From positions 1 through 64,000 of IMG/VR virus record IMGVR_UViG_3300035703_000009: a stretch of 64,000 nt of DNA. The stretch is one strand, 5' to 3'. A program made the position numbers and the translations under genes. The DNA is from a virus. This document shows positions 1 to 64,000 of this stretch, piece after piece. Numbering within the stretch: position 1 is the stretch's first letter; the number at the start of each line of letters is the position of its first letter. The notes under the pieces are model-generated. The model did no database searches. It saw nothing but the letters and a program-made list of their open reading frames with translations, and was not told the origin of the DNA.

Positions 1-13
1 GTTAGTGGTAATT

Positions 14-277
14 TTAATCTTTGTATCTACTCCATACCGCAGAACCATCAATACCATCTTTCCACATTCCTTCGTCATTTTCCTTAACAGTTTTGAAGAA
101 TTCTTTAACTAAATCCAACACTTCTTTTTTATCCATTTTTACACCTTCGTAATATACATCATCTCTTTGATTTCTGAAGAATTCTTCAAAACGATTAAAA
201 CTACCACTAACATCAGATATACGCAATTCTTTTTCTGCGTTTTCCGAAGTTTTGTCTTTATTATTTAAGTTTTCCAT
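14..277 (-). CDS. hypothetical protein (87 aa)
   Basis: Intact ORF. Protein-like composition. No recognisable motif. Confidence 0.4.
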   Translation of the reverse strand: MENLNNKDKTSENAEKELRISDVSGSFNRFEEFFRNQRDDVYYEGVKMDKKEVLDLVKEFFKTVKENDEGMWKDGIDGSAVWSRYKD

Positions 278-319
278 ATCTATTTAATTTTGTGTTAGAA
301 CTGCGTATATCTACAACAG

Positions 320-520
320 TTATAGGCAATGTCTGATGAAGTTCACAGAAAGTATCTCGTATGATGGAAATTTTCGTTTTGCTTTACCTATTGCTCCTTT
401 ATCCGTTTTGGCGAACACTACAATGTCATAATGGGCATAATCCCACCTCATTTTAACCAAGAAGGCACTGCCTATAACAGCAGGTTGCTTCAATGGCTTA
501 GTTTCGTTCTTTTTTGACAT
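320..520 (-). CDS. hypothetical protein (66 aa)
   Basis: Short basic ORF in a same-strand gene series. Confidence 0.3.
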   Translation of the reverse strand: MSKKNETKPLKQPAVIGSAFLVKMRWDYAHYDIVVFAKTDKGAIGKAKRKFPSYEILSVNFIRHCL

Positions 521-627
521 ATCTTCGTTTATTTAAAGGTTGTAATTCTAATTAAGTTTATCGGTTAAAGTCGCCACTAAAGCAACCTGCAAAACGTTAT
601 GTGTAATACTATTATACTAAGTTAGAT

Positions 628-660
628 TAAAAAATAAAAAAGGGATCCTAAGATCCCTTT
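628..660 (-). terminator. rho-independent terminator (minus strand) downstream of 684..1442
   Basis: Hairpin aagggatc-ctaa-gatccctt (640-659), followed on the minus strand by a T-run (an A-run at 628-639 on plus). Confidence 0.5.
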
Positions 661-683
661 AGAGCCTGAAATTAAAATGCGTG

Positions 684-1442
684 TTACTGTTTAGCACCGC
701 AGCTGGGACAGAACTTCCAGCTGGAATTTTTCATCCTGGTGCCGCAGTCGGTGCAATAGTTGCGAATGCTCTGCACTTCTGCTGGCTTGCTCGATTCTGG
801 CAGGATCTGCATCACGATCGATTTGCTAAACCATATAGAATAACTCGAAGAGTCCTGCACAAAGCTTTGGTCGGAGCTCTCGCCCTTTTCAGCTCTGCCG
901 GTCTCGATTGTGCTCTTGCTTTTCACCGAGTTAGTAGACATCAGGGTTCCTGAAGAGTTCGAGGTGGTCGTAAAGCTCCCACCAATTGACTGAGAAGTGC
1001 TTGAGTAATAGCAGTTTACCGTTGTTCCGCCGAATGGAGGAAAACCTGATCCGTTGTAAACGTAGCCAGTCGACCAGTTTGAGGATGGCACGATTTCGTC
1101 ATAGAACTCGATGAGTACCTTGCCGTTCTGCTCGATTGCCTTGGCGGCTTGGGTAGAGTTCTCGACATCATATGTCTCAAATAGGAACTTCTTGGCCTCA
1201 TCGATCCAACGCTCTAAGAAGACGCGTTGGCCTGGACGAAGCACGATCCCTGCAGTCGAGATGGCGACTCCATTCAAGTAGATCTTGGCTAGAACTTTTG
1301 TTTGTTTTGGGTTAAATAACTCGATCTCGAACTGGGTTCCGTTCTTAAGATAGATCGAAGTGCCGTATTGTTTTAGGCGATTGCGATTCACTGCAACGTG
1401 TGCAGTAGGTTCACCCGAACCTGTGGTTGTTGTTTGGTACAT
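684..1442 (-). CDS. hypothetical protein with C-terminal zinc-ribbon (CxxC...CxxC)
   Basis: 252 aa. C-terminal CTDCG...CPSCG motif. Ser/Thr-rich middle region. Confidence 0.5.
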   Translation of the reverse strand: MYQTTTTGSGEPTAHVAVNRNRLKQYGTSIYLKNGTQFEIELFNPKQTKVLAKIYLNGVAISTAGIVLRPGQRVFLERWIDEAKKFLFETYDVENSTQAAKAIEQNGKVLIEFYDEIVPSSNWSTGYVYNGSGFPPFGGTTVNCYYSSTSQSIGGSFTTTSNSSGTLMSTNSVKSKSTIETGRAEKGESSDQSFVQDSSSYSIWFSKSIVMQILPESSKPAEVQSIRNYCTDCGTRMKNSSWKFCPSCGAKQ

Positions 1443-1624
1443 AGTTTACCTGATTATTTTTAATTTAAGCTAACGTCTTTGCGGCAGGTACCGCTCCAAA
1501 GCCACTGGGACTCGACGCCAACTAGAGTTTCAGGCTCTATTACTATATACTCTGTTAAACATCGTTGGTTTTGGAGCAATCAATTGCGTAACAAAAAATA
1601 AGGAAGCAATTAAAAGGCTTCTTT

Positions 1625-2353
1625 TCATGGTTTTGTCAGTTTTTGATGAGCATCGAGCTGTTTAACTAACTCGTTTATCCCAAAGTCAATAGGGCCGTAC
1701 TCTTCGTCTGAGCAGTCAAATACTACGCGATCGTCCACTAATTTTAGGCATGCACGACGGTTCCACTTCGATTCACCAAAATGGACCATGGTCACTACAC
1801 CACCTGAAGTCTCCTCCTTTTCTTGTAGGCCAGCTAAGATATTTTGCAAATCGCTAGTTGTTTTCCAGGACTCTTTAAAGTCAGGCTGCAATACTTTAAT
1901 TCTTTCAATCAGCTCAGCTTTGTAACCTTTTCTATAAACATACTGCTCAATTGCATCTGCTAGGTTCTGTAAGTATTGAGGAGCTGAAATATTGATACGT
2001 AGATCGTAATCGGACCATTTCGTCTTATAGTCCCACATCATGATGCCGTTAGTCAGTCTTTTTTCCAAGTTATGTAGGAATCGGTTGCGTACTCTAACGA
2101 TGGAGTTGTCGCTGCCAAATAGGTGTAAAAAACGAAGGAACCAACGAGGACACCACCAAGGTTTCGCAGCATGGTCCATTGCAACAACCAACGCCTTAAG
2201 CTCGCTCATCCCATCACCATATGGAACAGAGCCTAAATAATGATACTTCTCCCAAAAGTTCTTGGGGAAGAACACCGCTCTGATGTGATCAAGCTCAATA
2301 TCCATTGTGTGTACTGGGCCCACTTTTGCCTTTTTTCCTTTAAATATTTTCAT
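1625..2353 (-). CDS. hypothetical protein (242 aa)
   Basis: Long intact ORF. No recognised motif. Confidence 0.5.
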   Translation of the reverse strand: MKIFKGKKAKVGPVHTMDIELDHIRAVFFPKNFWEKYHYLGSVPYGDGMSELKALVVAMDHAAKPWWCPRWFLRFLHLFGSDNSIVRVRNRFLHNLEKRLTNGIMMWDYKTKWSDYDLRINISAPQYLQNLADAIEQYVYRKGYKAELIERIKVLQPDFKESWKTTSDLQNILAGLQEKEETSGGVVTMVHFGESKWNRRACLKLVDDRVVFDCSDEEYGPIDFGINELVKQLDAHQKLTKP

Positions 2354-2356
2354 AAG

Positions 2357-2689
2357 TTATTCTTTATTTGCTAATTCAAATAAAACGTCTGCGTGACAGG
2401 CTTTTGGATGACACCAACACGCGAGTGTCTTACCCTTCAATTTAGGTAGGTGTTCCAGTAACCACTTGCCTTCGCCCTCAGTGATCCACTCACGATACTT
2501 TTCAACAGCTTCTTCTCTGGTCGCAACTATGTGCTTAGCGAGAGTCTTCTTATCGGCCAGGTGGGTGAACGGGTTCCCCCATTGGGTTGGGCGTCCAACA
2601 TAGACGTCGTAGGCTTCCTTTTTAATGTGTACTACTTTAGGATGATTCATACTTTTCTTTTTCGGCCGCATCAAGCAGGCCCTTACCAA
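2357..2689 (-). CDS. DUF4326-like protein (YDVYVGRP...WGNPF...CWCHP..CHADVL)
   Basis: Motifs resemble the DUF4326 family found in phages and giant viruses. The true start is probably the internal Met near 2650, which gives only a small overlap with the upstream gene. Confidence 0.45.
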   Translation of the reverse strand: MVRACLMRPKKKSMNHPKVVHIKKEAYDVYVGRPTQWGNPFTHLADKKTLAKHIVATREEAVEKYREWITEGEGKWLLEHLPKLKGKTLACWCHPKACHADVLFELANKE

Positions 2690-3086
2690 ATTTTTCTACT
2701 CGCTCAACATATCGAGTTTTCACCCGGTCTGAGATGGCAAGCGGCGTGCCCTCATCATCGATGCGAACGAAGGTGATGTTGGTGTGCACCACTACTGCCT
2801 GCTTACCAGTATAAACGTTGTGCTTGCGAACTTCTAAGTAAACTTTGATTGATGTAGTGCCGAACTTTACCACCTCGCCGTAGATCTTTAGGATGTTGCC
2901 GATCTTTACAGGTGTCTTGAACACCAGCTCATCGATCTTTAGGGTGACGATTCGCTGAGTATCACAGATCTGTGAAACGTAAGATGCAGCCGCATCATCG
3001 ACGATCGAAAGTATTGTGCCCCCAAACATATTGGAGTGGACTCCGATATCGCTGGCTTTGCAAATATATGTTGTGATTAGTTCCAT
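2637..3086 (-). CDS. acyl-CoA thioesterase, hotdog fold (YciA/4HBT-like)
   Basis: HSNMFGGTILSIVDDAAA motif and a size of 149 aa, typical of hotdog thioesterases. Confidence 0.55.
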   Translation of the reverse strand: MELITTYICKASDIGVHSNMFGGTILSIVDDAAASYVSQICDTQRIVTLKIDELVFKTPVKIGNILKIYGEVVKFGTTSIKVYLEVRKHNVYTGKQAVVVHTNITFVRIDDEGTPLAISDRVKTRYVERVEKFGKGLLDAAEKEKYESS

Positions 3087-3090
3087 ATAG

Positions 3091-3438
3091 TTATTTTTTG
3101 ACTACTTTAAAAAGTGCTTTTTCGATGTAGAAACCGTTATTGATGAAATACTTTAAACTATCGACGTTACAGTGCGCGTAAACGGTTTTTTGAACATCCT
3201 TTAATTTAGCATCTCGATAGTTCCATAACATTTTATAGATTCCTCGACTTCTATATTCTTCTTTTACAAATGCATGGCATAAATAAATCACTGTTTCTTG
3301 TTCAACATATGAGACTATTCCTACTAACTCTCCTTTTATGAAACATCCATAATAGGTGGCGATTGCATCAATCAAGTCAGGTTTGATTTCGCTAAATTCC
3401 TTTTTTACTTTAGAATAATCTACTTTTTTTATTTCCAT
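3091..3438 (-). CDS. putative GNAT-family acetyltransferase
   Basis: 115 aa. The VKEEYRSRGIYKML stretch resembles the acetyl-CoA binding motif A. Confidence 0.35.
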   Translation of the reverse strand: MEIKKVDYSKVKKEFSEIKPDLIDAIATYYGCFIKGELVGIVSYVEQETVIYLCHAFVKEEYRSRGIYKMLWNYRDAKLKDVQKTVYAHCNVDSLKYFINNGFYIEKALFKVVKK

Positions 3439-4094
3439 TAGCTTTGAATGTTTGAACCAAACGACTTGTCCTGCACAACTTGGTTAAAGGGTAGCACCAC
3501 TCTAATGTTATACTTACCGGATTGGTTATGGTTATAGCTCATGTGCTGTAGTACTTTCGCATAAAAGTTGTCGATCTCCATGCCGGACCGCGCTCCCATC
3601 TCCAAGATGTCGAGGTAAGTCGTCGACTTGAGAGCGTATGCGTGCGCACACACTATCTGATTACGAAAGAACGGCTCGACAAGGCCTCCAAAGTACAGCT
3701 GGTCCCAATCGTTAAGTATCGATTGATTGATAGTTAGCAGCTCATTAGGGTCTGTCAGGAATAGAGCATCGTCCTCTAAGATGAGGACTCTATCCCAACT
3801 CTTGCTCTTAGCCAGCTGCACGCACTTGAGGTGGCTCGCTCTACAGGAGAGGGATCCCAACCTGTACTTCATGTCGTGCTTGATAAAGTTACGATACTCG
3901 ACCTGGTCAGGTAGCTGAGTGAGCTCGACCGCTTCTACTCTCTCAAAGTTGGTGATGTTCCACTTCTTAAACTGCTGTAGCAGACTAGCCATGCGACTCG
4001 TCTCACTAGCTCGGTTAATGTAGAGAACTCGATCAAAGTAGGAGTCGATTGATGTTGCCCGATAGGTAAAGTCATGCATCATCTCCTGTTCCAA
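3438..4094 (-). CDS. hypothetical protein, possibly GT25-like glycosyltransferase
   Basis: VLYINRASETSRM near the N-terminus and RVLILEDDALF resemble GT25 family motifs. Weak. Confidence 0.3.
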   Translation of the reverse strand: MEQEMMHDFTYRATSIDSYFDRVLYINRASETSRMASLLQQFKKWNITNFERVEAVELTQLPDQVEYRNFIKHDMKYRLGSLSCRASHLKCVQLAKSKSWDRVLILEDDALFLTDPNELLTINQSILNDWDQLYFGGLVEPFFRNQIVCAHAYALKSTTYLDILEMGARSGMEIDNFYAKVLQHMSYNHNQSGKYNIRVVLPFNQVVQDKSFGSNIQS

Positions 4095-4291
4095 ACCACC
4101 TCACCATTTACTTTGACTTTCGTGATTCCCTTGCCGCGAGAGAGCAGAGCGTTGACGTATTTTCTGGGACTCTTGATCTTATCATAGACTCGAGAGTTTC
4201 CTTTTTCATAGATGACAGTCACAGTATCGCCGCCTGGTAAGAGGCTCAATTCGTTGATTCTGTGCTCGTCACTGACGTGTATTGTGCTCAT
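4079..4291 (-). CDS. hypothetical protein (70 aa)
   Basis: ORF translationally coupled to neighbouring genes. Confidence 0.35.
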   Translation of the reverse strand: MSTIHVSDEHRINELSLLPGGDTVTVIYEKGNSRVYDKIKSPRKYVNALLSRGKGITKVKVNGEVVWNRR

Positions 4292-4632
4292 AGTTCAAAT
4301 TTTTTCTTTAGGAATTTATAGGAATTGGAATGACGAATTGGGTGCAACTCTTCAGTGAATTGGTCGATAAGTAAGATCAGAGAAGCTGTATGCGCATCAA
4401 TCAGGTCGACCTTCCTTTGGACAGTGACGTTTAGTCGTTCATCGATCTGCTCCTCAAGCTCTTCTTCGATCCATAGGTTGTCCTCAAGTTGGTGCTTGAA
4501 CTCGTCCATGTGCAAGTCCTCATAGACCCTGCGTGAGATGCCGTCCAGGATCAGCACTCTGGGCACGTGTGCGTACTGTTGTTCAGCGATGAGCGAGTCC
4601 TTTCCGGTGTATTTCCAACTTTTATACGGCAT
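4288..4632 (-). CDS. hypothetical protein (114 aa)
   Basis: ORF within the coupled gene series. No motif. Confidence 0.4.
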   Translation of the reverse strand: MPYKSWKYTGKDSLIAEQQYAHVPRVLILDGISRRVYEDLHMDEFKHQLEDNLWIEEELEEQIDERLNVTVQRKVDLIDAHTASLILLIDQFTEELHPIRHSNSYKFLKKKFEL

Positions 4633-4634
4633 GT

Positions 4635-4904
4635 TTACTTTATTTGGATCATTGATACCGATTCTACTCCGCGATAGATCAAAAGGTTTAGCGTGTCGTT
4701 GACCTGCACTAGGTTTAGACCATGGTCAACTTCGTGAGTCAGCCTGGTAATTTCGATGCCCTTTAGGGTCACGGCGTTGGTGCGGCCGATCTCTTCCACT
4801 TGAGTCGGCAGTTTCTTTGATTTCATCTTAATAAAGTAGGAGATTCCGATCGATGTTAATATTGAGAAGATTAAGATTAAGATAAACGGTTTTAGGTTAT
4901 ACAT
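4635..4904 (-). CDS. small membrane protein (N-terminal TM helix)
   Basis: Hydrophobic N-terminus LKPFILILIFSILTSIGISYFI. Confidence 0.4.
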   Translation of the reverse strand: MYNLKPFILILIFSILTSIGISYFIKMKSKKLPTQVEEIGRTNAVTLKGIEITRLTHEVDHGLNLVQVNDTLNLLIYRGVESVSMIQIK

Positions 4905-5427
4905 GGGCCTCTTGGGTTTTATTCTGGTGATTTAAGATCCTGTCTAAATGTTTCCACATCGCGCTGGCTTCGAGGTGTTCAGGTGTGAACAGGTTATCCC
5001 TAAAGTCCTGGTATTCTGAATAGTACATCTTCACGATGTCGTTGCCCATTCGTTGGCCGTGCTCGATGTTTGCGATGCGATCGGCTAGCTTCACGATGAT
5101 GGCTAACTCACCGCAAGCCCTAATCTTAGGATAGGTTTTGGCCTTGCGCTCCTTACGATTGCGACCTAGTTCGTCAGTGACTGCGAAGACTATCTCTGCC
5201 ACCCTGGTGCCAAAGGCTTGCTTGATCTTTGAATATGTTAGGTCGCCGTCCTCGATCGAGTCGTGCAACCAGCCGGCAATTAGGGCATCGCCGCTGTGAC
5301 CATACCGCTTAAGCACGTCGACCACATCGCGTAGGTGCTTTTCATATGGAAAAATATCGTATGTCTGGTTTCTGTGGGTCAACAGTGATACCATCTCAGC
5401 TTCGTGATATAGTTTTGCGTAATTCAT
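4897..5427 (-). CDS. small alarmone hydrolase (RelA/SpoT-type HD domain, Mesh1/SAH-like)
   Basis: HRNQTYD..FPYEKHLRDV...LIAGWLHDSIEDGD...VKLADRIANI matches the (p)ppGpp hydrolase HD-domain motifs (HD, ED, KLADRLHN). Confidence 0.65.
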   Translation of the reverse strand: MNYAKLYHEAEMVSLLTHRNQTYDIFPYEKHLRDVVDVLKRYGHSGDALIAGWLHDSIEDGDLTYSKIKQAFGTRVAEIVFAVTDELGRNRKERKAKTYPKIRACGELAIIVKLADRIANIEHGQRMGNDIVKMYYSEYQDFRDNLFTPEHLEASAMWKHLDRILNHQNKTQEAHV

Positions 5428-5720
5428 AGTTTATCCTTTAGTTTAGAGTAGCTTTTTTCTATTTTTTCAATGAGACCTAAGTCAACTGTTATCTTTTTTA
5501 AGTCGCTGATCGGCATCGGAGCGTAACAACGTTTGGTTCCTCTTATTTTTCGATACTTAATTCCGAGGCGAGATGTCGTCCAGTGCTTTTTAAGCGAGTC
5601 AGTGTGGCCTAAGTTAAAAGCATCTTCACTACACAAGACCAGAAAACCGACTTGTAAATCCTTTGCCATGAGCAAGGAGTCGTCTATCCAAAGGTCTGTT
5701 AAAATGAGCTGATTGTTCAT
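5424..5720 (-). CDS. hypothetical protein (98 aa)
   Basis: ORF overlapping the downstream gene start by 4 nt. Confidence 0.4.
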   Translation of the reverse strand: MNNQLILTDLWIDDSLLMAKDLQVGFLVLCSEDAFNLGHTDSLKKHWTTSRLGIKYRKIRGTKRCYAPMPISDLKKITVDLGLIEKIEKSYSKLKDKL

Positions 5721-5760
5721 GTGTTTAATATATGATACTAAAAATAGAGACTAATTAAAA

Positions 5761-5790
5761 CAAAAAAGGAGCGATTGCTCGCTCCTTTGT
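5761..5790 (-). terminator. rho-independent terminator (minus strand) downstream of 5807..6988
   Basis: Hairpin aaaggagcg-attgct-cgctccttt, followed on the minus strand by a T-run. Confidence 0.55.
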
Positions 5791-5806
5791 AAAGATAACT
5801 CATTTA

Positions 5807-6988
5807 TTATTTTCTGTCCTCAAGCAACTTCACTCCAAGTAAGCTTTCCAATAGGTTGGCTTGACCGTTTCCGTTGCTGCCTGAAATGTAGGTATTAGGC
5901 AGAGTAACTTTAGATAGTTTTTCAGCAACTCCGACTTTCGTCTTGTACTCCCATTCAGCTTTCTCCTGTGGAGTAAGACCGGCCGCTACTAATTTTGCGT
6001 TCTGATAAGATTGAGCATCAGCTAAGATCTTAATTTTTTGGTTTTCCAACTCAGCTGCCTCTTTTTCAAGTTTAGCAACCTCTTTTCTAGTTTCAGCGGT
6101 AACTACCTGTTTAGTTTGATCTTGTTTTTGTTCATATTCTATCTCCACGAGAGCTTGTTCACCCTTTGCCTTGGCTGTGAGGGCCTGTTGTTGGGCAGTC
6201 ATCAATTCCTGCTTGGAAACGCTAGCCTTAGTCGATGCGGCAACTTTCTTTGAGATCATGTCGTCCACTTGCTTTTCATAATCAACATCAGTGACCTGAG
6301 CGTCAGCTACTGTGATATTGTATTCTTTGATTGAGGAAGTTTTACGTTTGTATGTGCCGTCTCCGTTCTTTTGGATCTCTGTCTTATACACTCGCTTGTC
6401 TTCTTTCTCGAGAGAGTCGAACACAAACTGCTCGCTGGTCATCAAGAGGAAGGATCCATTCTTTAACTGATCGATGAAGTCCTGGGCCATCTGTGCTCGA
6501 CCTCCGGAGTAGTGCATCTCTGAGCTCATCAGCTGGGCTGAAGACTGCAAGCACTCTTTGGTATAAGGAGAGAGGCGTTTGGTCACCAACGACTGCGGAG
6601 TACGATGCGTGTTGTGGATGAGTACCATGTCCTTCTCGTCATTCGGCAAGATGTACTGGGTGATACCTTTCACATTAGCAGTAGTCGCGTCTCCACCAAA
6701 TCGAATGTTAATCACTCCGATCTCGATTGAGTTGTCGTTAAGATCTAAGTCGGCTTCGTTTTGCTGGTACGAAACTGAGATTTGGTTTGGCCATGCGGTC
6801 TGCTTTGCAAAGAAACCTGCATAGTAGACACCGGACTCAAACTGAACGAATTGCTTTCCACTTAATTGCTGGACAACGGTACGTTCACCACCATCGTTCC
6901 AGGAGAATGGGTTGATTATCGAAACTACGATTAACCCTACGATTGCAAGACCGGCAATCACGGCATACTTGATTGGACTTTTTTCCAT
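5807..6988 (-). CDS. SPFH/band-7 (stomatin/HflK-like) membrane protein
   Basis: N-terminal TM helix, then an SPFH-like segment (IINPFSW..GERTVV), then a long Glu/Lys/Ala-rich coiled coil. Confidence 0.5.
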   Translation of the reverse strand: MEKSPIKYAVIAGLAIVGLIVVSIINPFSWNDGGERTVVQQLSGKQFVQFESGVYYAGFFAKQTAWPNQISVSYQQNEADLDLNDNSIEIGVINIRFGGDATTANVKGITQYILPNDEKDMVLIHNTHRTPQSLVTKRLSPYTKECLQSSAQLMSSEMHYSGGRAQMAQDFIDQLKNGSFLLMTSEQFVFDSLEKEDKRVYKTEIQKNGDGTYKRKTSSIKEYNITVADAQVTDVDYEKQVDDMISKKVAASTKASVSKQELMTAQQQALTAKAKGEQALVEIEYEQKQDQTKQVVTAETRKEVAKLEKEAAELENQKIKILADAQSYQNAKLVAAGLTPQEKAEWEYKTKVGVAEKLSKVTLPNTYISGSNGNGQANLLESLLGVKLLEDRK

Positions 6989-7007
6989 TTTATTGTTGTT
7001 TAATTGT

Positions 7008-7280
7008 TTACAGATGTGATATTTTGCTCTTTAGGTCTTGAGCACGAGTGAGCTGATTTTTATAGCTCTCAAGGCGTTGTTCTGCCTCGATGACGCCGTT
7101 TGCAGAGTCAGCTTCTGCCTCTTCAATACGCTTCTTCAGCGTCTCGATGATCTGATCGATGCTTGTAGTGTCTGCCTTTTGCTTTGCTGGTGCCAAGTAA
7201 AACTTAGCAATGTTCCAGATTGCCCAAAAGAAGAGTAGGCTAAAACCTACGATGATGAATGTTACTAATAGTTTAAACAT
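7008..7280 (-). CDS. small membrane protein with coiled-coil tail
   Basis: N-terminal hydrophobic helix. Charged helical C-terminus. Confidence 0.45.
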   Translation of the reverse strand: MFKLLVTFIIVGFSLLFFWAIWNIAKFYLAPAKQKADTTSIDQIIETLKKRIEEAEADSANGVIEAEQRLESYKNQLTRAQDLKSKISHL

Positions 7281-7291
7281 AGTTTGATTGG

Positions 7292-7768
7292 TTATACGGT
7301 GTGCTCAATTCTTACTCTAACGCAAGTCTGAGGTTTATGAAAATTCATGAAAAAGTTATTGATGTAGCCCATTATGTTAGCTGAGCCGATTGGATTTGCC
7401 GAGTGGGTGTATATTGTTGGAAAATATCCACGTTGGTGAGGGTGCCTGACCTCAAACCAGTGTTCAACTAGCCATTTAGCGCAGTCATATCCGGTCTTTT
7501 CCTTGATGTTGTCGTAATTGAGAGTGTAGTTAGGAGAGACGTTTGTGTAATATTCCTGCATCGCAGAATCTCCCAAGTCATGGTCTAACGAGATGGTCTC
7601 TATGTTGTCCAGCCCAAGTTCATTGACTTTAGCTACGAACTCATCGTAACTTCTCACCACTATCCACTCAGGATCGATGGGAGTCCTGACGTCATCTAAA
7701 TAGATTTTATGTTTCATTGGAGCTATTATACTAACTTGAACTACTACTTTAAAATTTGTTTTGTGCAA
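7292..7768 (-). CDS. hypothetical protein (158 aa, TTG start)
   Basis: Intact ORF with conserved-looking YLDDVRTP...ISLDHDLGD...DCAKW segments. Family not recognised. Confidence 0.45.
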   Translation of the reverse strand: MHKTNFKVVVQVSIIAPMKHKIYLDDVRTPIDPEWIVVRSYDEFVAKVNELGLDNIETISLDHDLGDSAMQEYYTNVSPNYTLNYDNIKEKTGYDCAKWLVEHWFEVRHPHQRGYFPTIYTHSANPIGSANIMGYINNFFMNFHKPQTCVRVRIEHTV

Positions 7769-7771
7769 TGC

Positions 7772-7790
7772 GAATAAATAACTAAAAAAG
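7772..7790 (+). promoter_or_regulatory. late-promoter-like motif variant (GAATAAATAACTAAAAAAG)
   Basis: Close variant of the recurrent ATAAATAATAAAAA motif, 8 nt upstream of the ATG at 7798. Confidence 0.4.
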
Positions 7791-7797
7791 AAGCAAT

Positions 7798-8448
7798 ATG
7801 TCAGAACGAGTACTAAATTTCTCAGAATTCTTCACAAAATACTCAAAGGAAGGACACGTAGACCAGGCAAGCCTTGATAACTTTACAGGAGCAGCCGCTA
7901 ACTTTGAAGAAGGATTTGACAAAGACACATACGACCAAGCTCCACTGGGTCCAAAAAAACCGATCGCATCAAGCACTGAGACAACTCCTCCACAACCTGG
8001 AGAAGTAGGAGCTCCTACCTTTAACGCAGAAACAGAAGAAGACATGGTCGCGCCAGACGAGATCGTTGCTGCCGATGAACCTGAAGGAGATGCAGAAGAG
8101 CCAGCCGAAGAGGCTGATGAATCTGATGAGCCGACAGAAGAAAAAGAAGAGAATGATGAGACACCAGAACCGGAAGCCGGCGCTAATCCTAAGAAGAAAG
8201 AAGAAAAGGTAGAAGAAGGATTAGTTGTAGATTTCGCTAACTTCATCAATGAAGAGTTCGATGACTTTGAATACGAAGGAGATGATCACTATCATGAAGA
8301 GCAAGAAGAAGACGACTTATTGGGAGCTAATCCATTTGACGAAGACGATGACTTTGGCCATGAAGAAGACGAATACGAATATTGCGATCAGTGTGACGAA
8401 CCTATCTATCACACGGTAGAAGGAGCAAGCTGCGGATGTAACATGTAA
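7798..8448 (+). CDS. highly acidic protein with C-terminal Cys cluster
   Basis: 216 aa, Asp/Glu-rich, low complexity. C-terminal CDQCDEP...CGC. Promoter-motif variant lies upstream. Confidence 0.5.
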   Translation: MSERVLNFSEFFTKYSKEGHVDQASLDNFTGAAANFEEGFDKDTYDQAPLGPKKPIASSTETTPPQPGEVGAPTFNAETEEDMVAPDEIVAADEPEGDAEEPAEEADESDEPTEEKEENDETPEPEAGANPKKKEEKVEEGLVVDFANFINEEFDDFEYEGDDHYHEEQEEDDLLGANPFDEDDDFGHEEDEYEYCDQCDEPIYHTVEGASCGCNM

Positions 8449-8460
8449 AAAACTTAACGA

Positions 8461-9054
8461 ATGACTGGAATAATTATTGCATTCTTAGCAGGAGCGACGG
8501 CCGCAACATCTGCCTTGCTTGCCAAAAAATACTTGGCAACTAAAAAAAGACCTGACCTGATCGCTGACACAGTGAACAACGCTAACGTGATACACGATCA
8601 ATTAGATAAAATGCTAATAGAGTTTGAAGCCAACCGAATTTGGATAGCACAGTTTCACAATGGCGGACACTATTATCCAACCGGTAAGTCAATCCAAAAA
8701 TTTAGCTTCTTTTTTGAAGTAGTAAAGAACACAAAGGACGCTATTCAATCTAATTTTCAAAACATACCAGTGAACCTGTTTAGCAGAGCGCTAGGACAGA
8801 TACTTGAGAACGACATAATCGCTATCCCAGACTATAAAGACAAGAAGGTCGCTACCTATGGATTAAAATATGTGGCTGAGACCCACAAGTCAAAGAGCTC
8901 ATACCTTTTTGCCATCCGCAACGTTGACAACCGACTGATTGGTGTCATCGGGATCGACTATACCGAAAAAACTAAAAAACTTGATCCTCTTGATGTGACC
9001 CTACTTAAGTTAGAGGCAACCAAGATCGGTGGAGTGTTGATGAGTCACCTATGA
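8461..9054 (+). CDS. membrane-anchored hypothetical protein
   Basis: N-terminal TM helix (IIIAFLAGATAATSALLA). 197 aa. Confidence 0.5.
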   Translation: MTGIIIAFLAGATAATSALLAKKYLATKKRPDLIADTVNNANVIHDQLDKMLIEFEANRIWIAQFHNGGHYYPTGKSIQKFSFFFEVVKNTKDAIQSNFQNIPVNLFSRALGQILENDIIAIPDYKDKKVATYGLKYVAETHKSKSSYLFAIRNVDNRLIGVIGIDYTEKTKKLDPLDVTLLKLEATKIGGVLMSHL

Positions 9055-9326
9055 GACTATTAGAAAGCTTTATGGAGTTCATTCAATCTGCTGCAGTGCA
9101 CCAACAACCCGATGCATATTCATATTATGGCAGCAATCCACGTAGAGCAGGAAAACGACTGATTGATAACTTACGAGAATTTTCTCAATCGTCAAACTCG
9201 TCATCATCAAAATCGTCTAAGTCTCCAGTCGGAGCAGAAGGCACTGAACCTAGTGTAGGAAAGTCCCAATTGAGCAAGACGTCGTCTAACTCATCGCTGA
9301 CCATCGTCAAGACTTGTAAGTCTTGA
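9051..9326 (+). CDS. hypothetical protein (ATGA-coupled; C-terminal Ser-rich part may be an antisense artefact)
   Basis: Start overlaps the upstream stop (ATGA). Second half is low-complexity Ser-rich and overlaps minus ORF 9185..9442. Confidence 0.3.
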   Translation: MRLLESFMEFIQSAAVHQQPDAYSYYGSNPRRAGKRLIDNLREFSQSSNSSSSKSSKSPVGAEGTEPSVGKSQLSKTSSNSSLTIVKTCKS

Positions 9327-9442
9327 ATCGCATGCCCGCTACTCTTCGTTAAAACTCGAGTCTTAATGGCTTCAAGCTTTTTTAAGATCTCATTTTCAAT
9401 CTCTTTAAGCGCAATCTTGATTTCTGGTGATTCTTGTGACAT
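9185..9442 (-). CDS. hypothetical acidic-tail protein (alternative to 9051..9326)
   Basis: 85 aa with C-terminal DLDDFDDDEFDD tail. Convergently overlaps the plus ORF. Only one of the two is likely real. Confidence 0.3.
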   Translation of the reverse strand: MSQESPEIKIALKEIENEILKKLEAIKTRVLTKSSGHAIQDLQVLTMVSDELDDVLLNWDFPTLGSVPSAPTGDLDDFDDDEFDD

Positions 9443-9477
9443 GTTCTATAGTACTAGTAAAAGTTTTTCGAGTTTTA

Positions 9478-9491
9478 GATAAATAATCAAG
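9478..9491 (+). promoter_or_regulatory. late-promoter-like motif variant (GATAAATAATCAAG)
   Basis: Variant of the recurrent motif, 11 nt upstream of the ATG at 9503. Confidence 0.3.
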
Positions 9492-9502
9492 ACAAATAAC
9501 TT

Positions 9503-9895
9503 ATGAACATGCTTAAACTTAGAAGACTAGTAGAACAAGATGAACCGATGTCAGCAATGACTGCACCGGCTCAGCCTGACATGCAAATGCCAGCCATGCC
9601 AGCTGACTTACCTGCACAGCTACCTACTCCAGCTCAATCGACTGTACCTGTTGATCCGATGACAATGACTGTTAGGGACTTTTTAGATAAGTGCAAGTCA
9701 CTTGACCCTCTAGTTTGCATGGGCATAGAGTCATTCATAGAAAAAAATACTGAAGCTTTCGGCGCAGATCAAGCACAAAGTGAGCCAGACCTTACTTTCT
9801 CAAATGCAGTTCAACCTGCAGCACCTCAAGCACCAGCTCAAGTTGAACCATTTTCCCTAGATCAAGCACCGGACGCTCTTAACTTCCCGGGATAA
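9503..9895 (+). CDS. hypothetical Pro/Ala/Met/Gln-rich protein
   Basis: 130 aa. N-terminal low-complexity MPAMPADLPAQLP region. Confidence 0.45.
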   Translation: MNMLKLRRLVEQDEPMSAMTAPAQPDMQMPAMPADLPAQLPTPAQSTVPVDPMTMTVRDFLDKCKSLDPLVCMGIESFIEKNTEAFGADQAQSEPDLTFSNAVQPAAPQAPAQVEPFSLDQAPDALNFPG

Positions 9896-10179
9896 TGAGA
9901 GCAAAGAACTTCGATCAATACTTAAATGAAGTGCTAGGAGCAAATTCGATGGAAACCGACCCATTGGACTTAATCTTACGTCCAGACATTATTAGGCCCA
10001 ACCCAGTGACTTTGGGAGCTGGCTCAAGCTCGACAATACCTATGCATTGGAACAACTCACCATTTCTATCAGGAAGCAGGCTGACCAGTGCTTTTGGAAT
10101 AAATCCAAAGGCTCCGACTAGAAAGAAAGCATTACGCTTCCATGAGTTCATAGGAGCAGTTAAGAAGCTCACTAAATAA
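9895..10179 (+). CDS. hypothetical protein (94 aa)
   Basis: ORF coupled to the upstream gene by an ATGA overlap. Confidence 0.4.
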   Translation: MRAKNFDQYLNEVLGANSMETDPLDLILRPDIIRPNPVTLGAGSSSTIPMHWNNSPFLSGSRLTSAFGINPKAPTRKKALRFHEFIGAVKKLTK

Positions 10180-10190
10180 ATAATAAAAAG
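10175..10190 (+). promoter_or_regulatory. T4-late-like promoter motif AATAAATAATAAAAAG
   Basis: Exact copy of the recurrent 14-mer, 6 nt upstream of the ATG at 10197. Confidence 0.55.
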
Positions 10191-10196
10191 AAGACC

Positions 10197-10562
10197 ATGG
10201 CATACGTCTCAAACTTTAAGAAATTCATCAAAACAGAAGAAAAGAAAACGACTGAAACTGGTGCGAACCCATCAATAGAGGAACAGGTTACATCGACTGA
10301 ACCTACTACTGATACTCCAGACACGAATGCTGCTCAGACCGAGACTCCGGCTGCTCCGGCAAGCGTAGAAGCAGATCCTGCGGTTGCAGCAGCTCGTCAA
10401 TCAGTCGCTCAAGCTATCGCAAATCGTGATAAGACGGTAATGGCAAAACAGGCTGAACTAGATAAACTAAAGACTGATCAGAATAACTTGGTTAACACAG
10501 CTAACACTAACTTAAATAAAGCCCTGCAAGACGCAGCTAAAAAACAAACAACTCAAGCCTAA
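10197..10562 (+). CDS. hypothetical Thr/Ala-rich protein (possible virion/internal protein)
   Basis: 121 aa. Low-complexity TTETGANPS...TETPAAPA region. Preceded by the late-promoter motif. Confidence 0.5.
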   Translation: MAYVSNFKKFIKTEEKKTTETGANPSIEEQVTSTEPTTDTPDTNAAQTETPAAPASVEADPAVAAARQSVAQAIANRDKTVMAKQAELDKLKTDQNNLVNTANTNLNKALQDAAKKQTTQA

Positions 10563-11005
10563 TGGAACCCGTAAAGTCATACTCTGAGTTCGTCAACGAA
10601 GGCACCAAAGAAGTGGTGTACCCTACCAACTTTAAGGGCATGGTACAGAGCACACTAGCCAGCGTTTATACATCAGTGATGGCGATTGCCCAGGAACTAG
10701 CTAACGAAAAGGCAGCTCGTAATCCTTCGCGATATACCGGCACTATCGAGGAAGTTGACATCACCAGAGCGTTGAACATGATCTTTCACAGCGACTGGAA
10801 AAAGAAGCTAAAGCAGAAGGCCCTAGGCCAAATGATGTTAAAATCGGCGGAACGCGCCGGCAAGCAGGACGCAGTCGTCGCTAAGAAGAATCAACGTGCG
10901 ATGGGTAGAATGCTTGGAGACAAGAAATTTAACCTGGAAGTCGATAAACAGAGCGTTCGTTTTAGCGACGAACGTGGAGGTTTTGGACCCGGCTCAAACC
11001 AATAA
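10562..11005 (+). CDS. hypothetical protein (147 aa)
   Basis: ORF coupled to the upstream gene. Confidence 0.5.
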   Translation: MEPVKSYSEFVNEGTKEVVYPTNFKGMVQSTLASVYTSVMAIAQELANEKAARNPSRYTGTIEEVDITRALNMIFHSDWKKKLKQKALGQMMLKSAERAGKQDAVVAKKNQRAMGRMLGDKKFNLEVDKQSVRFSDERGGFGPGSNQ

Positions 11006-11011
11006 AGAGAA

Positions 11012-11746
11012 ATGACTGAACATGAACTCATACGCGACATAAACGACGAGATCACCTTCTCAGGCTCTCTACCTTACTCTTTGCCAGAAAGGGAGATCAA
11101 ACGTATCCTTACTAACGATTCTAGGTTCTTTTGGGACAATTGGAGACACGCAGTTGAGAGTAGATACTTACTCTTACCGACTGAGTTATTTGATACTCCA
11201 CAGTTCAAGAAGCATCGCCAGCTTCAACTACCAGATTGCGTGCAGTTCGTGGTAGACTTTAAAGAGGCCAAGGGTGGATCGATCTTCGCAACAATAGACC
11301 GCGACTTCTCAGAACAAAAATTTATTGGTTCCGAGATCTACTTGACCCCATTCATCGGCGAGAGCATCATGTATCGTACTGTGATCTTCTCATTTTTAGA
11401 CCTAACTAAGGGTCTAATGCTCGATACTATCGCATATGACTATAATAAGAATACCAAGATGCTTGGAGTATTAGGTAGGACTCCAAAGACTAATGCAGTA
11501 CTTAGGATCTATAAAAAGCTAGAACAGGAGAAGCTCTTTGAGGACGAACTCTTTCAGAGATATGTGCGTGCCCATGCAAAGGTAAGACTATCTCACATGC
11601 TACAGACATTTAACTATACCTTACCTGGAGACGTCACTGTGAACTATGCTAACATTGTCACCACTGCTGAAAAGGAGATGGAAGACGTTAAAGCTATGAT
11701 GAAAGGTGAGAATACGCCGGATTGGCTGTACCTTTATCATCAATAA
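11012..11746 (+). CDS. hypothetical protein (244 aa)
   Basis: Intact ORF in a same-strand cluster. Confidence 0.5.
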   Translation: MTEHELIRDINDEITFSGSLPYSLPEREIKRILTNDSRFFWDNWRHAVESRYLLLPTELFDTPQFKKHRQLQLPDCVQFVVDFKEAKGGSIFATIDRDFSEQKFIGSEIYLTPFIGESIMYRTVIFSFLDLTKGLMLDTIAYDYNKNTKMLGVLGRTPKTNAVLRIYKKLEQEKLFEDELFQRYVRAHAKVRLSHMLQTFNYTLPGDVTVNYANIVTTAEKEMEDVKAMMKGENTPDWLYLYHQ

Positions 11747-11755
11747 TCTATTAAA

Positions 11756-12133
11756 ATGCCACAAATTAGAGACTTTTACTTTAGAGACCAAACTGATCCT
11801 GCTTTTAGAGCTGACCAGCTAGAAGTATACGATAGCTTAGAAGAGACTCTACAGCAGGTGAAGATGACTCTGTTTACTCGTAAGGGCGAGGTGCTCGGCG
11901 AACCTAACTTTGGGATCGATGTTGAGAAGTATCTCTTTGAGTTTACAGTAGACCCTTTTTCCCTTTCTAAAGAAGCGACTGACCAGCTCAACACATATGT
12001 TGGTGAAGGTCGCTCTCGCAATATCACGACCCGCCCTGCAACCTATAAAGATTCCAGAGCTGGTCGTGAAATTTTCGTTCTTCTAATTGATATTCCTGAA
12101 TTGAAGAATCCTCTTTCTATTTTTTACGATTAA
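11756..12133 (+). CDS. hypothetical protein (125 aa)
   Basis: Intact ORF. Confidence 0.5.
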   Translation: MPQIRDFYFRDQTDPAFRADQLEVYDSLEETLQQVKMTLFTRKGEVLGEPNFGIDVEKYLFEFTVDPFSLSKEATDQLNTYVGEGRSRNITTRPATYKDSRAGREIFVLLIDIPELKNPLSIFYD

Positions 12134-12135
12134 AT

Positions 12136-13845
12136 TTATAGAGCGCCTGCGCCTTTAGTTTCTCCGCCTTCTATGGTCTCAGCTCCTGCGGCAGGCTGTT
12201 CTGCTGTTGCTGCTGGTGCAGCAGCTGATGCACCTCCTCCTGCTGGAGCAGCCGCTTCTGATGCTGCAGCTTTTTCTTCAGCTGCCTTGCTCGCATCGAT
12301 CCAGTGTTTGTTAGAATCAATTTCGTCAGCAGTTAACCTTAGTTCTTTTCTAATGAGGTATTCGGTTGAGAAATATGGTGTACCATCGTCCTTCATGATT
12401 CCTTTCTTCGCAGTAAACGAAGCGATTCTCTTGGATTCAAGCTCATTCTGCTTCATTTCTTCAAAGACGTTATCGTTATTGAAAGTTATTCCAAGACCAT
12501 TACCGAACTTATAATCAGTCGCAAGATCAGGAAAGTCTAGGCACATCTGCAGGTAAAAAGGTTTAGTAATTAGTTCGGCAAAGACCGTACGCAGACGTCG
12601 AACGAATTTCTGATAACGAATCTCCTCACGAGTGATGCCCTCAGCGTTTAGCGTGAAGGCCCCCATACCGCTCTGTCCTTCCCAACGTGAGTAAGGAATC
12701 TTGGAGTCCATCTTCAGTTTCTTATAGAAGTAGTTTAGCAATTCAGAACCAGATAAGTTTGGGCCAGGCCATTGTAGAGGTTCGATCTTTACTTGTTGGT
12801 TCTGGTCATTGACTGGTAGCACATAGTTCTTATAGAACATCACGTTCGGCTTGCCCTCAACGCTCAGCTCACCAGTGTCACCGTTAAAGTAGATGTCCTC
12901 CTTAAGCAAGTTCATGAACTCTCTAACGTCTTCCTGACTCTTCTGTAAGCTCTTAGAACCAATCGGCACAGTAGTCGTCAGACGAATCGGTGCGTTCATC
13001 ACGTGCCAAATTACTTTGCTGTGTTCGATGATGCGTAATAAGTTAAAAGACCTGATCAAGCGCTCGGTGAAAGAGACGCGTTTGGTCCTAAAGTGGTTTG
13101 AGTAGGAAAGGTAGATGATTTGTGAGTCGTTTAGCACTCTAGTCGAACCGTTTGACTGGTCGTACTGTACCCATTGCAAGAATAACTTGCCCTTAGCATC
13201 CTTTTGTAACTGAGGAGCTAGACTCACAGGATCAAGCTCTTTAAAGCCGATGATCTCGGTAGGTTTCTGTAGGTTGTCATACAGAATCTCAAAGGCCAGG
13301 TGACCCTCAACCAGGAACTGGAAGGCGTACTGCCATGCCGTGATAGCTGTGTCAAACCCCCAAGCTGTATAGATCTTCTCAAAGTTCTCGTTGTACTTGG
13401 TGACAACCTTTTCTTGATAGTTTAGACGCTCGTCCTTAGTATTACCTTGATAGATCATCTTACCGGTAAGGTCTCGGCTGTAACAAAACCTGTTCTCCTC
13501 GTCATAGACGATCATGTCGTCGACGATGGTTTCGAGAATGAATTCAATCTCGCCATTGGCCGCAACGTCACGTAGTCGTTCACGCTTGACAGCATAGTCC
13601 AATTGGAAAAAGGCGATCGCTTTGGTCCTCAGCTGGGAGGTAGTATCGGCGATTGCCATCGAAAACTTGAGCAGGTCTGAGCTGTCTGCGCTAAGCTTGT
13701 TTGAGCGAGCTGCGATCTGGCTCTCGATGAAGCCGATCGCCTGTGAGTTTTTTAGGAGAAGGTCCTCGTATCGAGTGCCGAACTTACTAAGTCCTTCAAG
13801 CGCTCCTCCTGCTCTGTTTTTACGTACGTCTAAGAATCCTGCCAT
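12136..13845 (-). CDS. gp20: portal vertex protein (T4 gp20-like)
   Basis: 569 aa. The EEIRYQKFVRRLRTVFAELITKPF segment resembles T4 gp20 [22 protein letters not shown]. Ala-rich C-terminal tail. Lies adjacent to a gp4-like gene. Confidence 0.5.
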   Translation of the reverse strand: MAGFLDVRKNRAGGALEGLSKFGTRYEDLLLKNSQAIGFIESQIAARSNKLSADSSDLLKFSMAIADTTSQLRTKAIAFFQLDYAVKRERLRDVAANGEIEFILETIVDDMIVYDEENRFCYSRDLTGKMIYQGNTKDERLNYQEKVVTKYNENFEKIYTAWGFDTAITAWQYAFQFLVEGHLAFEILYDNLQKPTEIIGFKELDPVSLAPQLQKDAKGKLFLQWVQYDQSNGSTRVLNDSQIIYLSYSNHFRTKRVSFTERLIRSFNLLRIIEHSKVIWHVMNAPIRLTTTVPIGSKSLQKSQEDVREFMNLLKEDIYFNGDTGELSVEGKPNVMFYKNYVLPVNDQNQQVKIEPLQWPGPNLSGSELLNYFYKKLKMDSKIPYSRWEGQSGMGAFTLNAEGITREEIRYQKFVRRLRTVFAELITKPFYLQMCLDFPDLATDYKFGNGLGITFNNDNVFEEMKQNELESKRIASFTAKKGIMKDDGTPYFSTEYLIRKELRLTADEIDSNKHWIDASKAAEEKAAASEAAAPAGGGASAAAPAATAEQPAAGAETIEGGETKGAGAL

Positions 13846-13848
13846 GTA

Positions 13849-14469
13849 TTAAAGTGTTGATTTTTCTATGAATTCCTCAAAGACTAGCTCCATGTTTAGC
13901 ATTTCTGGAAAGAGCCCAAGTGGTGAGAACTTTGGTCGAACTAGGAGCCCAAATTGATCGAAATCAATGAGCCGAGCTTCGACTACGTCCTCTATTTTAT
14001 ATTTATTTATAGCATAGTCGAGGTTTGTTGCTCCAATCGACTGTGCAAGTAAGCTGGGTGGAAAGAGATAGAACCTCTTGTCAAGGAGACGACGTTGTTC
14101 GATCGGAAGTAAATTACCGTCTTCGAAAAGAGTAGGCAGGCCATTTCGTGAAGCTAACTCATAGTATGCCTCAAGTAGTTTAGATGCGATTTTTGCCGGA
14201 ATCACCTTCAAGTTTAGCATCAACATCGTCTGTTGCCAGTTATCATGATAGAGTAGCAGACCAGTCGGCATCATGTCATAGTATCGCCGACCTCTGGTGA
14301 GAGTCGGTACTGTCTGTTCAGTAAGGGCGACTGCTGGGCTGATCATAGTAAGCGAATAGAATCTTCCAGGAATGATCTGCAGCTTTGGCTGCGGAATTCC
14401 GACCTCCTGGCCTACTGCTGTCAGGGAAAGGCGTCCGTCGTTCTTTTTTATTTGGCTAAAGGTCTTCAC
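13849..14469 (-). CDS. hypothetical protein (206 aa) between gp4-like and portal genes
   Basis: Intact ORF. Family not recognised. Confidence 0.45.
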   Translation of the reverse strand: MKTFSQIKKNDGRLSLTAVGQEVGIPQPKLQIIPGRFYSLTMISPAVALTEQTVPTLTRGRRYYDMMPTGLLLYHDNWQQTMLMLNLKVIPAKIASKLLEAYYELASRNGLPTLFEDGNLLPIEQRRLLDKRFYLFPPSLLAQSIGATNLDYAINKYKIEDVVEARLIDFDQFGLLVRPKFSPLGLFPEMLNMELVFEEFIEKSTL

Positions 14470-14481
14470 TAATTATTTCTT

Positions 14482-14982
14482 TTACATGTTATTGAACAGA
14501 AAGTTTTCGGTGATGATACCAAACTTCATGTTTTGACTCAACGCATACGCTTGAGCGGCCTTAAACTTTGCAGTATTGATGATATACATCTTCGCATGAC
14601 GCGCATAGTTTAATGTCTGTTTTTCAGTGAGCCGAGTAGGAGGCTCAGGTGGAGTCAAGTACTTGTTGGGTTTGATCTCGATAAGCCACTTCGTCACAGA
14701 ATCATCCTGGTTCCTCGTGCACATATAACAGTCGATCCAATATGTACTCTCCTTTTTGAGAATCGGATTAAAGTAAGGGATCCCGTGAGGTTCTGAGGCA
14801 TACTCAAGGACTCGGATATGATTGTCACAGTACTCTAAGAACTTAAATTCCCAGCTAGAACGATAGATGATCTTAGTAAGGTCTCCCTTGTACTTTTCTG
14901 GGTTCTTGGGAGTAAAATAACCCTGACGAACTCTGCCGTTTTGCGGCTTGAGAAAATCATGGATGTCCTTTTTAGCTTTCAT
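14482..14982 (-). CDS. gp4: head completion protein (T4 gp4-like, PD-(D/E)xK fold)
   Basis: GYFTPKNPEKYKGDLTKIIYRSSWEFKF and WLIEIKP motifs match the gp4 family as recalled for T4 and cyanophages. Confidence 0.55.
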   Translation of the reverse strand: MKAKKDIHDFLKPQNGRVRQGYFTPKNPEKYKGDLTKIIYRSSWEFKFLEYCDNHIRVLEYASEPHGIPYFNPILKKESTYWIDCYMCTRNQDDSVTKWLIEIKPNKYLTPPEPPTRLTEKQTLNYARHAKMYIINTAKFKAAQAYALSQNMKFGIITENFLFNNM

Positions 14983-15000
14983 ATAGGATTATTTATCCAA

Positions 15001-15030
15001 AAATAAAAATGGAGCCGACTTGGGCTCCAT
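15001..15030 (-). terminator. rho-independent terminator (minus strand) downstream of 15052..15363
   Basis: Hairpin atggagcc-gacttg-ggctccat, followed on the minus strand by a T-run (an A-run at 15001-15009 on plus). Confidence 0.55.
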
Positions 15031-15051
15031 TCAGTTATCTGTGAGTTAGGC

Positions 15052-15363
15052 TTAACCTACGTTGTCTGCGATGAATTGGTCTGCGTCCTCTGGGCCGATT
15101 TTGCCCTGCTCAACGAGCTTTAGGATTAGTGAGGCAATCGCCAGCTTTTCAGGCACTGCGTCCTCGTCGATCTCTACTTCATTACGTTCGAAAGCGGCGA
15201 CTAGGTCCTCGTGAGCTTCCTTTGCGGCAGCCTCAACTTCTTCTTCAGAACCAACTAGCTCAACCAGTTCGTCCAGCATTTGAGTGTCTAGGTCGAGCGC
15301 ATTTTCCTCATCCGGATTGGCACCAACCACATAATTTTCATCGAGTCTAAGTAACTTAACCAT
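15052..15363 (-). CDS. acidic hypothetical protein (103 aa), late-expressed
   Basis: Asp/Glu-rich. Late-promoter motif lies 9 nt upstream on the minus strand. Confidence 0.5.
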   Translation of the reverse strand: MVKLLRLDENYVVGANPDEENALDLDTQMLDELVELVGSEEEVEAAAKEAHEDLVAAFERNEVEIDEDAVPEKLAIASLILKLVEQGKIGPEDADQFIADNVG

Positions 15364-15371
15364 GGTGGTAT

Positions 15372-15387
15372 GTTTTTATTATTTATC
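15372..15387 (-). promoter_or_regulatory. T4-late-like promoter motif (reverse-complement GATAAATAATAAAAAC)
   Basis: Exact 14-mer in minus orientation, immediately upstream of the start at 15363. Confidence 0.55.
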
Positions 15388-15395
15388 AACCCAAC

Positions 15396-16565
15396 TTACG
15401 CTAAAATGAGATCAAATGCCGAGTCTGAAAAGTATTGAGCGAGCATGGAATTAAAGCTCACAAAGGTTAAAGAAGAATCTCGAATCGAGAGGAAGAGGTA
15501 AAGGTCATTGATGTCTTTCACATCAAGCAAGAGTCGAGCCGATTGGGGATATTTCTTCTTTAGGTCGCTTATCAGCTTGGTCCACAAGAAGACTTGATAT
15601 CCCTGCTTCAGAAGCTCAATCGATTGCTGCTTACCGGCCTTGTCGTTGTCGAAGAGAATACGAGAGTTCTTTTTGGTGACCAAGTTACCGAGTAAGGCCT
15701 TGCTCTTTGTCACGCCGGTGGTGGCGATCGAGTTGTCAAGGAACATCGAATCGATCTGGCCCTCAGTAATAATTATGGGACGCGAGAAGTCAACGTTCAG
15801 CACGTTGAAGTAGTTATTTAACGAGTCGATTTCTTGAATCAGGCTGTCCTCCAGGTCCCTCACGAGGCCGTTCTTTTTGAGTTCAGAATAGTTCTTGATG
15901 TTGTACTTTGGTCCGGGCATGGAATCATCGAGCTTACGTAGGGCAAAGCCCAGCATTCGGCCCGACTTGAGGTCTAGGTTGAATAAGTACACCTTGTCCT
16001 GTCGAGAGTCATAATAACAACTCGACTCAAACACAGGTAGACTGTCAATCTTACGCTTTTTGACGAATCGGCCGACTGGGCTCTCAGGATCGGCCTCACT
16101 GCAAGGTAACAGAGAAAACCTCTCGACTAGGTCATCAAACATTAGCAGTTTCTGACCGATCTCACGATTGATGAGAAGCTCTATTAAAAAGCCTCTCTTC
16201 TTTAGCGTGGTCTCAGGCTTGAACTCTACTCGCTTCTTCTCTAACCCAGGTAGGGTCAAGTTATACTTGGTTGAAAAGTGGGAGATGAACTTTGCAAGCG
16301 GCACCCACACCATGCAACCGTCGTTGTAACACTTATAGGTATGGGTTTTGAGGTAGAGGTTACCTCGTTTCTTGTGTGAATCGGATGCGGAGTCGCCACA
16401 GTAAGGGCAGGCAATGTTTATCTTGTCTCCGTCTGACTCATATATCTCTTGCTTAGTCAACTCGTTTGGAAACCTTCGCTTCAGTACTGCCTTACAGAAC
16501 TGTTGCAGAGAGTAGTCGGTCTTCAGGTCCAGTTGGTTATTCATCGTCAGTGTCATCTTCTCCAT
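15396..16565 (-). CDS. gp61: DNA primase (T4 gp61 / DnaG-like: zinc-binding domain + TOPRIM)
   Basis: CPYCGDSASDSHKKRGNLYL...KCYNDGC zinc finger. ITEGQIDSMFL and LFDNDKAGK match TOPRIM E and DxD motifs. Confidence 0.6.
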   Translation of the reverse strand: MEKMTLTMNNQLDLKTDYSLQQFCKAVLKRRFPNELTKQEIYESDGDKINIACPYCGDSASDSHKKRGNLYLKTHTYKCYNDGCMVWVPLAKFISHFSTKYNLTLPGLEKKRVEFKPETTLKKRGFLIELLINREIGQKLLMFDDLVERFSLLPCSEADPESPVGRFVKKRKIDSLPVFESSCYYDSRQDKVYLFNLDLKSGRMLGFALRKLDDSMPGPKYNIKNYSELKKNGLVRDLEDSLIQEIDSLNNYFNVLNVDFSRPIIITEGQIDSMFLDNSIATTGVTKSKALLGNLVTKKNSRILFDNDKAGKQQSIELLKQGYQVFLWTKLISDLKKKYPQSARLLLDVKDINDLYLFLSIRDSSLTFVSFNSMLAQYFSDSAFDLILA

Positions 16566-17973
16566 TTTCAGCCTCGACTAGTGCGGCTTGTTTCTTCTTA
16601 GTGAGTCGTTTAATGTATTTGTCCAGCTCAAACTTCGGCACGATCACCGAGTTTAGGCCGTACTTTGTGATGGTCGCAAGGTACTCTGGAAAGTCATCCT
16701 CTGAGACTTGAGTTTCAGGATTACCGATTATCTTCCAGAACTTTTGTGGAGTCTCAATGTATTCTAGAGAGTCTTGGTTGACCACATAAAGCGGATAGAT
16801 CTGATCATCCGTGAGATCTTTTTTAGACTTAACAGTCACAACTTCGACTGCTCTTTTTAGATGCGTGTCGATTGAGCTCATCTTCATCGCGACGAGGAGT
16901 CGATTGATGGGTTCGACGATTAAGGTAAAGAATTGTTGGTCACGATCCATAGGCGGAGCGAGCTCAGTAGGATAATTTTCAGGAGCATAGGCAAATACAT
17001 CAAAGTTGTGCTCGTTTGGAGCGCAATAGTAGAACTTGATCTTGTCCTTTTCGCGAATGAGCGAGTACTTTTGGTTGAGTCCGCTCTTAAGCAGAAGATA
17101 GTTATAGTAAGCCGATGCTCGAGGATAGATTGAGATACCCTTCTTAAGGTTTAGGGTCGTAATGTCCTCGACATACTTGTTATAGACTCGCACGTTAAAG
17201 TTAAAGGCTAATTCAGTAGGGTGGAGTTCCATGAACTCTTCCTTAAGAGCTTGTAGCTTGGGAATGAGGTCACGCTCAATATTCAGCTTCTTACCGATCT
17301 CGAGGATGTATTCATCTAGCTTGATCAGGTTCTTACGAGCCCAGTCAGGATAGGAACCTTTGATCGGTTCTAAGCCCTTGATGACTAGGTAACGTTTTTC
17401 TTTAGGCATCAGTGCCAAGTTAGGATTCGGATCGTAAGCTACCTTGATCGCATAGTTCTTTTTCTTGAGCCAGATGCCATACTCAGACAGGTTCTCAAGC
17501 TTGAACTTGAGACGGTTCTTCGTGTTGAAGATCTTTCCGTACTTTTCAAAGCACTGGTCAAAGTATTTCGATAGTCTGTGATGGTCGATGGCGACACAAA
17601 TCGCTAGGGCTTCTTCACGAGTGAATGAAGCGCCTTCTATCGAATCGATAGCTGATTCAAACTGCACGTAAATGGAGTCAGTATCAGTGTAGATTGCAGC
17701 TTCACGCTCGATCTTATTGATCTTGTATCCGTCGATTTTCAATATCTGGTGAAGCTCAGTATCAAGGTGCCACTTTTCTTGAAAGTAGTAGTTCACTGCC
17801 TTGATGGAAAACTTGATCAAGTCTTGGCCCTGTAAAGTTATAGATTGGGCGATGTCTGGGTTGTAAAAATAGAACCACTTGTTACCAAAGGCTCCATAGA
17901 TTGAGTTAATTAAGATCTTGACTGCGTTTTGCTTAAGGTCTAACTTTTTGATCTGCTTTGTTATGTCTTCCAT
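16537..17973 (-). CDS. gp43: family-B DNA polymerase, C-terminal fragment (T4 gp43-like, from motif B onward)
   Basis: KILINSIYGAFGN (motif B, KxxxNSxYG) near the N-terminus and YTDTDSIYV (motif C). No motif A or exonuclease domain. No upstream ORF continues the frame. Confidence 0.8.
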   Translation of the reverse strand: MEDITKQIKKLDLKQNAVKILINSIYGAFGNKWFYFYNPDIAQSITLQGQDLIKFSIKAVNYYFQEKWHLDTELHQILKIDGYKINKIEREAAIYTDTDSIYVQFESAIDSIEGASFTREEALAICVAIDHHRLSKYFDQCFEKYGKIFNTKNRLKFKLENLSEYGIWLKKKNYAIKVAYDPNPNLALMPKEKRYLVIKGLEPIKGSYPDWARKNLIKLDEYILEIGKKLNIERDLIPKLQALKEEFMELHPTELAFNFNVRVYNKYVEDITTLNLKKGISIYPRASAYYNYLLLKSGLNQKYSLIREKDKIKFYYCAPNEHNFDVFAYAPENYPTELAPPMDRDQQFFTLIVEPINRLLVAMKMSSIDTHLKRAVEVVTVKSKKDLTDDQIYPLYVVNQDSLEYIETPQKFWKIIGNPETQVSEDDFPEYLATITKYGLNSVIVPKFELDKYIKRLTKKKQAALVEAENGEDDTDDE

Positions 17974-18109
17974 ACATGGGTATTGTACTTGCTGTTTCCA
18001 TGTAAGTTTATGAAAGCGCTAAGTAAAAAAATTTTTAATTGTTTTGAGCAAGTTCGGCCCATCTGAATAAGATTACTAAATTATAGTGGTGAATTAAAAT
18101 TGACCTTCA

Positions 18110-18125
18110 ATAAATAATAAAAAGC
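18110..18125 (+). promoter_or_regulatory. T4-late-like promoter motif AATAAATAATAAAAAG
   Basis: Exact 14-mer, 8 nt upstream of the ATG at 18134. Confidence 0.55.
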
Positions 18126-18133
18126 CACTCGGC

Positions 18134-18754
18134 ATGGTCGAAGAAGAACTGGAAAGTATTTCAGAGATATGTGACAGCTTACCTTTTATGCAGTCTTTTC
18201 CATTTAGAGACTATGCAATAACTTTGCAAGACACACCTGATCAGTCCACCCAAGACTTAGGCATTGATCCAATACTCATAAAAACATTCGGCCACCTCGA
18301 ACTCAGCAAGAGGGTACACTTTAGCTATGTAGAAGGCGACTCGACCATCATGGTCAGCTTTTACCTAGACGACCTAAAGTTCATCGATGTAAACCAAAAG
18401 AGGATCACCAAGCTGGACTCGGTTCGTGCAGAACTTGAACATGGGCTCGCTTCAAATGACGTTGATACTAAGATCAAGATGATTAAGAGGGGCAAGAGCT
18501 TCGTAAAGAAGTTTAAGTCTTCGATCCTAGACTCACCGTCTTTTGAGAGAATACTGATGGACCTTTGCGAGATAAAGGAGGCCCACCTGGCGACTAACGT
18601 GATGTTAGACTTGCACAAGTTGAATCCTAATGACTCACTTAAACATGGAGACTTTTCAAAAAGAGATCGTGAGACCATCGCAGCATATCTCAATTTTCAA
18701 CTGCACTATGCTAAGATTATCTTAGGAATCGTAATTGCAGCTAAAATATACTAA
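18134..18754 (+). CDS. hypothetical protein (206 aa), late-expressed
   Basis: ORF preceded by the late-promoter motif. Confidence 0.5.
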   Translation: MVEEELESISEICDSLPFMQSFPFRDYAITLQDTPDQSTQDLGIDPILIKTFGHLELSKRVHFSYVEGDSTIMVSFYLDDLKFIDVNQKRITKLDSVRAELEHGLASNDVDTKIKMIKRGKSFVKKFKSSILDSPSFERILMDLCEIKEAHLATNVMLDLHKLNPNDSLKHGDFSKRDRETIAAYLNFQLHYAKIILGIVIAAKIY

Positions 18755-19523
18755 TTACATGGCAAAAACAAGAGGACGCAGAGAAAAAGAAGAACTAGAA
18801 AATCTCGATGACTGGGACAAGAAAAACATCGCTGATCGTATGAAGGCGAGTTTTTCCCAAAAGATCGATATTAAGTGTAAGTCTAACGCACAAAAAGAAG
18901 TTCTTAATGCTATTGAACAGAATTTTATCACCATTATCACTGGTCCTCCAGGCACAGGTAAGACTTACTTATCTTGTGCAAGAGCTCTAAAATACGTAAA
19001 AGATCACAATGAACCCTATCAAAAGATAGTGTTAATTAAATCAGTTAATGTGCCAAAGGACGAGGAGATCGGTTACCTAAAAGGCACTCTCGAAGAAAAG
19101 ATGGAGATGTACATGTACCCGTTCATCTCAAACTTTCACAAGGTCATCGGCAAGACTGCAACCGAAGAGCTTAAGGCTAATGGAGTGATCGAGATCCTGC
19201 CGATCAAGTTTGCGCTTGGAGTCACTCTTGATAACTCGATCGTGCTCATCGACGAGGCTCAGCAGATTGCAAAGGATCACCTTCACACGCTCTCAACCAG
19301 AATAGGAACTAATTCTAAAATGATCTTCCTTGGGGACATCAAGCAAAAATCAGTCAATAAATCCCAAAAGAGCGCGCTGGAAATACTAATGGAACACTTT
19401 GACGGGCACGAAGGAATAGGTTCAGCGAAGCTAGGAGTCGATGACATAGTGCGCCATCCAATCATAAAAACTCTTGAGGAGATCTTCCAAAAGATAGAAG
19501 ACGCCGAGAAGCTTAATAAATAA
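18735..19523 (+). CDS. phoH: PhoH-like ATPase
   Basis: ITGPPGTGKTYLS Walker A, LIDEAQQ Walker B and a GDIKQ motif, typical of PhoH. Confidence 0.8.
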   Translation: MQLKYTNYMAKTRGRREKEELENLDDWDKKNIADRMKASFSQKIDIKCKSNAQKEVLNAIEQNFITIITGPPGTGKTYLSCARALKYVKDHNEPYQKIVLIKSVNVPKDEEIGYLKGTLEEKMEMYMYPFISNFHKVIGKTATEELKANGVIEILPIKFALGVTLDNSIVLIDEAQQIAKDHLHTLSTRIGTNSKMIFLGDIKQKSVNKSQKSALEILMEHFDGHEGIGSAKLGVDDIVRHPIIKTLEEIFQKIEDAEKLNK

Positions 19524-19527
19524 CTCT

Positions 19528-19872
19528 ATGAAAACATTCGTTCACTCTTTTAATTCTTTTTCTCTTAATGAGATGGCAATCAAGTCTCGAGAAGAAATGT
19601 ATCGCCCTGAAAAGATCGAGATCGATCTTTCTGGTCCAGAAGGCAACGCTTTCTACCTCATGGGTTTAGCTAGAAAGTTATACCGTCGAAAATATCCGGA
19701 GCAAAAGGAAGGATTTAACGTTTCTCAAAAGCTTGCCAAAAAGTTCGATCCAGAGATGGAACTAAAATCGGCTGAGGAACTTTTTATGGAGGAGATGATG
19801 AGTGGCGATTACGATCACCTATTAAAGGTGTTTGATGATGAGTTTGGAGACATGGTAACTTTATATCGATAA
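19528..19872 (+). CDS. hypothetical protein (114 aa)
   Basis: ORF with AATAAATAACT motif variant immediately upstream (19515-19525). Confidence 0.45.
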   Translation: MKTFVHSFNSFSLNEMAIKSREEMYRPEKIEIDLSGPEGNAFYLMGLARKLYRRKYPEQKEGFNVSQKLAKKFDPEMELKSAEELFMEEMMSGDYDHLLKVFDDEFGDMVTLYR

Positions 19873-19959
19873 CCACGAGAACTGGTTAAGGAGTCTTAGT
19901 ATTGAATAGTATTCTCAAATAATTTTTCATAATGTACTTAGAAGGTGTAATAGTGTGCG

Positions 19960-21573
19960 TCAATTATGCGGACTTTCTTGCGCACACACTTCCACAGATT
20001 CCTTGGAATTTAATTTAGTTAGGTCAACCTCAATCTTCGCCACCTCAAACTCCTGTTCGTGATAGATCTCTTCACGGATCTTTGCGTGCTTTTCCATGTA
20101 TCCATCGAGCAGATCAATTAGATCCCAAATGATTACCTTGTTCTTTTCGGCAAGCTTACGCATGCCTCGGCCTATAGACTGTCGAATGGTGACCTCAGCT
20201 TTAGTCGACTCTGCAAAGACGATGTGATGTACATTTTTGAGGTCTATTCCAGTAGAAAAAGTGCCGAAGCTTGCTACAATTATCACGTCATTATTGGATT
20301 CCATGATGTCCTTGAATCGATCACGGTCACTGGAGTCGACCTCGCCGTCAATGTAAAAGGTGTTTGGGTTCCACTCAAATAGTTTCTGTTGGATCTTTTT
20401 ACCATAGCCGTTCTTCACGTCAGAAAAGAGGATGAGAGTGTTTTTACTTAGCTTTCGAGTAAGCGAGTCGATAAAGTCTAGCCGTTCTTTGCTCTCAAAG
20501 ATGAATCCACGTTCAATATTAAGCATGTCACGACCATAGTCCTTAGCGCTGTTATACATGGCTTTGCCGTCCTTCTTAAGCGCCCAATACTTTTGTAAGT
20601 ATTGACTCTTGCGATCGTACTTTAGGCCGACTGCCTTTATCTTGATGTTTGGTGAGTAGCCATTGTCGATCAGGTGCTTTGCTGAAAGCACCATCACTAG
20701 CGGACCAACATTCTCTTGCACTCTAAAGAAGTCAGAGTACTGCTCGTCGATTTTTACCGTGCCAGAAAGACCAAGTCGGTACGTCCAATTGACACAAGAC
20801 AGCAGGATGTTACGAATGACGTTGCCTCTGGACTTGTGCACCTCATCGACACACACAGTATGAAATGATTGGAACATGGAGGGTTGCCAGTTCTGTAGGC
20901 TCTGGTAGGTGGAGACCACCACCTCGCTCTCGTCAAACCTCTTCTGGTCGAACTTATCTTCTCCGCCGATAGTGCAGACCTTCCACTGTCTCTTACCTAC
21001 GGAATAGAGCTCGAATTTCTCGGCTGTCTGGCCGACTAGCGAGATGTTTGGGACTATAATTAGCGACTTTTTACTGGAGTCGATCTTGCGACCGTCTCGT
21101 AAAAAAGAATTGAAGATGTAAAAGATTAAGGTCTTACCAGCAGAAGTTGCCAGCTCTTGGGTGCAGAACTTATATTTGATAGCACGGTAGGCTCCCTCGA
21201 TCTGGTAGTCTCTAGGCTTAATTAAGTTGCCATGCTCATCTAGCACTCCATCAAGGAGCTTATTAACGTACTCTAGGTAACGCTCTCTAGGTAAGTTTAG
21301 GTTGAGTAGAGCGTCGATTCCATCGATCTCACAGTCGTAACCATATCGATTGGCACAGTTGTAGACTTCTTTCCACAGGCCGACTGCGATGCGACCCTCT
21401 TTGGTGATGAACTTGTCCTTTCCGTCCCAGATTCCTCTGTCAACTAGAGGATTAAAGTCTCCCTTCTTTGACTTGCGCTTAAAAAAATTGAATAGGTCAT
21501 TGCGCTCAGAATTGAGGTCAAAATCGACTAGAGATATGAAACGTAGGTCGTCGGTTAGCTTAAACTTGAGCAA
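19960..21573 (-). CDS. uvsW: UvsW-like SF2 DNA helicase
   Basis: RDYQ, TSAGKT (motif I) and CVDEVHKS (motif II). The C-terminal VIIVASFGTFSTGIDLKNVHHIVFAEST...QSIGRGMRK is near-collinear with T4 UvsW IIIVASYGVFSTGISVKNLHHVVLAHG...QTIGRVLRK. Confidence 0.8.
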   Translation of the reverse strand: MLKFKLTDDLRFISLVDFDLNSERNDLFNFFKRKSKKGDFNPLVDRGIWDGKDKFITKEGRIAVGLWKEVYNCANRYGYDCEIDGIDALLNLNLPRERYLEYVNKLLDGVLDEHGNLIKPRDYQIEGAYRAIKYKFCTQELATSAGKTLIFYIFNSFLRDGRKIDSSKKSLIIVPNISLVGQTAEKFELYSVGKRQWKVCTIGGEDKFDQKRFDESEVVVSTYQSLQNWQPSMFQSFHTVCVDEVHKSRGNVIRNILLSCVNWTYRLGLSGTVKIDEQYSDFFRVQENVGPLVMVLSAKHLIDNGYSPNIKIKAVGLKYDRKSQYLQKYWALKKDGKAMYNSAKDYGRDMLNIERGFIFESKERLDFIDSLTRKLSKNTLILFSDVKNGYGKKIQQKLFEWNPNTFYIDGEVDSSDRDRFKDIMESNNDVIIVASFGTFSTGIDLKNVHHIVFAESTKAEVTIRQSIGRGMRKLAEKNKVIIWDLIDLLDGYMEKHAKIREEIYHEQEFEVAKIEVDLTKLNSKESVEVCAQESPHN

Positions 21574-21588
21574 TCATCATAGATTATT

Positions 21589-22035
21589 TTACAAGCCAAG
21601 CGTCTTTTCGATGTCGAGGCGAGTCTTGATGCCAAAGATCACATTATCGATTGTTTTGATCGACTCGGTGAAAAAAGAGACCTGGTTCTCAAATATCTCA
21701 AGGAATTCCTTGGTCGCAGAAGTCTTTCCGTCGATCACCATGTTCTTTTCGTTGGCTTGATAACGCAGGGCTAGATTTCTGGAAAGTGTTTCCATTTCAG
21801 CTGCCTTTTCTTCTCGCATCTTCTTACGTAGGGAGGTCAAGTGTTCAAGTAGGGAGTGATTGTCCTCTAAAAGCTGCTGACGTAGTGATAGCATGTTCAC
21901 TTGAGCGTCCTTTAGCGTCTTAAGGTTAGATAACTTTTCTATATTTGCGTAAATTGAGCTAGAAACTTCCTTTCTACGTGCTTCGAACTTCTTTGAGATG
22001 CGGTCTTTGGTCGTTTCTTGGTCTTTTTCTTCCAT
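21589..22035 (-). CDS. coiled-coil protein, possible UvsY-like recombination mediator
   Basis: 148 aa, sits directly upstream of uvsW in the position UvsY holds in T4-like genomes. Sequence similarity is weak. Confidence 0.3.
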   Translation of the reverse strand: MEEKDQETTKDRISKKFEARRKEVSSSIYANIEKLSNLKTLKDAQVNMLSLRQQLLEDNHSLLEHLTSLRKKMREEKAAEMETLSRNLALRYQANEKNMVIDGKTSATKEFLEIFENQVSFFTESIKTIDNVIFGIKTRLDIEKTLGL

Positions 22036-22076
22036 ACAGTGAAATTTACCTTTTATACTAAAACTGGAGCTAAAGT

Positions 22077-22562
22077 TTAACCCTGAAAGTCGTAGAATTT
22101 ATAGCAAGTGGAACCTACTCTAAAGTATTCATCATTCTCAAAGTCCATTGGTTCTATCGTGGAAATGATTTCGTTGCCTAGTTCCACTGAACTGCCGTCT
22201 GGTGAGTACATTTTTGCAGTATCAACGTTGGCTTGACCCGCAATGATTAGCTTGAGGTCATACTTTTCGTAAAGACGATGTGCGGTATCCGAATAGTCTA
22301 CGTCTGAATTAAGGATGATGAAAACTGACGGGTATTTGATCTTTTTACCTTCCTTGTCAAGGGTAGCGACCTGCTTGATGATGTTTTCTTGAGCTTTATT
22401 TTCCTCTAAGTAGCTTAAATAACTGCTCCTGGTCCTAAATACTAGGATGGCAAACGGTCTTTTCATTTGCAAGGTGTCGCGGACCTCAGTCCAAGTCGGA
22501 GAAGGAGTCTCTTGCTGTTCATTAAGATAATGCTGGAAGGTTTTTAGCTTTTTTTGAGCCAC
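22077..22562 (-). CDS. hypothetical protein (161 aa, GTG start), late-expressed
   Basis: Late-promoter motif lies 10 nt upstream on the minus strand. Confidence 0.5.
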   Translation of the reverse strand: MAQKKLKTFQHYLNEQQETPSPTWTEVRDTLQMKRPFAILVFRTRSSYLSYLEENKAQENIIKQVATLDKEGKKIKYPSVFIILNSDVDYSDTAHRLYEKYDLKLIIAGQANVDTAKMYSPDGSSVELGNEIISTIEPMDFENDEYFRVGSTCYKFYDFQG

Positions 22563-22572
22563 TTGGACGAAA

Positions 22573-22588
22573 CTTTTTATTATTTATC
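22573..22588 (-). promoter_or_regulatory. T4-late-like promoter motif (reverse-complement GATAAATAATAAAAAG)
   Basis: Exact 14-mer in minus orientation upstream of the start at 22562. Confidence 0.55.
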
Positions 22589-22624
22589 AATACAAGATAC
22601 TGAAATCTAATTAAGAAATTTAAC

Positions 22625-23185
22625 ATGATTACTCAACTTGACATATATGACTTTGACGAGACGTTAGTCAGAGCTCCAAGCTATACAAACAAAAAAACAG
22701 TAGAAAGAGCTCATCCTGAGCATAATTTTGACACGCCGTATGCCTTTTACGATCACTCAAAGTCCCTGTGTGAGGACTTACACCACATACAGCTCATTGC
22801 ACCAGTATATGAGTGTTGGGGTCAGGCAAACCAAAACCCATCGGCAATCACAGCATTGGTCACGCACAGAGTAGAAAGCCTAGCGGATGAAGTAAAGGAC
22901 GTGTTGAACAGACGTGGCGTATCAATGGACTACTACTTCTTTTATGGAAGGGCTATCCCAAAGTTCAAAGCGATTGAGGAACTGCTCGAAAGGTTTCCAA
23001 ACATCAAGAAAGTAAGGATATTTGATGACTCATACGAACAGATCGACATCTACTTGACATACATTAACATCATCAAAGAAATAGACCATGACATTGAATA
23101 TGAGTTGTGGGCAGTAGACAAGACCAAGATATTTAAAGTAAACTCGCTAAACATTAGCGAACCTAAACGTATAAGTCTGATATGA
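22625..23185 (+). CDS. HAD-superfamily phosphatase, T4 Pnkp 3'-phosphatase-domain-like
   Basis: LDIYDFDETL (DxDxT motif I) and KVRIFDDSYEQIDIY resemble T4 Pnkp KAVIFDVDGTL / KLAIDDRTQVVEMW. Confidence 0.5.
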   Translation: MITQLDIYDFDETLVRAPSYTNKKTVERAHPEHNFDTPYAFYDHSKSLCEDLHHIQLIAPVYECWGQANQNPSAITALVTHRVESLADEVKDVLNRRGVSMDYYFFYGRAIPKFKAIEELLERFPNIKKVRIFDDSYEQIDIYLTYINIIKEIDHDIEYELWAVDKTKIFKVNSLNISEPKRISLI

Positions 23186-23778
23186 TAGTGATGATAGAAG
23201 GCCCACGTAACGTCGGCAAGACCACACTTATGTCCTCTTTTCTTGAAAAGAACAAGGATTCTAACGTGATCTATTACAAGTTTCTCTTTGCAAAGTACAT
23301 CGATCAGTTTAACATGCGAGACCAGGAATCTGGACCAGGCATGCACTACTTTAGCTTAGGCAACATACTTAGCATCTTTGAGCTTAATCAGACTCTATTT
23401 AAAGACAAGATCATCTTATTTGACCGATGCATCCACTCAGCCTATGTCTGGGCGATCTATCGAGAAAGGTTAGGTCGTGAAAAGTTGTTGGCTGAATACT
23501 CAAAGATACTCAACAGTGAGCTCTACACCGATTGCTCTACCTTTTACATCAATCGTCGAGAATCTATCAAGACTAAAACTAGAGGAAAGGACTTATTTGA
23601 TAACTTTGAAAGTCATGATAAAGAGTTGGCCCTGTTTGAAGAGCTGCTCGACTTAAACATGAAACCCGTCTCAGACGCCAATAGAGGAAATCACTTTGTG
23701 AAGTTCATCAATGATTTTAACGATGAAAGCATTAGAGATTTCAACTACGTACTTGGTGACTTGATAAAGAGAGGGTAG
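23182..23778 (+). CDS. P-loop kinase, candidate polynucleotide 5'-kinase (Pnkp kinase-domain-like)
   Basis: IVMIEGPRNVGKTTL Walker A. About 198 aa. Start overlaps the upstream HAD gene (ATGA). Confidence 0.4.
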   Translation: MIVMIEGPRNVGKTTLMSSFLEKNKDSNVIYYKFLFAKYIDQFNMRDQESGPGMHYFSLGNILSIFELNQTLFKDKIILFDRCIHSAYVWAIYRERLGREKLLAEYSKILNSELYTDCSTFYINRRESIKTKTRGKDLFDNFESHDKELALFEELLDLNMKPVSDANRGNHFVKFINDFNDESIRDFNYVLGDLIKRG

Positions 23779-23786
23779 TTTGCCTT

Positions 23787-23802
23787 AATAAATAATAAAA
23801 AA
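23787..23802 (+). promoter_or_regulatory. T4-late-like promoter motif AATAAATAATAAAAAA
   Basis: Exact 14-mer, 10 nt upstream of the ATG at 23813. An extended 20-mer CCTTAATAAATAATAAAAAA recurs at 52846. Confidence 0.55.
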
Positions 23803-23812
23803 CCAAGTAAGG

Positions 23813-24382
23813 ATGCGTAAAGAACTTAGATCCTTTGACCAATATTTAGTCGAACAAGCGGAGACAGCAGTCGCTAACCGTCCGTTAAAAGGATATACTG
23901 CCGAACAAATGATCACCAGGATCGGAGAACTAATGGAAGTTCTATCTGATGACATTCGATTTGGAGTTCCATCTGACACTCTTGGTAGAGTCACTACTTA
24001 TCGTGATGCAAACGGTGCCATCCAAAAGATCCAAGACATGCAGCACTACTATTCAAGCAAGGGCGAAGAAGTTCGCTTCTATGCATGGTCAATCAGTTAT
24101 TCAGGTAGCTGGAAGGCGACCAAGAATCTAAAGAGTAAAATCGAGGCTGCTGGAGGGTTTGGAGAAGAGAAGCTAAATATGAATCTTAAAAAGATCATAG
24201 ACTACTTTACTGAGAACGCAGAGGACTCCGACAACGTTCGTAGCATATCGATCAGCATGGACGCAGAGAGCATTCGCAAGGCCATGCAAAAGCCTGCTGA
24301 AAAACCAGAAGCCGCTGAGACTCCAGCGCCGACTGAAACCGCTAAATCTGAAGAAAAACCAGCTGAAACACCGGCTGAATAA
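23813..24382 (+). CDS. hypothetical protein (189 aa) with Pro/Glu/Ala/Thr-rich tail, late-expressed
   Basis: Late-promoter motif upstream. C-terminal PAEKPEAAETPAPTETAKSEEKPAETPAE. Confidence 0.5.
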   Translation: MRKELRSFDQYLVEQAETAVANRPLKGYTAEQMITRIGELMEVLSDDIRFGVPSDTLGRVTTYRDANGAIQKIQDMQHYYSSKGEEVRFYAWSISYSGSWKATKNLKSKIEAAGGFGEEKLNMNLKKIIDYFTENAEDSDNVRSISISMDAESIRKAMQKPAEKPEAAETPAPTETAKSEEKPAETPAE

Positions 24383-24385
24383 TCT

Positions 24386-26296
24386 ATGGCAGGAATAAAC
24401 AACTTACGAGAAATACGCGACAAGCGCGGGGATGACTTTTTAAATGGCATGATGAATAATTACGTCATCATCAATGAGAAGGTCGATGGCACATTCTTTG
24501 GAGTAAAAAAGACTAAAGGAGACCTATTTAAGTACTTCAAGAAATCGGGAGAGATCAGCTATGTCGATCGAGTGCTGATGAAGTACTACAACCACGTGAT
24601 CGCATATTTTGAGTCGATTCCTCTCGAGAAGAGGCAACGTATTCCAACAAATTTCTTTTTTGGATTCGAGTACTTGACCAAACGTGACGCAGCGGCAAGC
24701 CGATACTCAAGGATGCCAAAGAATGGCTTGGTTCTTTCCTACATCCATAAGTTAGATGATGCTGGAAACGTCATTGCTACAGTTCAAACAAAAGAACATC
24801 TTGATAGATGGGCGGACTATCTAGGAGTAGAGAGACCGCCGATAATCTTTGAAGGCAAGCTCGACGACGAACAAAGAGCCGAGATACTTGAGTTCGTCTA
24901 TGCACCAAACGATAAGTTATACGAAAAATTCAAGACCAAGTCCTTTACCAAGTACATCATCTCGGTTCTAAACAAGGATTATGAGTCGGCCTTCTTAAAG
25001 AACTCTAAGGAAGCTGGAATCGAAGGAATCATTTTTAGGTTCTATGATCAGAACTCTGAAAACCCAGAAGCAAACGTCTTCCTAGCAAAGTTGATAGATC
25101 CGCTATTTCAAGCAAAGGTAAAAGAAGGCGAGCCTGCTCGTAAGAATTCCTCGCAAGACTATATCTGGCTGATCGTCATCGACCTAATGAACCACTTTGA
25201 GATGTATGACCTTTCCGCATTAAAGGAAATGGCAAGCACACCAGGATCCTTTGAAGAAAAGTACGTGCAAATCATCAATTCCATATTTAAAGACTTTATT
25301 AAACAATACGCTGGCAAGTATGCAGGTCTGCATCTAGAGGTTCCAGAATACTTAAATCGACCTGAGTTCAACCTTGATTTTAGCCTAATCCAGGATCCAG
25401 AAGTAAAGAAGTTGGTCGAATCCAGCGAGACCTATGCTGAGATCTATAAGATCTTGCTCAACTTTTTCAGAAAGGCTCGTAAGAAATCGACTTCGGGTTT
25501 CTTCACCAACGAGTTACTGACTCAACTCAACCTCATCGTCGCAAAGATTCGTAACGTGATCATGGGAGACGAGGTGTATGAGGGACTCTTCCCAAGCTTT
25601 AGCGAGTTTGTGGGATCAGCAAACGATGAGTACATGCTGAGCGAGAAAGAAGTCGCTGAGCGCAATAGCAAAAAAGTCGAGGCTAATGAGGTCAATGTTC
25701 TAATTGGAAGCTTTCAGCCAGTGACGATGGGTCACATCAAAGCGGCAAAGAAGCTAAAGGAAAAGAACGGGTTACCGTGCGTCTTTGTTGCGATAAAGCC
25801 TCAATCGCCCACCGCAAAGTCACCTTTTTCTCCACGCTTAACTAAAGCACTATTAGACAAGGTGCAACAGGAGTTTAACGACCTGATAGTCGACGTCAAG
25901 ATAGTCGACTCTGGCCAGATTGAGGATGTAGTAGGCACATTGACTCCAAACTATGAACCTGCTCTTTGGGGAACAACTGAGCGTCGTCTTAAGGACTTTG
26001 CTCTGCAATTAGATTACATCAAAAAAAGAAACATTCCAATAAGGCTCTCTTCGAACCTAAAGTTGACTGAATTACCAGTCTACGTTAGATCAGAAGAAGT
26101 TATTGCTGCCATAAAGAGCTCAGACTTTGCTGAATTCAAAAAGCTAGTGCCAATATCTGTCGCATCAGAGTTCTTTAACTTACAAAAAGAGCTCGGATCG
26201 AAGATTGATGAAGCGACTAATTCAATGCAGAAGATATTTGAATCCGCAGAGATCTCGATTGAGATCGAGGATCCAAAGCTAAAGGAATCGGACTAA
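24386..26296 (+). CDS. RNA ligase (Rnl2-like nucleotidyltransferase) fused to a C-terminal HxGH nucleotidyltransferase-like (NMNAT/cytidylyltransferase-fold) domain
   Basis: N-terminal EKVDGTFFG (motif I KxDG), EGIIFRF (motif IV) and FLAKLIDP (motif V). The C-terminal 200 aa carries VLIGSFQPVTMGHIKAAKKL (a GxFxPxHxGH-like motif) and an SxxxIR-like segment. Confidence 0.55.
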   Translation: MAGINNLREIRDKRGDDFLNGMMNNYVIINEKVDGTFFGVKKTKGDLFKYFKKSGEISYVDRVLMKYYNHVIAYFESIPLEKRQRIPTNFFFGFEYLTKRDAAASRYSRMPKNGLVLSYIHKLDDAGNVIATVQTKEHLDRWADYLGVERPPIIFEGKLDDEQRAEILEFVYAPNDKLYEKFKTKSFTKYIISVLNKDYESAFLKNSKEAGIEGIIFRFYDQNSENPEANVFLAKLIDPLFQAKVKEGEPARKNSSQDYIWLIVIDLMNHFEMYDLSALKEMASTPGSFEEKYVQIINSIFKDFIKQYAGKYAGLHLEVPEYLNRPEFNLDFSLIQDPEVKKLVESSETYAEIYKILLNFFRKARKKSTSGFFTNELLTQLNLIVAKIRNVIMGDEVYEGLFPSFSEFVGSANDEYMLSEKEVAERNSKKVEANEVNVLIGSFQPVTMGHIKAAKKLKEKNGLPCVFVAIKPQSPTAKSPFSPRLTKALLDKVQQEFNDLIVDVKIVDSGQIEDVVGTLTPNYEPALWGTTERRLKDFALQLDYIKKRNIPIRLSSNLKLTELPVYVRSEEVIAAIKSSDFAEFKKLVPISVASEFFNLQKELGSKIDEATNSMQKIFESAEISIEIEDPKLKESD

Positions 26297-26360
26297 ATTA
26301 AAACCTTTTATCAAAAAAGGATATAATATTGGTAAGCAAAAAAAAGCTTTACTCGACCGA

Positions 26361-27932
26361 ATGAAGTATACAGAACTCGAAGAAGCTGACATAGATTACA
26401 TTTCTGAAATCTATTTCAACAAGGAAATTTCATGGGATCAGCGACTTCGCATGCTCTCTGAACGCTATAAAAGATCTGAGCGCACGATTCAACACTGGAT
26501 CTCAAAGCTAGGATTTAGCACCAAACAACAAGAAGAATCTCCGCAGCTGATCGCTGCCAAGTCCCGAGAGCTAGATCGAAGCAAATCGAAGTTCATCATC
26601 ACCTGGGCACAAAACAATACTGACGTTCACGAAAGGTTTATCACCAACCTAGAAGCATATGCTGCTGAGCTGGATGCCAGCATTCACGTGATTGCAGGTA
26701 GATACAAGAACCCAACATCTGTGTTTACCGATCGCAAGTATGACGTATGGTCAGACCGAATCGAAAGGTACTTGGACGCGAATCGTCATGATGTGCATAA
26801 GTACGTCTCAATCATGTCTGACGTGAAGATACAGCCGACTGCGGTCGATCCGATGACGGGCTTACAGGGCATGAGCGGTATCAATTCCTGCGTTTTTGGT
26901 TCGCCTAAGGTGCAGATGGAAATGATCCCAGTTTTGACTGGCAACAGACCAAAGATGATGGTAACTACTGGCGCATGCACAGTGAAGAACTACACCGACT
27001 CAAAGGCCGGTAAAAAGGGCGAGTTTCATCACACTCTAGGATTTGCCATCATTGAGATCAAGGACGATGACACTTTTTTCATAAGACAAGTAACAGCTTC
27101 AGATAACGGAGACTTTAACGACCTATACTTTAACGTAAAGTACTCTGAAGGTGAGGGTAAGAGCTCAATTAGTCGTAACTCATCGATCGCTGCACTAGTG
27201 TTAGGCGATCTACACTATGGTCAACATGATCCTCAAGTATTAGACCAATCATTTAACCTGATGGCCAAGTTAAGTCCCGATCACGTCATCATCCACGACG
27301 CGTTTGACGGAACCTCAATCAACCATCATGAGACCAAGGACCCATTTGTCCAATACCAAAAGGAAATGGCTGGCACAAACTCGCTAAAGAAGGAGATAGA
27401 TGCCTTGTTGCTTGGCCTTGAAGACTTTCAAGACTATAACGTGGTCATCGTTCGCAGCAACCACGACGACTTCATCGATCGTTGGTTAAAGGACACCGAT
27501 TGGAGAAAGACTGTCACCCCAAAGAACTCTCTCGAATACATGCAATACTCGGCAGCCATACTAAGCGGCCAAGCTCCAAACGGAGTCATTCCATACCTGA
27601 TCAACCAAAAGTTTCCTCACTTTAAGACACTAGGCAGAAACGATAGCTACCTGGTGAAGGGCTGGGAACTAGGTCAGCATGGAGATATCGGTTCGAGCGG
27701 AACCAGGGGATCGCTATTACAGTTACGCAAGCTCAACACCAAGATAGTGGTAGGCCACTATCATGCTCCAGGCAGAAAAGACGGTGCTTTGTCAGTTGGA
27801 ACCTCGACCAAGCTTCGCCTAAACTATAACCTAGGCGCTAGCAGTTGGTTACAGTCTCACGTAATCATCCATCAAGACGGAAAAGCACAACACATTAACT
27901 TTATTAACGGCGAATTCACTACTCTAGAATAA
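26361..27932 (+). CDS. calcineurin-like metallophosphoesterase with N-terminal HTH-like region
   Basis: LVLGDLHYGQHD (GDxHG), VVIVRSNHDD (GNHD/E) and later GQHGD / VVGHYH motifs. Confidence 0.55.
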   Translation: MKYTELEEADIDYISEIYFNKEISWDQRLRMLSERYKRSERTIQHWISKLGFSTKQQEESPQLIAAKSRELDRSKSKFIITWAQNNTDVHERFITNLEAYAAELDASIHVIAGRYKNPTSVFTDRKYDVWSDRIERYLDANRHDVHKYVSIMSDVKIQPTAVDPMTGLQGMSGINSCVFGSPKVQMEMIPVLTGNRPKMMVTTGACTVKNYTDSKAGKKGEFHHTLGFAIIEIKDDDTFFIRQVTASDNGDFNDLYFNVKYSEGEGKSSISRNSSIAALVLGDLHYGQHDPQVLDQSFNLMAKLSPDHVIIHDAFDGTSINHHETKDPFVQYQKEMAGTNSLKKEIDALLLGLEDFQDYNVVIVRSNHDDFIDRWLKDTDWRKTVTPKNSLEYMQYSAAILSGQAPNGVIPYLINQKFPHFKTLGRNDSYLVKGWELGQHGDIGSSGTRGSLLQLRKLNTKIVVGHYHAPGRKDGALSVGTSTKLRLNYNLGASSWLQSHVIIHQDGKAQHINFINGEFTTLE

Positions 27933-27943
27933 ATAACTAAAAG
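27927..27943 (+). promoter_or_regulatory. late-promoter-like motif variant (GAATAAATAACTAAAAG)
   Basis: Same variant as at 7772. Overlaps the stop codon of the upstream gene. Confidence 0.35.
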
Positions 27944-27945
27944 AG

Positions 27946-28143
27946 TTGCTAGTGAAACACGTCAAAGCTAAACCAGAGAGCTGGTCAAACGTCGAAAAAT
28001 ATCGTAAGGGTAAGGCTCGATTAGAGAATGCAGTGATGCAACACCCAGAAGACGATCCAAAGACCTCAATCTACGATTTTGTGAAACGCAACATCAAGCG
28101 TAAGCTTTGGGTCATTCCTTATGACAAGCTTAAGGCAAAGTAA
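27946..28143 (+). CDS. small hypothetical protein (65 aa, TTG/GTG start)
   Basis: Short basic ORF. Non-ATG start. Confidence 0.3.
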   Translation: MLVKHVKAKPESWSNVEKYRKGKARLENAVMQHPEDDPKTSIYDFVKRNIKRKLWVIPYDKLKAK

Positions 28144-28158
28144 ATAATTAAACGATAG

Positions 28159-29853
28159 ATGCGACACATCACTAGAATATTTGAATCCTTTGACCTTTCA
28201 GCAATCAAGTCACAGCTTGAAGGCAAGGTCGGCGGCAACATACAGGATGATAAGACCAAGATCACTTCCTTTGAAGGACTGGAAAAGGTGTTTGACCTCA
28301 TTCCTTTAGAGCTGACTGAGTCTGCAAATTCACCGGAGATGAATGACCTAGTCGGGTTGTTGATCGATAAGGATCGAATTGACTTTCTAAAGGCATATGT
28401 CGAGAAAGAGGCCAAGGTTGTCAATCAAATAGCCAATGACCTAAAGCCGATCTTCACACCAAAGGACGAGCTCAACTTTGCTCGTTCGATCCAAGCATAC
28501 ACTACAGTCTCACAAAGACTTCTTAAGATCCATAACCTAATGAGTCCGGCTCCAGCAAAGGCTAACGAGTCGAGGCTGGTTGAGGAGTTAAATCCCGACG
28601 AAGACACAAAGAAAAAGATGGAGGAGATTGCGAGAGTGAGCAAGGAGAGCCTAGCGAACAGCTACGCCAAGATCTTTAACATTCAGACAAAAAACATTGA
28701 GTCGATACCAGAGACGGGTGAAGGCGCTGACAAGCTAGAGAGCCTCATTGAGTTATTAAGTTCGCTTGGAGTGCTATCCCTAGTTAAGGAAGAAGCGGCA
28801 AAGAAAAAGAGTCGCATGCCCAAAGAAGAGTCCCTCTCCACCAAAAAGAAGAAAAGGATTAGCGTACGACTACTTAGAGCGATAGCCATCTCGCAGTTGC
28901 CGGCAATCTCAAACCAACAGATAGACAAACCCGGTGACTATTTTAGACTATTCAAGTCATTAGAGTCCCAAAACCCAGCATGGATGGACCTTTCAATCGA
29001 AAAATACGTCTTTGGTGGAAACGCCAAGGAGGTATCTGACTTCAACGCTACTGCTCGTGGCACTGAAAGCGCGACCGAAGAGAACCAGATCAACTACTTG
29101 CGAGCGAATCGTTCATGGATCCTAAGCTACATCAAGAGCGACAAGGACGGAACCTTGACCGATAAGGAAGAAAATAATTATGTCTCACAGCTTGAGACCA
29201 CCTGCACTGAAAAGGAAAAGGAGATCAAGAACTATTACTTGTCCCGTGACTTCAACATCAGTAACGTGAGCGGCATACAAATTAAGCCAGAGATTAAGCT
29301 TCCTCTCTACTCAAAAGTAAGGTTAGCTGTGTCTGAAAGCGACAGGCTAAAGGAAAGCCCGCTTAGAAACATCGTAGGAGGAGCTCTGGCAATAGTCGGT
29401 GGACTCTTTTCAAGAATAGAGGACAAAGTTGACTCAGGAGCGCTGGCTGCATCCAAAGCTAGAAACGAAGCCATATTCAAGGGAATTAGTGCAATCGCTA
29501 AAGGAACTGTAACACTAGTCGGTGGCAAACAAGCCGGTCGAGACTATGAAGCTGGCCTAGAGAAGATAAGTTCTAAGTTAAACCCAGAACGCATCACCCT
29601 ATCCCAAGACGAAAGGAAAGGTAGAGTTAAAGAAGATATGATCGCGACGACTGATGCGACAGGATATGCTCCAGTGAATCCAGAAGCACCAGGTCAGTTC
29701 ATGCAGACTCCTAATTCCATGGCAGGTACCATGGACACTTTCTCACTACTTGGTCCAGGTAAAAAGAGCGAGGCTAAGAAAAAGTCAAAGACTGCAGGTT
29801 CAAAGGTGTTAACCTTTGCCGATTTCATCGATAGTAAAAGCAAAGTTGATTAA
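28159..29853 (+). CDS. hypothetical large protein (564 aa), probable virion/structural module
   Basis: Long ORF at the head of the same-strand structural gene block. Lys-rich, no motif. Confidence 0.5.
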   Translation: MRHITRIFESFDLSAIKSQLEGKVGGNIQDDKTKITSFEGLEKVFDLIPLELTESANSPEMNDLVGLLIDKDRIDFLKAYVEKEAKVVNQIANDLKPIFTPKDELNFARSIQAYTTVSQRLLKIHNLMSPAPAKANESRLVEELNPDEDTKKKMEEIARVSKESLANSYAKIFNIQTKNIESIPETGEGADKLESLIELLSSLGVLSLVKEEAAKKKSRMPKEESLSTKKKKRISVRLLRAIAISQLPAISNQQIDKPGDYFRLFKSLESQNPAWMDLSIEKYVFGGNAKEVSDFNATARGTESATEENQINYLRANRSWILSYIKSDKDGTLTDKEENNYVSQLETTCTEKEKEIKNYYLSRDFNISNVSGIQIKPEIKLPLYSKVRLAVSESDRLKESPLRNIVGGALAIVGGLFSRIEDKVDSGALAASKARNEAIFKGISAIAKGTVTLVGGKQAGRDYEAGLEKISSKLNPERITLSQDERKGRVKEDMIATTDATGYAPVNPEAPGQFMQTPNSMAGTMDTFSLLGPGKKSEAKKKSKTAGSKVLTFADFIDSKSKVD

Positions 29854-29874
29854 TTATCACCTGCTTCTTATCTC

Positions 29875-29890
29875 AATAAATAATAAAAAG
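29875..29890 (+). promoter_or_regulatory. T4-late-like promoter motif AATAAATAATAAAAAG
   Basis: Exact 14-mer, 11 nt upstream of the ATG at 29902. Confidence 0.55.
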
Positions 29891-29901
29891 AAGCGCAGCT
29901 C

Positions 29902-31773
29902 ATGAGAAACATAATTAAGATGGGTCAGAACTCAAATCCTACTGGAGGAGAGAATGAGCCAGCATTTGGAAAGTCTCTTGATAGCCTGCTCAATGTTGAT
30001 CAGGACACCTTTAACCACCTGGCATCCACATATGATCCCAACGTCAAGCCAATCGGCGTGACTGATGGACCAGGAGCAGAAGGAATCACGGTCGAGGCAG
30101 CTGACTCTATTTTCAACCCATTCTACCTATTTAGATACGCAAAGTATGGAAATGTTGCAGGTGCATCTAAGGGTTATTCAACTGAGTATCACCGAGATGT
30201 CAATCCAATTTCTCAGAACTCAAACAGTGCTGTGCAGAAGGATACCGTTACCTTAATCAACGAAAACAAGAAGTTCATCAATAACCCGACTGCAAGTCAA
30301 ATCATCGAGTGGGCAGCAAATGATGCCGATCGCAAGACAGCAAACACTTTGGGTCCGACTCCATATCAGTGGAACGACTTTTTATGGTGTAAGTGGTATG
30401 GTCGTATACCAAACAATCGTCTATTGACTCTGCGTAGGTACCCGATTCCGGTAGAAGATAACCTGCTTATCGCGTCTGAAAAGATGCCGCTTGTTCCAAT
30501 CGCTCAAGCTGTGACTTGGTGGGGAGGAGAGACTGAAAACTCGTTAGACAACATACTTGGTCTATCATATGGTTTTAATTGGACGTCAAAGACCGCTGAA
30601 GTCACTGATGCTAACGGTAATGAGATTTCAGTCGACGCGTTAAATGGATCGCTCGGAATAGAAAATAAGACTTTGCGACAGTTCTTAAACGCTGCTCTTG
30701 GAGGAAGTGATAATCCGTACGCTGCGACTGGCTTGGATAAAAAGTTACAAGACTGGGTCAAAGAATCATACACGAAGGGACCGTATTGGAACCGAGTGTT
30801 AGGTCCGATTAACGTGATCAACAAGACTCAAATCAGAGACACTGGCTATACTTTCACTCACCAAATCCAATTAAAGTTTTCCTATGCGTTAAGGTCATTT
30901 AATAACATCAATCCTAAGATCGCGATGTTGGACCTAATTACTAACTTTTTAGCTTTGACTTACAATAAAGCTGAGTTCTGGGGAGGCAGCATACGTTATT
31001 TTAAACAAACAGGCTTGCTCTTACCGGGTTTGCCGCAGGCTGATTTTGAAAAAGGCGACTACATCACTGGAATCAAGGAAACGCTCAAGGCTCTCTTACA
31101 AAGGGCTCAAGAACAAGCAAAAGATGTTTCAACGCTAATCGGAAAGGTGGTTGCCAAAGAAGAGTCTATTGATGCAGCACTGGCTAAGGTTGAGAGCTCA
31201 CAGATAGCTCGAAACATTGCCGGCTCTTGGGTAAAGGACTTGATTCAGGGACCGATTGCGATGCGTGCTATCCTAGACGGCAGGGCCGTTGGTGAATGGC
31301 ACTTAACAGTTGGCAACCCAATCGATCCGATCGCAGTGATTGGGAACTTGTGTCTAAAGAACACTAAAATAAAGTTTTCTGACGCTCTTGGACTAGATGA
31401 CTTTCCTACCGAAGTAAGCTTCACGGTCACGTTAGAGCCAGGCAGAGCCAGAGCAAAGCAAGACATTGAGTCGATGTTTAATGCTGGTGGCGGAGACATG
31501 TCATTCACTCCACTACCTCTTCCTTCTTCTGCATACAACTCATATGGAGAAAGAAACTCAATTGTTGCAAACTCGCTTAGGGCTGGAAACAATGCTGACC
31601 CTAATGCAAAGGATGCATACACTGGATCAAACAAGTCAGTTACATCAAACCAATCTGGAGCAGAAAACATTGCAAACTACTTTAGAACAAACGTCACTAA
31701 GGCATACGGTTCAAAGTTTGCAGCATCGCCTGTGTTAGATGACTACTTTTTACAACTAAAAACTAAGGACTAA
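29902..31773 (+). CDS. putative structural (baseplate/tail) protein (623 aa)
   Basis: Large late-promoter-driven ORF upstream of the baseplate-like genes. Confidence 0.5.
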   Translation: MRNIIKMGQNSNPTGGENEPAFGKSLDSLLNVDQDTFNHLASTYDPNVKPIGVTDGPGAEGITVEAADSIFNPFYLFRYAKYGNVAGASKGYSTEYHRDVNPISQNSNSAVQKDTVTLINENKKFINNPTASQIIEWAANDADRKTANTLGPTPYQWNDFLWCKWYGRIPNNRLLTLRRYPIPVEDNLLIASEKMPLVPIAQAVTWWGGETENSLDNILGLSYGFNWTSKTAEVTDANGNEISVDALNGSLGIENKTLRQFLNAALGGSDNPYAATGLDKKLQDWVKESYTKGPYWNRVLGPINVINKTQIRDTGYTFTHQIQLKFSYALRSFNNINPKIAMLDLITNFLALTYNKAEFWGGSIRYFKQTGLLLPGLPQADFEKGDYITGIKETLKALLQRAQEQAKDVSTLIGKVVAKEESIDAALAKVESSQIARNIAGSWVKDLIQGPIAMRAILDGRAVGEWHLTVGNPIDPIAVIGNLCLKNTKIKFSDALGLDDFPTEVSFTVTLEPGRARAKQDIESMFNAGGGDMSFTPLPLPSSAYNSYGERNSIVANSLRAGNNADPNAKDAYTGSNKSVTSNQSGAENIANYFRTNVTKAYGSKFAASPVLDDYFLQLKTKD

Positions 31774-31774
31774 T

Positions 31775-32362
31775 ATGTTACTAGGCAGAATACTAAGGGC
31801 AAAACGAACTTTCACGACTAAGCTAAACGATGTCATCATTGACTTAATTAGCTCTACGTTCAATTTTGAAGCGGCCAGTGGACCTGCTCAAGGTTACGTT
31901 AGAGTAAAAGAGTTTGAAGTGATGCGTCCAGACCTGATCTCGATTAGGATGTATGCCGATCACCAGTACTATGAGCCATTGTTAAAGTACAATGGAATCT
32001 CCAATCCTTTTTCCCTAGACGTAAACGAAGTGTTACTCGCTCCGCCATTTAAGAACTTAGACGCGATGGTGGTTGCACCAAAGAGTGTTGTCGAAAAAGG
32101 ATTAGAGCTTGCAGCAAACAACGAGTCTAAACTAGTCGTGCCAAAAACAGTTAAAGATAAGAAGAGACTTGATGCTCTCAAAGATAAGGTAAAGGAGATA
32201 GTTCCACCTAATGTTAATACCTCAGGAAACAAAAACGTGAAAGTAAGAGATGGAAAGGTCATATTCGGTGAGGACGTGACCCAAGTGAACAAGGATAACT
32301 GTCCGGTGCCAATATCAAGAGCAAGACTCATTCAACAACTCACAAAAGCTAACCTATTCTAA
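31775..32362 (+). CDS. LysM-like domain protein, possible baseplate wedge (gp53-like)
   Basis: VMRPDLISIRMYADHQYYEPLLKYNGISNPFSLDVNEVLLAP fits the LysM pattern. Confidence 0.35.
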   Translation: MLLGRILRAKRTFTTKLNDVIIDLISSTFNFEAASGPAQGYVRVKEFEVMRPDLISIRMYADHQYYEPLLKYNGISNPFSLDVNEVLLAPPFKNLDAMVVAPKSVVEKGLELAANNESKLVVPKTVKDKKRLDALKDKVKEIVPPNVNTSGNKNVKVRDGKVIFGEDVTQVNKDNCPVPISRARLIQQLTKANLF

Positions 32363-33855
32363 TGTCATTTAACCAGACCATAAAAGGCACGGTGTTGCCA
32401 AAGGTTCCCTTAAAAACTCTGTTTGAGGAGGACACTTCAGTCGATAGCCAGAGCGATGCCTCAAGGAAGGCTCCAAAGTACATGCCGGACTCAGGGCAGC
32501 TGACTGGCGCAAGGGAACCCTATGTCAAAATAGGAGGACAGATCGTCAAAGGGATTGACATGTTGACAATCGATGAGACTGGATTTATCCCTACTGTCTC
32601 AATGACGTTCGTCGATCCATTAGGCGAGTTTGCCGGCGATTACTTTCCAAAGACGAATCTTATCATGAACGTCTACCTAAAATCAGGTAGCGAGAAGTTT
32701 AAGCCGATTCGCTGTGATTTCTTAATCAAGTCAGTAAAATCGATTCCGCCTAAGTTTACAGGTAAAAAGGATGCGATTGCAATGGGCACCACTTACATGG
32801 TAAAAGGAGAGCTCTACATTCCTAACATCTATCGTAGCATCTCAAAGAGTTATGCTAAGTTGAACTCTAAGGACGCCTTAAAAAAGATATGTGATGAGTT
32901 AGGCTTAGGATTTGCAGAAAATGAGAGCAAGCCTGCCGATTCAATGACTTGGATCAATACTAACATGAGTAATCTACAGTTCATCCAAAAGATAGTTGAA
33001 CACTCATATCAGAGCGATGACACTTTTTTCATGGCATTCATCGACAAGTACTATTACTTAAACTTTATTGAAGTCAATGAGCAGTTAAAAGTAGGTGAAG
33101 CACAAAAGACATTCATCACTTCAGGCAATGCGTTATTGCCTAGTTTTAACCAAAGATCAAAGGACGATGCAGGTGCGGCTGCCATTCAAGACGACACTAC
33201 TTACAACTATTTGACTACTGAAGTCGACTATAAGAACTCGATAAACTACATTCACACATTGAACTTGGTCTCGGCACAAGGGGACGTTTTAAAAAACCAG
33301 GGATATAAAAAGGAGATCTACTATTATGATCACCTTAAAAAAGCAGACACGCCGAGGGACAAGTTCATCAACTTCTTCATGGCTCCGCTACGTAGTCAGG
33401 ATCGAGATACCTCGACTTTTCTAATTCCAGAAGAGCAAAGCCTAGCTGAAAACAAGATAAAAAAGTGGATGAACATTGACTACGGTAACACTCACATCCA
33501 TTGGAACGCGGCTAGAGTCATAAATAACCATAACTTGAAGGAGTTGGAGAAAATTAAGCTAAAGGTCGTGCTAAATAACATTAACTTTCAAGCTATTCGA
33601 GGATTCATGATACCTGTGGCGATAACCGTTCAACAGGCTGAAAAGATATTAAAATCAACTGAATCTGGCGATGAGGCTAATCAAAAGGCTAATGTTAGAA
33701 CTAATCTTAATGACCAAGCGATTGACGAACAACTTACGGGTTACTACTACATTAGCGGAGCAAAATATCACTATGACGCATTGCACCCGAATGGCCTCTA
33801 CACTGAGCTTTTCCTCGCACGTAGAGAGTGGAGACCTTCGAAAAAAACTAGTTAA
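32362..33855 (+). CDS. putative baseplate-module protein (497 aa)
   Basis: ATGA-coupled to its neighbours in the structural block. Confidence 0.45.
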   Translation: MSFNQTIKGTVLPKVPLKTLFEEDTSVDSQSDASRKAPKYMPDSGQLTGAREPYVKIGGQIVKGIDMLTIDETGFIPTVSMTFVDPLGEFAGDYFPKTNLIMNVYLKSGSEKFKPIRCDFLIKSVKSIPPKFTGKKDAIAMGTTYMVKGELYIPNIYRSISKSYAKLNSKDALKKICDELGLGFAENESKPADSMTWINTNMSNLQFIQKIVEHSYQSDDTFFMAFIDKYYYLNFIEVNEQLKVGEAQKTFITSGNALLPSFNQRSKDDAGAAAIQDDTTYNYLTTEVDYKNSINYIHTLNLVSAQGDVLKNQGYKKEIYYYDHLKKADTPRDKFINFFMAPLRSQDRDTSTFLIPEEQSLAENKIKKWMNIDYGNTHIHWNAARVINNHNLKELEKIKLKVVLNNINFQAIRGFMIPVAITVQQAEKILKSTESGDEANQKANVRTNLNDQAIDEQLTGYYYISGAKYHYDALHPNGLYTELFLARREWRPSKKTS

Positions 33856-33857
33856 CG

Positions 33858-34916
33858 ATGCATAATTTTTTGGGAATAAGATATAAGACCGATAACTTTC
33901 GTAAGGGAGTCTTTACTGATCCTTATGATGAGCCTACTTTCTTGACCTTTGCCATCGACTTTAAGTTTGAAGACACAGCGGCTAGCGTCATCACCAGTCA
34001 CCACCTATGGGACTCTCCTCTCTTTAACGAAAAGAGTGGCAGCGCCCTTAAGTTCTTAGAGAATCGAGGATACGCAGATGACGCGCATGGAGTCAAGGTC
34101 TTTAAGGAGATCCTACGTTACTTGACGTTTGATGCACCTTGGTACTTTCAGTCGATTTCCGGTCTGAATGGAATGTGGAAACAGGCGACTGACATGGCTT
34201 CAGGCAACAAGACTAAGGGCACATCTCTTACTATCGAGACGCTAGAGGCAGTAGATCTACGCATCACTGAGCTGGCCAGCATCTATCGCAAGGCCATGTT
34301 CGATAAGGTCCACATGCGTGAAAAGGTTCCAGATAACCTGCGATGGTTTGCAATGGACATCTACATCGCAGAGGCACGTAATCTTAGGTATCGTCTACCA
34401 GGCATAGGTCAAAACACGGCTCAACTCTTTGGTGTAAACACGGCGGCAATCGGTAACGTGCTAGGAGGAGGCAACATCTTATCCAACGTGTTGGAGCAGT
34501 ATGGCTACGTCAAATTTAGGTGCAGACAGTGTGAGTTTGACTTTTCAGACTCTTTTGCCGGAGGCAGCAAGCTCGACGTCACCACGACCAATAAACCGGC
34601 GACTAACTCATTTAAGATCAATGTAGGTTACTTTGAGGAGGAGACTAGGTTTGCAGACGGCTCGAGAATATTCGATGACCTAATCAGGTCTGAGATCGAG
34701 AATCCATGGAGCTTACGCAATGTGGGAACTGACATCAAGAATGCAGGTTCGTTCTTGTCAGGCTTACCCCTGATCGGAGACGACATACAGAGGGCAGGTC
34801 AGAAAGTACAGAATGCTTTTGCTCAAGTCGGAGGACTCTTGAATCCTGCGCTGGGTGCAGCCTCTCAATTCATTGACCCGCCAGTAAAAACGCTAGGTAA
34901 CGCATATCGTCGATAA
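33858..34916 (+). CDS. putative baseplate-module protein (352 aa)
   Basis: Same operon, directly upstream of the spike gene. Confidence 0.45.
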   Translation: MHNFLGIRYKTDNFRKGVFTDPYDEPTFLTFAIDFKFEDTAASVITSHHLWDSPLFNEKSGSALKFLENRGYADDAHGVKVFKEILRYLTFDAPWYFQSISGLNGMWKQATDMASGNKTKGTSLTIETLEAVDLRITELASIYRKAMFDKVHMREKVPDNLRWFAMDIYIAEARNLRYRLPGIGQNTAQLFGVNTAAIGNVLGGGNILSNVLEQYGYVKFRCRQCEFDFSDSFAGGSKLDVTTTNKPATNSFKINVGYFEEETRFADGSRIFDDLIRSEIENPWSLRNVGTDIKNAGSFLSGLPLIGDDIQRAGQKVQNAFAQVGGLLNPALGAASQFIDPPVKTLGNAYRR

Positions 34917-34948
34917 AACTTTAGTGCTTAACTTGATATAATTAAAAG

Positions 34949-35743
34949 ATGGAAGAACGTTATCATGACATTAACCGCCGGGAGATTGACCTAATCGACA
35001 AACAATTCTTGGGAGTCGTCGAAGACCCAAACGATCCTCGAAAGGAGGGCCGTGCCAAAGTAAGAGTAGTCAGCATATATGACGATATTCCAGTCGATGA
35101 CCTACCTTGGGCATATCCCAAGCAGAAGAGCGCCTTTTTTGGTAAGGAAGGCAGAGGCGGGTCGCTTTCAGTGCCGAAAAAAGGCTCGATAGTTGCAGTT
35201 AGGTTCGATAACGGTAACCCATACTGTCCAGAGTATTACTCGCTACATGAGATTGCTGAAGACGTTCGAGAAGAACTGGGCAAGAACGGTGAGTATTTAG
35301 GTTCTCACGTGGTTCTCTTTGATGGAGATGAGGAACTAAAGATTTGGTTTACCATCTCAAAGGGAATCACCATGCAGCTTAAGGGATCCCGAGTAAATAT
35401 AGGTCGAGACAAGGCCATCACCATTGAACACGACCAGACTCAATCGATCATCGAATTACGAGGAGGTAATATCTCTATACACGCGAATTCAAGAGTCGAG
35501 GTGACCTCCGGAAGCGAAATAGAGGCGGCCTCCAACGACATATGGATTAACGGTAATTTCGTGAAGGTGGGTCATAATCCAGTAACTGGACCAGCTGTGC
35601 TCGGAGACACTTTATTTTTGCTGCTTAGTGCCATGGCCAGCGCAATCGACGGCAAGTTCCCACCGACTCCAGGTGCGGTCACAGCAGCGGTCAATGCCGC
35701 AAAGGAGGCGGTCCTCTCTAAGACCGTTAAAGTCTCAATGTAA
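34949..35743 (+). CDS. baseplate hub/spike protein, gp5 N-terminal OB-fold / gpV-like
   Basis: LGVVEDPNDPRKEGRAKVRVV...LPWAYP...GSLSVPKKGSIVAVRFDNGNPYCPEYY matches the gpV/gp5 OB-domain pattern. No lysozyme domain. Confidence 0.6.
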   Translation: MEERYHDINRREIDLIDKQFLGVVEDPNDPRKEGRAKVRVVSIYDDIPVDDLPWAYPKQKSAFFGKEGRGGSLSVPKKGSIVAVRFDNGNPYCPEYYSLHEIAEDVREELGKNGEYLGSHVVLFDGDEELKIWFTISKGITMQLKGSRVNIGRDKAITIEHDQTQSIIELRGGNISIHANSRVEVTSGSEIEAASNDIWINGNFVKVGHNPVTGPAVLGDTLFLLLSAMASAIDGKFPPTPGAVTAAVNAAKEAVLSKTVKVSM

Positions 35744-35747
35744 GAAT

Positions 35748-36101
35748 ATGGAAAAATTTGAAATTAGACCTTGGGGCTGGTTTGAAGTGTTAACTGAAGA
35801 CGTTAACTATAAAGTTAAAAGATTAGTAGTATGTCCAGGCAAAAGACTCTCATATCAATACCATAATAAAAGAAAAGAACATTGGGTTGTTGTGCAAGGA
35901 GATGGAGTTTTTATCTATGGAAATGATAATTCGACTTTTGAAAAAACTGTGGAAACAGGTAGTTCAATTTTTATTGAAATTGGTGAGTATCATCGTATAC
36001 AAAATACAGGAGAAAGTGATCTGATCATCATTGAAACCCAATTAGGTCAGTGTGATGAAGAAGACATTGTAAGAATAGTTGACGACTTCAATCGAGTCTA
36101 A
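35748..36101 (+). CDS. cupin-domain protein (mannose-6-phosphate isomerase type II C-terminal-like)
   Basis: RPWGWFEVL...KVKRLVVCPGKRLSYQYHNKRKEHWVVVQGDGVF matches the PMI/ManC cupin signature. The start taken is the ATG at 35748, not the upstream in-frame Met of the ORF track. Confidence 0.55.
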   Translation: MEKFEIRPWGWFEVLTEDVNYKVKRLVVCPGKRLSYQYHNKRKEHWVVVQGDGVFIYGNDNSTFEKTVETGSSIFIEIGEYHRIQNTGESDLIIIETQLGQCDEEDIVRIVDDFNRV

Positions 36102-36694
36102 CGATATAGAGTTTCAATGCTCTCATACCTTAAAAAAGAATTAAGGCTTGAATTTGGATTGACTGAAACCATTGAAATCCCTTTACTTTTAAGCAGCTGC
36201 ATATTGAATTTAATCTTTTCAAATCTAGGTAGATACCAATCAGCTCCAACTGAATGGCCGATTTGATTTGAGGAGGAGTTGGATTTTTTCCAAAAATGAC
36301 TGGGGTCTTGCCACTTCAATGAGACTCCAGCAATGTAAAAAATTGAATTTGGAATGTAGTTTGTGTTGAAAAGATCAATTGCGTTTGAAATTGAGTCAGG
36401 AAAGAGTCTCGTATTTTTTCTAGAGTAAACTTTAGTCCATCCTGGTATTTTATTTTTGATGTTCTTTTGTAACCAGTCACTTGAATAAATTGTGGAATTT
36501 CTTTTAAGCTCTTCTAGTTTTTCAGGATAGCGCGAAAGTTCATTTGAAATGATAAGATCAGAAAAAAAGAAATAATTAGGAATAAATTTAAGCCAAATTC
36601 GATTTACACCGAGCGTCACAATGTTTGGATGAATTTTCTCAAAGTCAATTGAATTGATTTGTGGATCGTTACCTAAAACTAAAACTTTAGCCAT
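36098..36694 (-). CDS. Cst-II/GT42-like or Maf(DUF115)-like nonulosonate glycosyltransferase
   Basis: MAKVLVLGNDPQINSIDFEKIHPNIVTLGVNRIWL parallels Cst-II MKKVIIAGNGPSLKEIDYSRLPNDFDVFRCNQFYF. The IGHS motif aligns with the Cst-II catalytic His (YIGHS). Confidence 0.45.
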   Translation of the reverse strand: MAKVLVLGNDPQINSIDFEKIHPNIVTLGVNRIWLKFIPNYFFFSDLIISNELSRYPEKLEELKRNSTIYSSDWLQKNIKNKIPGWTKVYSRKNTRLFPDSISNAIDLFNTNYIPNSIFYIAGVSLKWQDPSHFWKKSNSSSNQIGHSVGADWYLPRFEKIKFNMQLLKSKGISMVSVNPNSSLNSFLRYESIETLYR

Positions 36695-36986
36695 TCAACC
36701 AGTCTCTAGAGTTCATATTTTTATCGTCAATGAAGACATCATATGCTGGCTTACCAAACTTTAGTTCGTGATACTGGACACCCCAAGTCCTAAGTTGTTG
36801 CTCAGTTAATTGTCTCCAATCGATTCCACTTTTAGTGCCCCTGGCAGTCCAGAAAACGATCTGGTGACCTTCCTCGTATAAAGCATTGACTTTTGCGATT
36901 GCCTGAGGAATCGGAGTCGCAGTTTCATACTTTAGGGACTCAGCTAGAGTGCAGATGGTGTCGTCAATGTCGATGTAGTAGGTCAT
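36687..36986 (-). CDS. small HAD-superfamily phosphatase
   Basis: YIDIDDTICTL (DxDxT), FWTARGT and KPAYDVFIDDK motifs. 99 aa. Confidence 0.5.
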   Translation of the reverse strand: MTYYIDIDDTICTLAESLKYETATPIPQAIAKVNALYEEGHQIVFWTARGTKSGIDWRQLTEQQLRTWGVQYHELKFGKPAYDVFIDDKNMNSRDWLNG

Positions 36987-37266
36987 CTATCTTAATGTTG
37001 TTTTCTTCTTTGAACTTTTCCCAAGCAGCCGCATCCATCATGTCTGGAAAGCGTGAGCCTCCATTGCAAGACTCCTTTACATAGATCTTGCCGGGAAAGG
37101 AACATCCGCAATTGATGCAAAATTCATATACGGCACAGTCATTCTTACAGACCTGTGAACGATAAAAGACTTGCTCTTTTTCGTGCTTAGGCAAGAGGTG
37201 GAACTGGTCGCCCAGCATCTTTAGGTTGCCCTCAATGAACTGGTAGATTTTCTTAGGGGTTATCAT
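36964..37266 (-). CDS. Cys-rich hypothetical protein (100 aa)
   Basis: CKNDCAVYEFCINCGCSFPGK cluster. Overlaps its neighbours by a few nt. Confidence 0.35.
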   Translation of the reverse strand: MITPKKIYQFIEGNLKMLGDQFHLLPKHEKEQVFYRSQVCKNDCAVYEFCINCGCSFPGKIYVKESCNGGSRFPDMMDAAAWEKFKEENNIKIDDLLHRH

Positions 37267-38153
37267 TTTCCTCTTAATGTTTTTCTTTTGTCAAGTTCAG
37301 ACTTAAGAACTTCTCTGGGGCCGTAACCTCCTCTAGCGCTTTCGATATCACGAATGCTCTTTATCAGCTTAATGAGTCCTTGGGGCTCGACTGAAGCTAT
37401 TTGATCACTGCCCCAAAGAGAACGATCGACTGTGATGTGACGTTCGATCCAGGTGGCTCCAAGCAAAGTTGCAGCAATGGTCGTAGTAAGTCCAAACTCA
37501 TGACCGGAATACCCCACCGCAAATGACTTTGGAAAGTCTTTACCCTTACTGATGTGGCTCAAGTAGGTGATATAGTCGAGATTAAGTTCATGATTTGGAG
37601 CAGGATAAGTAGAGTTAGTATGAAAAACTACATCAGGTCTACATTCAACTACTGCTAAGTCTATTTCCTCTTGTGTGCTCATACCGGTGGAGATAAGGAG
37701 AAAGTCTGAACAGTCTCGTGCGTATTGAATTAGCTCGAGGTCATGGATTAGGGCCGATGGTATTTTCATCATCACTCCCCACTTGCCATTAGGTAAGAGG
37801 GTCTCAAATTTTCGCGCAAAGTCAACTGACTTTTTGTCCCACACTGAGGTAAACCAACGCATTTTTCGAGCTTCGCAATAGTCATCTATTTCCTTGTACT
37901 GTTCATGGGAAAGCTCAATGTCGAGTTTATATTGAAAGTAAGTGGTCGCCTCTTTGCGCCAGGGCACCCTTTTTGTTTTTGACCTTTCCGCTTGAGGAAC
38001 ACACGATTCAGGATCACGTTTTTGAAACTTTACATAATCAACTCCGGAAACTGCCGCAATATCAATAAGTTTTTTTACATTATTGATGAATTCCTTCGTA
38101 GAGGAACCATATGCATAATTTATGCCTATTTCTGCAATTATCGTGGTTTTCAT
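37263..38153 (-). CDS. neuB: NeuB-family nonulosonic acid (sialic/legionaminic/pseudaminic acid) synthase
   Basis: IIAEIGINYAYGS, VKFQ, ISTGMST, VGYSGHEFG and IERHITVD match NeuB motifs IIAEIGCNHNG / ISTGMAT / VGYSDHSLG / IEKHFTLD. The start is set at the internal Met, which gives an ATGA overlap with the upstream gene. The ORF-track 5' extension reaches 38225. Confidence 0.75.
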   Translation of the reverse strand: MKTTIIAEIGINYAYGSSTKEFINNVKKLIDIAAVSGVDYVKFQKRDPESCVPQAERSKTKRVPWRKEATTYFQYKLDIELSHEQYKEIDDYCEARKMRWFTSVWDKKSVDFARKFETLLPNGKWGVMMKIPSALIHDLELIQYARDCSDFLLISTGMSTQEEIDLAVVECRPDVVFHTNSTYPAPNHELNLDYITYLSHISKGKDFPKSFAVGYSGHEFGLTTTIAATLLGATWIERHITVDRSLWGSDQIASVEPQGLIKLIKSIRDIESARGGYGPREVLKSELDKRKTLRGK

Positions 38154-39184
38154 GAGTTTACTAGAGAGTTTATCCAAGAAAAAGTTTTTTTCATTCCATC
38201 TACTAAAGGCTGGGAGACTTTCCAACCCATTTTTTCTTCATAAAGTTGGTTGTCTGAATTTCTACCTTTGACTCCAATTGGACACTTGAATCCGTACTTT
38301 TTCTTGAATTCTTCGCCTTCTATATTTTCAATAGAGATATTTTTATTTGAGATTAAGATCGCCATTTCAGCAAGTTGATTAATTGTAACCATCTCTTCAG
38401 AACCGATGTTGACAGGTCCTAAGAATCCATCTTGTCTCATGAATCTAAGAACTGCTTCAACACAATCATCAATGTACAAAAAAGAGCGAGTCTGCATACC
38501 GTCTCCCCAAACTTCTATGATACCTCCGCTCTGGGTTTCTGCTACTTTGCGGCACATTGCAGCGGGAGCCTTTTCCTTACCTCCTTTCCAAGTTCCATAG
38601 GGGCCAAATATGTTATGGAACCTGGCAATTCGCACGTCTAGCCCGTAGTTTCTATGAAAAGCTAAATAAAGTCGCTCACTAAAAAGTTTTTCCCAACCGT
38701 ATTCTGAGTCAGGATTTGCTGGATATGCTGATGACTCTTCACAATTTGGGTTATTTGGATCGAGCTGATTGTGCTCTGGGTACATGCACGCAGAAGAGCT
38801 ATAGAAAATCTTCTTTACTGATTTTTTGACGGCTTCATGTGCAACATTTAAGTTTATTAGAGATGAGTTATGCATTACATTAGCATCGTTATTACCTGTA
38901 AAAATATAACCAGCTCCTCCCATGTCAGCAGCAAGTTGATAAACTTCATCGAAAGATTTTTCTCTGTCCCCTTCAAAAGTTTGATTAGGAGATAACATGA
39001 CACAACTTACAAACTTAGGGTCTCTAAGATCACCTAAAATAAACTCATCACAAAAATCATCTTTATCAAAGTACTCATGAACTTTAATGTCAACTGCTCT
39101 GACCCAAAAGCCTTCTTCCTTTAATTTTTTAGCCAGGTGGCCTCCTATGAAGCCTCCTCCACCAAGTACTAGTGCCTTTTTCAT
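38150..39184 (-). CDS. NAD-dependent epimerase/dehydratase (GDP-L-fucose synthase-like extended SDR)
   Basis: LVLGGGGFIGGHL Rossmann motif. YSSSACMYP and VWGDGMQTRSFLYIDD resemble Fcl LGSSCIYP / VWGSGTPMREFLHVDD. Confidence 0.55.
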   Translation of the reverse strand: MKKALVLGGGGFIGGHLAKKLKEEGFWVRAVDIKVHEYFDKDDFCDEFILGDLRDPKFVSCVMLSPNQTFEGDREKSFDEVYQLAADMGGAGYIFTGNNDANVMHNSSLINLNVAHEAVKKSVKKIFYSSSACMYPEHNQLDPNNPNCEESSAYPANPDSEYGWEKLFSERLYLAFHRNYGLDVRIARFHNIFGPYGTWKGGKEKAPAAMCRKVAETQSGGIIEVWGDGMQTRSFLYIDDCVEAVLRFMRQDGFLGPVNIGSEEMVTINQLAEMAILISNKNISIENIEGEEFKKKYGFKCPIGVKGRNSDNQLYEEKMGWKVSQPLVDGMKKTFSWINSLVNS

Positions 39185-39921
39185 AATTTTCTTTTATTTT
39201 TTTCAAAAATTTTGTCTCCTGGAAAGGAGGCTGTATTTATGAATCCTTTTTGAGTTAAGAAAGCCATCATTTCATCTAGTGAATTTCCTGCCTGAACCGT
39301 ATGCTTTTGGTCCCACTCAATTATAAGAGTAAGGTTATTTGCTTTTTCTAAAAAATCGCTCATACCTTTTAATACATTCATCTCAAACCCTTGAACATCA
39401 ATTTTTATTAACCCAATATCGTAACTTGGATTTTCAAGTAAAAACGTGTCTAATTTTTTACAGACAACTTGCTCAGTAATGTAATTTTTAGAATTCATAT
39501 TAGAGATCGCAACCTCTTTGTTAAAGGAAGCATTGTCTGAGCAATAAGGAATGAATATTTCTTGAGTAGTATCAGAATCAAATAGAGCAAAGTTTAGAAT
39601 TTGCATGTTTTTACAAGAGTTTGCACTTTTACTCTGCTCTAACAATGAAACATTCATACTAAGCGGCTCAACTGATAGTACGGAATAACCATATTTTTCA
39701 GCAGGTATTGAAAACATTCCGCAATTTGCACCAACATCTAACACAGACCTAGATTTATCCATTTTTCTTACAAGATTAAGCATCATAGTGTAATCCTTCA
39801 TCTCATTGAGGTTTGTTCTAGCTTTTATTTTATAGTCAGTGACAAAATAGTCAAAATTAAAGATTACGTATTCAAAATTAGCGTTTTTAAAAATAAATCT
39901 TTCAGGTTTAGTAGAAATCAT
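39181..39921 (-). CDS. FkbM-family methyltransferase
   Basis: VLDVGANCGMFSIPAEK...VLSVEP matches the FkbM DVGANxG...EP signature. Confidence 0.5.
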   Translation of the reverse strand: MISTKPERFIFKNANFEYVIFNFDYFVTDYKIKARTNLNEMKDYTMMLNLVRKMDKSRSVLDVGANCGMFSIPAEKYGYSVLSVEPLSMNVSLLEQSKSANSCKNMQILNFALFDSDTTQEIFIPYCSDNASFNKEVAISNMNSKNYITEQVVCKKLDTFLLENPSYDIGLIKIDVQGFEMNVLKGMSDFLEKANNLTLIIEWDQKHTVQAGNSLDEMMAFLTQKGFINTASFPGDKIFEKNKRKL

Positions 39922-39932
39922 GAGCGTTTAGA

Positions 39933-40715
39933 TTATTTGAAGTAAGAATCATAATTAAAATCAGATAACTTATTTGAATAGTAATGAGGTCCTATTATTT
40001 TTAAGAATGCGTTTTGGTCCTTGATTCCACCGTCAGTGTCGCTAGCATTAGTCAACTGATTAGCCATACCGGGAGTAAATGAATAGCAGTTTAACGAAGG
40101 CTCAATTAGTATGAATGAGTGATCTATTGCTCGAGATCGGTGCACACACGCGTCCAGTAACTCTACTATTTTAGGTATTGAACTTGGATTAATTAAATAT
40201 GAGTGGCCGCAAAAAGAACCATATACTCGGTGTATGTACTTGATTCCAGTTAACTCATAATCCCCTCCTTTATTCCAACGACTGGGATCATTGTTTAGAT
40301 GATAAAAAGAAGAAAGGAAAAATATGTCCCAATCTAGGTTAAATTTTTCTTCAATGTACTTAAATCTTTCGTTAAAATCTTCGCAGAGAATGACATCATC
40401 TTCAAATATTCCAAGTATCTTATCACTGCTAGTATCGTATTCTTTAATTAGAGTGTAGTGGGAGCGATAGCATTTTTTCTGTCCTTCAGAAAAGGCTGAA
40501 CTAAATGGTATGCTGCAGCCAGATAAGTCTTCGTACGCTCTAAATTTTTTAGCATCGATGTTATGCTTTTTTAATTCAGAATTAACGTGGGCAAGTCTGT
40601 CTACTCTTCTGTCTAAATTTATGAAATAGAAGTCAATGTTCTTTCTTTCTATTTTTAAGAAGGTTTTTGTGTGAGCCATATACTTATGTATTATTTTTGT
40701 CTTATTTTTATCCAT
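39933..40715 (-). CDS. GT25-family glycosyltransferase
   Basis: FYFINLDRRVDRLAHV N-terminal motif and FEDDVIL, typical of GT25. Confidence 0.5.
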   Translation of the reverse strand: MDKNKTKIIHKYMAHTKTFLKIERKNIDFYFINLDRRVDRLAHVNSELKKHNIDAKKFRAYEDLSGCSIPFSSAFSEGQKKCYRSHYTLIKEYDTSSDKILGIFEDDVILCEDFNERFKYIEEKFNLDWDIFFLSSFYHLNNDPSRWNKGGDYELTGIKYIHRVYGSFCGHSYLINPSSIPKIVELLDACVHRSRAIDHSFILIEPSLNCYSFTPGMANQLTNASDTDGGIKDQNAFLKIIGPHYYSNKLSDFNYDSYFK

Positions 40716-41530
40716 CTTTCTGGAGTCAAAGCATTAGTATCAAAGCTTTGATAGTCTGGTCCAAACCACTCATCTGGATAAGGACAGTAAACAAGCTTAT
40801 CCGTAGATTTTGATAAATATGCAGCCCACCATGAAAAAGTACTGTTTGCAATAATGAAGTGGTCACACAAAGACTGAGCTATGAAGTCACTAATATAATC
40901 ATCGCTATAGTCAAAATAAGTAATAGGTTTTTGATATTTTTCAAATTTTCCAAATATGAATTCTTTAGTATCTTCATTATCAGTAAAGATGCATATTTCA
41001 TCGATGCTTTTTTTAGATAAAATGTCTTCTATACTTCTTTGATAGTATTCTAAAGTAAGAACTGGGTGTCTATGCTCGACACCTTTATGCCCTCCTCCAA
41101 ATTTACGATCATACTGATCACCCCAGCGTATGTGAATCGAAAGTTTCTTTGAGTTCTGATTCATTTTACTATTAACCTTTTCTATAATAGTTGGGTCAAA
41201 GACCAAATACTCAAGTACTTTTTTTTCATAATCATCAAAAAACAAAGAGGACTGAAAATATCCTACTATTTCTACTAATTTATCACTAGTTGGAATATTG
41301 TGGATTCCAAATTTAGATTCCTTATGAGTCAGTGAAATATTTGACTTTATTTTGACAGAGGAACGTGTAGGTAGATTTGGAAAAAGCTTTGCGTGCTCCC
41401 ACTCAGATGGAACAAAAAAGCTACTGTTGTTCTTAATTGCTTGACCAATAATAGTCGCAACTCTAAACAATTGATTGCCAAGGCGTCCATGACGATGGTC
41501 TAATATTTGCAAAGTAGTGAAACCTTTCAT
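40691..41530 (-). CDS. GT11-like alpha-1,2-fucosyltransferase
   Basis: HGRLGNQLF (GGLGNQMFQ-like) and LSIHIRWGDQY (HxRRGDY-like) motifs. Confidence 0.5.
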   Translation of the reverse strand: MKGFTTLQILDHRHGRLGNQLFRVATIIGQAIKNNSSFFVPSEWEHAKLFPNLPTRSSVKIKSNISLTHKESKFGIHNIPTSDKLVEIVGYFQSSLFFDDYEKKVLEYLVFDPTIIEKVNSKMNQNSKKLSIHIRWGDQYDRKFGGGHKGVEHRHPVLTLEYYQRSIEDILSKKSIDEICIFTDNEDTKEFIFGKFEKYQKPITYFDYSDDYISDFIAQSLCDHFIIANSTFSWWAAYLSKSTDKLVYCPYPDEWFGPDYQSFDTNALTPERWIKIRQK

Positions 41531-41546
41531 ATTTAAAAATTGTTTT

Positions 41547-42464
41547 TTATGAGTTTTGTACTACACTAGACTCAATGAGTTTAGACGGAAGCATTATTTT
41601 CGGTTCACTGAAACTTGCACTTTTAAAAAATTTATCATTATAATTGATAGTGTTTCGAGTAAGTGTGTGATGAAAGATTCCATCGTAATAGCTTTGGCTA
41701 TGATATACACTAGCTACATAGCTAAGAGAACTCTTTGACATTATGAATGCATCTGATTTGATTATTCTATCTAGCGTTTTTACAGGGTGCTCATCTAAAT
41801 GAAAAAATACTTTTCCATGCGCATTAAGTTCATTAAAATATTGAAAATCTAAAATGTCACCTTGAGAGTAAATATGAAATTGAATATTTTTATTAGTGGG
41901 CATGATTTCTTTAACGAAGTCAATGGAGCCGTTAGGAATATTGGGGTAATAATATCTACGCCATTCGGAGAAATCAGTGTCCTCGTCAGTAGCTCGTCTA
42001 ACATGAATAGAAATAATGAAATCTGAATTTTCTTCTCTTGGGTATTTTTTAATTAACTCTTCTTGAATATTGTTTAATAGAAAAATGTTATGGTCAGTTA
42101 GTGTCTTTAGATCTGCCCAGTGAAGATTAACTATTGATTTTTCTAAAGAGGAAGGATTATATATTAAAGTGTCTAACAATTCATATACACTCAGCTCTAC
42201 TACAGGAAGCGAATCAGACTCAGTAATCGAGTCTCTTAATAAAAAATCTCGAGTATATTCAAAAAAATGAAGATCCCATTCTTCTTGAGAAAAATTAAAT
42301 TTTTGAATGTGTCCAACGTTTTTCATTGGAGTTAATAAAAAATCAACTCCATAGTGTTTAGCCAATGCATAGCCGCCTAATTGAAGTTGAAAGGCAGAAC
42401 CAAAACCTTCGTTGTGTCCAGGAAGGTATAAATTTGAACAATCTATCTCACATTTTATTATCAT
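41547..42464 (-). CDS. putative glycosyltransferase (GT11-like?)
   Basis: GFGSAFQLQLGGYA and SIHVRRATDED weakly resemble GT11 motifs. Confidence 0.3.
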   Translation of the reverse strand: MIIKCEIDCSNLYLPGHNEGFGSAFQLQLGGYALAKHYGVDFLLTPMKNVGHIQKFNFSQEEWDLHFFEYTRDFLLRDSITESDSLPVVELSVYELLDTLIYNPSSLEKSIVNLHWADLKTLTDHNIFLLNNIQEELIKKYPREENSDFIISIHVRRATDEDTDFSEWRRYYYPNIPNGSIDFVKEIMPTNKNIQFHIYSQGDILDFQYFNELNAHGKVFFHLDEHPVKTLDRIIKSDAFIMSKSSLSYVASVYHSQSYYDGIFHHTLTRNTINYNDKFFKSASFSEPKIMLPSKLIESSVVQNS

Positions 42465-43171
42465 TACATTCCTCCAGTAAAATTTGAAAAATCTTTATTT
42501 AAAATTATATTATTCTGAAAACGAAGATTTCCATCAAAAGTTTGATAAAAAGTAAAATTTTGAGTTTTCATAAAATCTAATATTTCTTCTCTAGAAGAAG
42601 CATTTTCATACTGATATCGACAATCGTCTTCCATGTCCAAAAATTGAACTCTACGCAAATGTGGACCTAAACTCTTTGTAATATCTAAATCTTTTCCTTG
42701 AGCATCTATTTTTATTAATTCGATGTGTTCATATACTAGTGAGTCCAATAACATCTTAAGAGAAAAGGTTTCCACGTCAATTTCGCAATCTATTTCACAC
42801 TCTGGAATATTTTGCAATTTTGGAGTCAATAGACTAGAACAGCCAACATTTCCACTAAGAAGGTAAAATTTACTTTCACGTAAGGTGTCAACATTATCAC
42901 AAGCACCAATTATATGATAATAGTTTTCTTTTTGTTCATTTTCTTTAAATACATCTAATATGTTCCAGGTTTTTCCATCCCACTCATTTATTCCATCCAA
43001 ACAATAAGGATTAGGTTCGATTCCAATTACAAAAATATTTTTGACATTAGAGAACCACTGACGTGTGACTGGAGCGCTTATTGACGTGCCTATGTCAAAT
43101 CGCAATTTTTTATTTTTTAACTTTGAATTTAGTAATTTAAAATCACAATTTGAAAATTTACTAAAATTCAT
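42464..43171 (-). CDS. FkbM-like methyltransferase (divergent)
   Basis: RFDIGTSISAPV...VIGIEPNP pattern. Confidence 0.35.
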   Translation of the reverse strand: MNFSKFSNCDFKLLNSKLKNKKLRFDIGTSISAPVTRQWFSNVKNIFVIGIEPNPYCLDGINEWDGKTWNILDVFKENEQKENYYHIIGACDNVDTLRESKFYLLSGNVGCSSLLTPKLQNIPECEIDCEIDVETFSLKMLLDSLVYEHIELIKIDAQGKDLDITKSLGPHLRRVQFLDMEDDCRYQYENASSREEILDFMKTQNFTFYQTFDGNLRFQNNIILNKDFSNFTGGM

Positions 43172-43809
43172 TTTGTAAAAATATAATTTTCTCCATCAAA
43201 AACTTCTTTTTCAAAATATCCTATTGACTCCAAGTAATTTTTAGCATCTTGAATAGTATGACCTCGCTTTTCAAGAGCGTGATTGAGCTCTATGATAATT
43301 AAAGGAGACTGCTCTCTTAAAAACTTTTCACCGCCTAAGAGCACTTCATAATCATAGGAGTCAACATCAATTTTTATTAAGTCTATTTTTTTTCCAATTT
43401 GTTCAACAAAAGAATTTAGAGTTATGAAATCATGTTCGCGATCATCAGTTATACCTTGAGACCAAACTTTAAAAATTTTATCTAGTTTAAGGCCATCTTC
43501 TTTTCCAAGAGGTCTATTAATTAGAATTACGTTCTCTTTACAGTCATTGTATGCCAAGTTTTTCTCTAACATATCGACAATATCAGTAGGTTCAAATGCA
43601 TAAACTGTTCCTTTTGATGCAAGTTTAGAAAAAGGAATTGTGTACATTCCTATGTTTGCACCTGCGTCTATGATATTAAATTCAGGCTTTACGTAAGAAT
43701 GTATAAACTTTTTAGTGGAAATCTCAGCAGAAGAAAACCAGCCGGCGTCACATTCGTTATATGATGGAAAAGAATATGAAATTTCTGAAGTATATTGAAT
43801 TGAGATCAT
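43168..43809 (-). CDS. FkbM-family methyltransferase
   Basis: NIIDAGANIGMYTIP...VYAFEPT signature. Confidence 0.5.
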   Translation of the reverse strand: MISIQYTSEISYSFPSYNECDAGWFSSAEISTKKFIHSYVKPEFNIIDAGANIGMYTIPFSKLASKGTVYAFEPTDIVDMLEKNLAYNDCKENVILINRPLGKEDGLKLDKIFKVWSQGITDDREHDFITLNSFVEQIGKKIDLIKIDVDSYDYEVLLGGEKFLREQSPLIIIELNHALEKRGHTIQDAKNYLESIGYFEKEVFDGENYIFTK

Positions 43810-44366
43810 AGTTGTGGGGTTATGTAAGCTACACCGCTATTTGTGAGGCTAGACGTGCTAAAGGTTACAGTATAATTAAGTTTTCCATAAATTTCATCTA
43901 GCGAGTTGTTCACGTAGCTCAAATTAAGAGGTTGGCCTCGATAGATATCGTATCCGAACTTAGGATTTTCATTTTCATCAGGAACAAAAAAATCATGAAT
44001 AGCAATAACTGGGATTATTTGCTTTTTTTTAATCTCAAAAAGTTCATCTAAAAGAGGCCAGTACTCTTCCCAATGCGCATCTAAAAAGAAAAAAGTATTT
44101 GAAGTTAAGGATTTGCTGCGTATAATTTCTGGGCTATTTCCTAAAATTAGCTCACAATTTGTAATCTCTTTTAAAGTCTGTTCAGCTATCTTGTAGTTTT
44201 GCAAATCATTTTCTACTGTAAAAACCTTGGAAAAATACGGCGCAACTATCCTGGCAGATTCTCCAAGATAAGATCCAGTTTCAAAAAAAACATCTATTTT
44301 GTATTTTTTGGATAAGTTAATAGTCCACTCTAATAGTTGAGGATCTGAATACGCAGGTCTAGTCAT
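43806..44366 (-). CDS. TylF/MycF-like class I SAM-dependent O-methyltransferase
   Basis: FFETGSYLGESARIVA resembles ETGVFRGGS. A D..H motif (FLDAHW) lies downstream. Confidence 0.4.
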   Translation of the reverse strand: MTRPAYSDPQLLEWTINLSKKYKIDVFFETGSYLGESARIVAPYFSKVFTVENDLQNYKIAEQTLKEITNCELILGNSPEIIRSKSLTSNTFFFLDAHWEEYWPLLDELFEIKKKQIIPVIAIHDFFVPDENENPKFGYDIYRGQPLNLSYVNNSLDEIYGKLNYTVTFSTSSLTNSGVAYITPQL

Positions 44367-44376
44367 CGTAGTTCAT

Positions 44377-45138
44377 TTATTTTTTAAACACTGGGATGTT
44401 TTGCATCTTGTGTGAATTTTGAGTGTTAAAACTTCGGTAAATCCCTATTACTTCTTTTTCTCTAGCTGAAAGCTTGTCCAGATCAGCGGCAGTAAAATAA
44501 GGATTTTTTTCTAAAAACTGCATAGCCCATTCAAGTTCAGCATAGGAAGCACCTATTTGATCTTCATCGCTTCGTCCGTCTTCCCAGAGTCCATCAGTTG
44601 GTTTTGCTTTAATAATTGATCTAGATATTCCCAAATCTTCCCCTAGCTCCCATACCTCAGTTTTTAATAAATCAGCAATAGGGCTAATATCTACTCCTCC
44701 ATCTCCATATTTTGTAAAGAAACCGACTCCAAAGTCTTCTACTTTGTTGCCTGTTCCAACAACCAGCCCATGATTCTCAGTAGCGATTTGATAGAGAGTC
44801 ATCATTCTGAGTCTTGACCTAGAGTTAGCCAACGCAAGTTTGTTATCTTTTGTAAACAACGACTTAAAATTTTCAAAAACTTGGGTAAGATTCAACTCAA
44901 TTGATTCAACATTTGAGAAGTTGCTCTTTAACCAAGAAATGTGTTCATCTGCTCTAGTTAACTGATCTGGCGCTTGATGAATAGGCATGCTTACAACAAT
45001 GGTTTTTATTCCGGTCATTGCACAAAGAGTAGAAACAACGGCAGAGTCTATTCCTCCAGAAACTCCTATAATAAATGTTTTAAGATTAGCCGATTTTAAA
45101 TAATCATTCAACCACTTTGAAATTTGTTGTTGTAACAT
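44377..45138 (-). CDS. nadE: NH3-dependent NAD+ synthetase
   Basis: FIIGVSGGIDSAV PP-loop. GFFTKYGDGGVDISPI is nearly identical to E. coli NadE GFFTKYGDGGTDINPL. 253 aa. Confidence 0.8.
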   Translation of the reverse strand: MLQQQISKWLNDYLKSANLKTFIIGVSGGIDSAVVSTLCAMTGIKTIVVSMPIHQAPDQLTRADEHISWLKSNFSNVESIELNLTQVFENFKSLFTKDNKLALANSRSRLRMMTLYQIATENHGLVVGTGNKVEDFGVGFFTKYGDGGVDISPIADLLKTEVWELGEDLGISRSIIKAKPTDGLWEDGRSDEDQIGASYAELEWAMQFLEKNPYFTAADLDKLSAREKEVIGIYRSFNTQNSHKMQNIPVFKK

Positions 45139-46204
45139 TCTTGATTTGATTTTTTACTTCTTCTCGATTATCTAATACTAACACTTCATATCCAAGTTCT
45201 GCTAAAGCTACTGCGTATTTTAGCTGTTGAGACTCCTCAATTAAGGTACTTTCTGCCTTATATGTAACGTATGGTAACTCTACTTTAATTGATTTATCGG
45301 GATTAGCTTTAATAAAGTCCTCGATTTGATATTGTAAATGTTTTTCATTCATTTCATCGGTTGCTTTAGAGATTACTGCATCGATTCCTACTTCTTCGCC
45401 ACACTTAGCTAGTGCTCTATTATCCCTAGGAAAACAGGGACCTCCGAATCCAAAACCAGGTCTTAAATATTTGTTTCCAATTCTTGAGTCAGTTCCGATC
45501 GCCTTTAAAACGACATCTGCATTGCACTCTAGTCTTTTTGCAATATCGCCGACCATGTTTGCAAAACTGATCTTGGTTGTCAAAAAGCAGTTTACTGAAA
45601 GTTTAGTCAATTCAGCTTCGGTGCAGCTCATCCTATTAAAAATTGGGCTAGAATCACACAGTCTTTCGTAAACTTGCTGTATACGATTGCCTGCATCAAG
45701 GTCAGCTTGCCCAATCAATACGTTATCACAATTTAGTTGATCTTTAATGATTGTGCCTTGTGCTATAAATTCTGGATTATAGGAGACTTTATAATTGTAT
45801 TCAGATAGCTTATTTTGAAGAGTCTCGCAATATCCAGGAAAGGTGGTACAATTTATTATTAAGTCTTTTCTTGTTTCTTGTTTTCCAAAAGAGATTAGCT
45901 TTTCTGCAATCTGCTCTATTTGTGAATGGTCATATTTCCAATCGTTAGTTGAAGGAGTTCTGACCACAACAAAAATGAGATTACTCTCTAGCGCTCTTTC
46001 CAAATTAGTTGTAAATTCTACATTTTTAGATTCAATCAAAAATTCATTTACGTATGGTTCTGATGTTCGAAAAGACTTTGAAGAAAGAGCATCTATGTAA
46101 TCTTGAGAAACATCTACGCCTAGTACAAAATATCCTTTTCTCTCTAAATTTAAAGCTAAACATAAGCCAAGTTTACCTACTCCGATTATCGAAATTTTGT
46201 TCAT
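45104..46204 (-). CDS. nucleotide-sugar 6-dehydrogenase (UDP-glucose/UDP-ManNAc dehydrogenase family)
   Basis: ISIIGVGKLG N-terminal Rossmann motif. GFGFGGPCFPRD contains the catalytic Cys motif. Confidence 0.75.
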   Translation of the reverse strand: MNKISIIGVGKLGLCLALNLERKGYFVLGVDVSQDYIDALSSKSFRTSEPYVNEFLIESKNVEFTTNLERALESNLIFVVVRTPSTNDWKYDHSQIEQIAEKLISFGKQETRKDLIINCTTFPGYCETLQNKLSEYNYKVSYNPEFIAQGTIIKDQLNCDNVLIGQADLDAGNRIQQVYERLCDSSPIFNRMSCTEAELTKLSVNCFLTTKISFANMVGDIAKRLECNADVVLKAIGTDSRIGNKYLRPGFGFGGPCFPRDNRALAKCGEEVGIDAVISKATDEMNEKHLQYQIEDFIKANPDKSIKVELPYVTYKAESTLIEESQQLKYAVALAELGYEVLVLDNREEVKNQIKNVTTTNFKVVE

Positions 46205-46868
46205 TTTTTACCATTTTTTGATTATTTATCGTTTTTTTAGTTAAGTGCTTAGTATTTTTGATAAAACGATCTATTATGAAATCGTAATTTACTTCTTTTT
46301 TTTCTATGTCGCTATGTCCTGGAATCTGAATAGCAGCTAACGGATAGCTACCGAAACACTCAAACTTACTTTGAACATTTTTTGCGAGCCATACATCAAT
46401 TATTTCGATGTTATTATTTTCAAAAGCATGCAATATAAAGTCAAATATTGTAGAATTATACGCTATTGCGTGTGCAGCATAACAGTTAGTTATTTTTAAG
46501 AGGTTTGGGCTCACTTGACTAAGTGAGGAATGACTATTATATCCAAGGTAATAGAGAGCCCAATGAGTCCTCTGTAGCTGATCTATCGCAGGAGGAATAA
46601 AGTTAATATTCATTAGTTCAAAGTCATCTTCGAAGACCAAAACATTTTTTAAGCCTAATGCTTTTGCTCTTTTGATTGTTTCTATGTGAGAAAGTAGACA
46701 GCCTTGACGACCGTTGCCGTCTGGAGGAACTATGCCTGAGAGTCTCTCAACGCGATCAGCTATTCCTAGCTGGTTAAAAATAGTCAACGCTCTAGCTAAG
46801 CGATCTGGTCTAGAATCTAAATTAATTAAGTAAATCTTTTGAAAATAATTAAATGCTTCCTTTATCAT
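46173..46868 (-). CDS. GT25-family glycosyltransferase
   Basis: IYLINLDSRPDRL and VFEDDFEL motifs. Confidence 0.5.
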   Translation of the reverse strand: MIKEAFNYFQKIYLINLDSRPDRLARALTIFNQLGIADRVERLSGIVPPDGNGRQGCLLSHIETIKRAKALGLKNVLVFEDDFELMNINFIPPAIDQLQRTHWALYYLGYNSHSSLSQVSPNLLKITNCYAAHAIAYNSTIFDFILHAFENNNIEIIDVWLAKNVQSKFECFGSYPLAAIQIPGHSDIEKKEVNYDFIIDRFIKNTKHLTKKTINNQKMVKNEQNFDNRSR

Positions 46869-47482
46869 GCGTCAATTTTACCCAGATGACAAACAACGTA
46901 ATCTGGAGTATCTATTTTATAGTGTTTTTCCTTTAAGATATGACTAATACTGGTCCAATCATGGCCATATCCGTCCGCCCATTGAAATGAGCAAGCACGA
47001 CGGTGGCAAATTGAACTTGTACCGATCCTATTTGCCTTGGGCTCGACCGTCCTTTTCCATTTTTTTTCTCCATTAAAGATATAATCGTCATAGTAACACC
47101 AAACATACTCTGAATCTTTAAAGCCACTAAGTATCTCAAGGTGTGTACTTCCAAAATAATCATCACTGTCTAAATAGCACACAATCTCGCCTGTGGATTG
47201 AGTTAAACCGGCTTGCCTAACTGTTCCGCTAAATAAGGGTTGTTTTGGAAGTTCAATCAAACGCACAGCTGAAAAATTAGAGTATTTTTCTCGAGTTATT
47301 TTTGAAGTTTTTTCGCAGCCGTCACTCACAATTATGAGCTCAGCACTCTTAAAAGTCTGGTCCAAAAAAGAATTTACTGCGCGTCTAAATTTGAACTCAC
47401 GATTTGAGGCAGCTTCAAACCCTCCACTAGTGTAGTGATCTAAATATGAAGCCATGATTACAGTTATCCTTGGAGAATTCAT
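46865..47482 (-). CDS. GT2-family glycosyltransferase
   Basis: ITVIMASY...IIVSDGC and YLDSDDYF (DxD) motifs. Confidence 0.5.
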   Translation of the reverse strand: MNSPRITVIMASYLDHYTSGGFEAASNREFKFRRAVNSFLDQTFKSAELIIVSDGCEKTSKITREKYSNFSAVRLIELPKQPLFSGTVRQAGLTQSTGEIVCYLDSDDYFGSTHLEILSGFKDSEYVWCYYDDYIFNGEKKWKRTVEPKANRIGTSSICHRRACSFQWADGYGHDWTSISHILKEKHYKIDTPDYVVCHLGKIDA

Positions 47483-48195
47483 GACAGTTCGTTGATTTTT
47501 AAAAAAGTTGGCTTAAAAGCACATAGATCAAAACATACATCCAGCTTTCCATGAGAAAAACCCATCTTTTTATACTCAGAAACATCACGATTTGAGATCC
47601 CAGGAATCCTAGGAGTTATTCCTTGAAAATGTATTATTGGAGAACTAGTAATGATTGCAAAATTCCATCCTTTTCTATAGAGCATATCATATAGGTAATC
47701 ATCTCCGCAAAAAAAGTGCAGATTTCTTGGAATTTGAGAGTATGCGGACCTACGCATGGTAAAGTCCCAACCTTGACGGTACTTACCATGAAAAATTCGA
47801 TATTCAAGTTGTGTACAAGACTGATAATTTGGGTGATTTGTTGAGTGAGCAACGCAGCCTACTCGCGGTTCTCTTTCAAAGACGTCAAGAGTGTCCTTAA
47901 TGAAATTTTTTGGAATTATTAGGTCGTTATTTAAAAAACAGCACAACTCATAATTATTTTTAAGAGCAAAATCGTTCCACACGTGGTTTAGTGGACGATT
48001 TTGTCCTGTATATTCTATCTTCTTTAAAAAGGAAAAAGAAAGTTGATCTAGGGACTCTCTAGTGCCGGGCTCAGTAGACCCATTATCGACGACTGTCAAC
48101 TCGAAATCCAGGCAACTCTGAACCGACAGTTGCGTAATTAGATCAATTGTATACTTTATATGATTTCTGTTAATTATTATTACGCCTAATTTCAT
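47479..48195 (-). CDS. GT2-family glycosyltransferase
   Basis: LGVIIINRN...LTVVDNGS N-terminal GT-A signature. Confidence 0.5.
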   Translation of the reverse strand: MKLGVIIINRNHIKYTIDLITQLSVQSCLDFELTVVDNGSTEPGTRESLDQLSFSFLKKIEYTGQNRPLNHVWNDFALKNNYELCCFLNNDLIIPKNFIKDTLDVFEREPRVGCVAHSTNHPNYQSCTQLEYRIFHGKYRQGWDFTMRRSAYSQIPRNLHFFCGDDYLYDMLYRKGWNFAIITSSPIIHFQGITPRIPGISNRDVSEYKKMGFSHGKLDVCFDLCAFKPTFLKINELS

Positions 48196-49052
48196 AAAGA
48201 ATCGTATATTTTAGTAAATTCGTTTACTATTGTTTGAGGATGCCAGTGTTGTTCCATCCAACTCCTACTTTCCTTTCCTTTTTCAAGAATAAAATCAAGA
48301 CCGGCATCGACTATTTTGTTTAGTTCCGTCTCAAGGGAATTGATCCAAACGTTGAAAAAAGGAGAAACTTGAGCACCAGAGGAAGAGAGTAGTATTTTTT
48401 CAACGTCTGGAGAAAGAGAGCATATTGTGAGTTTGCCAAGTGCAAGTCCTTCTAAACCTGATCTATGATAGCTTGAAGTAACGCACTCATCTATAATTAT
48501 GTTGCATTTTGATTTGCGAGCAATACAAGCATCAAGAGAGACTCCAGTTATCACATCAATTTCTACAGAGGTGCCATACTCTCTTTTAATCTTGTTAAGT
48601 ACTGCAAGAGTCTGATCATATCCCTTATCGTGCCACTTACCGAGTTTTTTTGTTCGGCTTGGAGAAAAACCTATTTTAATTGCATGTGAAACCTGCTGAG
48701 AAGAATATTGCGGAGTTGTGAAGTCAATCACATTTCTAACTATTGAGCAGCCTGAATACTCTGGCAGAGTTGCATGATATTGAGAAATTACTAACTTGCG
48801 GTCAACTCGGCTTTTTAGGTCTACTTGAAAAGGTTCGCTATGGTATTGCAAAACAGTTTTGATCCCATGCCGATTGCCAGGTAAGAGATTATGAGCATGT
48901 AGAATACTACCTGCTGGGAAGGCACGCATAGCCGGTGCACCTAATCCTGCCATCTCGCATCGATAGCCTTGACCGAATTTATTGATGGCTTTAGCTAATT
49001 CTAAAGGAGCTTGAGCAATAGGTGTTTGTCTATAGTGATAAACTATTTTCAT
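48192..49052 (-). CDS. hypothetical protein (286 aa), possible glycosyltransferase
   Basis: Embedded in the glycosyltransferase run. No motif recognised. Confidence 0.3.
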   Translation of the reverse strand: MKIVYHYRQTPIAQAPLELAKAINKFGQGYRCEMAGLGAPAMRAFPAGSILHAHNLLPGNRHGIKTVLQYHSEPFQVDLKSRVDRKLVISQYHATLPEYSGCSIVRNVIDFTTPQYSSQQVSHAIKIGFSPSRTKKLGKWHDKGYDQTLAVLNKIKREYGTSVEIDVITGVSLDACIARKSKCNIIIDECVTSSYHRSGLEGLALGKLTICSLSPDVEKILLSSSGAQVSPFFNVWINSLETELNKIVDAGLDFILEKGKESRSWMEQHWHPQTIVNEFTKIYDSL

Positions 49053-49055
49053 TAT

Positions 49056-50513
49056 TTACTTTTTTTTTAATATTCCTGGTTCGCCTTTTTCAAATTTACA
49101 AGTAAGATACTTTAACTCTAACAAGTAATTATGCACACTAGAAATATTCTTATCTGAATTTGATCTAAATATTGAATTTAATCCGTTTGTGTAGCCGTTA
49201 AAACCAAACAGGGACAGTGAATAGTGCGGAATCTTTAACTCCTCTAATAACAAAATCATGCTAAGTCCACTAGTTGGAAGAAGATAGCTTTTTTTTAAAG
49301 CGGCAGATATAGAAATTAGAGCAGGGTAGTGGTAGTTTAGTATTTTCTTGCTAGGATAACTAGCACAAATGTCACTGACTGCTTTGTGCCAAAGATCAAT
49401 AGGTTTTGAGAAAACTATCAAATAATCTGAGGGTTGGTCTAAATTAAATCTAGCCTGCCGAAATATGCAGTGAACGCTTGTTTTAGTGCCGGTGTGAGTA
49501 GGTTCGATTGGATAACCGTTGAATCTAATAACTACATCATGTGAATCAATTAGTTCTCCATGTTGGTGTTCTAAAAGTTCTGAAGAATTTGCGATTATTG
49601 CTATTTTTTTGCCAGTTAAATACTCTTTGAATGAACTTAATGAAGTTAACTTAGATTTAAGTAAAAATCTGTTTTCAGAAGATCTATTCAGTGTAATTGG
49701 TATTGAACTATTTTGCTGTTTTACATGAGGAATCGGCCTAGGTTGTTCTTCGGCATTTATAGTTTGTCTATCAGAATTAAAAGAACTCGGCTGGACTAAA
49801 AATTGGCTACTTTCTTTGTTTTTAAAAAGCCACACTTGATTGATTTTAGAATATTGAGCTGAGTTGTTTAGAGTTGTGAAAAGAATTACATCTTTAGACT
49901 CTAAGGAAGCTCGCATAGTTATAAATTTAGAGTCTAAGTATTCATTTGAAAAAGAAATGTTAGCTTCAGAATAAAAACTAGGATTTAGACAAGAATTCAA
50001 GTGATTATTTAGTTGTAAATCTAACGAATTGGAAGTTAACATTCTATTTGAGAGTTCATGGTAAACTTCTTCAGATAATGATATTTTTTCACTTAGGTGA
50101 AAAAAGAGAACTGAATTGAGCGCTTTGCCTAACTTATTTTCAGATATGAAATTACAGCTTTTTTGAAAAATTGAATAGTTAGAAAAGTATAGTAAACTTT
50201 CGTTTTCTGTAGATTCATTAAATACTGTCCATTTTAGAGCAGAGTTCACCAGTTCAAAATATTGCACTCGTCCCTTATATTTGTCTATTACACTAAAAAT
50301 AGGATGCGACGTTTGTAATTTTATTGCGAGCTTTGGATAAATTTTAAGAAGAATGTCATAATTCCTAGTGGATAATTGATCCATAGGATGATCGAGTAGG
50401 TTAATTGTACCAGTAAACCATGGATTGTTTTTTATAAAAGAAAAAATACTGGTTCTAAGTAGGTGAAAATTTTTGTTAGTGGCCTCAGTATACGCATTAA
50501 CTATCTTATCCAT
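49056..50513 (-). CDS. two-domain protein with C-terminal GT29-like (eukaryotic-type) sialyltransferase domain
   Basis: KKIAIIANSSELLEHQHGELIDSHDVVIRFNGYPIEPTHTGTKTSVHCIF matches sialylmotif L (C.VVGNSG.L..S..G..ID.HD.V.R.N.AP....DVG.KT). LPTSGLSMILLLEE...FGF matches motif S, and HNYLLE matches motif VS (Hx4E). The N-terminal 280 aa are unassigned. Confidence 0.55.
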   Translation of the reverse strand: MDKIVNAYTEATNKNFHLLRTSIFSFIKNNPWFTGTINLLDHPMDQLSTRNYDILLKIYPKLAIKLQTSHPIFSVIDKYKGRVQYFELVNSALKWTVFNESTENESLLYFSNYSIFQKSCNFISENKLGKALNSVLFFHLSEKISLSEEVYHELSNRMLTSNSLDLQLNNHLNSCLNPSFYSEANISFSNEYLDSKFITMRASLESKDVILFTTLNNSAQYSKINQVWLFKNKESSQFLVQPSSFNSDRQTINAEEQPRPIPHVKQQNSSIPITLNRSSENRFLLKSKLTSLSSFKEYLTGKKIAIIANSSELLEHQHGELIDSHDVVIRFNGYPIEPTHTGTKTSVHCIFRQARFNLDQPSDYLIVFSKPIDLWHKAVSDICASYPSKKILNYHYPALISISAALKKSYLLPTSGLSMILLLEELKIPHYSLSLFGFNGYTNGLNSIFRSNSDKNISSVHNYLLELKYLTCKFEKGEPGILKKK

Positions 50514-51151
50514 TTTACTTGATCTAAGTCTTTTTGAGTGTCGACGTCAACTACATCTTCGATCGGGTAGAACACGGTAGACGGGCCGTACATATTCTTA
50601 TTTAATTTATAGAGAGCAGAAGCTCTAAAGATGCACATGTAGTGACTGATCTCAAAGCACTTTGGATAGTCTTGGCGTCGGTATAGATCGTGTTCAAGTA
50701 AAGGCTTGCCGAAAACGCCGTCTGCTCCATGCTCCTGTAACATGAGATAAGGTGAGACTTTAAGTTCCTTCTTACATAGCATAGAATCAGCAAGACCTAA
50801 GTCAGCAAACTGACAGTAATATTCATAAGCCGCGTAAATCTCTTTCCAGGTCCTCTCTGGATAGGTTAAGTAGAGCATTATTACTTCAGCAGACATGGGA
50901 AGCCCGACGTTTTTTACGGCGTGTTGCATCACGTCCCGAATGTTAGCAGAGTCGTCTGATAGTTCAGAAGGACGATCGATTGCACAACACCCATGCTTAA
51001 TGGCTAACTGAAATATCTCAGGGTCGTCGGTCGTCACAAAAACACGTCTACGAAGAGACTCTGGAATCGAGTCTATTGTCGCTTTAAAAAGCTTACGGTT
51101 CTTAAAGGGTAGGCCCTTGGAACCCAGTCTGGCTGGAATGATGATGTTCAT
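50501..51151 (-). CDS. neuA: CMP-nonulosonic acid synthetase (NeuA-like acylneuraminate cytidylyltransferase)
   Basis: MNIIIPARLGSKGLPFKNRKLF matches NeuA/KdsB IIPARGGSKGIxxKN. Confidence 0.75.
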   Translation of the reverse strand: MNIIIPARLGSKGLPFKNRKLFKATIDSIPESLRRRVFVTTDDPEIFQLAIKHGCCAIDRPSELSDDSANIRDVMQHAVKNVGLPMSAEVIMLYLTYPERTWKEIYAAYEYYCQFADLGLADSMLCKKELKVSPYLMLQEHGADGVFGKPLLEHDLYRRQDYPKCFEISHYMCIFRASALYKLNKNMYGPSTVFYPIEDVVDVDTQKDLDQVKWIR

Positions 51152-51765
51152 AGTTGATCGAACTCTTTGAGAGTTATTTTTGGAATCTGTAGGTTACTAG
51201 ACTCGCTCAAGTTGTAAAAAGATACTCCGCGCCTTTCAAGCTCAGCTCTAAGCTTTTGATAAGCAAGATTGACCTTAGTCAGGTGCTTAGTCTTAACGAC
51301 ACTGTGCGCTCCATCCTTGGGATTATAAAAGTGCCCGTCTGTAAAGTCGACACCAATAACGCCGATGTGTTTTGCTCCCAATCGATACGCTAGGCAGACC
51401 GCACAATACGGCGAATTCAAATAGTGATCGAGATGGTTCTTTTTATCTAGACAAGTCAGCTCTCGAGTACCTAACTCAAAATAGATTAGGCTAGTGTGTC
51501 GCCAGCCCCTGGCGCAAGTAAAGAGGTGTTTTGACTTTGACTGTACTACTAGGTCCTTGCGTTTACCGACAAACCGTAATGGGCTGTCTGTGACTAGTAA
51601 ATAGGTCGGAGTAAAAAGGGCCGGCACGTCGTTGACTCCGATCGTGGTGTATCGTTCCGCATGTTCAGCAAAGCCCAGCAGAGAAGTGCCACAGCCACAG
51701 ACTATGATCTTTTCACCTGAATGCGGACGGTCAATGTCCTTAAGAGATTTGATTAAGCTAGACAC
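51148..51765 (-). CDS. hypothetical protein, possible Maf/DUF115-like glycosyltransferase
   Basis: KIIVCGCGTSL resembles the xIxGNGPSL motif of Maf/Cst-II-like enzymes. Weak. Confidence 0.25.
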   Translation of the reverse strand: MSSLIKSLKDIDRPHSGEKIIVCGCGTSLLGFAEHAERYTTIGVNDVPALFTPTYLLVTDSPLRFVGKRKDLVVQSKSKHLFTCARGWRHTSLIYFELGTRELTCLDKKNHLDHYLNSPYCAVCLAYRLGAKHIGVIGVDFTDGHFYNPKDGAHSVVKTKHLTKVNLAYQKLRAELERRGVSFYNLSESSNLQIPKITLKEFDQL

Positions 51766-51830
51766 TTAGATAAATTATTTTAAAACCTAGTCTTCAATTT
51801 TTATACAAGATCAGGAACATAAGTTTTAAA

Positions 51831-52826
51831 ATGGATCATTATTCAACCCTTGGTGTCTCTAAGAACGCAACAGACGATGAGATTAAAAAAGCCTATCGTC
51901 AAATGACGTTAAAGTACCATCCCGACAGAAATCAGGACGATCCAGGAGCGGCTGACCAGTTTAAGAAGATAGCGGCTGCTTATGAAGTGTTAAGCGATTT
52001 AAAAAAGAAGGCAGAATACGATGGAGCTGCACAAAAGGCCTCACATGACTGGAACTATAACTTTAACGACGATTTTACCACCTTTTCAAATAACTTTAGG
52101 AACTCAGAGTTTAGAAGAAAGTCAAACGAACGTGCTAGAGCCTCACAGGGCAAGACCCACATGGGTCCAGTCGATACTTCATACTTGGACATCAATTTAA
52201 ACTGTGAAATCGATTTTAAAGAGACTGTCTTGGGTAAAAAGGTCGACATCACGTTTACTCGCAAAAAAATCGTCTATACTGGAGCGGCTGGCAACTTACT
52301 TAAGTACGTCAAAGAGGACGAAGAGAAGGAGATCAAGGTAAACTTTGACTTGCGTAAAACCTATTTACAGATCAAAAAGGAGGGACAAAACTATGTGGCT
52401 AAGGTCCGAGTGAGTAAGTTCGGTAACGAGGACGTCTCAGTAAGACCCAACATCTGGGGAGACATGGAGCAGTATCCTCTTACTGGAGAGTTATACATCA
52501 CAGTAACTATCATTATGCCTCCAGGAGTCGAACTTGAAAACAATAACATCATACACAGGGTTGAGATCCCACTATATAAGGCAATCATACCTGGAGAAAA
52601 AGTAGAGATTGAGACCGTCCTAGATAAAAAATATGAGGCTGAGATCAAGAGCCCAACTCACCTAAACGATCTTAAGCTAGTGATTAAGGAACAGGGCATA
52701 GCCGACTCATTTGGCACGATCGGTGATTATATCGTTAGATTCTCCATACTGGCTCCAAGAGTTGCTGATTTTAGTAAATCCAAAGTAGAGAGTTTGCGTA
52801 CAATATTGGTTGACTCCGGCGCATAA
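51831..52826 (+). CDS. J-domain (DnaJ-like) protein
   Basis: N-terminal [53 protein letters not shown] carries the HPD motif. The remaining 260 aa lack DnaJ zinc-finger motifs. Confidence 0.75.
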
Positions 52827-52850
52827 CTTAAAAAATCTCCCAAAAGCCTT

Positions 52851-52867
52851 AATAAATAATAAAAAAA
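52851..52867 (+). promoter_or_regulatory. T4-late-like promoter motif AATAAATAATAAAAAAA
   Basis: Exact 14-mer, 10 nt upstream of the TTG start at 52877. Flanked by complementary aaagcctt / aaggcttt arms. Confidence 0.55.
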
Positions 52868-52876
52868 TTTAAGGCT

Positions 52877-54856
52877 TTGACAAGTACAAATTTAAGCTTC
52901 AATGGAGACAATCAGGACTGGGTCCTTATTGTTGAGAACATCGGCGAGACACTGGCTCAAGTCAAGTCTGGCGAAAACAACTCAGTTCTCGAAGGAGTCT
53001 GTGCAGTATTCGGCAGAATGAACAACAATCGCCGCGTTTACGAAAAAGAAGAATATTTACCCCACCTTTCATACTTAAAGGATAAGATCGCAAAACGACA
53101 ACTTGTCGGAGACTTGGATCATCCACCTCACTTTGATGTTAGCTTAAAGAGCGCATCACACATCATCGAAGAGCTTAAATATGATGGCGGAGACAAGGTT
53201 TACATTAAACTACGTATCCTCGAAAACACTCCAAACGGAAAAATTGCAAAGGCACTATTGGATGGCGGAGTTCAACTTTCGATCTCATCCAGAGCAGCCG
53301 GTCAAGTCTTTGAAGGCGGCAAAGTAAAACTACAAAGAATCTTTACTTACGATCTAGTAGGAGAGCCTGGATTCACAGAAGCGATCCTTAGAAAAACAGT
53401 TAGCGAGTCACTTAAGCATGACTTTCAGATGATAACTGAGAGCTACAACCACCTTAAAGAGGAGTCAGTAGTACAAACTCAAAACTTGACAGACATTTCA
53501 GAAAGTCTCAATTTTTCTGAAAATTTCAAAGTCTACAAGATAAATAAAACTAATGAAGATCTAGGATTAAACTTCCAATCGTCTTCAATTCAACAAAAAA
53601 ATAAAACAACCATGGTTGAATATGTAACTAAAGATCAGATGGATCAGTACTCTGAAGTATTAAAGAACCAGTTCGCCGGTCTTAAGAAAGAAATCAAATC
53701 TCAAAAGGAGCTACTTGAGTCAGCTAACTCATCTAATCCTACTGACATTAAGTTAGTTGGTTTTGTGAATTACTTGGCAGAACAACTCGAAGGAGTTGTA
53801 AACTATGCTAACTACATTTCAGGTAAGCTTAATGAGTCGATCAAGTACTCAGAGCACGTTGCAGAGACCACTAACAATTCTATCGCGTACTCAAGCTATG
53901 TTGGTGAACAGCTAAACAAATCGATCCAACATCAAGATCACATCGCTGAAAAGCTCAACCAAACTATTAACTATTCCGAGTACATCAAGGAAAACTTAAA
54001 TAACTCAATCAAATATCAAAACTATTTAGCTGAAGAGATAGACAAAGGAATCCAGTACACTGAATACGTTGCTGAAGGCTCAAACCGCGGCTTAGAATTC
54101 TCTGACTACTTAGCAGAACAACTCAACCTTAACCGCGATTACGCAGGCTATATTGCTGAAAAGCTTGGTCAGAGCATTGGTTATACTGAGTATATCGTTG
54201 AGTCTCTAAACGAAGGCACAACTGTTGGAAGCAAACGAAACGTTCTAAACGGAGTTGAAAAACTCGATGAGTCAGTTTCAGTTGACGCTCTAATCGCTAA
54301 GGTTGACCAAGTGATAACTGAAGTAAGCGACAAGTCTTCTAAAGCGGTTCTTGAAAGCAGATACCCATTCTTAAAGGTAATGAGTGAAGCTAAAAAGAAA
54401 GCATTCTTCGCTCTTGAAACAGACACTAAACAAGCGATTGTTGAAGCCCTAAACGGAGCTATCTGGTTCAACGAAAACGATGTAGCTGGAATCATGGAAG
54501 CAGTGGTTGATCATAAGACTCAAAACCTACCAGTTCACATAAGATTTATGCCTGCTGACTACAAAGCACTATGGAACGAGATGCATGAGAGCGAAAAGAA
54601 TCGCATCCACGCTAAGTCTCAGATGTATGACATTCGTACTCCATACCAAGCAAAAGCTTTCTGGGATGAAATGGACCTAAGAGGAGTTCAAGAAAGAATC
54701 GCAATCGAAAAGAATAACACAAAAATACAAGCACAGCTCAACGAAAGCCAAAGTACAGAAGGCCTAATACCTGTAAACCAGGTGGTTGAGATGCAGAGAG
54801 GTTACTCTCAAAACTATCTCGAGAAACTCCAACGCCAGGCGGACTATCGTAGATAA
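52877..54856 (+). CDS. prohead protease (T4 gp21-like, S77) fused to a repeat-containing scaffold-like domain (gp22 analogue); TTG start
   Basis: N-terminal 190 aa carry NNNRRVYEKEEY, GDLDHPPHF and LSISSRAAG, resembling the gp21 NGRIYP, GELDHP and SSRGxG motifs. The remainder is acidic and helical with 11 tandem 14-aa repeats (xYxEYxAExLNxSI) and Gln/Glu-rich coiled coil. Confidence 0.55.
   Translation: MTSTNLSFNGDNQDWVLIVENIGETLAQVKSGENNSVLEGVCAVFGRMNNNRRVYEKEEYLPHLSYLKDKIAKRQLVGDLDHPPHFDVSLKSASHIIEELKYDGGDKVYIKLRILENTPNGKIAKALLDGGVQLSISSRAAGQVFEGGKVKLQRIFTYDLVGEPGFTEAILRKTVSESLKHDFQMITESYNHLKEESVVQTQNLTDISESLNFSENFKVYKINKTNEDLGLNFQSSSIQQKNKTTMVEYVTKDQMDQYSEVLKNQFAGLKKEIKSQKELLESANSSNPTDIKLVGFVNYLAEQLEGVVNYANYISGKLNESIKYSEHVAETTNNSIAYSSYVGEQLNKSIQHQDHIAEKLNQTINYSEYIKENLNNSIKYQNYLAEEIDKGIQYTEYVAEGSNRGLEFSDYLAEQLNLNRDYAGYIAEKLGQSIGYTEYIVESLNEGTTVGSKRNVLNGVEKLDESVSVDALIAKVDQVITEVSDKSSKAVLESRYPFLKVMSEAKKKAFFALETDTKQAIVEALNGAIWFNENDVAGIMEAVVDHKTQNLPVHIRFMPADYKALWNEMHESEKNRIHAKSQMYDIRTPYQAKAFWDEMDLRGVQERIAIEKNNTKIQAQLNESQSTEGLIPVNQVVEMQRGYSQNYLEKLQRQADYRR
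53765..54215 (+). repeat. in-frame 42-nt (14-aa) tandem repeat array inside the protease-scaffold gene
   Basis: Eleven degenerate repeats: KYSEHVAETTNNSI / AYSSYVGEQLNKSI / QHQDHIAEKLNQTI / NYSEYIKENLNNSI and so on. Confidence 0.65.
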
Positions 54857-54883
54857 TCAAAAACTAAAAAAATCAACTCAAAA

Positions 54884-56554
54884 ATGGCACGTACTAAAAT
54901 TTTCAGACGTTCAAGTGATAAGAACTTGGCCGCAACCTGGAAGCCAGTCCTTGAGAGCTATGGTGCAAATGTTGAAAAGACACCTTGGTTAGCAGAATAT
55001 GCTCACAACCACGGAATCTTCGACAACACTACTCCATTGTTCGAACAGGCTACTGCTCCCGGTCTATTCTTCCAACAACCAGCCTCTTTAGGCGGCTATG
55101 CTGGACAGATCTCCGCACCAACTAACTCGATGACTCCGTTCTCGGGTGGTGCAAAAAATGCATACGGTAACGTAGGCGACACCGTAGGTTCTGGTGACAA
55201 ATTTCCTTCATTGCTTCCTGTAGCTATCCAAGTTGCAGCTAAGACAATTGGATTTGACCTTGTTCCAGTTATCCCAATGGATTCTCCAGTAGGATTCCTT
55301 CCTTATCTTGATTACTTGTACACAGGTGGTCGTACAGATAAAGCATTTGATCCTTACATGGTAAAAGTTGTAGGAATCAACGCGAATGACTTCCCAGCTG
55401 GTCCAGCGTATGGTGATTCAATCACTGTATCTGGTAGTGGAGCTGGCGATTTCGATCTAGAATTCGTAGGCTACTCTCGTGTTGACGGTAACTTGATCAT
55501 CAAAATAGTTGCAGATAATGGCTCAAACATCATCGCTACTTCTCTTGAAGGTAACACTTTGACGATTGGAGTTGATACTTCAGCTACAGTTGATGCTGGT
55601 GCAGTACAATTAGTTTCTGCTCTTGAAAACCACATCTCTGGTTTCACTTCAGTATCTGATGATGACTATGCAAATTCTGGAAACTTTGTTGGTCCTTACC
55701 TTCCAACTACCGGAGCAGTTCCTGGTTCAATGAAGCGTGAAGCTTCTGAGCTTTCTAAGTTCCGTCAAATGGGCTTAAGAATGTTTACCAAATTCGTTGA
55801 GGCTGAAACTGATCAAGTTGCTATCTCTGCAACTGTTGAGCAGATCCAAGACCTTAACCGCGTTTGGAACTATGACGTTATCTCAATGCTTGAGAACGTT
55901 GCAGTTAACGACATCGCTCAATCAATCAACAAGCGTCTTGTAGACCGCGTGTTCACCCTTGCTGACGTTCACTCTAATGAAATCGATCTAGTTGAAGGTA
56001 CTGGAATCACTAACCTAGACTTAACTGCAGGTTCTGGTGGTTTCGAAAACATCTCAACTTTACAACGTAGAGTTGTTACCAAGATCCTTGAACTTGCTAA
56101 CTTGATCTACCACAGAGGTCGTTTCGGAGCAGCTTCTTACCTTGTTACCACAGGTCGTGTTGCTTCTGCTCTTGCAGACGTAGCTGGTTACTCAATCGCT
56201 CAAGTTCCATCTGACATGTCAACTACTGCAGGTCAATTGTACCCAGCAGGTAAAGTGTATGGCGTTCAGGTATATGTTGATCCTAACTTAAGTTGGGGAG
56301 ATACGCGTATCGTTCTTGGACGTAAGGGTGCTGACGAAGAACCAGGTGTTAAATTCATGCCTTACATCATGGCGGAATCACTTCAAACTATCGCTGAAGG
56401 AACAATGTCTCCTAAGATCGGTATGAAGTCGCGTTACGCTATCACCGAGGCTGGATGGCATCCTGAGACTCAGTATGTTAGCATGAACCTTCAAGGTCAA
56501 GACCTTGGTGTTCTAACTGGTAGCATCGCTCCACAGCCAAGCGGCACGCTATAA
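54884..56554 (+). CDS. gp23: major capsid protein (T4 gp23-like)
   Basis: ATWKPVLESYGANVEK resembles gp23 NKWKPLLEGEGLPE. AAKTIGFDLVPVIPMDSPVG resembles IPNLIAFDICGVQPMNSPTG. C-terminal GMKSRYAI resembles GFKTRYGI. 556 aa. Confidence 0.7.
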   Translation: MARTKIFRRSSDKNLAATWKPVLESYGANVEKTPWLAEYAHNHGIFDNTTPLFEQATAPGLFFQQPASLGGYAGQISAPTNSMTPFSGGAKNAYGNVGDTVGSGDKFPSLLPVAIQVAAKTIGFDLVPVIPMDSPVGFLPYLDYLYTGGRTDKAFDPYMVKVVGINANDFPAGPAYGDSITVSGSGAGDFDLEFVGYSRVDGNLIIKIVADNGSNIIATSLEGNTLTIGVDTSATVDAGAVQLVSALENHISGFTSVSDDDYANSGNFVGPYLPTTGAVPGSMKREASELSKFRQMGLRMFTKFVEAETDQVAISATVEQIQDLNRVWNYDVISMLENVAVNDIAQSINKRLVDRVFTLADVHSNEIDLVEGTGITNLDLTAGSGGFENISTLQRRVVTKILELANLIYHRGRFGAASYLVTTGRVASALADVAGYSIAQVPSDMSTTAGQLYPAGKVYGVQVYVDPNLSWGDTRIVLGRKGADEEPGVKFMPYIMAESLQTIAEGTMSPKIGMKSRYAITEAGWHPETQYVSMNLQGQDLGVLTGSIAPQPSGTL

Positions 56555-56587
56555 GCGAACCTTTTAGCTAAACTAGCTATATCAAAA

Positions 56588-56618
56588 AAGAGGACCCGTA
56601 AGTCCTCTTTTTTTGTTT
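56588..56618 (+). terminator. rho-independent terminator after the capsid gene
   Basis: Hairpin aagaggac-ccgtaa-gtcctctt followed by tttttgtttt. Confidence 0.65.
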
Positions 56619-56624
56619 TAGCGG

Positions 56625-56640
56625 GATAAATAATAAAAAC
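56625..56640 (+). promoter_or_regulatory. T4-late-like promoter motif GATAAATAATAAAAAC
   Basis: Exact 14-mer, 11 nt upstream of the ATG at 56652. Confidence 0.55.
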
Positions 56641-56651
56641 TTACAGATCAC

Positions 56652-57020
56652 ATGGCAACTATCATGTCAACTTTTTTGGGAATACAAGCACAGTTTAAAG
56701 TGCTACACTGGCAGACCCAAACCTACTCAAAACACATGGCCTATGGAGGCATATACGAGACTCTTGACGGACTAGTCGACGAGTTCATGGAAACTTACAT
56801 GGGCAAGCATGGTCGTATCGCTCTAGAAGGAGAAAAAGACGCAATCATCCTAAGCAACATCGGCGAGATGAAAATCGAGGACTTCCTAGAAACTCTTACA
56901 GGTTTCTTATTGTCCTTTAATAATCAACTAGATAGTAGCAAGGACAGCGATCTCCTGAACCTTAGGGACGAAATGTTAGGGGCAGTCAACAAGCTAAAAT
57001 ACTTGCTCACCTTAAAATAA
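56652..57020 (+). CDS. hypothetical protein (122 aa), late-expressed
   Basis: ORF driven by the late-promoter motif. Confidence 0.5.
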   Translation: MATIMSTFLGIQAQFKVLHWQTQTYSKHMAYGGIYETLDGLVDEFMETYMGKHGRIALEGEKDAIILSNIGEMKIEDFLETLTGFLLSFNNQLDSSKDSDLLNLRDEMLGAVNKLKYLLTLK

Positions 57021-57029
57021 TAAGAAAAG

Positions 57030-57278
57030 ATGTTTGCAATACTCATACAATATGGAGCGCTTGGTGTCCTGATCCTTGGGTTGGGTGCAGCACTCTGGTA
57101 TCTACTTAAAAGGCAGATCGAAAACGAAGAAAAACTAAAGGCTAGACTCGATGCAGTCGAGCAAGACCTAGGCGATTATCTTAGAGCTGATCAGGGAAAG
57201 ATGCTGCAGGTGATTGAAAACAACACTAAGGCGCTAAAGGAACTAAGAGAAATAATCGTCAAATCCAATGAAGAATAA
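57030..57278 (+). CDS. small membrane protein with coiled coil
   Basis: N-terminal hydrophobic helix ALGVLILGLGAALWYLL. 82 aa. Confidence 0.45.
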   Translation: MFAILIQYGALGVLILGLGAALWYLLKRQIENEEKLKARLDAVEQDLGDYLRADQGKMLQVIENNTKALKELREIIVKSNEE

Positions 57279-57729
57279 AGTACTACTTCCGATCGTCTTT
57301 TTTGCGACCATTGCTGTTGCCATCGGGTACATAGCGGTCAGCGGTAAGAATCACGTAGATGCGGTCCAAGAGTCGGCTGTTCTAATTGAGCAAAGGGCTC
57401 AATTGAAAGACTCAGTCGTTAGCCTAGAATGCGTTAAGAAAGAGTCGATCAAAAAGCTAAAGGAGGCAGACTCAGTTCTCACTTCCCAAAATGAGCTGAT
57501 CACCAGCCAACAGAAAAAGATCGTCTCGCTCGACAAGGAGGCGAAGGTGGCAAAGGCCCAACCCAAGTCAGTGATGGCTATTGAGCCCAAGATAATCTAT
57601 GTGCACGACACGGTGTTCGTCACCGAAAAGAAAAACTTTTGGGGCAGGACCAAAAAGACAGTCGTCTCAGTGCAGGCCATCGACAGCGTGTTCAGCGAAG
57701 AGCAGGTCGATAGCTTAGAGACCAAATAA
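57268..57729 (+). CDS. membrane-anchored protein (153 aa)
   Basis: N-terminal TM helix VLLPIVFFATIAVAIGYIAV. Confidence 0.45.
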   Translation: MKNKVLLPIVFFATIAVAIGYIAVSGKNHVDAVQESAVLIEQRAQLKDSVVSLECVKKESIKKLKEADSVLTSQNELITSQQKKIVSLDKEAKVAKAQPKSVMAIEPKIIYVHDTVFVTEKKNFWGRTKKTVVSVQAIDSVFSEEQVDSLETK

Positions 57730-57745
57730 AATAATTAACTAGCCA

Positions 57746-59518
57746 ATGTACTCATCTGGAATCGAAATACCTAAAGTCCAATTTTCTCTGATCGCTTTTA
57801 GCCAGATCGAGCCCGGAAGCTTTTTCTTGGGCTTTGACCTGGACAATGCAGGTACGCTATCAAAAATAGACAATACTGGAACCATTACTGTGATCGAGGG
57901 AGCCGGCGGAGGCAGCTCAATTATGATTGAGGACAGTGGGTTAGGCTCAACTGTTCGTATCAATAACTGTAATTCAGCAAGCAGTTGCTCTTCAACAGTC
58001 AGTGGCGGTTATTCAAACACTGCATCGGGTAATTATGCCACAGTTAGTGGCGGTTATTCAAACACTGCATCGGGTAATTATGCCACAGTTAGTGGCGGTG
58101 AGAGCAATACCGCATCGGTTTATCATTCCACAGTTAGTGGCGGTTTTGGCAACACGACATCGGGTGGTGCTTCCACCATTGGCGGCGGGTGTAGCAACAC
58201 GGCATCGGGTTATATTTCCACAGTTAGTGGCGGTAGCCAAAATACGGCATCGGGTTATAATTCCACAGTTAGTGGCGGTATATGCAACACGTCATCGAGT
58301 AGTTCTTCCACAGTCGGCGGTGGTGCGAGCAACACGGCATCGGGTTATTGTTTTTCCACAGTCAGTGGCGGTGTGGTTAACACCGCATCGGGTGCTGCTT
58401 CCACAGTGGGTGGCGGTAGCCAAAATACGGCATCTGGTGCTGTTTCTACAGTCGGTGGCGGATGTAACAACACGGCATCGGGTTGTTCTTCCACAGTGGG
58501 TGGCGGTAGACAAAACACGGCATCGGGTTGTAATTCAACAGTCAGTGGCGGTTGCGGTAATACTATTAATGCTTTTACAACATGTTTAGGTTATAGCGTA
58601 GTTGGAAATACCATAGGCGGTGGTCAACAAAATACAATAAATTCAAATAGCGCTTATAATGCAAATGCTGGTGGTGTTACAATAGCAGGCGGTTTTAACA
58701 ATACAACATGTTCAGGTTCTTATGGGTTTAATACCATAGGTGGTGGTCGTAGCAACACGTCATCTGGTGATTATTCCACAGTAAGCGGCGGAAATGCCAA
58801 CATGGCATCGGGTTATTTTTCCACATTAAGTGGCGGTTTTAGCAACACGGCATCGAATTCTTCTTCCACAGTCGGTGGCGGTAGCCAAAATACGGCATCT
58901 GGTGCTGTTTCAACAGTCGGTGGCGGATGTAGAAACACGGCATCAGGTTATTGTTCAACAGTCGGTGGCGGTTTTTGCAATAATGCATCGGGTGCTCGCT
59001 CTACTATTGGAGGAGGGTGTCGCAACACGGCATCGTGTACTTATTCTACAGTCGGTGGCGGTAGGAGCAACACGGCATCGGGTGCTTATTCCACAGTCGG
59101 TGGCGGTTTTTGCAACACGACATCGGGTTCTATTTCCACAGTTGGTGGCGGATATTGCAACACGGCGTCGAGTAATTCTTCCACAGTGGGTGGCGGATGT
59201 TGCAACACAGCATCTGGTGCTTGTTCCACAGTAAGCGGCGGGGTTAACAACACGGTATCGGGTGGTTATTCCACAGTCGGTGGCGGATGTAGAAACACGG
59301 CATCGGGTTGTAGAAGTTTTGTTGCAGGTGGTCAATGTAATAACACAAACAGTTGCAATGACGCTATGATAGTGGGCAGCTGTATCACGGCTGATCGCGC
59401 ATGTGCTACATTTGTCAATAACCTATCAATCAAGAGCATACCTACTTCGAGCGCGGGCTTACCTAGCGGCTCAGTCTGGCGGTGCACAGCTGACAATACT
59501 TTGCGTATCATTGCATAA
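57746..59518 (+). CDS. fibre/decoration-like protein with about 30 tandem 15-aa Gly/Ser/Thr/Asn/Cys-rich repeats
   Basis: 590 aa. After a 75-aa N-terminal domain, the repeat unit is TVSGGYSNTASGNYA (consensus S/GGxxNTASGxxSTV) through residue 530. Distinct C-terminal domain. Confidence 0.6.
   Translation: MYSSGIEIPKVQFSLIAFSQIEPGSFFLGFDLDNAGTLSKIDNTGTITVIEGAGGGSSIMIEDSGLGSTVRINNCNSASSCSSTVSGGYSNTASGNYATVSGGYSNTASGNYATVSGGESNTASVYHSTVSGGFGNTTSGGASTIGGGCSNTASGYISTVSGGSQNTASGYNSTVSGGICNTSSSSSSTVGGGASNTASGYCFSTVSGGVVNTASGAASTVGGGSQNTASGAVSTVGGGCNNTASGCSSTVGGGRQNTASGCNSTVSGGCGNTINAFTTCLGYSVVGNTIGGGQQNTINSNSAYNANAGGVTIAGGFNNTTCSGSYGFNTIGGGRSNTSSGDYSTVSGGNANMASGYFSTLSGGFSNTASNSSSTVGGGSQNTASGAVSTVGGGCRNTASGYCSTVGGGFCNNASGARSTIGGGCRNTASCTYSTVGGGRSNTASGAYSTVGGGFCNTTSGSISTVGGGYCNTASSNSSTVGGGCCNTASGACSTVSGGVNNTVSGGYSTVGGGCRNTASGCRSFVAGGQCNNTNSCNDAMIVGSCITADRACATFVNNLSIKSIPTSSAGLPSGSVWRCTADNTLRIIA
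57990..59330 (+). repeat. 45-nt tandem repeat array (about 30 copies) within the fibre-like gene
   Basis: Unit acagttagtggcggttattcaaacactgcatcgggtaattatgcc and close variants. High nucleotide identity between copies. Confidence 0.8.
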
Positions 59519-59522
59519 AAAT

Positions 59523-59556
59523 AAAAAAGGAGAACTTAACGTTCTCCTTTGTATTA
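59523..59556 (+). terminator. rho-independent terminator after the fibre-like gene
   Basis: Hairpin aaggagaac-ttaac-gttctcctt followed by a T-rich tail. Confidence 0.6.
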
Positions 59557-59750
59557 TAAGGTGGGCAGCCTTTAACTTTGGAAATTAGAGATTATAAATG
59601 ATTTTTGAATTCTTACAGTTATACTCTTTGAAATCTTGAATCTTGAAGTTTGTACGGCAATATCATATCCGGCATCCTGATCAAGTATTGTTAAAACCAA
59701 ACGGTTTCGACGATAATTCTAGTTGCCTCAGTCTCCGGCTACCCTTTTCT

Positions 59751-60182
59751 TTAAATTTCTGTGGTATGATTAAACGTGTCCAGCTTTTCTTGGATAGATT
59801 CAATAGTCTGTTCCAACACCTCAACTTGTGTGTCCTTCCACTTGATGTCGAAGTGTGCTACCATTTCGATAGGTGTAGCTGAATCATAACGATTCGTTTG
59901 CTTACCCTTGTTTGTGCTGACTGATTGAATACGATTCATGTGGCTCTTTAGCTCAGACAAGGAAAAGATCTCAGATCGAACTGGAGCTGACGCCAGGTGA
60001 ATACGTGTCTTTAGACTGATTAGCTCGGAGGTCTCCTTATTGAGTTCTTCCCAAACTTTGTCCAGGTCATATGGAGTCTCAGACTCAGCTATTACTGAGT
60101 TGTACGAATAGATTTTCTGCCACAGCTTATTGATCTTAGCTGCCTTCTTGTTTTTCTCCTTTAGAGCTTGTGCGATTGTCAT
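59751..60182 (-). CDS. hypothetical protein (143 aa)
   Basis: Intact ORF downstream of the topoisomerase genes. Confidence 0.45.
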   Translation of the reverse strand: MTIAQALKEKNKKAAKINKLWQKIYSYNSVIAESETPYDLDKVWEELNKETSELISLKTRIHLASAPVRSEIFSLSELKSHMNRIQSVSTNKGKQTNRYDSATPIEMVAHFDIKWKDTQVEVLEQTIESIQEKLDTFNHTTEI

Positions 60183-60197
60183 GTTTATTGATGGTTT

Positions 60198-60482
60198 TTA
60201 GTTTTCGTTGATTTTAGTCCATTCACCGGCTGGAGGAACCACTACTTCTTCATAATTTTTCCAAACACAAGGAGTTCCCTCCTTAACGGTTTCAGCACCA
60301 GTCGGTACTGCTAATAAGATCTGGCCGGTGTCGTCCTTAGCGATTGCCAAGAAGCCGAATCCTTCGCAAATGATCTCGGTGTATTCTTCGTTGTTTAAAC
60401 CATCCGCGATTTCAAGTATATCAAAGTCGTGCGGCATTTCTGGATCGTGTAGTTCGCAATACTGCTTGGAAAAGTCTGCCAT
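60198..60482 (-). CDS. hypothetical acidic protein (94 aa)
   Basis: Intact ORF. Confidence 0.45.
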   Translation of the reverse strand: MADFSKQYCELHDPEMPHDFDILEIADGLNNEEYTEIICEGFGFLAIAKDDTGQILLAVPTGAETVKEGTPCVWKNYEEVVVPPAGEWTKINEN

Positions 60483-60580
60483 AGTTATGAGTGTTTAGCT
60501 ATTGTACTTGGTTTGGGTAAAGAGTTTAAATTTTGGCTAAAAATTATTAGAGATTACCGGTTAGGCCTGAGTCTACCGGA

Positions 60581-61942
60581 TCAATATGACTTAACTGCCA
60601 CTTTTTTAAGGTCTAGAAGGTCCTCCTTGTACATCTGGGAAGGATCCTTCTGCTTAATTGAGTCTAACTCTTTTTCTTTTTGAGCCACCTGTACGAGCAG
60701 TTCCTCGTATTTTTCCTTAGTCAAGGTATGGATCGGCATCGAGAGCAAGTATGAATAGGAACCGTCAATCTCGTCAAAGCCATTTGTTTGTAGATAAGCG
60801 ATGATGTCCTTACGTGGCACGTTATTGATCTTTAGCTTGCCATCAATGATCGATTTGATGAAGTTTGCACGGTTAGTGAGCAAGCTCAGCTCGGCTGAGA
60901 TGGTCGAGATTAGGTATGCCTTACGCTTATGATAGTAAGTCAGTCTAAACTTCACAAAGTAGTCGATGATCTCAGATGCAGAATTAAAGACTTTAAGCTC
61001 GCCGTTCTCGTCAAGCACCGTGAAATTTTCGCTCTGCTTTTCTTCCATCTTCAAGAATCGATCAAGTCGACCGCTGTCTTGTAACTGCTTAAGGTCTTCA
61101 CGACGAAACTTTAGCGTGTAGCTGATGTTTGACTTGCAGTTGTTTTCGTAACCAGCGACCCGTCGAGAGTCTTCTAAGTCGCTCAGATAGTTGTCAAACT
61201 TCTCATAAGTCATTGAAGGAGGTAGCTCAGAGATCTCGACAGTCGAGGTATTTTTTACCTCGTACTTGCCCTTAAATATCCACGACTTTTCGGTTTCTTC
61301 CACCTGAAAGCATCCACCGCTAAATCCATTGAACCATGGAGCAGGGTCCTTAAACGTTTTGCCCTCAAGCGATTTTAAGCAGGCTTCGATGAGCTCGACT
61401 GGGTTACGGTTTAGGATGTTAGTCGCAAAGCCGACTGCGATACCGCTGCCGCCATTAAGCAATATCGTTGGAATTACTGGCAAGAAGAACTTAGGTTCGA
61501 TCTCACAGCCCTCTTCCCAACGCGACTCCAGCAACTCAAAGTCCTTGTATAGAGACCTAAAGTTAGGGTGCAGTTTAGTTGAGATGTAACGTGGAGCGCC
61601 GGCTTCAGGCGAACGCAAGGAGCCGAACTGGCCGATTGCATCAAGCACTGGCATCGAGTTCTTAAAGGACTGGGCCATGCCGACTATCGCGCCGTTGAGC
61701 GAGCCGTCACCGTGATGGTAGTGAGCATCACTCGCGACTTTACCGGCCAACTGAAAGATCTTTAACGGTTTTTCGCTGCCGCTTTTCCAGACCCTATCGG
61801 CCACAAAGATGACCTTACGTTGAGTTGGCTTGAATCCATCGATCACTGATGGAATGGCGCGTTCTTCGACCACATAGATCGCATATTCTCGATAGTCTTG
61901 ATCGAGATATTGGGTGACTGTTTTTATTTCAGGCTTTTGCAT
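60581..61942 (-). CDS. gp52: DNA topoisomerase II medium subunit (T4 gp52-like, GyrA/ParC-like)
   Basis: YREYAIYVVEERAIPSVIDGFKPTQRKVIF matches the GyrA-type N-terminal signature (RALPDVRDGLKPVQRR). Size (453 aa) matches gp52. Confidence 0.8.
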   Translation of the reverse strand: MQKPEIKTVTQYLDQDYREYAIYVVEERAIPSVIDGFKPTQRKVIFVADRVWKSGSEKPLKIFQLAGKVASDAHYHHGDGSLNGAIVGMAQSFKNSMPVLDAIGQFGSLRSPEAGAPRYISTKLHPNFRSLYKDFELLESRWEEGCEIEPKFFLPVIPTILLNGGSGIAVGFATNILNRNPVELIEACLKSLEGKTFKDPAPWFNGFSGGCFQVEETEKSWIFKGKYEVKNTSTVEISELPPSMTYEKFDNYLSDLEDSRRVAGYENNCKSNISYTLKFRREDLKQLQDSGRLDRFLKMEEKQSENFTVLDENGELKVFNSASEIIDYFVKFRLTYYHKRKAYLISTISAELSLLTNRANFIKSIIDGKLKINNVPRKDIIAYLQTNGFDEIDGSYSYLLSMPIHTLTKEKYEELLVQVAQKEKELDSIKQKDPSQMYKEDLLDLKKVAVKSY

Positions 61943-62264
61943 CAGTTATAGGTACTTTAAAATAGTTATTTTTTACTAGATACTCATAAAGACCCTTAAG
62001 GTCTTCACAGATCGGAGTTTCGTCGTCGTGTGCAGTAAGATCAGCACGACCGACACCATCACCAACATAATCCTTTTCGTACATGAACCACATGAACCAA
62101 TCGAACCCATGGTCAGTTAATATACACGACCATAATTTGTGAACCAGATCGGCATATTGCTCGGTAAAATCATATAACTTGATGCCGAGTTGAAGTGCAG
62201 AATCTGTCCTTTCTGTTTGTTTTACCATGAGATCGGTAAGTTCTTTGAAGTGAGTAAACGTCAT
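61929..62264 (-). CDS. hypothetical protein (111 aa) between topoisomerase subunit genes
   Basis: ATGA-type overlaps on both sides. No recognisable motif. Confidence 0.45.
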   Translation of the reverse strand: MTFTHFKELTDLMVKQTERTDSALQLGIKLYDFTEQYADLVHKLWSCILTDHGFDWFMWFMYEKDYVGDGVGRADLTAHDDETPICEDLKGLYEYLVKNNYFKVPITDAKA

Positions 62265-64000
62265 TATTCTTGAGGTATGTTTAAAATTCTTTCTTTACGA
62301 GGAGCAGAGTCAGCACCGAACCACACATTTAAGGAGTCGCGGTGAGCAATGTCGTTTTTGATCTGCACGATCTTGGGATCCTTAATGATCTCAGCATACT
62401 CAAAATCTTCGAGTGCAGCTAATCCTTTCTTATATTCTATGTTCCAACCTTTTGATTGGCTTTTTTGTGACCATTGGTCAAACTCCTGATTAGTATAAAA
62501 ATTGAGCACGTCCTTGCCTTTTTTTGCGACTACTAGCGGAGTCATCACCTTGTAGACTCTGCCTTGGTCGAAGAGCTCTGGCCAAAATCGGTTAAAGAAG
62601 TTGATGAGTAGAGCAGCGATCGAGTTTCCGTCTGGATCGGCATCAGTGTAGATGTAGATGCGGCCATATCGTAAGCCTCGAGGCTCTTCTCCAAGCTTTA
62701 GTCCTAATGATGCCATTAGCTGAACTGCCTCGTCGTTCTTGATGATCTCTGAGCTCTTCATTTCGCTAACGTTAAGGAACTTACCTTTGAGAGGAAAGGC
62801 TCCCTGGGTTTGAGTATCGCGAAACTTGCGCACTGCGGAAAGGGCTGAAAGTCCTTCATAGATTCCCAAGATGCAGGGACCACGGTCTCCTTTCTTTTGA
62901 GCGTCGATTAACTTTGGAATCTTCGTCTTATCTAACGTGCTGTTGAGCTTACGTAGCTCTGCACGTTCTTGGGCAAGTGCTTTCTTTTCTACCCAGTCAA
63001 GCACCGATTGAATAATCTCCGACTTAAATATCGCTTTAGCTAGCTTGTCGCTAACCTCGTGCGAGGTCTCGAACTCCTTGGGCTCGGTGATCAGCTTTTC
63101 TTTGGTTTGTGAGCTAAATGCGGAGTTGACTATCGTGCAGTCTATAAAGACCATCATGTGTTGGCGAATGTCGCTGGGTTTTACGTCAACTTTGTGCTTC
63201 TTTTTGATCATCTCACGCAGCTGTGCGATGAGCTGATTGGTGATGTACTCGACGTGAGTACCTCCGTCTTTAGTGTGGACAGAGTTCACAAAGCTTACGG
63301 TAGCGAACCCCTTTTCAGACTTAGCAAAGCCTATGTTCCAGTCCTTTGACTCTTCGTAATGGAAGTCGGTCGTGTAGAGCTTGATGTACTCTTCAAAGCT
63401 CTTAAACTTGATCGTGTGTTCCCAACTCTGACCATTGTCAGTCTTTGCAAACTTTAAGGTCAGCTTAGGGTTGCAGGCAACCACGTCCAAGCAGCGCTTA
63501 AAGATCATGAAATAAGTAGTCTCATCGATTGAGCTCATCTTAAAGCGCTCAAGGTCAGGTTGATACACGATTTGGGTAAATCCGCGCTTGGCTGGAGTGA
63601 TCACTGCTTTGCTGCGTTTGTGCATGTTATCAGTGAACTCCTGCTCAAACTTATTTTTTCCATCACAAGTAGCGATGAAGAAACTCTTACTGAAGATGTT
63701 GGTGAGAGTCGCACCCACGCCATTGGTTCCAGCAACAGTTCTCTTTTCAGAGTCATCGAAGTTTGAACCGGCCTTGAGATTGGAAAAGATCATTTCTGGA
63801 ATCCACTCTTTGTGCACTCGGTGTTTCTCGACTGGAATTCCACCATTATCCATCACTGAGATGGCGTTGGTGGTCATGTTGATTGCTACCTGGATCTCAT
63901 TGAGCTTTGGATTGCGACGATGTTCGTCGACCGAGTTAGAGATGATCTCATCGAAAAGCTTAATAAAGCCTGGATTGTAGGTCACCTCTTGCGACCAAAT
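62264..64000 (-). CDS. gp39: DNA topoisomerase II large subunit (T4 gp39-like, GyrB-like ATPase + TOPRIM), 5' end beyond window
   Basis: GFIKLFDEIISNSVDE (gp39 GLVKLIDEIIDNSVDE), the GTNGVGATL GHKL motif and the TOPRIM IYEGLSA...YTDADPDGNSIAALL. The frame stays open to the window edge. Confidence 0.8.
   Translation of the reverse strand: MWSQEVTYNPGFIKLFDEIISNSVDEHRRNPKLNEIQVAINMTTNAISVMDNGGIPVEKHRVHKEWIPEMIFSNLKAGSNFDDSEKRTVAGTNGVGATLTNIFSKSFFIATCDGKNKFEQEFTDNMHKRSKAVITPAKRGFTQIVYQPDLERFKMSSIDETTYFMIFKRCLDVVACNPKLTLKFAKTDNGQSWEHTIKFKSFEEYIKLYTTDFHYEESKDWNIGFAKSEKGFATVSFVNSVHTKDGGTHVEYITNQLIAQLREMIKKKHKVDVKPSDIRQHMMVFIDCTIVNSAFSSQTKEKLITEPKEFETSHEVSDKLAKAIFKSEIIQSVLDWVEKKALAQERAELRKLNSTLDKTKIPKLIDAQKKGDRGPCILGIYEGLSALSAVRKFRDTQTQGAFPLKGKFLNVSEMKSSEIIKNDEAVQLMASLGLKLGEEPRGLRYGRIYIYTDADPDGNSIAALLINFFNRFWPELFDQGRVYKVMTPLVVAKKGKDVLNFYTNQEFDQWSQKSQSKGWNIEYKKGLAALEDFEYAEIIKDPKIVQIKNDIAHRDSLNVWFGADSAPRKERILNIPQE

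What the first reader, a model, noticed from the sequence alone, without database searches (positions are those of the whole stretch)
4897..5427. Phage-encoded small alarmone hydrolase (RelA/SpoT HD domain)
The 176-aa protein has the complete (p)ppGpp-hydrolase signature (HD ... LHDSIED ... KLADRIANI) without a synthetase domain. Such SAHs can degrade (p)ppGpp or (p)ppApp. During infection they could block the host stringent response or neutralise toxic small-alarmone-synthetase defence toxins.
Basis: partly seen in the sequence, partly recalled or inferred. Interest (0 to 1): 0.55.

Follow-up and report, generated by a model that had tools for sequence, protein, structure and literature searches.

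The report
Huge-phage small alarmone hydrolase gene
A large phage carries a well-conserved single-domain enzyme of the RelA/SpoT hydrolase type, probably used to undo the host's alarmone- or tRNA-based growth arrest; such phage genes are already known, so this is a solid but ordinary find.

Summary
A 176-aa ORF lies on the minus strand at 4897-5427, has a Shine-Dalgarno site, and overlaps both neighbouring ORFs.

It is a stand-alone RelA/SpoT-type hydrolase (SAH):
- It passes the Pfam HD_4 threshold.
- All 23 PDB sequence hits are RSH hydrolase domains or Aph1.
- The AF2 model (pLDDT 94) matches PaSAH and Mesh1 at TM 0.77-0.80.
- Motifs HD2-HD6 are intact and invariant in 47 relatives.

One caveat: the signature is not quite complete. 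The base-stacking HD1 arginine is absent (Thr22/Tyr23, with Tyr23 invariant). PaSAH also lacks this arginine and is active.

The window is a huge/jumbo phage with no close GenBank relative. The closest SAH relatives (45-87% identity) are all on viral or metagenomic contigs.

In one large sister clade the gene sits in an Rnl1...SAH-DNA ligase-RNA ligase block. The window's own clade instead has an SPFH gene upstream and cREC and DUF4326 genes nearby.

Phage SAHs that neutralise toxSAS toxins, and SAHs that remove tRNA 3'-pyrophosphate, are published, as is an alarmone-hydrolysing HD enzyme ("HD-alarmone PDEase") in jumbo phages. Verdict: new member of a known kind, with activity and substrate untested. 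Interest is about 0.3.

The parts
4897..5427 (-). SAH gene: 176-aa single-domain RelA/SpoT-type HD hydrolase
   Evidence: ORF. HD_4 E=1.2e-10. spoT_relA N-terminal region E=1.5e-13. PDB hits are all RSH hydrolases. AF2 pLDDT 94.1, Foldseek TM 0.80 to PaSAH. pN/pS about 0.12.
5248..5268 (-). Codons for LHDSIED (residues 54-60): HD3 His55-Asp56 (metal binding) and HD4 Glu59-Asp60 (catalytic pair)
   Evidence: Read from the sequence. H55, D56, E59 and D60 are invariant in 47 homologues. They align to MESH1 H61/D62/E65/D66. Motif definitions are from PMC9293644.
5068..5091 (-). Codons for KLADRIAN (residues 113-120): HD5 Asp116-Arg117 and HD6 Asn120
   Evidence: Read from the sequence. K113, D116, R117 and N120 are invariant. 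They align to KLADKLYN of MESH1.
5335..5364 (-). Codons for residues 22-31 (TYDIFPYEKH): shortened HD1 loop lacking the canonical Arg (Thr22/Tyr23), then HD2 His31
   Evidence: Y23, Y28, K30 and H31 are invariant and D24 is at least 90% conserved. Alignments put the HD1 Arg opposite Y23 (S. aureus Rel, Lmo0812) or T22 (MESH1, ungapped RelSeq register).
5434..5438 (-). Shine-Dalgarno-like AAGGA, 6 nt upstream of the ATG
   Evidence: Read directly from the sequence.
5424..5720 (-). orf98: upstream small gene whose TGA stop overlaps the SAH start (ATGA). Function unknown.
   Evidence: ORF. No Pfam or PADLOC hit. Only 3 homologues, all 98 aa. The same orf98-SAH overlap occurs in L174/L175. Absent in L081.
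4635..4904 (-). orf89: downstream small gene with an N-terminal hydrophobic helix. Its start overlaps the SAH stop by 8 nt. Function unknown.
   Evidence: ORF and translation. An 89-aa gene sits in the same position in L174/L175. No PADLOC hit.
5807..6988 (-). Context gene: membrane-anchored SPFH/Band 7 protein upstream of the SAH block. A functional link is not shown.
   Evidence: Band_7 E=1.7e-5. An SPFH gene lies upstream of SAH in at least 5 SAH groups plus L174.
5765..5788 (-). Terminator-like hairpin (10-bp stem followed by a T-run) between the SPFH gene and orf98
   Evidence: This is a consensus match only. The total number of terminator-like sites is not above the shuffled expectation.
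7292..7768 (-). Context gene: cREC_REC (cyclic-phosphate-processing receiver) domain protein
   Evidence: PF20274 E=1.4e-21. Conserved in L081/L082/L174. The domain is linked to RNA ligases and NAD+ systems in PMC7824862.

Best explanation
The gene encodes an active, stand-alone, metal-dependent (Mn2+ in characterised relatives) 3'-pyrophosphohydrolase of the small alarmone hydrolase (SAH) branch of the RelA/SpoT superfamily.

Proposed mechanism: His31, His55, Asp56 and Asp116 hold the metal. Glu59 and Asp60 activate the attacking water. Lys113, Arg117 and Asn120 bind the substrate. The enzyme cuts the 3'-pyrophosphate from (p)ppGpp and/or (p)ppApp and, like other SAHs, probably also from tRNA whose CCA end has been pyrophosphorylated.

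Proposed role: the gene is expressed from a block of small, translationally coupled genes in a huge phage. It keeps the infected cell's translation and transcription running by cancelling RSH-based growth arrest, that is, the stringent response or toxSAS/CapRel-type abortive defence.

Shown here: the gene, its fold, motif conservation, purifying selection, and its viral distribution. Inferred: metal dependence, catalytic activity, substrate range and role during infection.
For: - Family: HD_4 above the gathering score. TIGR00691 hydrolase region. The A1 profile hits only RSH hydrolases or Aph1 in the PDB, best 4.5e-20.
- Fold: AF2 pLDDT 94.1, pTM 0.90. The top Foldseek hits are RelH, PaSAH (TM 0.80), Drosophila Mesh1 (TM 0.77), human MESH1 and Rel/SpoT N-terminal domains.
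- Active site: HD2-HD6 residues are invariant in 47 homologues that are 51-86% identical to the query. Motif roles are from PMC9293644.
- Constraint: pN 0.097 against pS 0.79.
- Phage setting: portal, gp23-like capsid, protease. The best portal relative is a 462-kb uncultured phage.
- Distribution: the closest SAH relatives are on viral or metagenomic contigs, many of 200-370 kb. Bacterial species representatives reach at most 49% identity.
- Precedent: the validated SSU5 phage SAH is a detectable homologue, with hhalign probability 97.6% and 26% identity. Phage SAHs neutralise all toxSAS families (PMC7229694). SAHs restore pyrophosphorylated tRNA (SSU5 PaSpo). Jumbo-phage 'HD-alarmone PDEase' was already predicted as a counter-defence (PMC7824862).
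Against:
- The HD1 arginine that stacks on guanine is absent. R44Q inactivates RelSeq (PMC9293644). PaSAH is active with Leu at this position.
- Identity to any characterised SAH is only about 25-30%.
- The host is unknown, so it is unknown whether it encodes toxSAS systems.
- No PADLOC or anti-defence signature lies in the neighbourhood.
- MESH1 shows that this fold can act mainly on non-alarmone substrates (NADPH, PAPS).
Confidence: 0.72

Rival explanations
1. A dedicated RNA-end healing enzyme. On this reading the physiological substrate is 3'-pyrophosphorylated (or 3'-phosphorylated) tRNA or RNA, and the SAH belongs to the phage's RNA-repair toolkit rather than acting as an alarmone scavenger.
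For: - In 46 dereplicated viral SAH groups, a DNA-ligase-family gene lies within 2 genes in 26. A T4 Rnl1-type RNA ligase lies within 6 genes in 23, and a PF09414 RNA ligase in 22. The typical order is Rnl1...SAH-ligase-RNA ligase.
- L083 adds a CCA-adding enzyme directly downstream, plus Tpt1.
- phiCbK has RtcB and peptidyl-tRNA hydrolase within 5 kb of its SAH.
- The window has cREC 2 kb away and a borderline HAD_SAK_1 RNA-repair phosphatase at 22625-23185.
- SAHs do remove tRNA 3'-pyrophosphate.
Against: - The ligase-linked SAHs form one subclade, so the synteny is largely a single inherited arrangement.
- The window's SAH sits in a different subclade without ligases. No ligase, CCA-adding enzyme or Tpt1 homologue is found in the 64 kb.
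- Large phages pool auxiliary genes in islands, so proximity is weak evidence.
Confidence: 0.25
2. A pure stringent-response blocker. On this reading the enzyme is a (p)ppGpp hydrolase that prevents host shutdown during a long huge-phage infection in nutrient-poor conditions, unrelated to any immune system.
For: - It has the same fold and motifs as (p)ppGpp hydrolases.
- The phage carries other host-physiology genes: PhoH, DnaJ and a sugar-biosynthesis cluster.
- The idea is discussed for phage Adele (PMC12846349).
Against: The guanine-stacking HD1 Arg is missing. The only experimental phenotypes for phage SAHs so far are toxSAS neutralisation.
Confidence: 0.3
3. A MESH1-like phosphatase acting on NADPH or another 2'/3'-phosphorylated nucleotide, as part of an NAD+/ADP-ribose-centred conflict island.
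For: - The fold matches the human MESH1-NADPH and MESH1-PAPS complexes.
- The neighbours cREC and DUF4326 are both assigned to NAD+-centred systems in PMC7824862.
- NUDIX and PARP genes lie near relatives, and NUDIX plus NAPRT lie near the phiCbK SAH.
Against: MESH1 is not the closest relative, with E=3e-14 against 4.5e-20 for Lmo0812. MESH1's R24/K25 are not conserved. The NAD+ link is proximity only.
Confidence: 0.08
4. An unrelated HD phosphohydrolase (dNTPase, 5'-nucleotidase, HD-GYP) or an inactive pseudo-enzyme.
For: The generic Pfam HD model also matches weakly (E=0.0011, below its cut-off). The HD1 Arg is absent.
Against: No other HD family appears among the PDB sequence or fold hits. 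All metal and catalytic residues are invariant and under purifying selection.
Confidence: 0.03

Closest known systems
Phage-encoded SAHs validated by toxSAS neutralisation: Salmonella phage SSU5 PaSpo (SSU5_099) and PVP-SE1 PbcSpo (Jimmy et al. 2020, PMC7229694)
   Same: Stand-alone phage HD hydrolases of the RSH superfamily. The SSU5 protein is a detectable homologue (hhalign probability 97.6%). It shares the HD2, HD3, HD4 and HD6 motifs.
   Different: Identity is only 26% over 134 aa. SSU5 keeps an Arg-Lys pair in the HD1 loop and has Asp-Leu at HD5. The window protein has Thr/Tyr in the HD1 loop and Asp-Arg at HD5. The window protein is 176 aa against 213 aa. It comes from a huge-phage lineage rather than a temperate plasmid-like phage. 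PVP-SE1 was not compared.
Pseudomonas aeruginosa PaSAH (PDB 6YVC, 6Z3N)
   Same: This is the best full-length structural match (TM 0.78-0.81). It also lacks the HD1 Arg (Leu) yet is active, with HD5 intact (PMC9293644).
   Different: About 25% identity. It is a chromosomal bacterial gene. Its HD1 residue is Leu, not Tyr/Thr.
Metazoan Mesh1/MESH1 (PDB 3NQW, 3NR1, 5VXA, 9CHY)
   Same: Same fold (TM 0.77 for Drosophila Mesh1) and same catalytic residues. It hydrolyses ppGpp and tRNA 3'-pyrophosphate in vitro.
   Different: MESH1 has a longer HD1 loop with R24/K25, and its main cellular substrate is NADPH. Identity is 24-30%.
'HD-alarmone PDEase' of group 2/3 jumbo phages (Iyer et al. 2021, PMC7824862; e.g. 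BBI90576.1). The top hit in the viral structure library is a Tenacibaculum phage PTm1 phosphohydrolase; whether that is the same protein was not checked.
   Same: Same predicted function and same kind of genome. The PTm1 and pT24 proteins are the top BFVD structural hits.
   Different: About 26-28% identity. That paper's prediction is computational only and does not describe the ligase or SPFH linkages seen here.
Aph1 (p)ppApp hydrolase (PDB 7SMG; PMC10083569)
   Same: A related HD fold that hydrolyses a 3'-pyrophosphate.
   Different: The match is much weaker (E=7.5e-5 against 4.5e-20; TM about 0.55-0.63). The window protein is not a member of this family.

Membership tests
Small alarmone hydrolase (RSH-superfamily HD hydrolase) | Matches the RelA/SpoT-type HD domain model above its curated threshold | tested here: met
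   PF13328 HD_4: 41.7 bits against a 27.2 cut-off. All homologues carry PF13328.
Small alarmone hydrolase (RSH-superfamily HD hydrolase) | HD2 His, HD3 His-Asp and the HD5 Asp as metal ligands | tested here: met
   H31, H55, D56 and D116 are invariant in 47 sequences. They align to MESH1 H35/H61/D62/D122.
Small alarmone hydrolase (RSH-superfamily HD hydrolase) | HD4 Glu-Asp catalytic pair | tested here: met
   E59 and D60 are invariant. Motif role is from PMC9293644.
Small alarmone hydrolase (RSH-superfamily HD hydrolase) | HD5 Asp followed by Arg/Lys, and HD6 Asn | tested here: met
   D116-R117 and N120 are invariant.
Small alarmone hydrolase (RSH-superfamily HD hydrolase) | HD1 Arg that stacks on the guanine base | tested here: not met
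   The candidate positions are Thr22 (variable in the family, Arg in a few members) and Tyr23 (invariant). There is precedent for activity without the Arg: PaSAH has Leu. I therefore treat this as a subfamily variation, not an exclusion.
Small alarmone hydrolase (RSH-superfamily HD hydrolase) | Single hydrolase domain with no synthetase or regulatory domains | tested here: met
   176 aa, nine helices and one compact domain. TIGR00691 matches only its positions 19-120 of 687.
Small alarmone hydrolase (RSH-superfamily HD hydrolase) | Three-dimensional similarity to solved SAHs | tested here: met
   Foldseek TM 0.77-0.81 to PaSAH and Drosophila Mesh1. All top 50 hits are RSH hydrolases or Aph1.
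Small alarmone hydrolase (RSH-superfamily HD hydrolase) | Mn2+-dependent hydrolysis of (p)ppGpp, (p)ppApp or tRNA 3'-pyrophosphate | not testable with these tools
   Requires enzymology.
Named SAH subfamily (PaSpo, PbcSpo, Mesh1 and others; 11 subfamilies in Jimmy et al. 2020) | Best hit to that subfamily's HMM or position in its phylogeny | not testable with these tools
   The subfamily HMMs and datasets are not available and the paper's supplements are not held. Identity to the PaSpo member from SSU5 is only 26%.
Aph1-type (p)ppApp hydrolase | Closest sequence and structure relationship to Aph1 | tested here: not met
   7SMG is the weakest of the 23 PDB hits (E=7.5e-5) and ranks 22nd or lower by fold.
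Other HD phosphohydrolases (dNTPase, 5'-nucleotidase, HD-GYP) | Significant profile or fold match to those families | tested here: not met
   None appears among the PDB sequence hits at E<=1e-3 or among the top 50 Foldseek hits. The generic PF01966 match is below threshold.

The most novel reading that the evidence does not exclude
The huge-phage SAH clade could be a tRNA/RNA 3'-end 'depyrophosphorylase' rather than a nucleotide scavenger. On this reading it was recruited into phage RNA-repair cassettes (Rnl1...SAH-ligase-RNA ligase, sometimes with a CCA-adding enzyme) to reverse CapRel/FaRel2-type tRNA pyrophosphorylation. The family-specific loss of the guanine-stacking HD1 Arg, replaced by an invariant Tyr, would be an adaptation to the terminal adenosine (A76) of tRNA. 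The recurrent upstream SPFH gene would then mark a second, still unexplained functional partnership.
Probability: 0.2. Interest if true: 0.6.

Novelty: new member of a known kind. Interest (0 to 1): 0.3.

Why it matters
If the protein is active, huge phages carry their own eraser for RelA/SpoT-family signals. That adds another lineage to the known phage counter-measures against stringent-response and toxSAS (CapRel-like) abortive defences.

The finding also defines a large, almost exclusively viral SAH clade: about 1,000 clusters at 50% identity, with E<=1e-30. The clade has a distinctive HD1 loop. In one branch it has a conserved placement among RNA and DNA ligases.

This gives experimenters a concrete panel for asking whether phage SAHs work mainly on alarmones or on damaged tRNA ends. 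The basic idea is already published, so the gain is incremental.

Tried and rejected
- **Near-identity DNA search.** A megablast of 3000-9000 against GenBank phages found nothing, so no annotated close relative exists.
- **PADLOC.** A scan of the SAH and nine neighbours gave no hits.
- **Ligases in the window.** A tblastn of the window with ligase, Rnl1, RNA ligase, NUDIX, PARP, PNK, CCA-adding enzyme and Tpt1 representatives from related loci gave no hits. The RNA-repair cassette is therefore not in these 64 kb.
- **Promoters.** The scan found fewer sigma-70-like sites than the shuffled expectation (7 against 11.9), so no promoter is claimed.
- **Subfamily assignment.** The supplementary classification tables of Jimmy et al. 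2020 are not held, so I could not assign an SAH subfamily.
- **Domain fusions.** I checked ten longer family members. One is a HAD-SAH fusion (P0138); the other nine show only HD_4. This is too thin to build on.
- **orf98.** A homologue search found only 3 relatives and no annotation.
- **Ligase synteny.** I considered treating it as independent support for an RNA-repair role for the window gene. I rejected that because the NJ tree shows the linked genes form one subclade that excludes the window.
- **tRNA genes.** None in the window.

Full report
**Observation.** The ORF is real. It lies on the minus strand at 4897..5427, starts with ATG and encodes 176 aa.

I read three motif regions directly from the sequence:
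- LHDSIED, residues 54-60, at 5248-5268.
- KLADRIAN, residues 113-120, at 5068-5091.
- A further metal-binding His31 in 'PYEKHL'.

An AAGGA Shine-Dalgarno sequence (5434-5438) sits 6 nt upstream of the start. The start codon overlaps the stop of an upstream 98-aa ORF as ATGA. The stop codon overlaps the start of a downstream 89-aa ORF by 8 nt. The gene is therefore embedded in a translationally coupled run of small minus-strand genes.

Against an 85%-identical homologue from a syntenic metagenomic contig (L081), non-synonymous divergence is 0.097 per site. Synonymous sites are saturated at 0.79. The gene is under purifying selection.

**What it is.** All sequence and structure evidence points to one family.
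- Pfam HD_4, the RelA/SpoT-type HD domain, matches above its gathering score (41.7 against 27.2 bits, E=1.2e-10). The generic HD model stays below its threshold.
- NCBIfam's spoT_relA model matches only its N-terminal hydrolase region, positions 19-120 of 687.
- PHROG 990 matches at 1.7e-30.
- A phmmer search of the PDB returns Lmo0812, the Rel/SpoT N-terminal domains, the bacterial SAHs (PaSAH, RelH of Corynebacterium and Leptospira) and Mesh1.
- A profile of 47 homologues (A1) sharpens this to 23 hits. All are RSH hydrolases or the (p)ppApp hydrolase Aph1, with the best E=4.5e-20.
- An AlphaFold2 model built on A1 is confident (mean pLDDT 94.1, pTM 0.90). It is a single nine-helix domain.
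- In Foldseek against the PDB, the top 50 hits are all RSH hydrolase domains or Aph1. TM-scores are 0.78-0.81 to PaSAH and 0.77 to Drosophila Mesh1.
- The viral structure library gives phosphohydrolases of Tenacibaculum phages PTm1 and pT24 and of Caulobacter phage CcrSC.

**Active site.** I used the six HD motifs as defined in PMC9293644. Five of the six are present:

| Motif | Residues here | Conservation in A1 |
|---|---|---|
| HD2 | His31 | invariant |
| HD3 | His55-Asp56 | invariant |
| HD4 | Glu59-Asp60 | invariant |
| HD5 | Asp116-Arg117 | invariant |
| HD6 | Asn120 | invariant |

HD1 is the exception. This is the arginine that stacks on the guanine base (RelSeq R44, RelH R24, MESH1 R24), and it is not present. 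The loop between helix 1 and His31 is short. Alignments place the arginine opposite Tyr23 (S. aureus Rel, Lmo0812) or opposite Thr22 (MESH1 and the ungapped RelSeq register). Tyr23 is invariant and Asp24 nearly so. Position 22 is variable and is Arg in only a few members.

The 'complete signature' is therefore really five of six motifs. This does not argue strongly against activity. PaSAH has Leu at HD1 and is active, although R44Q kills RelSeq. It is a family-specific feature that could bear on base preference.

**Where it lives.** The window is phage DNA. It carries:
- a portal (12136-13845), a DNA polymerase fragment, a helicase and a prohead protease;
- a gp23-like major capsid protein, DnaJ and topoisomerase II subunits;
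- PhoH.

It has no near-identical DNA in GenBank phages. Its portal is most similar (39%) to a 462-kb uncultured phage, then to 630-735-kb uncultured phages and to the Lak megaphages. The window therefore comes from a huge/jumbo phage lineage.

**Relatives of the SAH.**
- There are 1356 homologues at E<=1e-5 and 1079 clusters at 50% identity with E<=1e-30. Nearly all are about 165-185 aa and single-domain.
- The relatives that are 45-87% identical lie on viral or metagenomic contigs, many of them 200-370 kb.
- Bacterial species-representative genomes reach at most 49% identity. The best of those are short MAG contigs.

**Neighbourhoods.** I called ORFs in 89 related loci, clustered them, and dereplicated the SAHs at 90% identity into 46 groups.

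| Neighbouring gene | Groups out of 46 | Distance from SAH |
|---|---|---|
| ATP-dependent DNA-ligase-family gene | 26 | within 2 genes |
| T4 Rnl1-type RNA ligase | 23 | within 6 genes |
| PF09414 RNA ligase | 22 | within 6 genes |
| NUDIX | 8 | within 6 genes |
| PARP | 6 | within 6 genes |
| PNK-CPD | 5 | within 6 genes |

The usual order is Rnl1...SAH-ligase-RNA ligase. One locus, L083, adds a CCA-adding enzyme immediately downstream and Tpt1 further on. The unrelated Caulobacter phage phiCbK has Band 7, RtcB, peptidyl-tRNA hydrolase, NUDIX and NAPRT genes within 5 kb of its SAH.

This looks like an RNA-repair setting, but a neighbour-joining tree shows the ligase-linked SAHs form one subclade. 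The arrangement is mostly a single inherited synteny.

The window's SAH belongs to a different small subclade (window, L081, L088, L168). The window contains no homologue of those ligases, of the CCA-adding enzyme or of Tpt1.

The window's conserved block is cREC - small ORF - SPFH/Band 7 - (orf98) - SAH - (orf89) - two small ORFs - GT25 - GNAT - thioesterase - DUF4326. The cREC and DUF4326 domains were both assigned to NAD+- or RNA-end-centred conflict systems in PMC7824862. A terminator-like hairpin separates the SPFH gene from orf98.

An SPFH gene upstream of the SAH recurs in the window's clade and in two groups of the ligase clade. I cannot explain this.

**How it most likely works.** Inferring from the family, the four metal ligands hold a divalent metal (Mn2+ in characterised relatives). 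Glu59 and Asp60 activate water. The enzyme removes the 3'-pyrophosphate from a ribose 3'-O-pyrophosphate ester.

Known substrates of this fold are:
- (p)ppGpp and (p)ppApp;
- the pyrophosphorylated CCA end of tRNA (MESH1, ATfaRel and SSU5 PaSpo);
- NADPH and PAPS for MESH1.

The SAHs of phages PVP-SE1 and SSU5 neutralise all five toxSAS families (PMC7229694). The SSU5 enzyme is a detectable but distant homologue of the window protein, at 26% identity and hhalign probability 97.6%.

The best-supported reading is that the phage uses this enzyme to cancel RSH-based growth arrest, whether by alarmones or by tRNA modification. I cannot separate the substrates by sequence. The authors of the phage Adele study say the same of their SAH (PMC12846349).

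**Comparison with the known, and novelty.**
- Phage SAHs are experimentally established as toxSAS antagonists (2020).
- SAH action on tRNA is established (2021).
- An 'HD-alarmone PDEase' was already catalogued in group 2/3 jumbo phages (2021).

This gene is therefore a new, divergent member of a known kind. Three things are new here, all modest and computational:
1. A very large, essentially viral SAH clade with an Arg-less, Tyr-bearing HD1 loop.
2. The conserved placement of one branch of the clade between RNA and DNA ligases.
3. The recurrent SPFH neighbour.

Interest is about 0.3. The most novel reading still open is a dedicated tRNA-end repair function. I put that at about 0.2 probability.

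Noticed in passing
window 36000-52000, minus strand: A low-GC block (32-38% against about 43% elsewhere) of consecutive sugar-pathway genes. It contains NeuB-like nonulosonic acid synthase (37263-38225), an NAD epimerase/dehydratase (38150-39184), an FkbM methyltransferase (39181-39921), GT25 (39933-40715), GT11 (40691-41530), a UDP-Glc/GDP-Man dehydrogenase (45104-46204) and a GT29 sialyltransferase-like protein (49056-50513). This looks like a phage-borne surface-glycan modification cluster, possibly acquired horizontally.
   Followed up: partly
window 5807-6988 (-), and loci L081, L084-L086, L123-L126, L168/L169, L174: A membrane-anchored SPFH/Band 7 gene sits just upstream of the SAH in the window's clade and in two groups of a different SAH clade. 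The SPFH proteins themselves are divergent (270-655 aa). phiCbK and SSU5 also encode Band 7 proteins, but not adjacent to their SAHs. No explanation.
   Followed up: partly
loci L083-L169 (viral contigs): A conserved Rnl1...SAH-DNA-ligase-family-RNA ligase (PF09414) block occurs in 22-27 of 46 SAH groups, with NUDIX, PARP and PNK-CPD nearby. L083 also has a CCA-adding enzyme, a PheRS-like gene and Tpt1. This looks like a nucleic-acid-end repair island in one jumbo-phage lineage.
   Followed up: yes
window 7292-7768 (-), 2357-2689 (-), 22625-23185 (+): Three domains that Aravind-group papers tie to RNA-end or NAD+ conflicts: cREC_REC (E=1.4e-21), DUF4326 (E=3e-27) and a borderline HAD_SAK_1 'Swiss-army-knife' RNA-repair phosphatase (25.8 against 25.6 bits).
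   Followed up: partly
window 5424-5720 (-) and 4635-4904 (-): Two small ORFs flank the SAH and overlap it. This orf98-SAH-orf89 triad is conserved in L174/L175, but both small ORFs are missing from the otherwise syntenic L081. orf98 has only three homologues among 5.8 billion proteins.
   Followed up: partly
window 14482-17973 (-): The DNA polymerase ORF (16537-17973, 478 aa) matches only the C-terminal half of the PHROG 262 profile (positions 500-841 of 856). A TnsA-like endonuclease gene (14482-14982) lies nearby. The polymerase gene may be split or interrupted.
   Followed up: no
window 7798-8448 (+): A 216-aa, extremely acidic (Asp/Glu-rich) protein ending in a Cys-rich tail. It has no Pfam hit. 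A long antisense ORF (7782-8249) is probably a by-product of the biased composition.
   Followed up: no
window 57746-59518 (+): A 590-aa protein with UspA1-type adhesin repeats and a beta-roll (ice-binding-like) match. It is probably a fibre or adhesin.
   Followed up: no
protein P0138 (50%-cluster library): A single 468-aa protein fuses an N-terminal HAD phosphatase to a C-terminal SAH of this clade. It could be a genuine fusion or a gene-calling merge.
   Followed up: partly
window 51831-52826 (+), 18735-19523 (+), 60581-63985 (-): The phage encodes DnaJ (J domain plus C-terminal domain), PhoH and both type II topoisomerase subunits. These are typical of very large phages.
   Followed up: no

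Follow-up and report, generated by a model that had tools for sequence, protein, structure and literature searches.

The window analysed here is a 64,000-nt stretch of viral DNA and, judged from its genes, it derives from a large, distant T4-like phage. It carries T4-like genes for a gp20 portal (Portal_T4), a gp21 prohead protease, a Gp23 capsid protein and gp4, and further ones for a gp5-like hub, a gp13-like adaptor, a UvsW-like helicase and topoisomerase II. The complete genome probably exceeds 200 kb, with the window forming part of it. A low-GC glycan island lies at about 36-51.8 kb. Shine-Dalgarno (SD) sites are missing from the window, with an SD-like sequence at only 10 of the 80 genes that lack the motif described below. 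The host is likely of the Bacteroidetes (Bacteroidota) type, as judged from the hosts of the relatives closest in capsid and from the absent SD sites.

A 14-mer, ATAAATAATAAAAA, occurs in eight exact copies in the window, compared to 0.00 expected (maximum 0) in dinucleotide shuffles, in agreement with an earlier note on this DNA that had called chance recurrence negligible. All eight copies are intergenic and, as that note had it, have the same orientation as the next ORF (six on the plus strand, two on the minus strand), which starts with ATG in six cases and with GTG and TTG in one each. The copy at 10176-10189 (+) overlaps the TAA that closes ORF 9895-10179 upstream of it, lies 7 nt from ATG 10197 and heads a gene run (10197-12133) that includes the gp13-like adaptor and a baseplate-wedge-like gene. 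The copy at 15373-15386 (-) has the primase gene on one side and the head genes of the same strand on the other, and lies 9 nt from ATG 15363 of an acidic 103-aa ORF. Two copies occupy divergent intergenic regions. The one at 18110-18123 (+) adjoins a PolB fragment and lies 10 nt from ATG 18134, with a 206-aa ORF and then PhoH downstream, and the one at 22574-22587 (-), in a region of 62 nt, lies 11 nt from GTG 22562, ahead of an operon whose last gene is the UvsW-like helicase. The copy at 23788-23801 (+) is 11 nt from ATG 23813. The copy at 29876-29889 (+), 12 nt from ATG 29902, heads a baseplate module that extends to the gp5-like hub at 34949-35743, and a weak stem (CTGCTTC..GAAGCgCAG) is found on its flanks. 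The copy at 52852-52865 (+) lies 11 nt from TTG 52877 of the prohead protease gene, followed by that for the major capsid protein, and the copy at 56626-56639 (+) lies midway between the terminator hairpin of the capsid gene and ATG 56652 of a DUF5856 gene, 12 nt from each. The gap of 7-12 nt is slightly tighter than the 6-12 nt given in the text of the earlier note and much tighter than the 5-25 nt of its title; its copy positions stand, except that those given as 18111, 56627, 15372-15387 and 22573-22588 are each off by one base.

Close variants are found at further genes, including those the earlier note had listed. ATAAATAACTAAAA occurs twice on the plus strand, at 7774-7787 (10 nt to ATG 7798) and at 27929-27942, where it precedes a 65-aa ORF starting with TTG 27946, and ATAAATAATCAAGA lies at 9479-9492 (+), 10 nt from ATG 9503. 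The variant ATAAATAAtcctatATG (also written ATAAATAAtcctat) at 14983-14996 (-) abuts ATG 14982, the start of the gp4-like head-completion gene with the portal gene next in line, and a strong terminator stands just before this variant. At 19516-19529 (+), the core ATAAATAA of the variant ATAAATAActctATG is just 4 nt from ATG 19528, and a transcript from this site would be near-leaderless. No exact copy falls inside the glycan island, again as had been stated; the only copy there is one with a single mismatch, ATAAATAATCAAAA at 46216-46229 (-), ahead of a UDP-glucose dehydrogenase-like gene. In general, the motif stands ahead of the gp4/portal, protease/capsid, gp13-like and baseplate modules and the UvsW-like helicase operon, on both strands, and none of the primase, PolB and topoisomerase genes in the window has it directly before them. 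This fits the claim that the motif-bearing genes are likely late or structural; several of them have no known function and would be late genes by extension from the structural genes in the same set.

The motif was then followed in about 3 Mb (3.0 Mb) of related viral contigs, with capsid identities of 51-96% and GC contents of 26-42%. The exact 14-mer is present there in 304 copies (154 unique contexts) against 0.83 expected, and a start codon follows within 30 nt at 148 of the 154 unique sites (96%), with a spacer of 11-12 nt in 82 of these 148. Relaxing the pattern to ATAAATAANNAAAA gives 190 unique sites, of which 94% stand ahead of a start codon, compared to 21% of random positions. The site before the protease gene (52852 in the window) is orthologous in nearly all relatives, and the site after the capsid terminator (56626) is orthologous as well; at both, the 14-mer is identical among relatives and the flanks have diverged. 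In the most distant relatives drift is confined to positions 9 and 10, as in ATAAATAAGAAAAA, which occurs three times in one contig (L061). The invariant pattern is ATAAATAA-NN-AAAA, with 12 of 14 positions invariant. ATAAATA is constant in all 190 relaxed-pattern sites, the base just before it is A (67), G (66) or T (21) and never C, and downstream of the box comes A-(T/C)(A/T/C)-AAAA, mostly with more A, forming an AT-rich segment. The 5' extension (C/T)(C/T)TTA, which had been described as shared by several copies, does not hold generally: only two copies have CCTTA in front of them, where it belongs to local hairpin arms.

No conserved -35 element was detected in the 25 nt upstream of the clade sites, where no position carries more than about 0.56 bit of information. 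Matches to sigma-70-type promoters are not enriched, and there is no match to an Rfam family. The Bacteroidetes host promoter (-33 TTTG / -7 TANNTTTG) was considered separately. Its matches in the window are marginally more numerous than in shuffles (6 vs 2.2 and 70 vs 54.7), none of them is convincingly placed ahead of a gene start, and the 14-mer was rejected as a form of it since TANNTTTG, expected 4-5 nt upstream of the start site, is absent from the motif.

The strongest terminator-like hairpins of the window lie directly upstream of motif sites. One, at 56584-56613 (+), has 12 pairs and a T-run, ends the capsid gene and immediately precedes the 56626 motif; the other, at 15007-15032 (-), has 10 pairs and a T-run, follows the 103-aa ORF and immediately precedes the box at the gp4 site. 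The same terminator-then-motif arrangement is seen at 28 unique sites of the clade, and it leaves no room for another promoter.

The protease site has a different hairpin, with the motif in the loop between its arms. The 5' arm (52843-52852, +) lies upstream of the predicted transcription start site, and the 3' arm (52869-52878, +) extends over the spacer into the start codon, taking in the first two bases of TTG. The mean duplex energy of a site's own flanks is -9.0 kcal/mol, compared to -3.2 +/- 0.3 for shuffles and -5.6 for cross-pairings, and a duplex of -6 kcal/mol or stronger is found in 27 of 33 distinct relatives, among which the arm sequences differ and co-vary. The hairpin is absent from the capsid-downstream site, and most motif sites are without one.

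The motif resembles the late promoters of T4, as had been proposed, and the T4 late box (T/A)ATAAATA is found within its invariant core. T4 late promoters (TATAAATA), which depend on the sigma factor gp55, the co-activator gp33 and the clamp gp45, consist of an 8-bp box at -13 to -6 that tolerates A at -13, is AT-rich downstream and has no -35 element (PMC2988020). Their core ATAAATA is identical to that of the clade motif, and the two further share the tolerated A at the first position, the AT-rich downstream segment, the lack of a -35 element and the placement before virion genes on either strand. In the clade, 12 positions are invariant rather than 8, and the first box position may be A, G or T. 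G at this position is not a T4 variant; it fits the late promoter NATAAATA of the T4-like cyanophages S-PM2 and Syn9, predicted in silico upstream of T4 late-gene homologues (PMC2984593), which likewise has a degenerate first base followed by ATAAATA. A fixed 3' A-run and a fixed spacing mark the clade motif and are not described for cyanophages in PMC2984593. The distance from box to start codon is 18-19 nt in the clade and 14-35 nt, mostly 27-28, in T4; the roughly 9 nt by which it is shorter match the missing SD site.

Based on these features, we consider it probable that the 14-mer combines a late promoter of the T4 type with a minimal leader for translation initiation. The promoter part of this reading is favored because there is no -35 element, sites follow right after the strongest terminators, and the protease hairpin resembles that of T4 gene e. 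The 5' half, (A/G/T)ATAAATA, would be the counterpart of the T4 box at -13 to -6, read without a -35 element by the host RNA polymerase together with a gp55-like late sigma from the phage. If distances are as in T4, the transcription start would fall near motif position 13, within the 3' A-run, and not 6-8 nt beyond the motif as the earlier note expected. Late mRNAs would then have a leader of 13-14 nt without an SD site, whose first bases would be A(-13) and A(-12).

In Flavobacterium johnsoniae, an A-rich determinant spans -14 to -11, and adenines at -12 and -13 stimulate initiation without SD pairing (PMC6847099). The A-run of the motif falls on -16 to -12, and the genes of the window without the motif are likewise A-rich (50-68% A at -17 to -11). 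In F. johnsoniae this is a compositional preference in leaders averaging 33 nt; here the adenines belong to an invariant DNA motif at the 5' end of a predicted leader of 13-14 nt. If A(-13) and A(-12) serve to stimulate initiation on Bacteroidetes-type ribosomes, this would explain why the 3' AAAA is fixed and why the start codon follows 11-12 nt later. Such a second, translational role, indicated by the 3' half of the motif and the fixed spacing, had not been raised in the earlier note.

At the protease gene, RNA reading through from upstream would fold the hairpin and bury the TTG start codon. Late transcripts, predicted to begin downstream of the 5' arm, would lack it and hence be translatable. 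Synthesis of protease and capsid protein would thereby be coupled to late transcription, a scheme known from the T4 genes e, soc, 49 and I-TevI, in which a hairpin buries the start in read-through RNA and late transcripts lack the 5' arm (PMC3014915). In both the T4 gene e type and the protease site, the 5' arm lies outside the (predicted) late transcript and the start region is paired. The promoter lies within the 5' arm in the T4 type and the putative one here in the loop between the arms, and the gene that would be gated is a prohead protease with a TTG start.

The proposed late-sigma regulon is consistent with the T4-like character of the phage, the T4 late box, the lack of a -35 element and the terminator-motif junctions; no gp55 gene accompanies it in the sequence examined. 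Searches with PHROGs, Pfam, a gp55 HMM and hhalign found no gp55 in the window, nor in the 8 kb past its right end. The homologue search proposed in the earlier note was also negative in the relatives: no gp55, gp33 or gp45 homologue was found within roughly +/-10 kb of the genes for capsid, topoisomerase and portal and of those at the left end, each surveyed in 16-80 relatives, and T4 gp45 had no tblastn match to the window and the capsid loci. PHROGs scans, confined to the window ORFs, returned no recognizable member of a clamp or gp33 family. T4, by comparison, has all three proteins, and the cyanophages encode clear g55, g33 and g45 homologues. Among the nearest sequenced relatives, gp55-family proteins occur in LR756500.1 (phrog_234, E=7e-13) and Chryseobacterium phage MA9V-2, and they turned up in sister clades only, where the gp55 gene adjoins gp4-portal-protease-capsid. 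The putative box of these Bacteroidota-type T4-like phages (LR756500.1 and related viral contigs) is also TATA-like and stands before portal, protease and capsid genes, but its sequence is different (ATATATA) and it stands farther from the ATG, at a less constant distance (about 17-35 nt), so that the link to gp55 is made here by analogy only.

In one unlikely scenario, late transcription in this clade dispenses with any gp55-family sigma, and another factor or polymerase reads the full 14-mer. Initiation on its run of 5-6 A would give fixed minimal leaders, perhaps lengthened by slippage into poly(A) heads, and the A-rich 5' ends would recruit SD-ignoring Bacteroidota ribosomes, making promoter and ribosome-binding site one cassette. 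Poly(A) heads made by reiterative slippage are known from poxvirus late promoters. That the motif is a promoter whose whole 14-mer is recognized by a phage factor outside the gp55 family, or by an RNA polymerase that the phage encodes, is improbable. This reading would account for the lack of gp55-family proteins in the window and the roughly 3 Mb of clade loci, for the other box of the gp55-bearing sister clades and for a recognition length of 14 nt rather than the 8 bp of T4. Against this, the window has no RNA polymerase or other sigma-like domain either (as part of a probably >200-kb genome), the gp55 searches likewise covered only part of the genome, and the core matches the late box of T4 and cyanophages, with gp55 thought to be general in the phage family (PMC2988020).

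Alternatively, the motif could act only at the RNA level in longer mRNAs, as a strong SD-independent ribosome-loading site or as the operator of an RNA-binding phage regulator (a RegA-like repressor or activator), and not as a promoter; this, too, we consider improbable. The very tight spacing to the start codon and the 14-nt invariance are expected of such an element, the A-run covers the positions that stimulate initiation in F. johnsoniae, several copies lie between co-directional genes, and a hairpin loop, as at the protease site, is a common display of protein-binding RNA motifs. However, narrow ATG spacing is also seen in T4 late promoters, most sites are without the hairpin, and the general A-richness, shared with motif-less genes, leaves an invariant ATAAATAA equal to the T4-family late box unexplained. 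Sites after terminators and in the divergent regions (18110, 22574) need a promoter, with little or no room for another one. An endoribonuclease processing site (RegB- or RNase E-like) cutting polycistronic RNAs just upstream of selected genes is very improbable: the motif is indeed AU-rich, intergenic and co-oriented with genes, but known processing sites are short and degenerate rather than invariant over 14 nt, no Rfam family matches, the post-terminator and divergent-region sites would be unexplained, and the match to the T4 box would have no role.

Overall, the 14-mer, which dozens of distant uncultured relatives have without a single letter changed, is most likely a late-gene promoter combined with a very short ribosome-loading leader. 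The known element is most likely the T4-type late-promoter mechanism, and the new one the 14-nt motif variant with its predicted fused leader. This provides a testable promoter definition, ATAAATAA-NN-AAAA with the start in the A-run, for a widespread clade of uncultured large T4-like phages without a cultured member, which could help to recognize late regulons, to delimit operons and to pick the true start codons when metagenomic contigs are annotated, and the 14-mer could serve as a signature to recruit genome fragments of the clade. The protease hairpin would extend the T4 gene e principle, translation from the late transcript only, to a head-assembly protease in a distant lineage. The findings also suggest how T4-type late promoters may have adapted to hosts that ignore SD sites, with a leader about 9 nt shorter and an initiating A-run that doubles as the A(-13)/A(-12) determinant.

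The 14-mer ATAAATAATAAAAA, a candidate late promoter, has eight exact copies in the 64-kb window, whereas 100 dinucleotide-preserving shuffles gave none. The copies start at 10176, 18110, 23788, 29876, 52852 and 56626 on the plus strand and lie at 15373-15386 and 22574-22587 on the minus strand, within one base of the positions in the earlier note, whose claim of eight copies is confirmed and much strengthened. Allowing up to two mismatches, the window has 16 matches versus 1.8 expected. All eight exact copies are intergenic (one shares bases with the preceding gene's stop codon) and oriented toward the next ORF, with 7-12 nt between the motif end and the ATG, GTG or TTG; those at 18110 and 22574 are in divergent intergenic regions, the latter region being 62 nt long. 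The core ATAAATAA occurs 18 times in the window, about 14 of them just 5' of start codons, and the spacer is near zero at two core sites, ATAAATAAtcctatATG before the gp4-like gene and ATAAATAActctATG at 19516. The common 5' extension proposed earlier is not a general feature of the sites. No relevant description of the 14-mer was found in the searchable literature.

Protein-family scans, from which the gene identities were taken, indicate that the window phage is a distant T4-like phage. It encodes a T4-type portal (12136-13845, minus strand), a gp4-like head completion protein (14482-14982, minus), a prohead protease (52877-54856, plus) and a Gp23 major capsid protein (54884-56554, plus), together with a gp13-like adaptor, a baseplate-wedge-like protein, a gp5-like hub, and genes for primase, UvsW-like helicase, PhoH, topoisomerase II and the C-terminal half of a family-B DNA polymerase (PolB). 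The 478-aa PolB ORF (16537-17973, minus) matches only the C-terminal half of phage PolB profiles (500-841 of 856); L185:3314-4591 belongs to this observation too, and the PolB ORF of Chryseobacterium phage MA9V-2 is similarly short. Judged from these matches, the gene seems to be in two pieces, one of them elsewhere. No tRNAs were found in the window, and the Rfam search of the window returned no match. No near-identical published phage was found when 12 kb was compared by megablast with 50,697 phage records. The nearest capsid protein is that of the 462-kb uncultured phage LR756500.1 (38%), followed by those of Prevotella Lak megaphages (32%) and other huge uncultured phages, and the capsids of Chryseobacterium and Tenacibaculum jumbo phages are at 27-29%. 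The 252-aa protein of 684-1442 (minus) is found exactly on a public 0.2-1 Mb contig and on a 57.9-kb Logan contig; given the former, the genome is probably >200 kb, and the phage may be a jumbo phage or megaphage. SRR11566518, ERZ21966605 and JGI 3300043342 also contain the phage, and among related viral contigs IMGVR_UViG_3300025030_000041 (246 kb) and 3300034082_004296 (176 kb) are possibly near-complete genomes.

Four scans of viral contigs, with the capsid protein, topoisomerase, portal and a left-end protein as queries, supplied the relatives. The capsid scan provided 62 loci (capsid identity 51-96%, GC 26-42%), and the clade loci total 3.0 Mb, overlapping contigs included. Two orthologous positions on the capsid strand hold the exact 14-mer in almost every capsid locus, one just 5' of the protease start codon, ~2.0 kb upstream of the capsid gene, and the other 64-100 nt past the capsid stop codon, directly after a GC hairpin and T-run. 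A third recurrent site precedes a gene starting MANPVM. The flanking sequence varies between relatives, nothing further upstream is conserved across the clade sites, and the base preceding the motif is A, G or T, never C. The clade loci hold 304 exact 14-mers in 154 unique contexts, versus 0.83 expected under a second-order Markov model. A start codon (ORF of at least 50 aa) lies within 30 nt after 148 of the 154 unique sites, with a spacer of 11 or 12 nt at 82 of these 148. The relaxed pattern ATAAATAANNAAAA has 190 unique contexts, 94% of which precede a start codon compared with 21% of random positions; variation is confined to positions 9-10 (TA in 113 contexts, CT in 29, then AT, TT and others), and the most distant relatives carry lineage-specific versions, for example ATAAATAAGAAAAA three times in contig L061. 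This pattern of conservation indicates strong purifying selection on a clade-wide, sequence-specific recognition site, and the orthologous conservation excludes a chance or mobile-origin repeat. A scan of all viral contigs with the bare 14-mer was set aside, the matches listed being mostly chance ones in AT-rich contigs. One relative has tandem boxes (L046:17688-17770), an exact 14-mer 67 nt before a MANSVM gene and the variant ATAAATAAAAAAAA 9 nt before the ATG; the context of the upstream copy, ataccaaATAAATAATAAAAA, is shared with L306 and L318.

The motif is probably a late promoter, which is the best supported though not a proven reading. Its invariant core is the T4-family late box. T4 late promoters have an 8-bp box with its first base at -13, where A replaces T at 9 of 50 sites, and an AT-rich segment downstream of the box but no -35 element (PMC2988020, Geiduschek and Kassavetis); cyanomyoviruses use NATAAATA as late promoter (PMC2984593). 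Of the terminator-like hairpins in the scanned parts of the window, the two strongest sit immediately 5' of motif sites, at 56584-56613 (plus) before the copy at 56626 and at 15032-15007 (minus) before the variant box at 14983-14996 (minus) of the gp4-like gene, and a hairpin with a T-run is at most 35 nt upstream at 28 unique clade sites. Genes that follow a strong terminator so closely have to be transcribed from a promoter of their own, and the space allows only one without a -35 element. Motif-bearing units include head, neck and baseplate modules, no motif precedes the primase, PolB or topoisomerase genes in the window, and among minus-strand genes the motif is found at the point where primase gives way to head genes. 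Neither sigma-70-type nor Bacteroidetes-type promoter consensus sequences were convincingly enriched, the Bacteroidetes motifs being only marginally above chance in the window. The late-promoter proposal of the earlier note thus gains from the T4-box identity, the terminator junctions and the geometry of a hairpin at the protease gene, while its link to the T4 late sigma gp55 is by analogy.

At the protease site, the copy at 52852 is flanked by complementary arms (52843-52852 and 52869-52878, plus), the 3' arm taking in the TT of the TTG start codon. Arm sequences change from one relative to the next, yet complementarity is kept (GTCTTCG/CGAAGAC, AGTCTG/CAGACT, GAGTCCT/AGGACTC and ACTTGGTCT/AGACCAAGT). 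Since the position of the arms shifts between relatives, RNAalifold gave no consensus on the alignment of this site, and pairing was assessed instead from duplex energies, with shuffled and swapped flanks as controls. The duplex energy of a sequence's own flanks averaged -9.0 kcal/mol, versus -3.2 ± 0.3 for shuffled and -5.6 for relative-swapped flanks, and for 21 of 33 sequences no more than one swapped partner gave stronger pairing than the own flank. No equivalent stem was found at the capsid-downstream site (56626). T4 genes e, soc, 49 and I-TevI are translated from their late transcripts but not from the RNA that reads into them early in infection (PMC3014915). The protease arrangement is similar, in that a transcript beginning in the motif would be without the 5' arm, and we predict from the sequence that gene-e-like hairpin gating accompanies the motif here. 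The gene immediately 5' of the protease encodes a DnaJ-type co-chaperone (J domain and DnaJ_C; 51831-52826, plus), and read-through from it would be the transcript that the hairpin silences.

If ATAAATA is aligned to T4 -12 to -6, the start site would be at about motif position 13, inside the A-run, and the usual 11-12 nt spacer would give a leader of 13-14 nt opening with adenines at -14/-13/-12 from the start codon. Well-translated genes of Flavobacterium johnsoniae have an A-rich zone at -14 to -11, and substitution of A-12 or A-13 lowers reporter output by ~30% each (PMC6847099). The same zone is seen in window genes without the motif, with 50-68% A at -17 to -11, and Shine-Dalgarno is absent as a gene signal (GGAG-like sequence in only 10 of 80 genes); as these two features together are the Bacteroidetes mRNA signature (PMC6847099), we infer that the host is likely of Bacteroidota type. 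T4 late boxes lie 26-28 nt from the ATG at 9 of the 15 sites found, and within 14-35 nt at all but one. The distance here from box end to start codon, 18-19 nt, is ~9 nt shorter, which is roughly the room needed by a Shine-Dalgarno site. The main rival to a late promoter, suggested by the tight spacing and by where the A-run lies, is a purely RNA-level ribosome-loading site or regulator operator, which we consider improbable as it leaves the T4-box identity, terminator junctions and hairpin geometry unexplained.

By analogy with T4, the late promoter would be read by gp55. No member of the gp55 family, no other sigma-like domain and no phage RNA polymerase turned up in the window, in the 8 kb past its right end, or in the relatives' loci at the capsid, topoisomerase, portal and left-end genes, which together cover the minor part of a genome that is probably >200 kb; the earlier note had proposed a search for gp55 homologues. 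The window search used PHROGs on nearly all ORFs (including concatenated small ORFs), Pfam, a gp55 HMM from 38 homologues, and hhalign of gp55 against every ORF (best probability 2.4%); T4 gp55 and gp45 (clamp) had no tblastn hit in the window or capsid loci. In viral-contig scans with two gp55 alignments, none among the matches listed carries the 14-mer. We give a low probability to recognition of the promoter by some factor other than gp55, and an RNA processing site is unlikely beside the T4-box identity of the motif.

Several sigma candidates were rejected. A family of 233-245 aa (L080:9085-9840, L126:2283-3002 and L573:18199-18945, minus) has a gp55-type segment K-x-K-A-[FY]-S-Y-[FY] and a C-terminal domain; it is from other phage groups, is abundant in viral contigs rich in TATAAATA but without the 14-mer, and may be the longer late-sigma family of another T4-like group. 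A 190-aa ORF 5' of a pair of large ORFs had an hhalign probability of 0.2%; homologues of that pair, which we guess to be gp47/gp46-like, follow gp55 in more distant T4-like phages. A Cys-rich family of ~100 aa (36964-37266, minus; L053:811-1188; L040:1520-1813) had repeated weak HMM matches but is not sigma-like in sequence; it is phrog_13610, of unassigned function in PHROGs, conserved in the clade and near the capsid region in relatives.

Phages of sister clades, the nearest sequenced relatives among them, do carry gp55-family genes. A 124-aa ORF of LR756500.1 matches phrog_234 'late sigma transcription factor' (E=7e-13), MA9V-2 encodes MA9V2_198 of this family (E=1.8e-6), and the gene order in these relatives is gp55-gp4-portal-protease-capsid. 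The sister-clade proteins are 120-130 aa long (L186, which is LR756500.1, L187, L196, L199 and L200). A very acidic 103-aa ORF of the window (15052-15363, minus) adjoins gp4 as the sister-clade gp55 does, and is the sole gene between an exact motif copy on one side and a strong terminator on the other; it was rejected, having no similarity to sigma or the co-activator gp33 and only a weak SHOCT-like match. The 14-mer is absent from sister clades among the matches listed, and an (A/G)ATATATA box lies ~17-35 nt before their portal, protease and capsid genes, which may be their own late-promoter variant.

Other features were observed in the window. A low-GC (32-38%) block at 36098-51765 (minus) of ~20 co-directional sugar-chemistry genes looks like an inserted glycan-synthesis island, with several GT2 and GT25 glycosyltransferases, GT29 sialyltransferase-like and CMP-sugar synthetase-like (CTP_transf_3) proteins, UDP-glucose dehydrogenase, NAD synthase and an NAD-dependent epimerase-like protein; as previously stated, it has no exact motif copy, and one near-variant (46216-46229). 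Downstream of the capsid operon, a 590-aa protein (57746-59518, plus) has UspA1-type adhesin repeats and a beta-roll (ice-binding-like) segment, and is probably a fibre or decoration protein by these matches. A cluster at 22625-26296 (plus) is reminiscent of RNA repair, with a HAD_SAK_1 domain protein (22625-23185), a P-loop protein (23182-23778) and, downstream of an exact motif, a 636-aa protein (24386-26296) with weak RNA-ligase and cytidylyltransferase-like matches (all plus).

We infer that the simplest reading is a single cassette of promoter plus leader, in which the box would serve polymerase recognition and the A-run would serve as both initiation site and 5'-terminal translation determinant. 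Given the ATATATA box of the sister clades, lineage-specific TATA-like late boxes seem to be the rule in the wider group. Read in this way, what is new in this widespread uncultured clade would be a T4-type late box that is longer and invariant and is joined to a minimal leader with no Shine-Dalgarno site.

What the first reader, a model, noticed from the sequence alone, without database searches (positions are those of the whole stretch)
16537..17973. Split family-B DNA polymerase: only the motif B/C-thumb fragment is encoded here, with no adjacent N-terminal half
The ORF starts about 15 residues before motif B (KILINSIYG) and contains motif C (YTDTDS), but lacks motif A (DxxSLYPS) and the whole exonuclease domain. 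The region upstream on the minus strand (17974-18133) is a short divergent promoter region followed by plus-strand genes. The N-terminal fragment must therefore be encoded elsewhere in the genome, not adjacent. In Aeromonas phages 25 and 44RR, gp43 is split but the fragments stay close together. A non-adjacent split within the palm would be unusual. The primase gene overlaps the 3' end by 29 nt.
Basis: partly seen in the sequence, partly recalled or inferred. Interest (0 to 1): 0.6.

Follow-up and report, generated by a model that had tools for sequence, protein, structure and literature searches.

The report
Unlinked two-gene phage DNA polymerase
This T4-like phage encodes its replicative family-B DNA polymerase as two separate proteins, broken at the tip of the "fingers", and the gene in this window makes only the back half, while related phages keep the front half about 40-54 kb away; this extends a known kind of split polymerase and matters mainly for annotation and polymerase engineering.

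Summary
ORF 16537-17973 (-) encodes a 478-aa protein with motif B, motif C, the KKxY motif and the thumb of a T4-like family-B polymerase. It has no exonuclease domain and no motif A. No N-terminal half lies anywhere in the 64-kb window or in 8 kb beyond its right end.

It is not an artefact or a remnant. Independent assemblies give the same gene, hundreds of homologs have the same ~475-aa architecture, and dN/dS is about 0.01-0.03.

Walking through relatives found the partner: a ~473-aa N-fragment with Exo I-III, motif A and the first fingers helix. On ten IMG/VR contigs that carry both halves, it lies 38-54 kb upstream on the same strand, in the gp32/UvsX/gp41/gp46-47 cluster.

The break is at the fingertip, not in the palm. 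This is the same position as the adjacent gp43A/B splits of Aeromonas and Acinetobacter T4-like phages and the engineered Pfu 467/468 split. There is no intein, intron or homing endonuclease at the break in this window.

Lak megaphages and other huge phages show the same break, with halves 100-280 kb apart.

My verdict is a new variant of a known kind: an unlinked, intein-free fingertip split. The window phage's own N-fragment was not seen directly.

The parts
16537..17973 (-). PolB C-terminal subunit (478 aa). It contains the second fingers helix with motif B, palm motif C, the KKxY motif, the thumb and a clade-specific C-terminal extension.
   Evidence: ORF. Pfam PF00136 profile positions 146-450 of 453. 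Profile alignment to RB69 gp43 residues 559-791. AF2 model with pLDDT 80, whose best Foldseek matches are RB69 and T4 gp43. 466 homologs with E<=1e-10; nearly all of the best 120 listed are ~470-490 aa. dN/dS 0.012-0.026 among relatives.
17893..17919 (-). Motif B, KILINSIYG (residues 19-27; equivalent to RB69 K560/N564/Y567).
   Evidence: K19, N23, S24, Y26 and G27 are invariant in 35 homologs. Aligned to RB69 residues 559-568.
17674..17691 (-). Motif C, YTDTDS (residues 95-100; catalytic aspartates). In some relatives this is the insertion site of a contiguous or split intein.
   Evidence: Y95, D97, T98, D99 and S100 are invariant. Inteins are inserted at DTD|S in L037, L050 and L059. There is none in the window.
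16540..16860 (-). C-terminal extension of about 100 aa (residues ~372-478) that T4 and cyanophage polymerases lack. It is a small alpha/beta domain with a long helix and an acidic tail. Its function is unknown.
17974..18133 (.). Divergent AT-rich intergenic region with the probable promoter of the PolB-C/primase operon. It contains no coding remnant.
   Evidence: Sequence. Alignment with 13 relatives shows conserved blocks: an invariant TTATTTAT, a TTTAGTAT -10-like box, and AAGTAnAA before the ATG. No polymerase-like coding in any frame. No HEG or intein trace.
15396..16565 (-). Primase (Toprim). It overlaps the PolB-C stop by 29 nt, so it is probably translationally coupled.
   Evidence: ORF. 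Toprim_2 hit. PolB-C followed directly by primase is conserved in the related loci whose sequence reaches that far downstream.
15007..15363 (-). 103-aa acidic ORF (15052-15363) followed by an intrinsic-terminator-like hairpin (15032-15007). This is the probable end of the PolB-C operon.
   Evidence: 10-bp stem followed by a T-run. The ORF is conserved in most relatives.
18134..18754 (+). Divergent 206-aa ORF of unknown function. It is the conserved upstream neighbour that bounds the C-fragment.
   Evidence: found in the related loci that extend upstream of the C-fragment. No Pfam or PHROG hit.

Best explanation
The ORF encodes the C-terminal subunit of a two-subunit family-B replicative DNA polymerase of a T4-like phage that appears to come from freshwater (inferred from sample names).

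The ancestral single gene is broken at the loop at the tip of the fingers domain.
- The N-subunit (~473 aa) carries the N-terminal domain, the 3'-5' exonuclease (Exo I-III), palm motif A and fingers helix N.
- The C-subunit (this ORF) carries fingers helix P with motif B, palm motif C, the KKxY motif, the thumb and an extra C-terminal domain.

The two genes are unlinked. The N-subunit gene sits in the replication/recombination cluster (gp32, RNase H, UvsX, gp41, gp47/46), tens of kb upstream on the same strand. The C-subunit gene heads its own small operon with the primase.

Shown here: the two ORF types; the break position; the unlinked arrangement in relatives; conservation of all catalytic motifs; strong purifying selection; and the absence of an intein or intron.

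Inferred: after separate translation the two chains associate non-covalently. The two fingers helices pack as an antiparallel pair, and the motif-A and motif-C segments complete one palm, so the active site is built from both chains. The precedents are phage 25 gp43A/B, which co-purify and are active, and split Pfu, which reconstitutes wild-type activity and whose C-fragment needs the N-fragment to fold.

Also inferred: the break arose from a mobile-element hit at the fingertip, followed by genomic uncoupling of the halves.
For: - **C-fragment identity and boundaries:**
- **No N-half nearby:** none in the window, none in 8 kb of this phage's right flank, and none within +-10 kb of the C-fragment in 77 related loci.
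- **N-fragment found in relatives:**. 345 homologs, with the best 120 listed mostly ~472-480 aa and all carrying PF03104 plus a partial PF00136. Exo I-III, motif A and helix-N residues are invariant.
- **Both halves on the same contig:** ten times, always on the same strand, with N 37.8-53.6 kb upstream of C.
- **The junction abuts with nothing missing:** N-fragment residue 466 aligns to Deep Vent residue 468, and C-fragment Met1 falls at about Pfu residue 468. The tails read ...LYDERIKTQGEIKQLKNSK* and MEDKEKHIKKLDLKQNAIKILINS.
- **Orphan helix in the model:** AF2 of the C-fragment alone is confident except residues 1-48, the partnerless fingers helix.
- **Purifying selection:** dN/dS 0.012-0.026 for C and 0.02-0.05 for N.
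- **Own promoter-like elements and conserved synteny:**
- **Same break in deposited genomes:** unlinked halves in LR756504, LR745206 and Lak-A2 under genetic codes 11, 15 and 4.
- **Stand-alone C-fragments are common:** 82 of the 150 best representatives.
- **Literature:** PMC3061061, PMC2988022, PMC2677866.
Against: The N-fragment of this very genome was not observed. Five candidate N-fragment proteins were looked up and none came from the window's Logan sample. P0165 co-occurs with the exact C-fragment only in ENA sample ERZ21966605.

Physical association and activity of the two chains are inferred from precedents, not tested. No complex model could be computed with the tools allowed.

The origin through a mobile element is circumstantial. 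HEG-like ORFs and inteins occur in some relatives, but the window shows no trace of them.
Confidence: 0.85

Rival explanations
1. The two halves are rejoined covalently after expression, either by a split intein (protein trans-splicing, as in Nanoarchaeum equitans PolB or the Aeromonas phage Aes123 PolB1 intein) or by RNA trans-splicing. The functional enzyme would then be one chain.
For: Split and contiguous inteins do occur in this protein family, at motif C in relatives L037, L050, L059 and Lak-A2. Split inteins in T4-like PolB are documented (PMC11923092).
Against: At the fingertip break, the N-fragment ends 7-13 residues after helix N with no ~100-aa IntN. The C-fragment starts with Met 18 residues before motif B, with no ~40-aa IntC or HN/S junction. 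Together the fragments account for the whole fingers hairpin. Pfam finds Intein_splicing only at the motif-C site of some relatives, and the window has no intein. Rfam finds no intron in the window. Both ORFs have their own conserved start and stop codons.
Confidence: 0.03
2. The ORF is a decaying remnant of a polymerase gene, or it has been recruited to a non-catalytic role such as a primase accessory factor, while replication uses another polymerase.
For: It lacks motif A and the exonuclease, so it cannot be catalytic alone. It is tightly coupled to the primase gene.
Against: Motifs B and C and the KKxY residues are invariant across 35 homologs down to 57% identity. dN/dS is 0.012-0.026. Hundreds of clusters keep the same length. 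A matching N-fragment with all catalytic and exonuclease residues co-occurs on the same contigs. No other polymerase was found in the window.
Confidence: 0.04
3. The apparent split is an assembly, sequencing or gene-calling artefact, such as a frameshift, a chimeric contig or an alternative genetic code.
For: The window is metagenome-derived. Some relatives (Lak phages) recode stop codons.
Against: Identical gene structure and neighbours occur in independent Logan, JGI and ENA assemblies. 77 IMG/VR loci share the same local synteny. The upstream 160 bp and the divergent gene have no polymerase-like coding in any frame. The N-fragment is consistently 38-54 kb away. The huge-phage versions stay split under codes 11, 15 and 4.
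Confidence: 0.01

Closest known systems
Split gp43 (43A/43B) of T4-related Aeromonas phages 25, 31, 44RR and 65 and Acinetobacter phage 133 (Petrov et al. 2006, 2010, as cited in PMC3061061 and PMC2988022)
   Same: A T4-like family-B polymerase broken at the fingertip between fingers helices N and P. There are two ORFs with their own starts and stops and no intein at the break. The phage 25 fragments co-purify and are active.
   Different: There the two genes are adjacent, 2 bp to 3 kb apart, sometimes with a seg-type HEG or an untranslated spacer between them. Here they are unlinked: more than 54 kb on the upstream side in this phage, 38-54 kb in relatives, with structural, tail and sugar-metabolism genes between them. 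The C-gene also has its own promoter region and is fused into an operon with the primase.
Methanothermobacter (Methanobacterium) thermautotrophicus split PolB (Kelman et al. 1999, as cited in PMC3061061 and PMC2677866)
   Same: An intein-free family-B polymerase encoded by two unlinked genes (85 kb apart) whose products assemble into an active enzyme.
   Different: It is archaeal. The break is in the palm, about 83 residues C-terminal to the fingertip position (PMC3061061), so motif B lies on the large N-terminal fragment. Here motif B is on the C-fragment.
Engineered split Pfu polymerase (break between residues 467 and 468; PMC3061061)
   Same: The break position is essentially the same, since the C-fragment's Met1 aligns to about Pfu residue 468. 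The fragments reconstitute wild-type activity, and the C-fragment needs the N-fragment to fold.
   Different: It is artificial, bicistronic and archaeal.
Split-intein PolBs: Nanoarchaeum equitans PolB and the Aeromonas phage Aes123 PolB1 intein (PMC2677866, PMC11923092)
   Same: A family-B polymerase encoded in pieces. The N. equitans genes are unlinked.
   Different: Those pieces are ligated by protein trans-splicing. Here there are no intein halves at the fingertip break. Intein insertions in this clade are at motif C and are a separate, additional event in some relatives.
Lak megaphages (for example Prevotella phage Lak-A2, MK250019) and the huge phages LR756504 and LR745206. These are deposited genomes without annotation.
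   Same: The same fingertip break, with a stand-alone N-fragment ending after helix N and a stand-alone C-fragment starting before motif B. The halves are unlinked.
   Different: The distances are 100-280 kb and the halves are on opposite strands. Sequence identity is about 26-33%. The fingertip helices are longer. Lak-A2 additionally has an intein piece at motif C. I found no published description of this in the searchable library.

Membership tests
Family B DNA polymerase, T4/RB69 gp43-like | Polymerase motifs B (KxxxNSxYG) and C (YxDTDS), the KKxY motif and the thumb fold | tested here: met
   Pfam PF00136 E=4.6e-15. Invariant K19, N23, Y26, G27, D97, D99, K172 and Y174. Profile and fold matches to RB69 and T4 gp43.
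Family B DNA polymerase, T4/RB69 gp43-like | Exo I-III and motif A on the same polypeptide as motifs B and C (single-chain enzyme) | tested here: not met
   The ORF begins 18 residues before motif B. Exo I-III and motif A are on a separate ~473-aa protein in relatives.
Split gp43A/gp43B of T4-related phages | Break located at the fingertip, between fingers helices N and P | tested here: met
   C-fragment residue 18 aligns to RB69 residue 559, and Met1 falls at about Pfu residue 468. N-fragment residue 466 aligns to Deep Vent residue 468.
Split gp43A/gp43B of T4-related phages | The two cistrons are adjacent (2 bp to 3 kb apart) | tested here: not met
   No N-half in the 64-kb window or the 8-kb flank. 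The halves are 37.8-53.6 kb apart on ten related contigs.
Split gp43A/gp43B of T4-related phages | The fragments associate and have polymerase activity | not testable with these tools
   Only precedents are available (PMC2988022, PMC3061061). Indirect support comes from conserved catalytic residues and low dN/dS.
Split-intein (trans-spliced) PolB | IntN at the C-terminus of the N-piece and IntC (ending HN, followed by S/T/C) at the N-terminus of the C-piece, at the break | tested here: not met
   There are no extra residues at either end. Pfam Intein_splicing is absent from the window ORF. tblastn with IntN and IntC from a relative finds nothing in the window.
Methanothermobacter-type split PolB | Break within the palm, downstream of motif B | tested here: not met
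   Motif B is on the C-fragment here. The M. thermautotrophicus break lies ~83 residues further C-terminal (PMC3061061).
Methanothermobacter-type split PolB | The two genes are unlinked in the genome and have no intein | tested here: met

The most novel reading that the evidence does not exclude
The fingertip break may be an old, stably inherited feature that defines a very large assemblage of uncultured T4-like phages, including Lak megaphages and other huge phages. In that assemblage PolB would be an obligate heterodimer whose subunit genes are free to move independently. In this clade the C-subunit is permanently co-transcribed and translationally coupled with the primase, and it has gained a new C-terminal domain. 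That would imply a rewired replisome in which the polymerase 'business end' is produced stoichiometrically with primase, and the exonuclease/N-subunit is produced with the recombination and helicase genes.
Probability: 0.25. Interest if true: 0.6.

Novelty: new variant of a known kind. Interest (0 to 1): 0.45.

Why it matters
- **Annotation and phylogenetics.** Gene 43/PolB is a standard marker for T4-like phages. In this large environmental group it comes as two ~475-aa proteins tens to hundreds of kb apart. Automated pipelines therefore label the pieces inconsistently ('elongation subunit', 'subunit B', 'hypothetical'), and they may score genomes as lacking an intact polymerase.
- **Evolution of broken genes.** This is a natural phage example of the last step of the gene-breaking model of Dassa et al. 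(2009), the genomic uncoupling of the parts. It happened without a split intein to rescue the product. Relatives also show earlier or parallel stages: an HEG-like ORF at the boundary, a contiguous intein, and a fractured intein with a free-standing endonuclease.
- **Enzymology and engineering.** Nature has repeatedly used the same fingertip site at which an engineered Pfu split altered nucleotide-analogue acceptance. These proteins are a ready library of self-assembling two-piece PolBs.

Tried and rejected
- **N-half alignment scan of IMG/VR.** An alignment of N-halves from cyanophage, pelagiphage and Flavobacterium phage was flooded by cyanophage polymerases and returned none of the target contigs.
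- **Near-identity DNA search.** A search of the window region against GenBank phages found no match.
- **Left-end extension.** The Logan contig ends near the window start.
- **Linking an N-fragment to this exact genome.** The listing of cluster members found no member on a 175,124-bp contig. The look-up of encoding contigs on P0139, P0165, P0147, P0155 and P0153 found none in SRR11566518.
- **The small ORF just downstream of the N-fragment.** I considered it as a possible third subunit or fingertip remnant and rejected it. It is not conserved between sub-clades and has no Pfam hit.
- **The TnsA-like endonuclease (14482-14982).** I considered it as a mobile-element remnant linked to the split and rejected it. 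It is present in nearly all related loci that reach that far, so it is a conserved clade gene.
- **Fold search of the C-terminal extension.** Nothing significant.
Full report
**1. The observation**

The ORF at 16537..17973 on the minus strand is real and is 478 aa long. Pfam DNA_pol_B matches residues 7-360 to profile positions 146-450 of 453 (E=4.6e-15), so only the C-terminal part of the polymerase module is present. Motif B (KILINSIYG) is at residues 19-27 and motif C (YTDTDS) is at residues 95-100. The ORF cannot be extended upstream. A 160-bp AT-rich spacer (17974-18133) separates it from a divergent + strand ORF. The primase ORF 15396-16565 overlaps its 3' end by 29 nt, and independent gene calls show the same overlap.

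**2. There is no N-terminal half nearby, and this is not an artefact**

- tblastn with two full-length T4-like polymerases (Flavobacterium phage MaF61 and Synechococcus phage S-SCSM2R) hits only 16858-17964 in the window.
- Pfam and PHROGs scans of the large ORFs found portal, gp13-like, gp21 protease, gp23, topoisomerase II, UvsW, PhoH, primase and sugar-metabolism genes, but no exonuclease or motif-A protein.
- A flank of the same phage from the Logan assembly extends about 8 kb beyond the window's right end. It holds a helicase, Fapy glycosylase, dCMP deaminase and ThyA, and no polymerase piece.
- The identical 478-aa gene with the same neighbours occurs in independent Logan, JGI and ENA assemblies.
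- Rfam finds no intron or other RNA family in the window, there are no tRNAs, and tblastn with endonuclease and intein sequences from relatives finds nothing.

**3. The architecture is conserved and under selection**

- The large protein database holds 466 homologs with E<=1e-10. Nearly all of the 120 best (57-100% identity) are 466-492 aa. One is named 'DNA polymerase subunit B [uncultured Caudovirales phage]' by NCBI.
- In 35 aligned homologs, the motif B, motif C and KKxY residues are invariant.
- In the 77 IMG/VR loci, the local order is constant down to 52% identity wherever the locus extends far enough: UvsW, PhoH, divergent orf206, then PolB-C, primase, orf103, TnsA-like endonuclease and portal.
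- dN/dS between relatives is 0.012-0.026, although dS is near saturation, so the ratio is approximate.

**4. Finding the partner**

None of the 77 loci has an N-half within +-10 kb of the C-fragment. I therefore walked outward, using ThyA from the window phage's right flank as an anchor. This revealed an N-terminal polymerase fragment 8.5-16 kb upstream of ThyA in about 20 relatives.

These N-fragments are about 460-480 aa long. They have Exo I (DIE), Exo II (GWNxxxFDxxY), Exo III (YNxxD), motif A (DFSSMYPN) and the first fingers helix (LYxxR), all invariant. They stop right after that helix, for example ...LYDERIKTQGEIKQLKNSK*. The database holds 345 such proteins, and all of the best 120 carry PF03104 plus a partial PF00136. 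Their dN/dS is 0.02-0.05.

Further IMG/VR scans with the N-fragment gave ten contigs that carry both halves. On every one, the halves are on the same strand with N upstream of C. The gaps are 52.1, 52.7, 53.6, 49.1, 43.2, 43.2, 43.3, 48.0, 37.8 and 47.2 kb.

The N-gene sits in a conserved replication/recombination cluster: gp32-like, RNase H, Cpn10, a ~1000-aa reverse-strand gene, a dUTPase-like gene, a 78-aa ORF, the N-fragment, small ORFs, UvsX, gp41, gp47 and gp46.

For the window phage itself, ThyA lies at window-equivalent 70.9-71.8 kb. In the closest ThyA relative, the N-fragment is 16.1 kb beyond ThyA. The predicted position is therefore about 88 kb in window coordinates, roughly 70 kb upstream of the C-gene. 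I could not observe it directly.

**5. Where the break is**

- A profile of the C-fragment aligns residue 18 to RB69 gp43 residue 559 (motif B, K560) and residue 5 to Pfu residue 472, so Met1 falls at about Pfu residue 468.
- N-fragment residue 466 aligns to Deep Vent residue 468, and the N-fragment is 473 aa long.
- The two chains therefore abut at the tip of the fingers hairpin, with nothing missing and nothing extra. About 31 residues lie between the conserved helix-N arginine and motif B, compared with 35 in a contiguous cyanophage enzyme (my count, using the junction sequences and the S-SCSM2R sequence).
- It is the same site as the natural gp43A/B splits of phages 133, 44RR, 31, 25 and 65, and as the engineered Pfu split between residues 467 and 468 (PMC3061061).
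- An AF2 model of the C-fragment alone is confident (mean pLDDT 80) everywhere except residues 1-48, the fingers helix that lacks its partner. Its best structural matches are RB69 and T4 gp43.

**6. Mechanism**

*Shown.* The catalytic and nucleotide-binding elements are divided between the chains. Exo I-III, motif A and helix N are on the N-fragment. Motif B, motif C, KKxY and the thumb are on the C-fragment. There is no intein at the break. The two genes are in separate transcription contexts, and the C-gene has conserved promoter-like blocks upstream and a terminator after the third gene of its operon.

*Inferred.* The chains assemble non-covalently into one polymerase. The supporting precedents are:
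- gp43A and gp43B of phage 25 co-purify and are active (PMC2988022);
- split Pfu reconstitutes wild-type kinetics, and its C-fragment folds only with the N-fragment (PMC3061061).

*Origin (inferred).* The fingertip is a known hotspot for insertions. Relatives show a 531-aa endonuclease-like ORF inserted exactly at the C-fragment's 5' boundary (L007, L011, L069). They also show a contiguous intein (L037) and a fractured intein with a free-standing endonuclease (L050, L059) at motif C. Dassa et al. [quoted passage not shown] This clade looks like that end state, reached without an intein.

**7. Breadth**

An exhaustive search of 1.84 billion representatives found 82 clean stand-alone C-fragments among the best 150 (median 399 aa, with a median of about 20 residues before the position of this ORF's Met1, at 29-57% identity). 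Only 15 of the 150 looked full-length.

In deposited but unannotated genomes, the same break occurs with unlinked halves:
- LR756504: N at 255.9 kb (+), C at 538.0 kb (-).
- LR745206: N at 232.8 kb (+), C at 130.6 kb (-).
- Prevotella phage Lak-A2: N at 123.1 kb (-), C at 345.6 kb (+).

I confirmed the LR756504 and Lak-A2 ORFs as separate under genetic codes 11, 15 and 4. Whether these breaks share one origin with the window's clade is unresolved.

**8. Comparison with what is known, and novelty**

Fingertip-split gp43 is known, but with adjacent cistrons 2 bp to 3 kb apart. Unlinked, intein-free split PolB is known in Methanothermobacter, but with a palm break. Unlinked PolB pieces joined by a split intein are known in Nanoarchaeum (PMC3061061, PMC2677866).

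In seven full-text searches I found no description of an unlinked, intein-free fingertip split in phages. The library is incomplete, so I cannot exclude one.

I classify this as a new variant of a known kind. Interest is moderate. It is not mechanistically surprising given the precedents, but it is widespread, it affects annotation and marker-gene work, and it offers a natural series of gene-breaking stages.

**9. Open points**

- The C-terminal ~100-aa extension is conserved and folds confidently, but it has no family or fold match.
- The tight coupling to the primase is conserved but unexplained.
- The N-fragment of this exact genome remains to be shown.

Noticed in passing
L050:8009-11137 and L059:8026-11140 (IMG/VR relatives); also P0080 and P0100-P0112: In some relatives the C-fragment is itself broken at motif C by a fractured intein. 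The order is C1 plus IntN (231 aa), a free-standing 412-aa endonuclease-like ORF (weak REase_MTES_1575/DUF559), and then IntC plus C2 (427 aa). The polymerase is encoded in three genes there. The intein is cysteine-less, with Ser1 and Ser+1.
   Followed up: partly
L037:9977-11917 (IMGVR_UViG_3300042197_004886); P0092, P0093, P0096, P0099: The same motif-C site carries a contiguous ~165-aa mini-intein (YTDTD|SVAADTII...ILVHN|SIYVQ), which gives a 647-aa C-fragment.
   Followed up: partly
L011:8338-9930 (-); also L007:1841-3433 and L069: A 531-aa ORF on the opposite strand is inserted exactly between the divergent orf206 and the C-fragment start in three relatives. Pfam hits are weak (DUF7487, Mom, DUF559/MTES_1575 endonuclease). 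It may be a homing-endonuclease-like element at the split boundary.
   Followed up: partly
window 36000-51800, minus strand: A ~15-kb low-GC island (31-36% against ~44% elsewhere) holds about 16 co-directional genes for sugar and nonulosonic-acid metabolism and glycosyltransfer: NeuB 37263-38225, epimerase/dehydratase 38150-39184, GT11 40691-41530, UDP-glucose dehydrogenase 45104-46204, and a GT29 sialyltransferase-like gene 49056-50513. It may have been acquired horizontally. It lies in the stretch between the C-fragment gene and the predicted N-fragment position, where the C-to-ThyA distance is about 10 kb longer than in a relative.
   Followed up: partly
[not shown]
   Followed up: yes
L377:4792-6402, L378 and L379 (Logan contigs carrying N-fragment P0147): The UvsX/RecA gene next to the N-fragment is split into two ORFs (299 aa with RecA_N and weak Intein_splicing/Hint hits, then 232 aa with a faint Intein_splicing hit). 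It may be another split intein in the same replication cluster.
   Followed up: no
L385:2387-3205 (Prevotella phage Lak-A2, MK250019, ~345.5 kb) and L384:2462-3985 (~123 kb): The PolB of Lak megaphages is also fingertip-split, with the halves ~221 kb apart on opposite strands. Its C-fragment ORF ends in an IntN-like segment after motif C. The records carry no annotation.
   Followed up: partly
window 14482-14982 (-): A TnsA-like endonuclease (PF08722, E=4.8e-16) sits between the primase operon and the portal gene. It is present in nearly all related loci that reach that far, so it is a conserved clade gene and not a recent mobile element.
   Followed up: partly
window 24386-26296 (+) and 26361-27932 (+): A 636-aa ORF has weak RNA-ligase and cytidylyltransferase-like hits. 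The next ORF, 523 aa, matches PHROG 1745 ('DNA transfer protein', E=5e-146) with a metallophosphoesterase region. Several neighbouring ORFs of 500-620 aa (28159-33855) have no family hit at all.
   Followed up: no
window 57746-59518 (+): A 590-aa ORF has many UspA1-type adhesin repeats and an ice-binding-like beta-roll hit. It lies just after the major capsid gene and may be a decoration or fibre protein.
   Followed up: no
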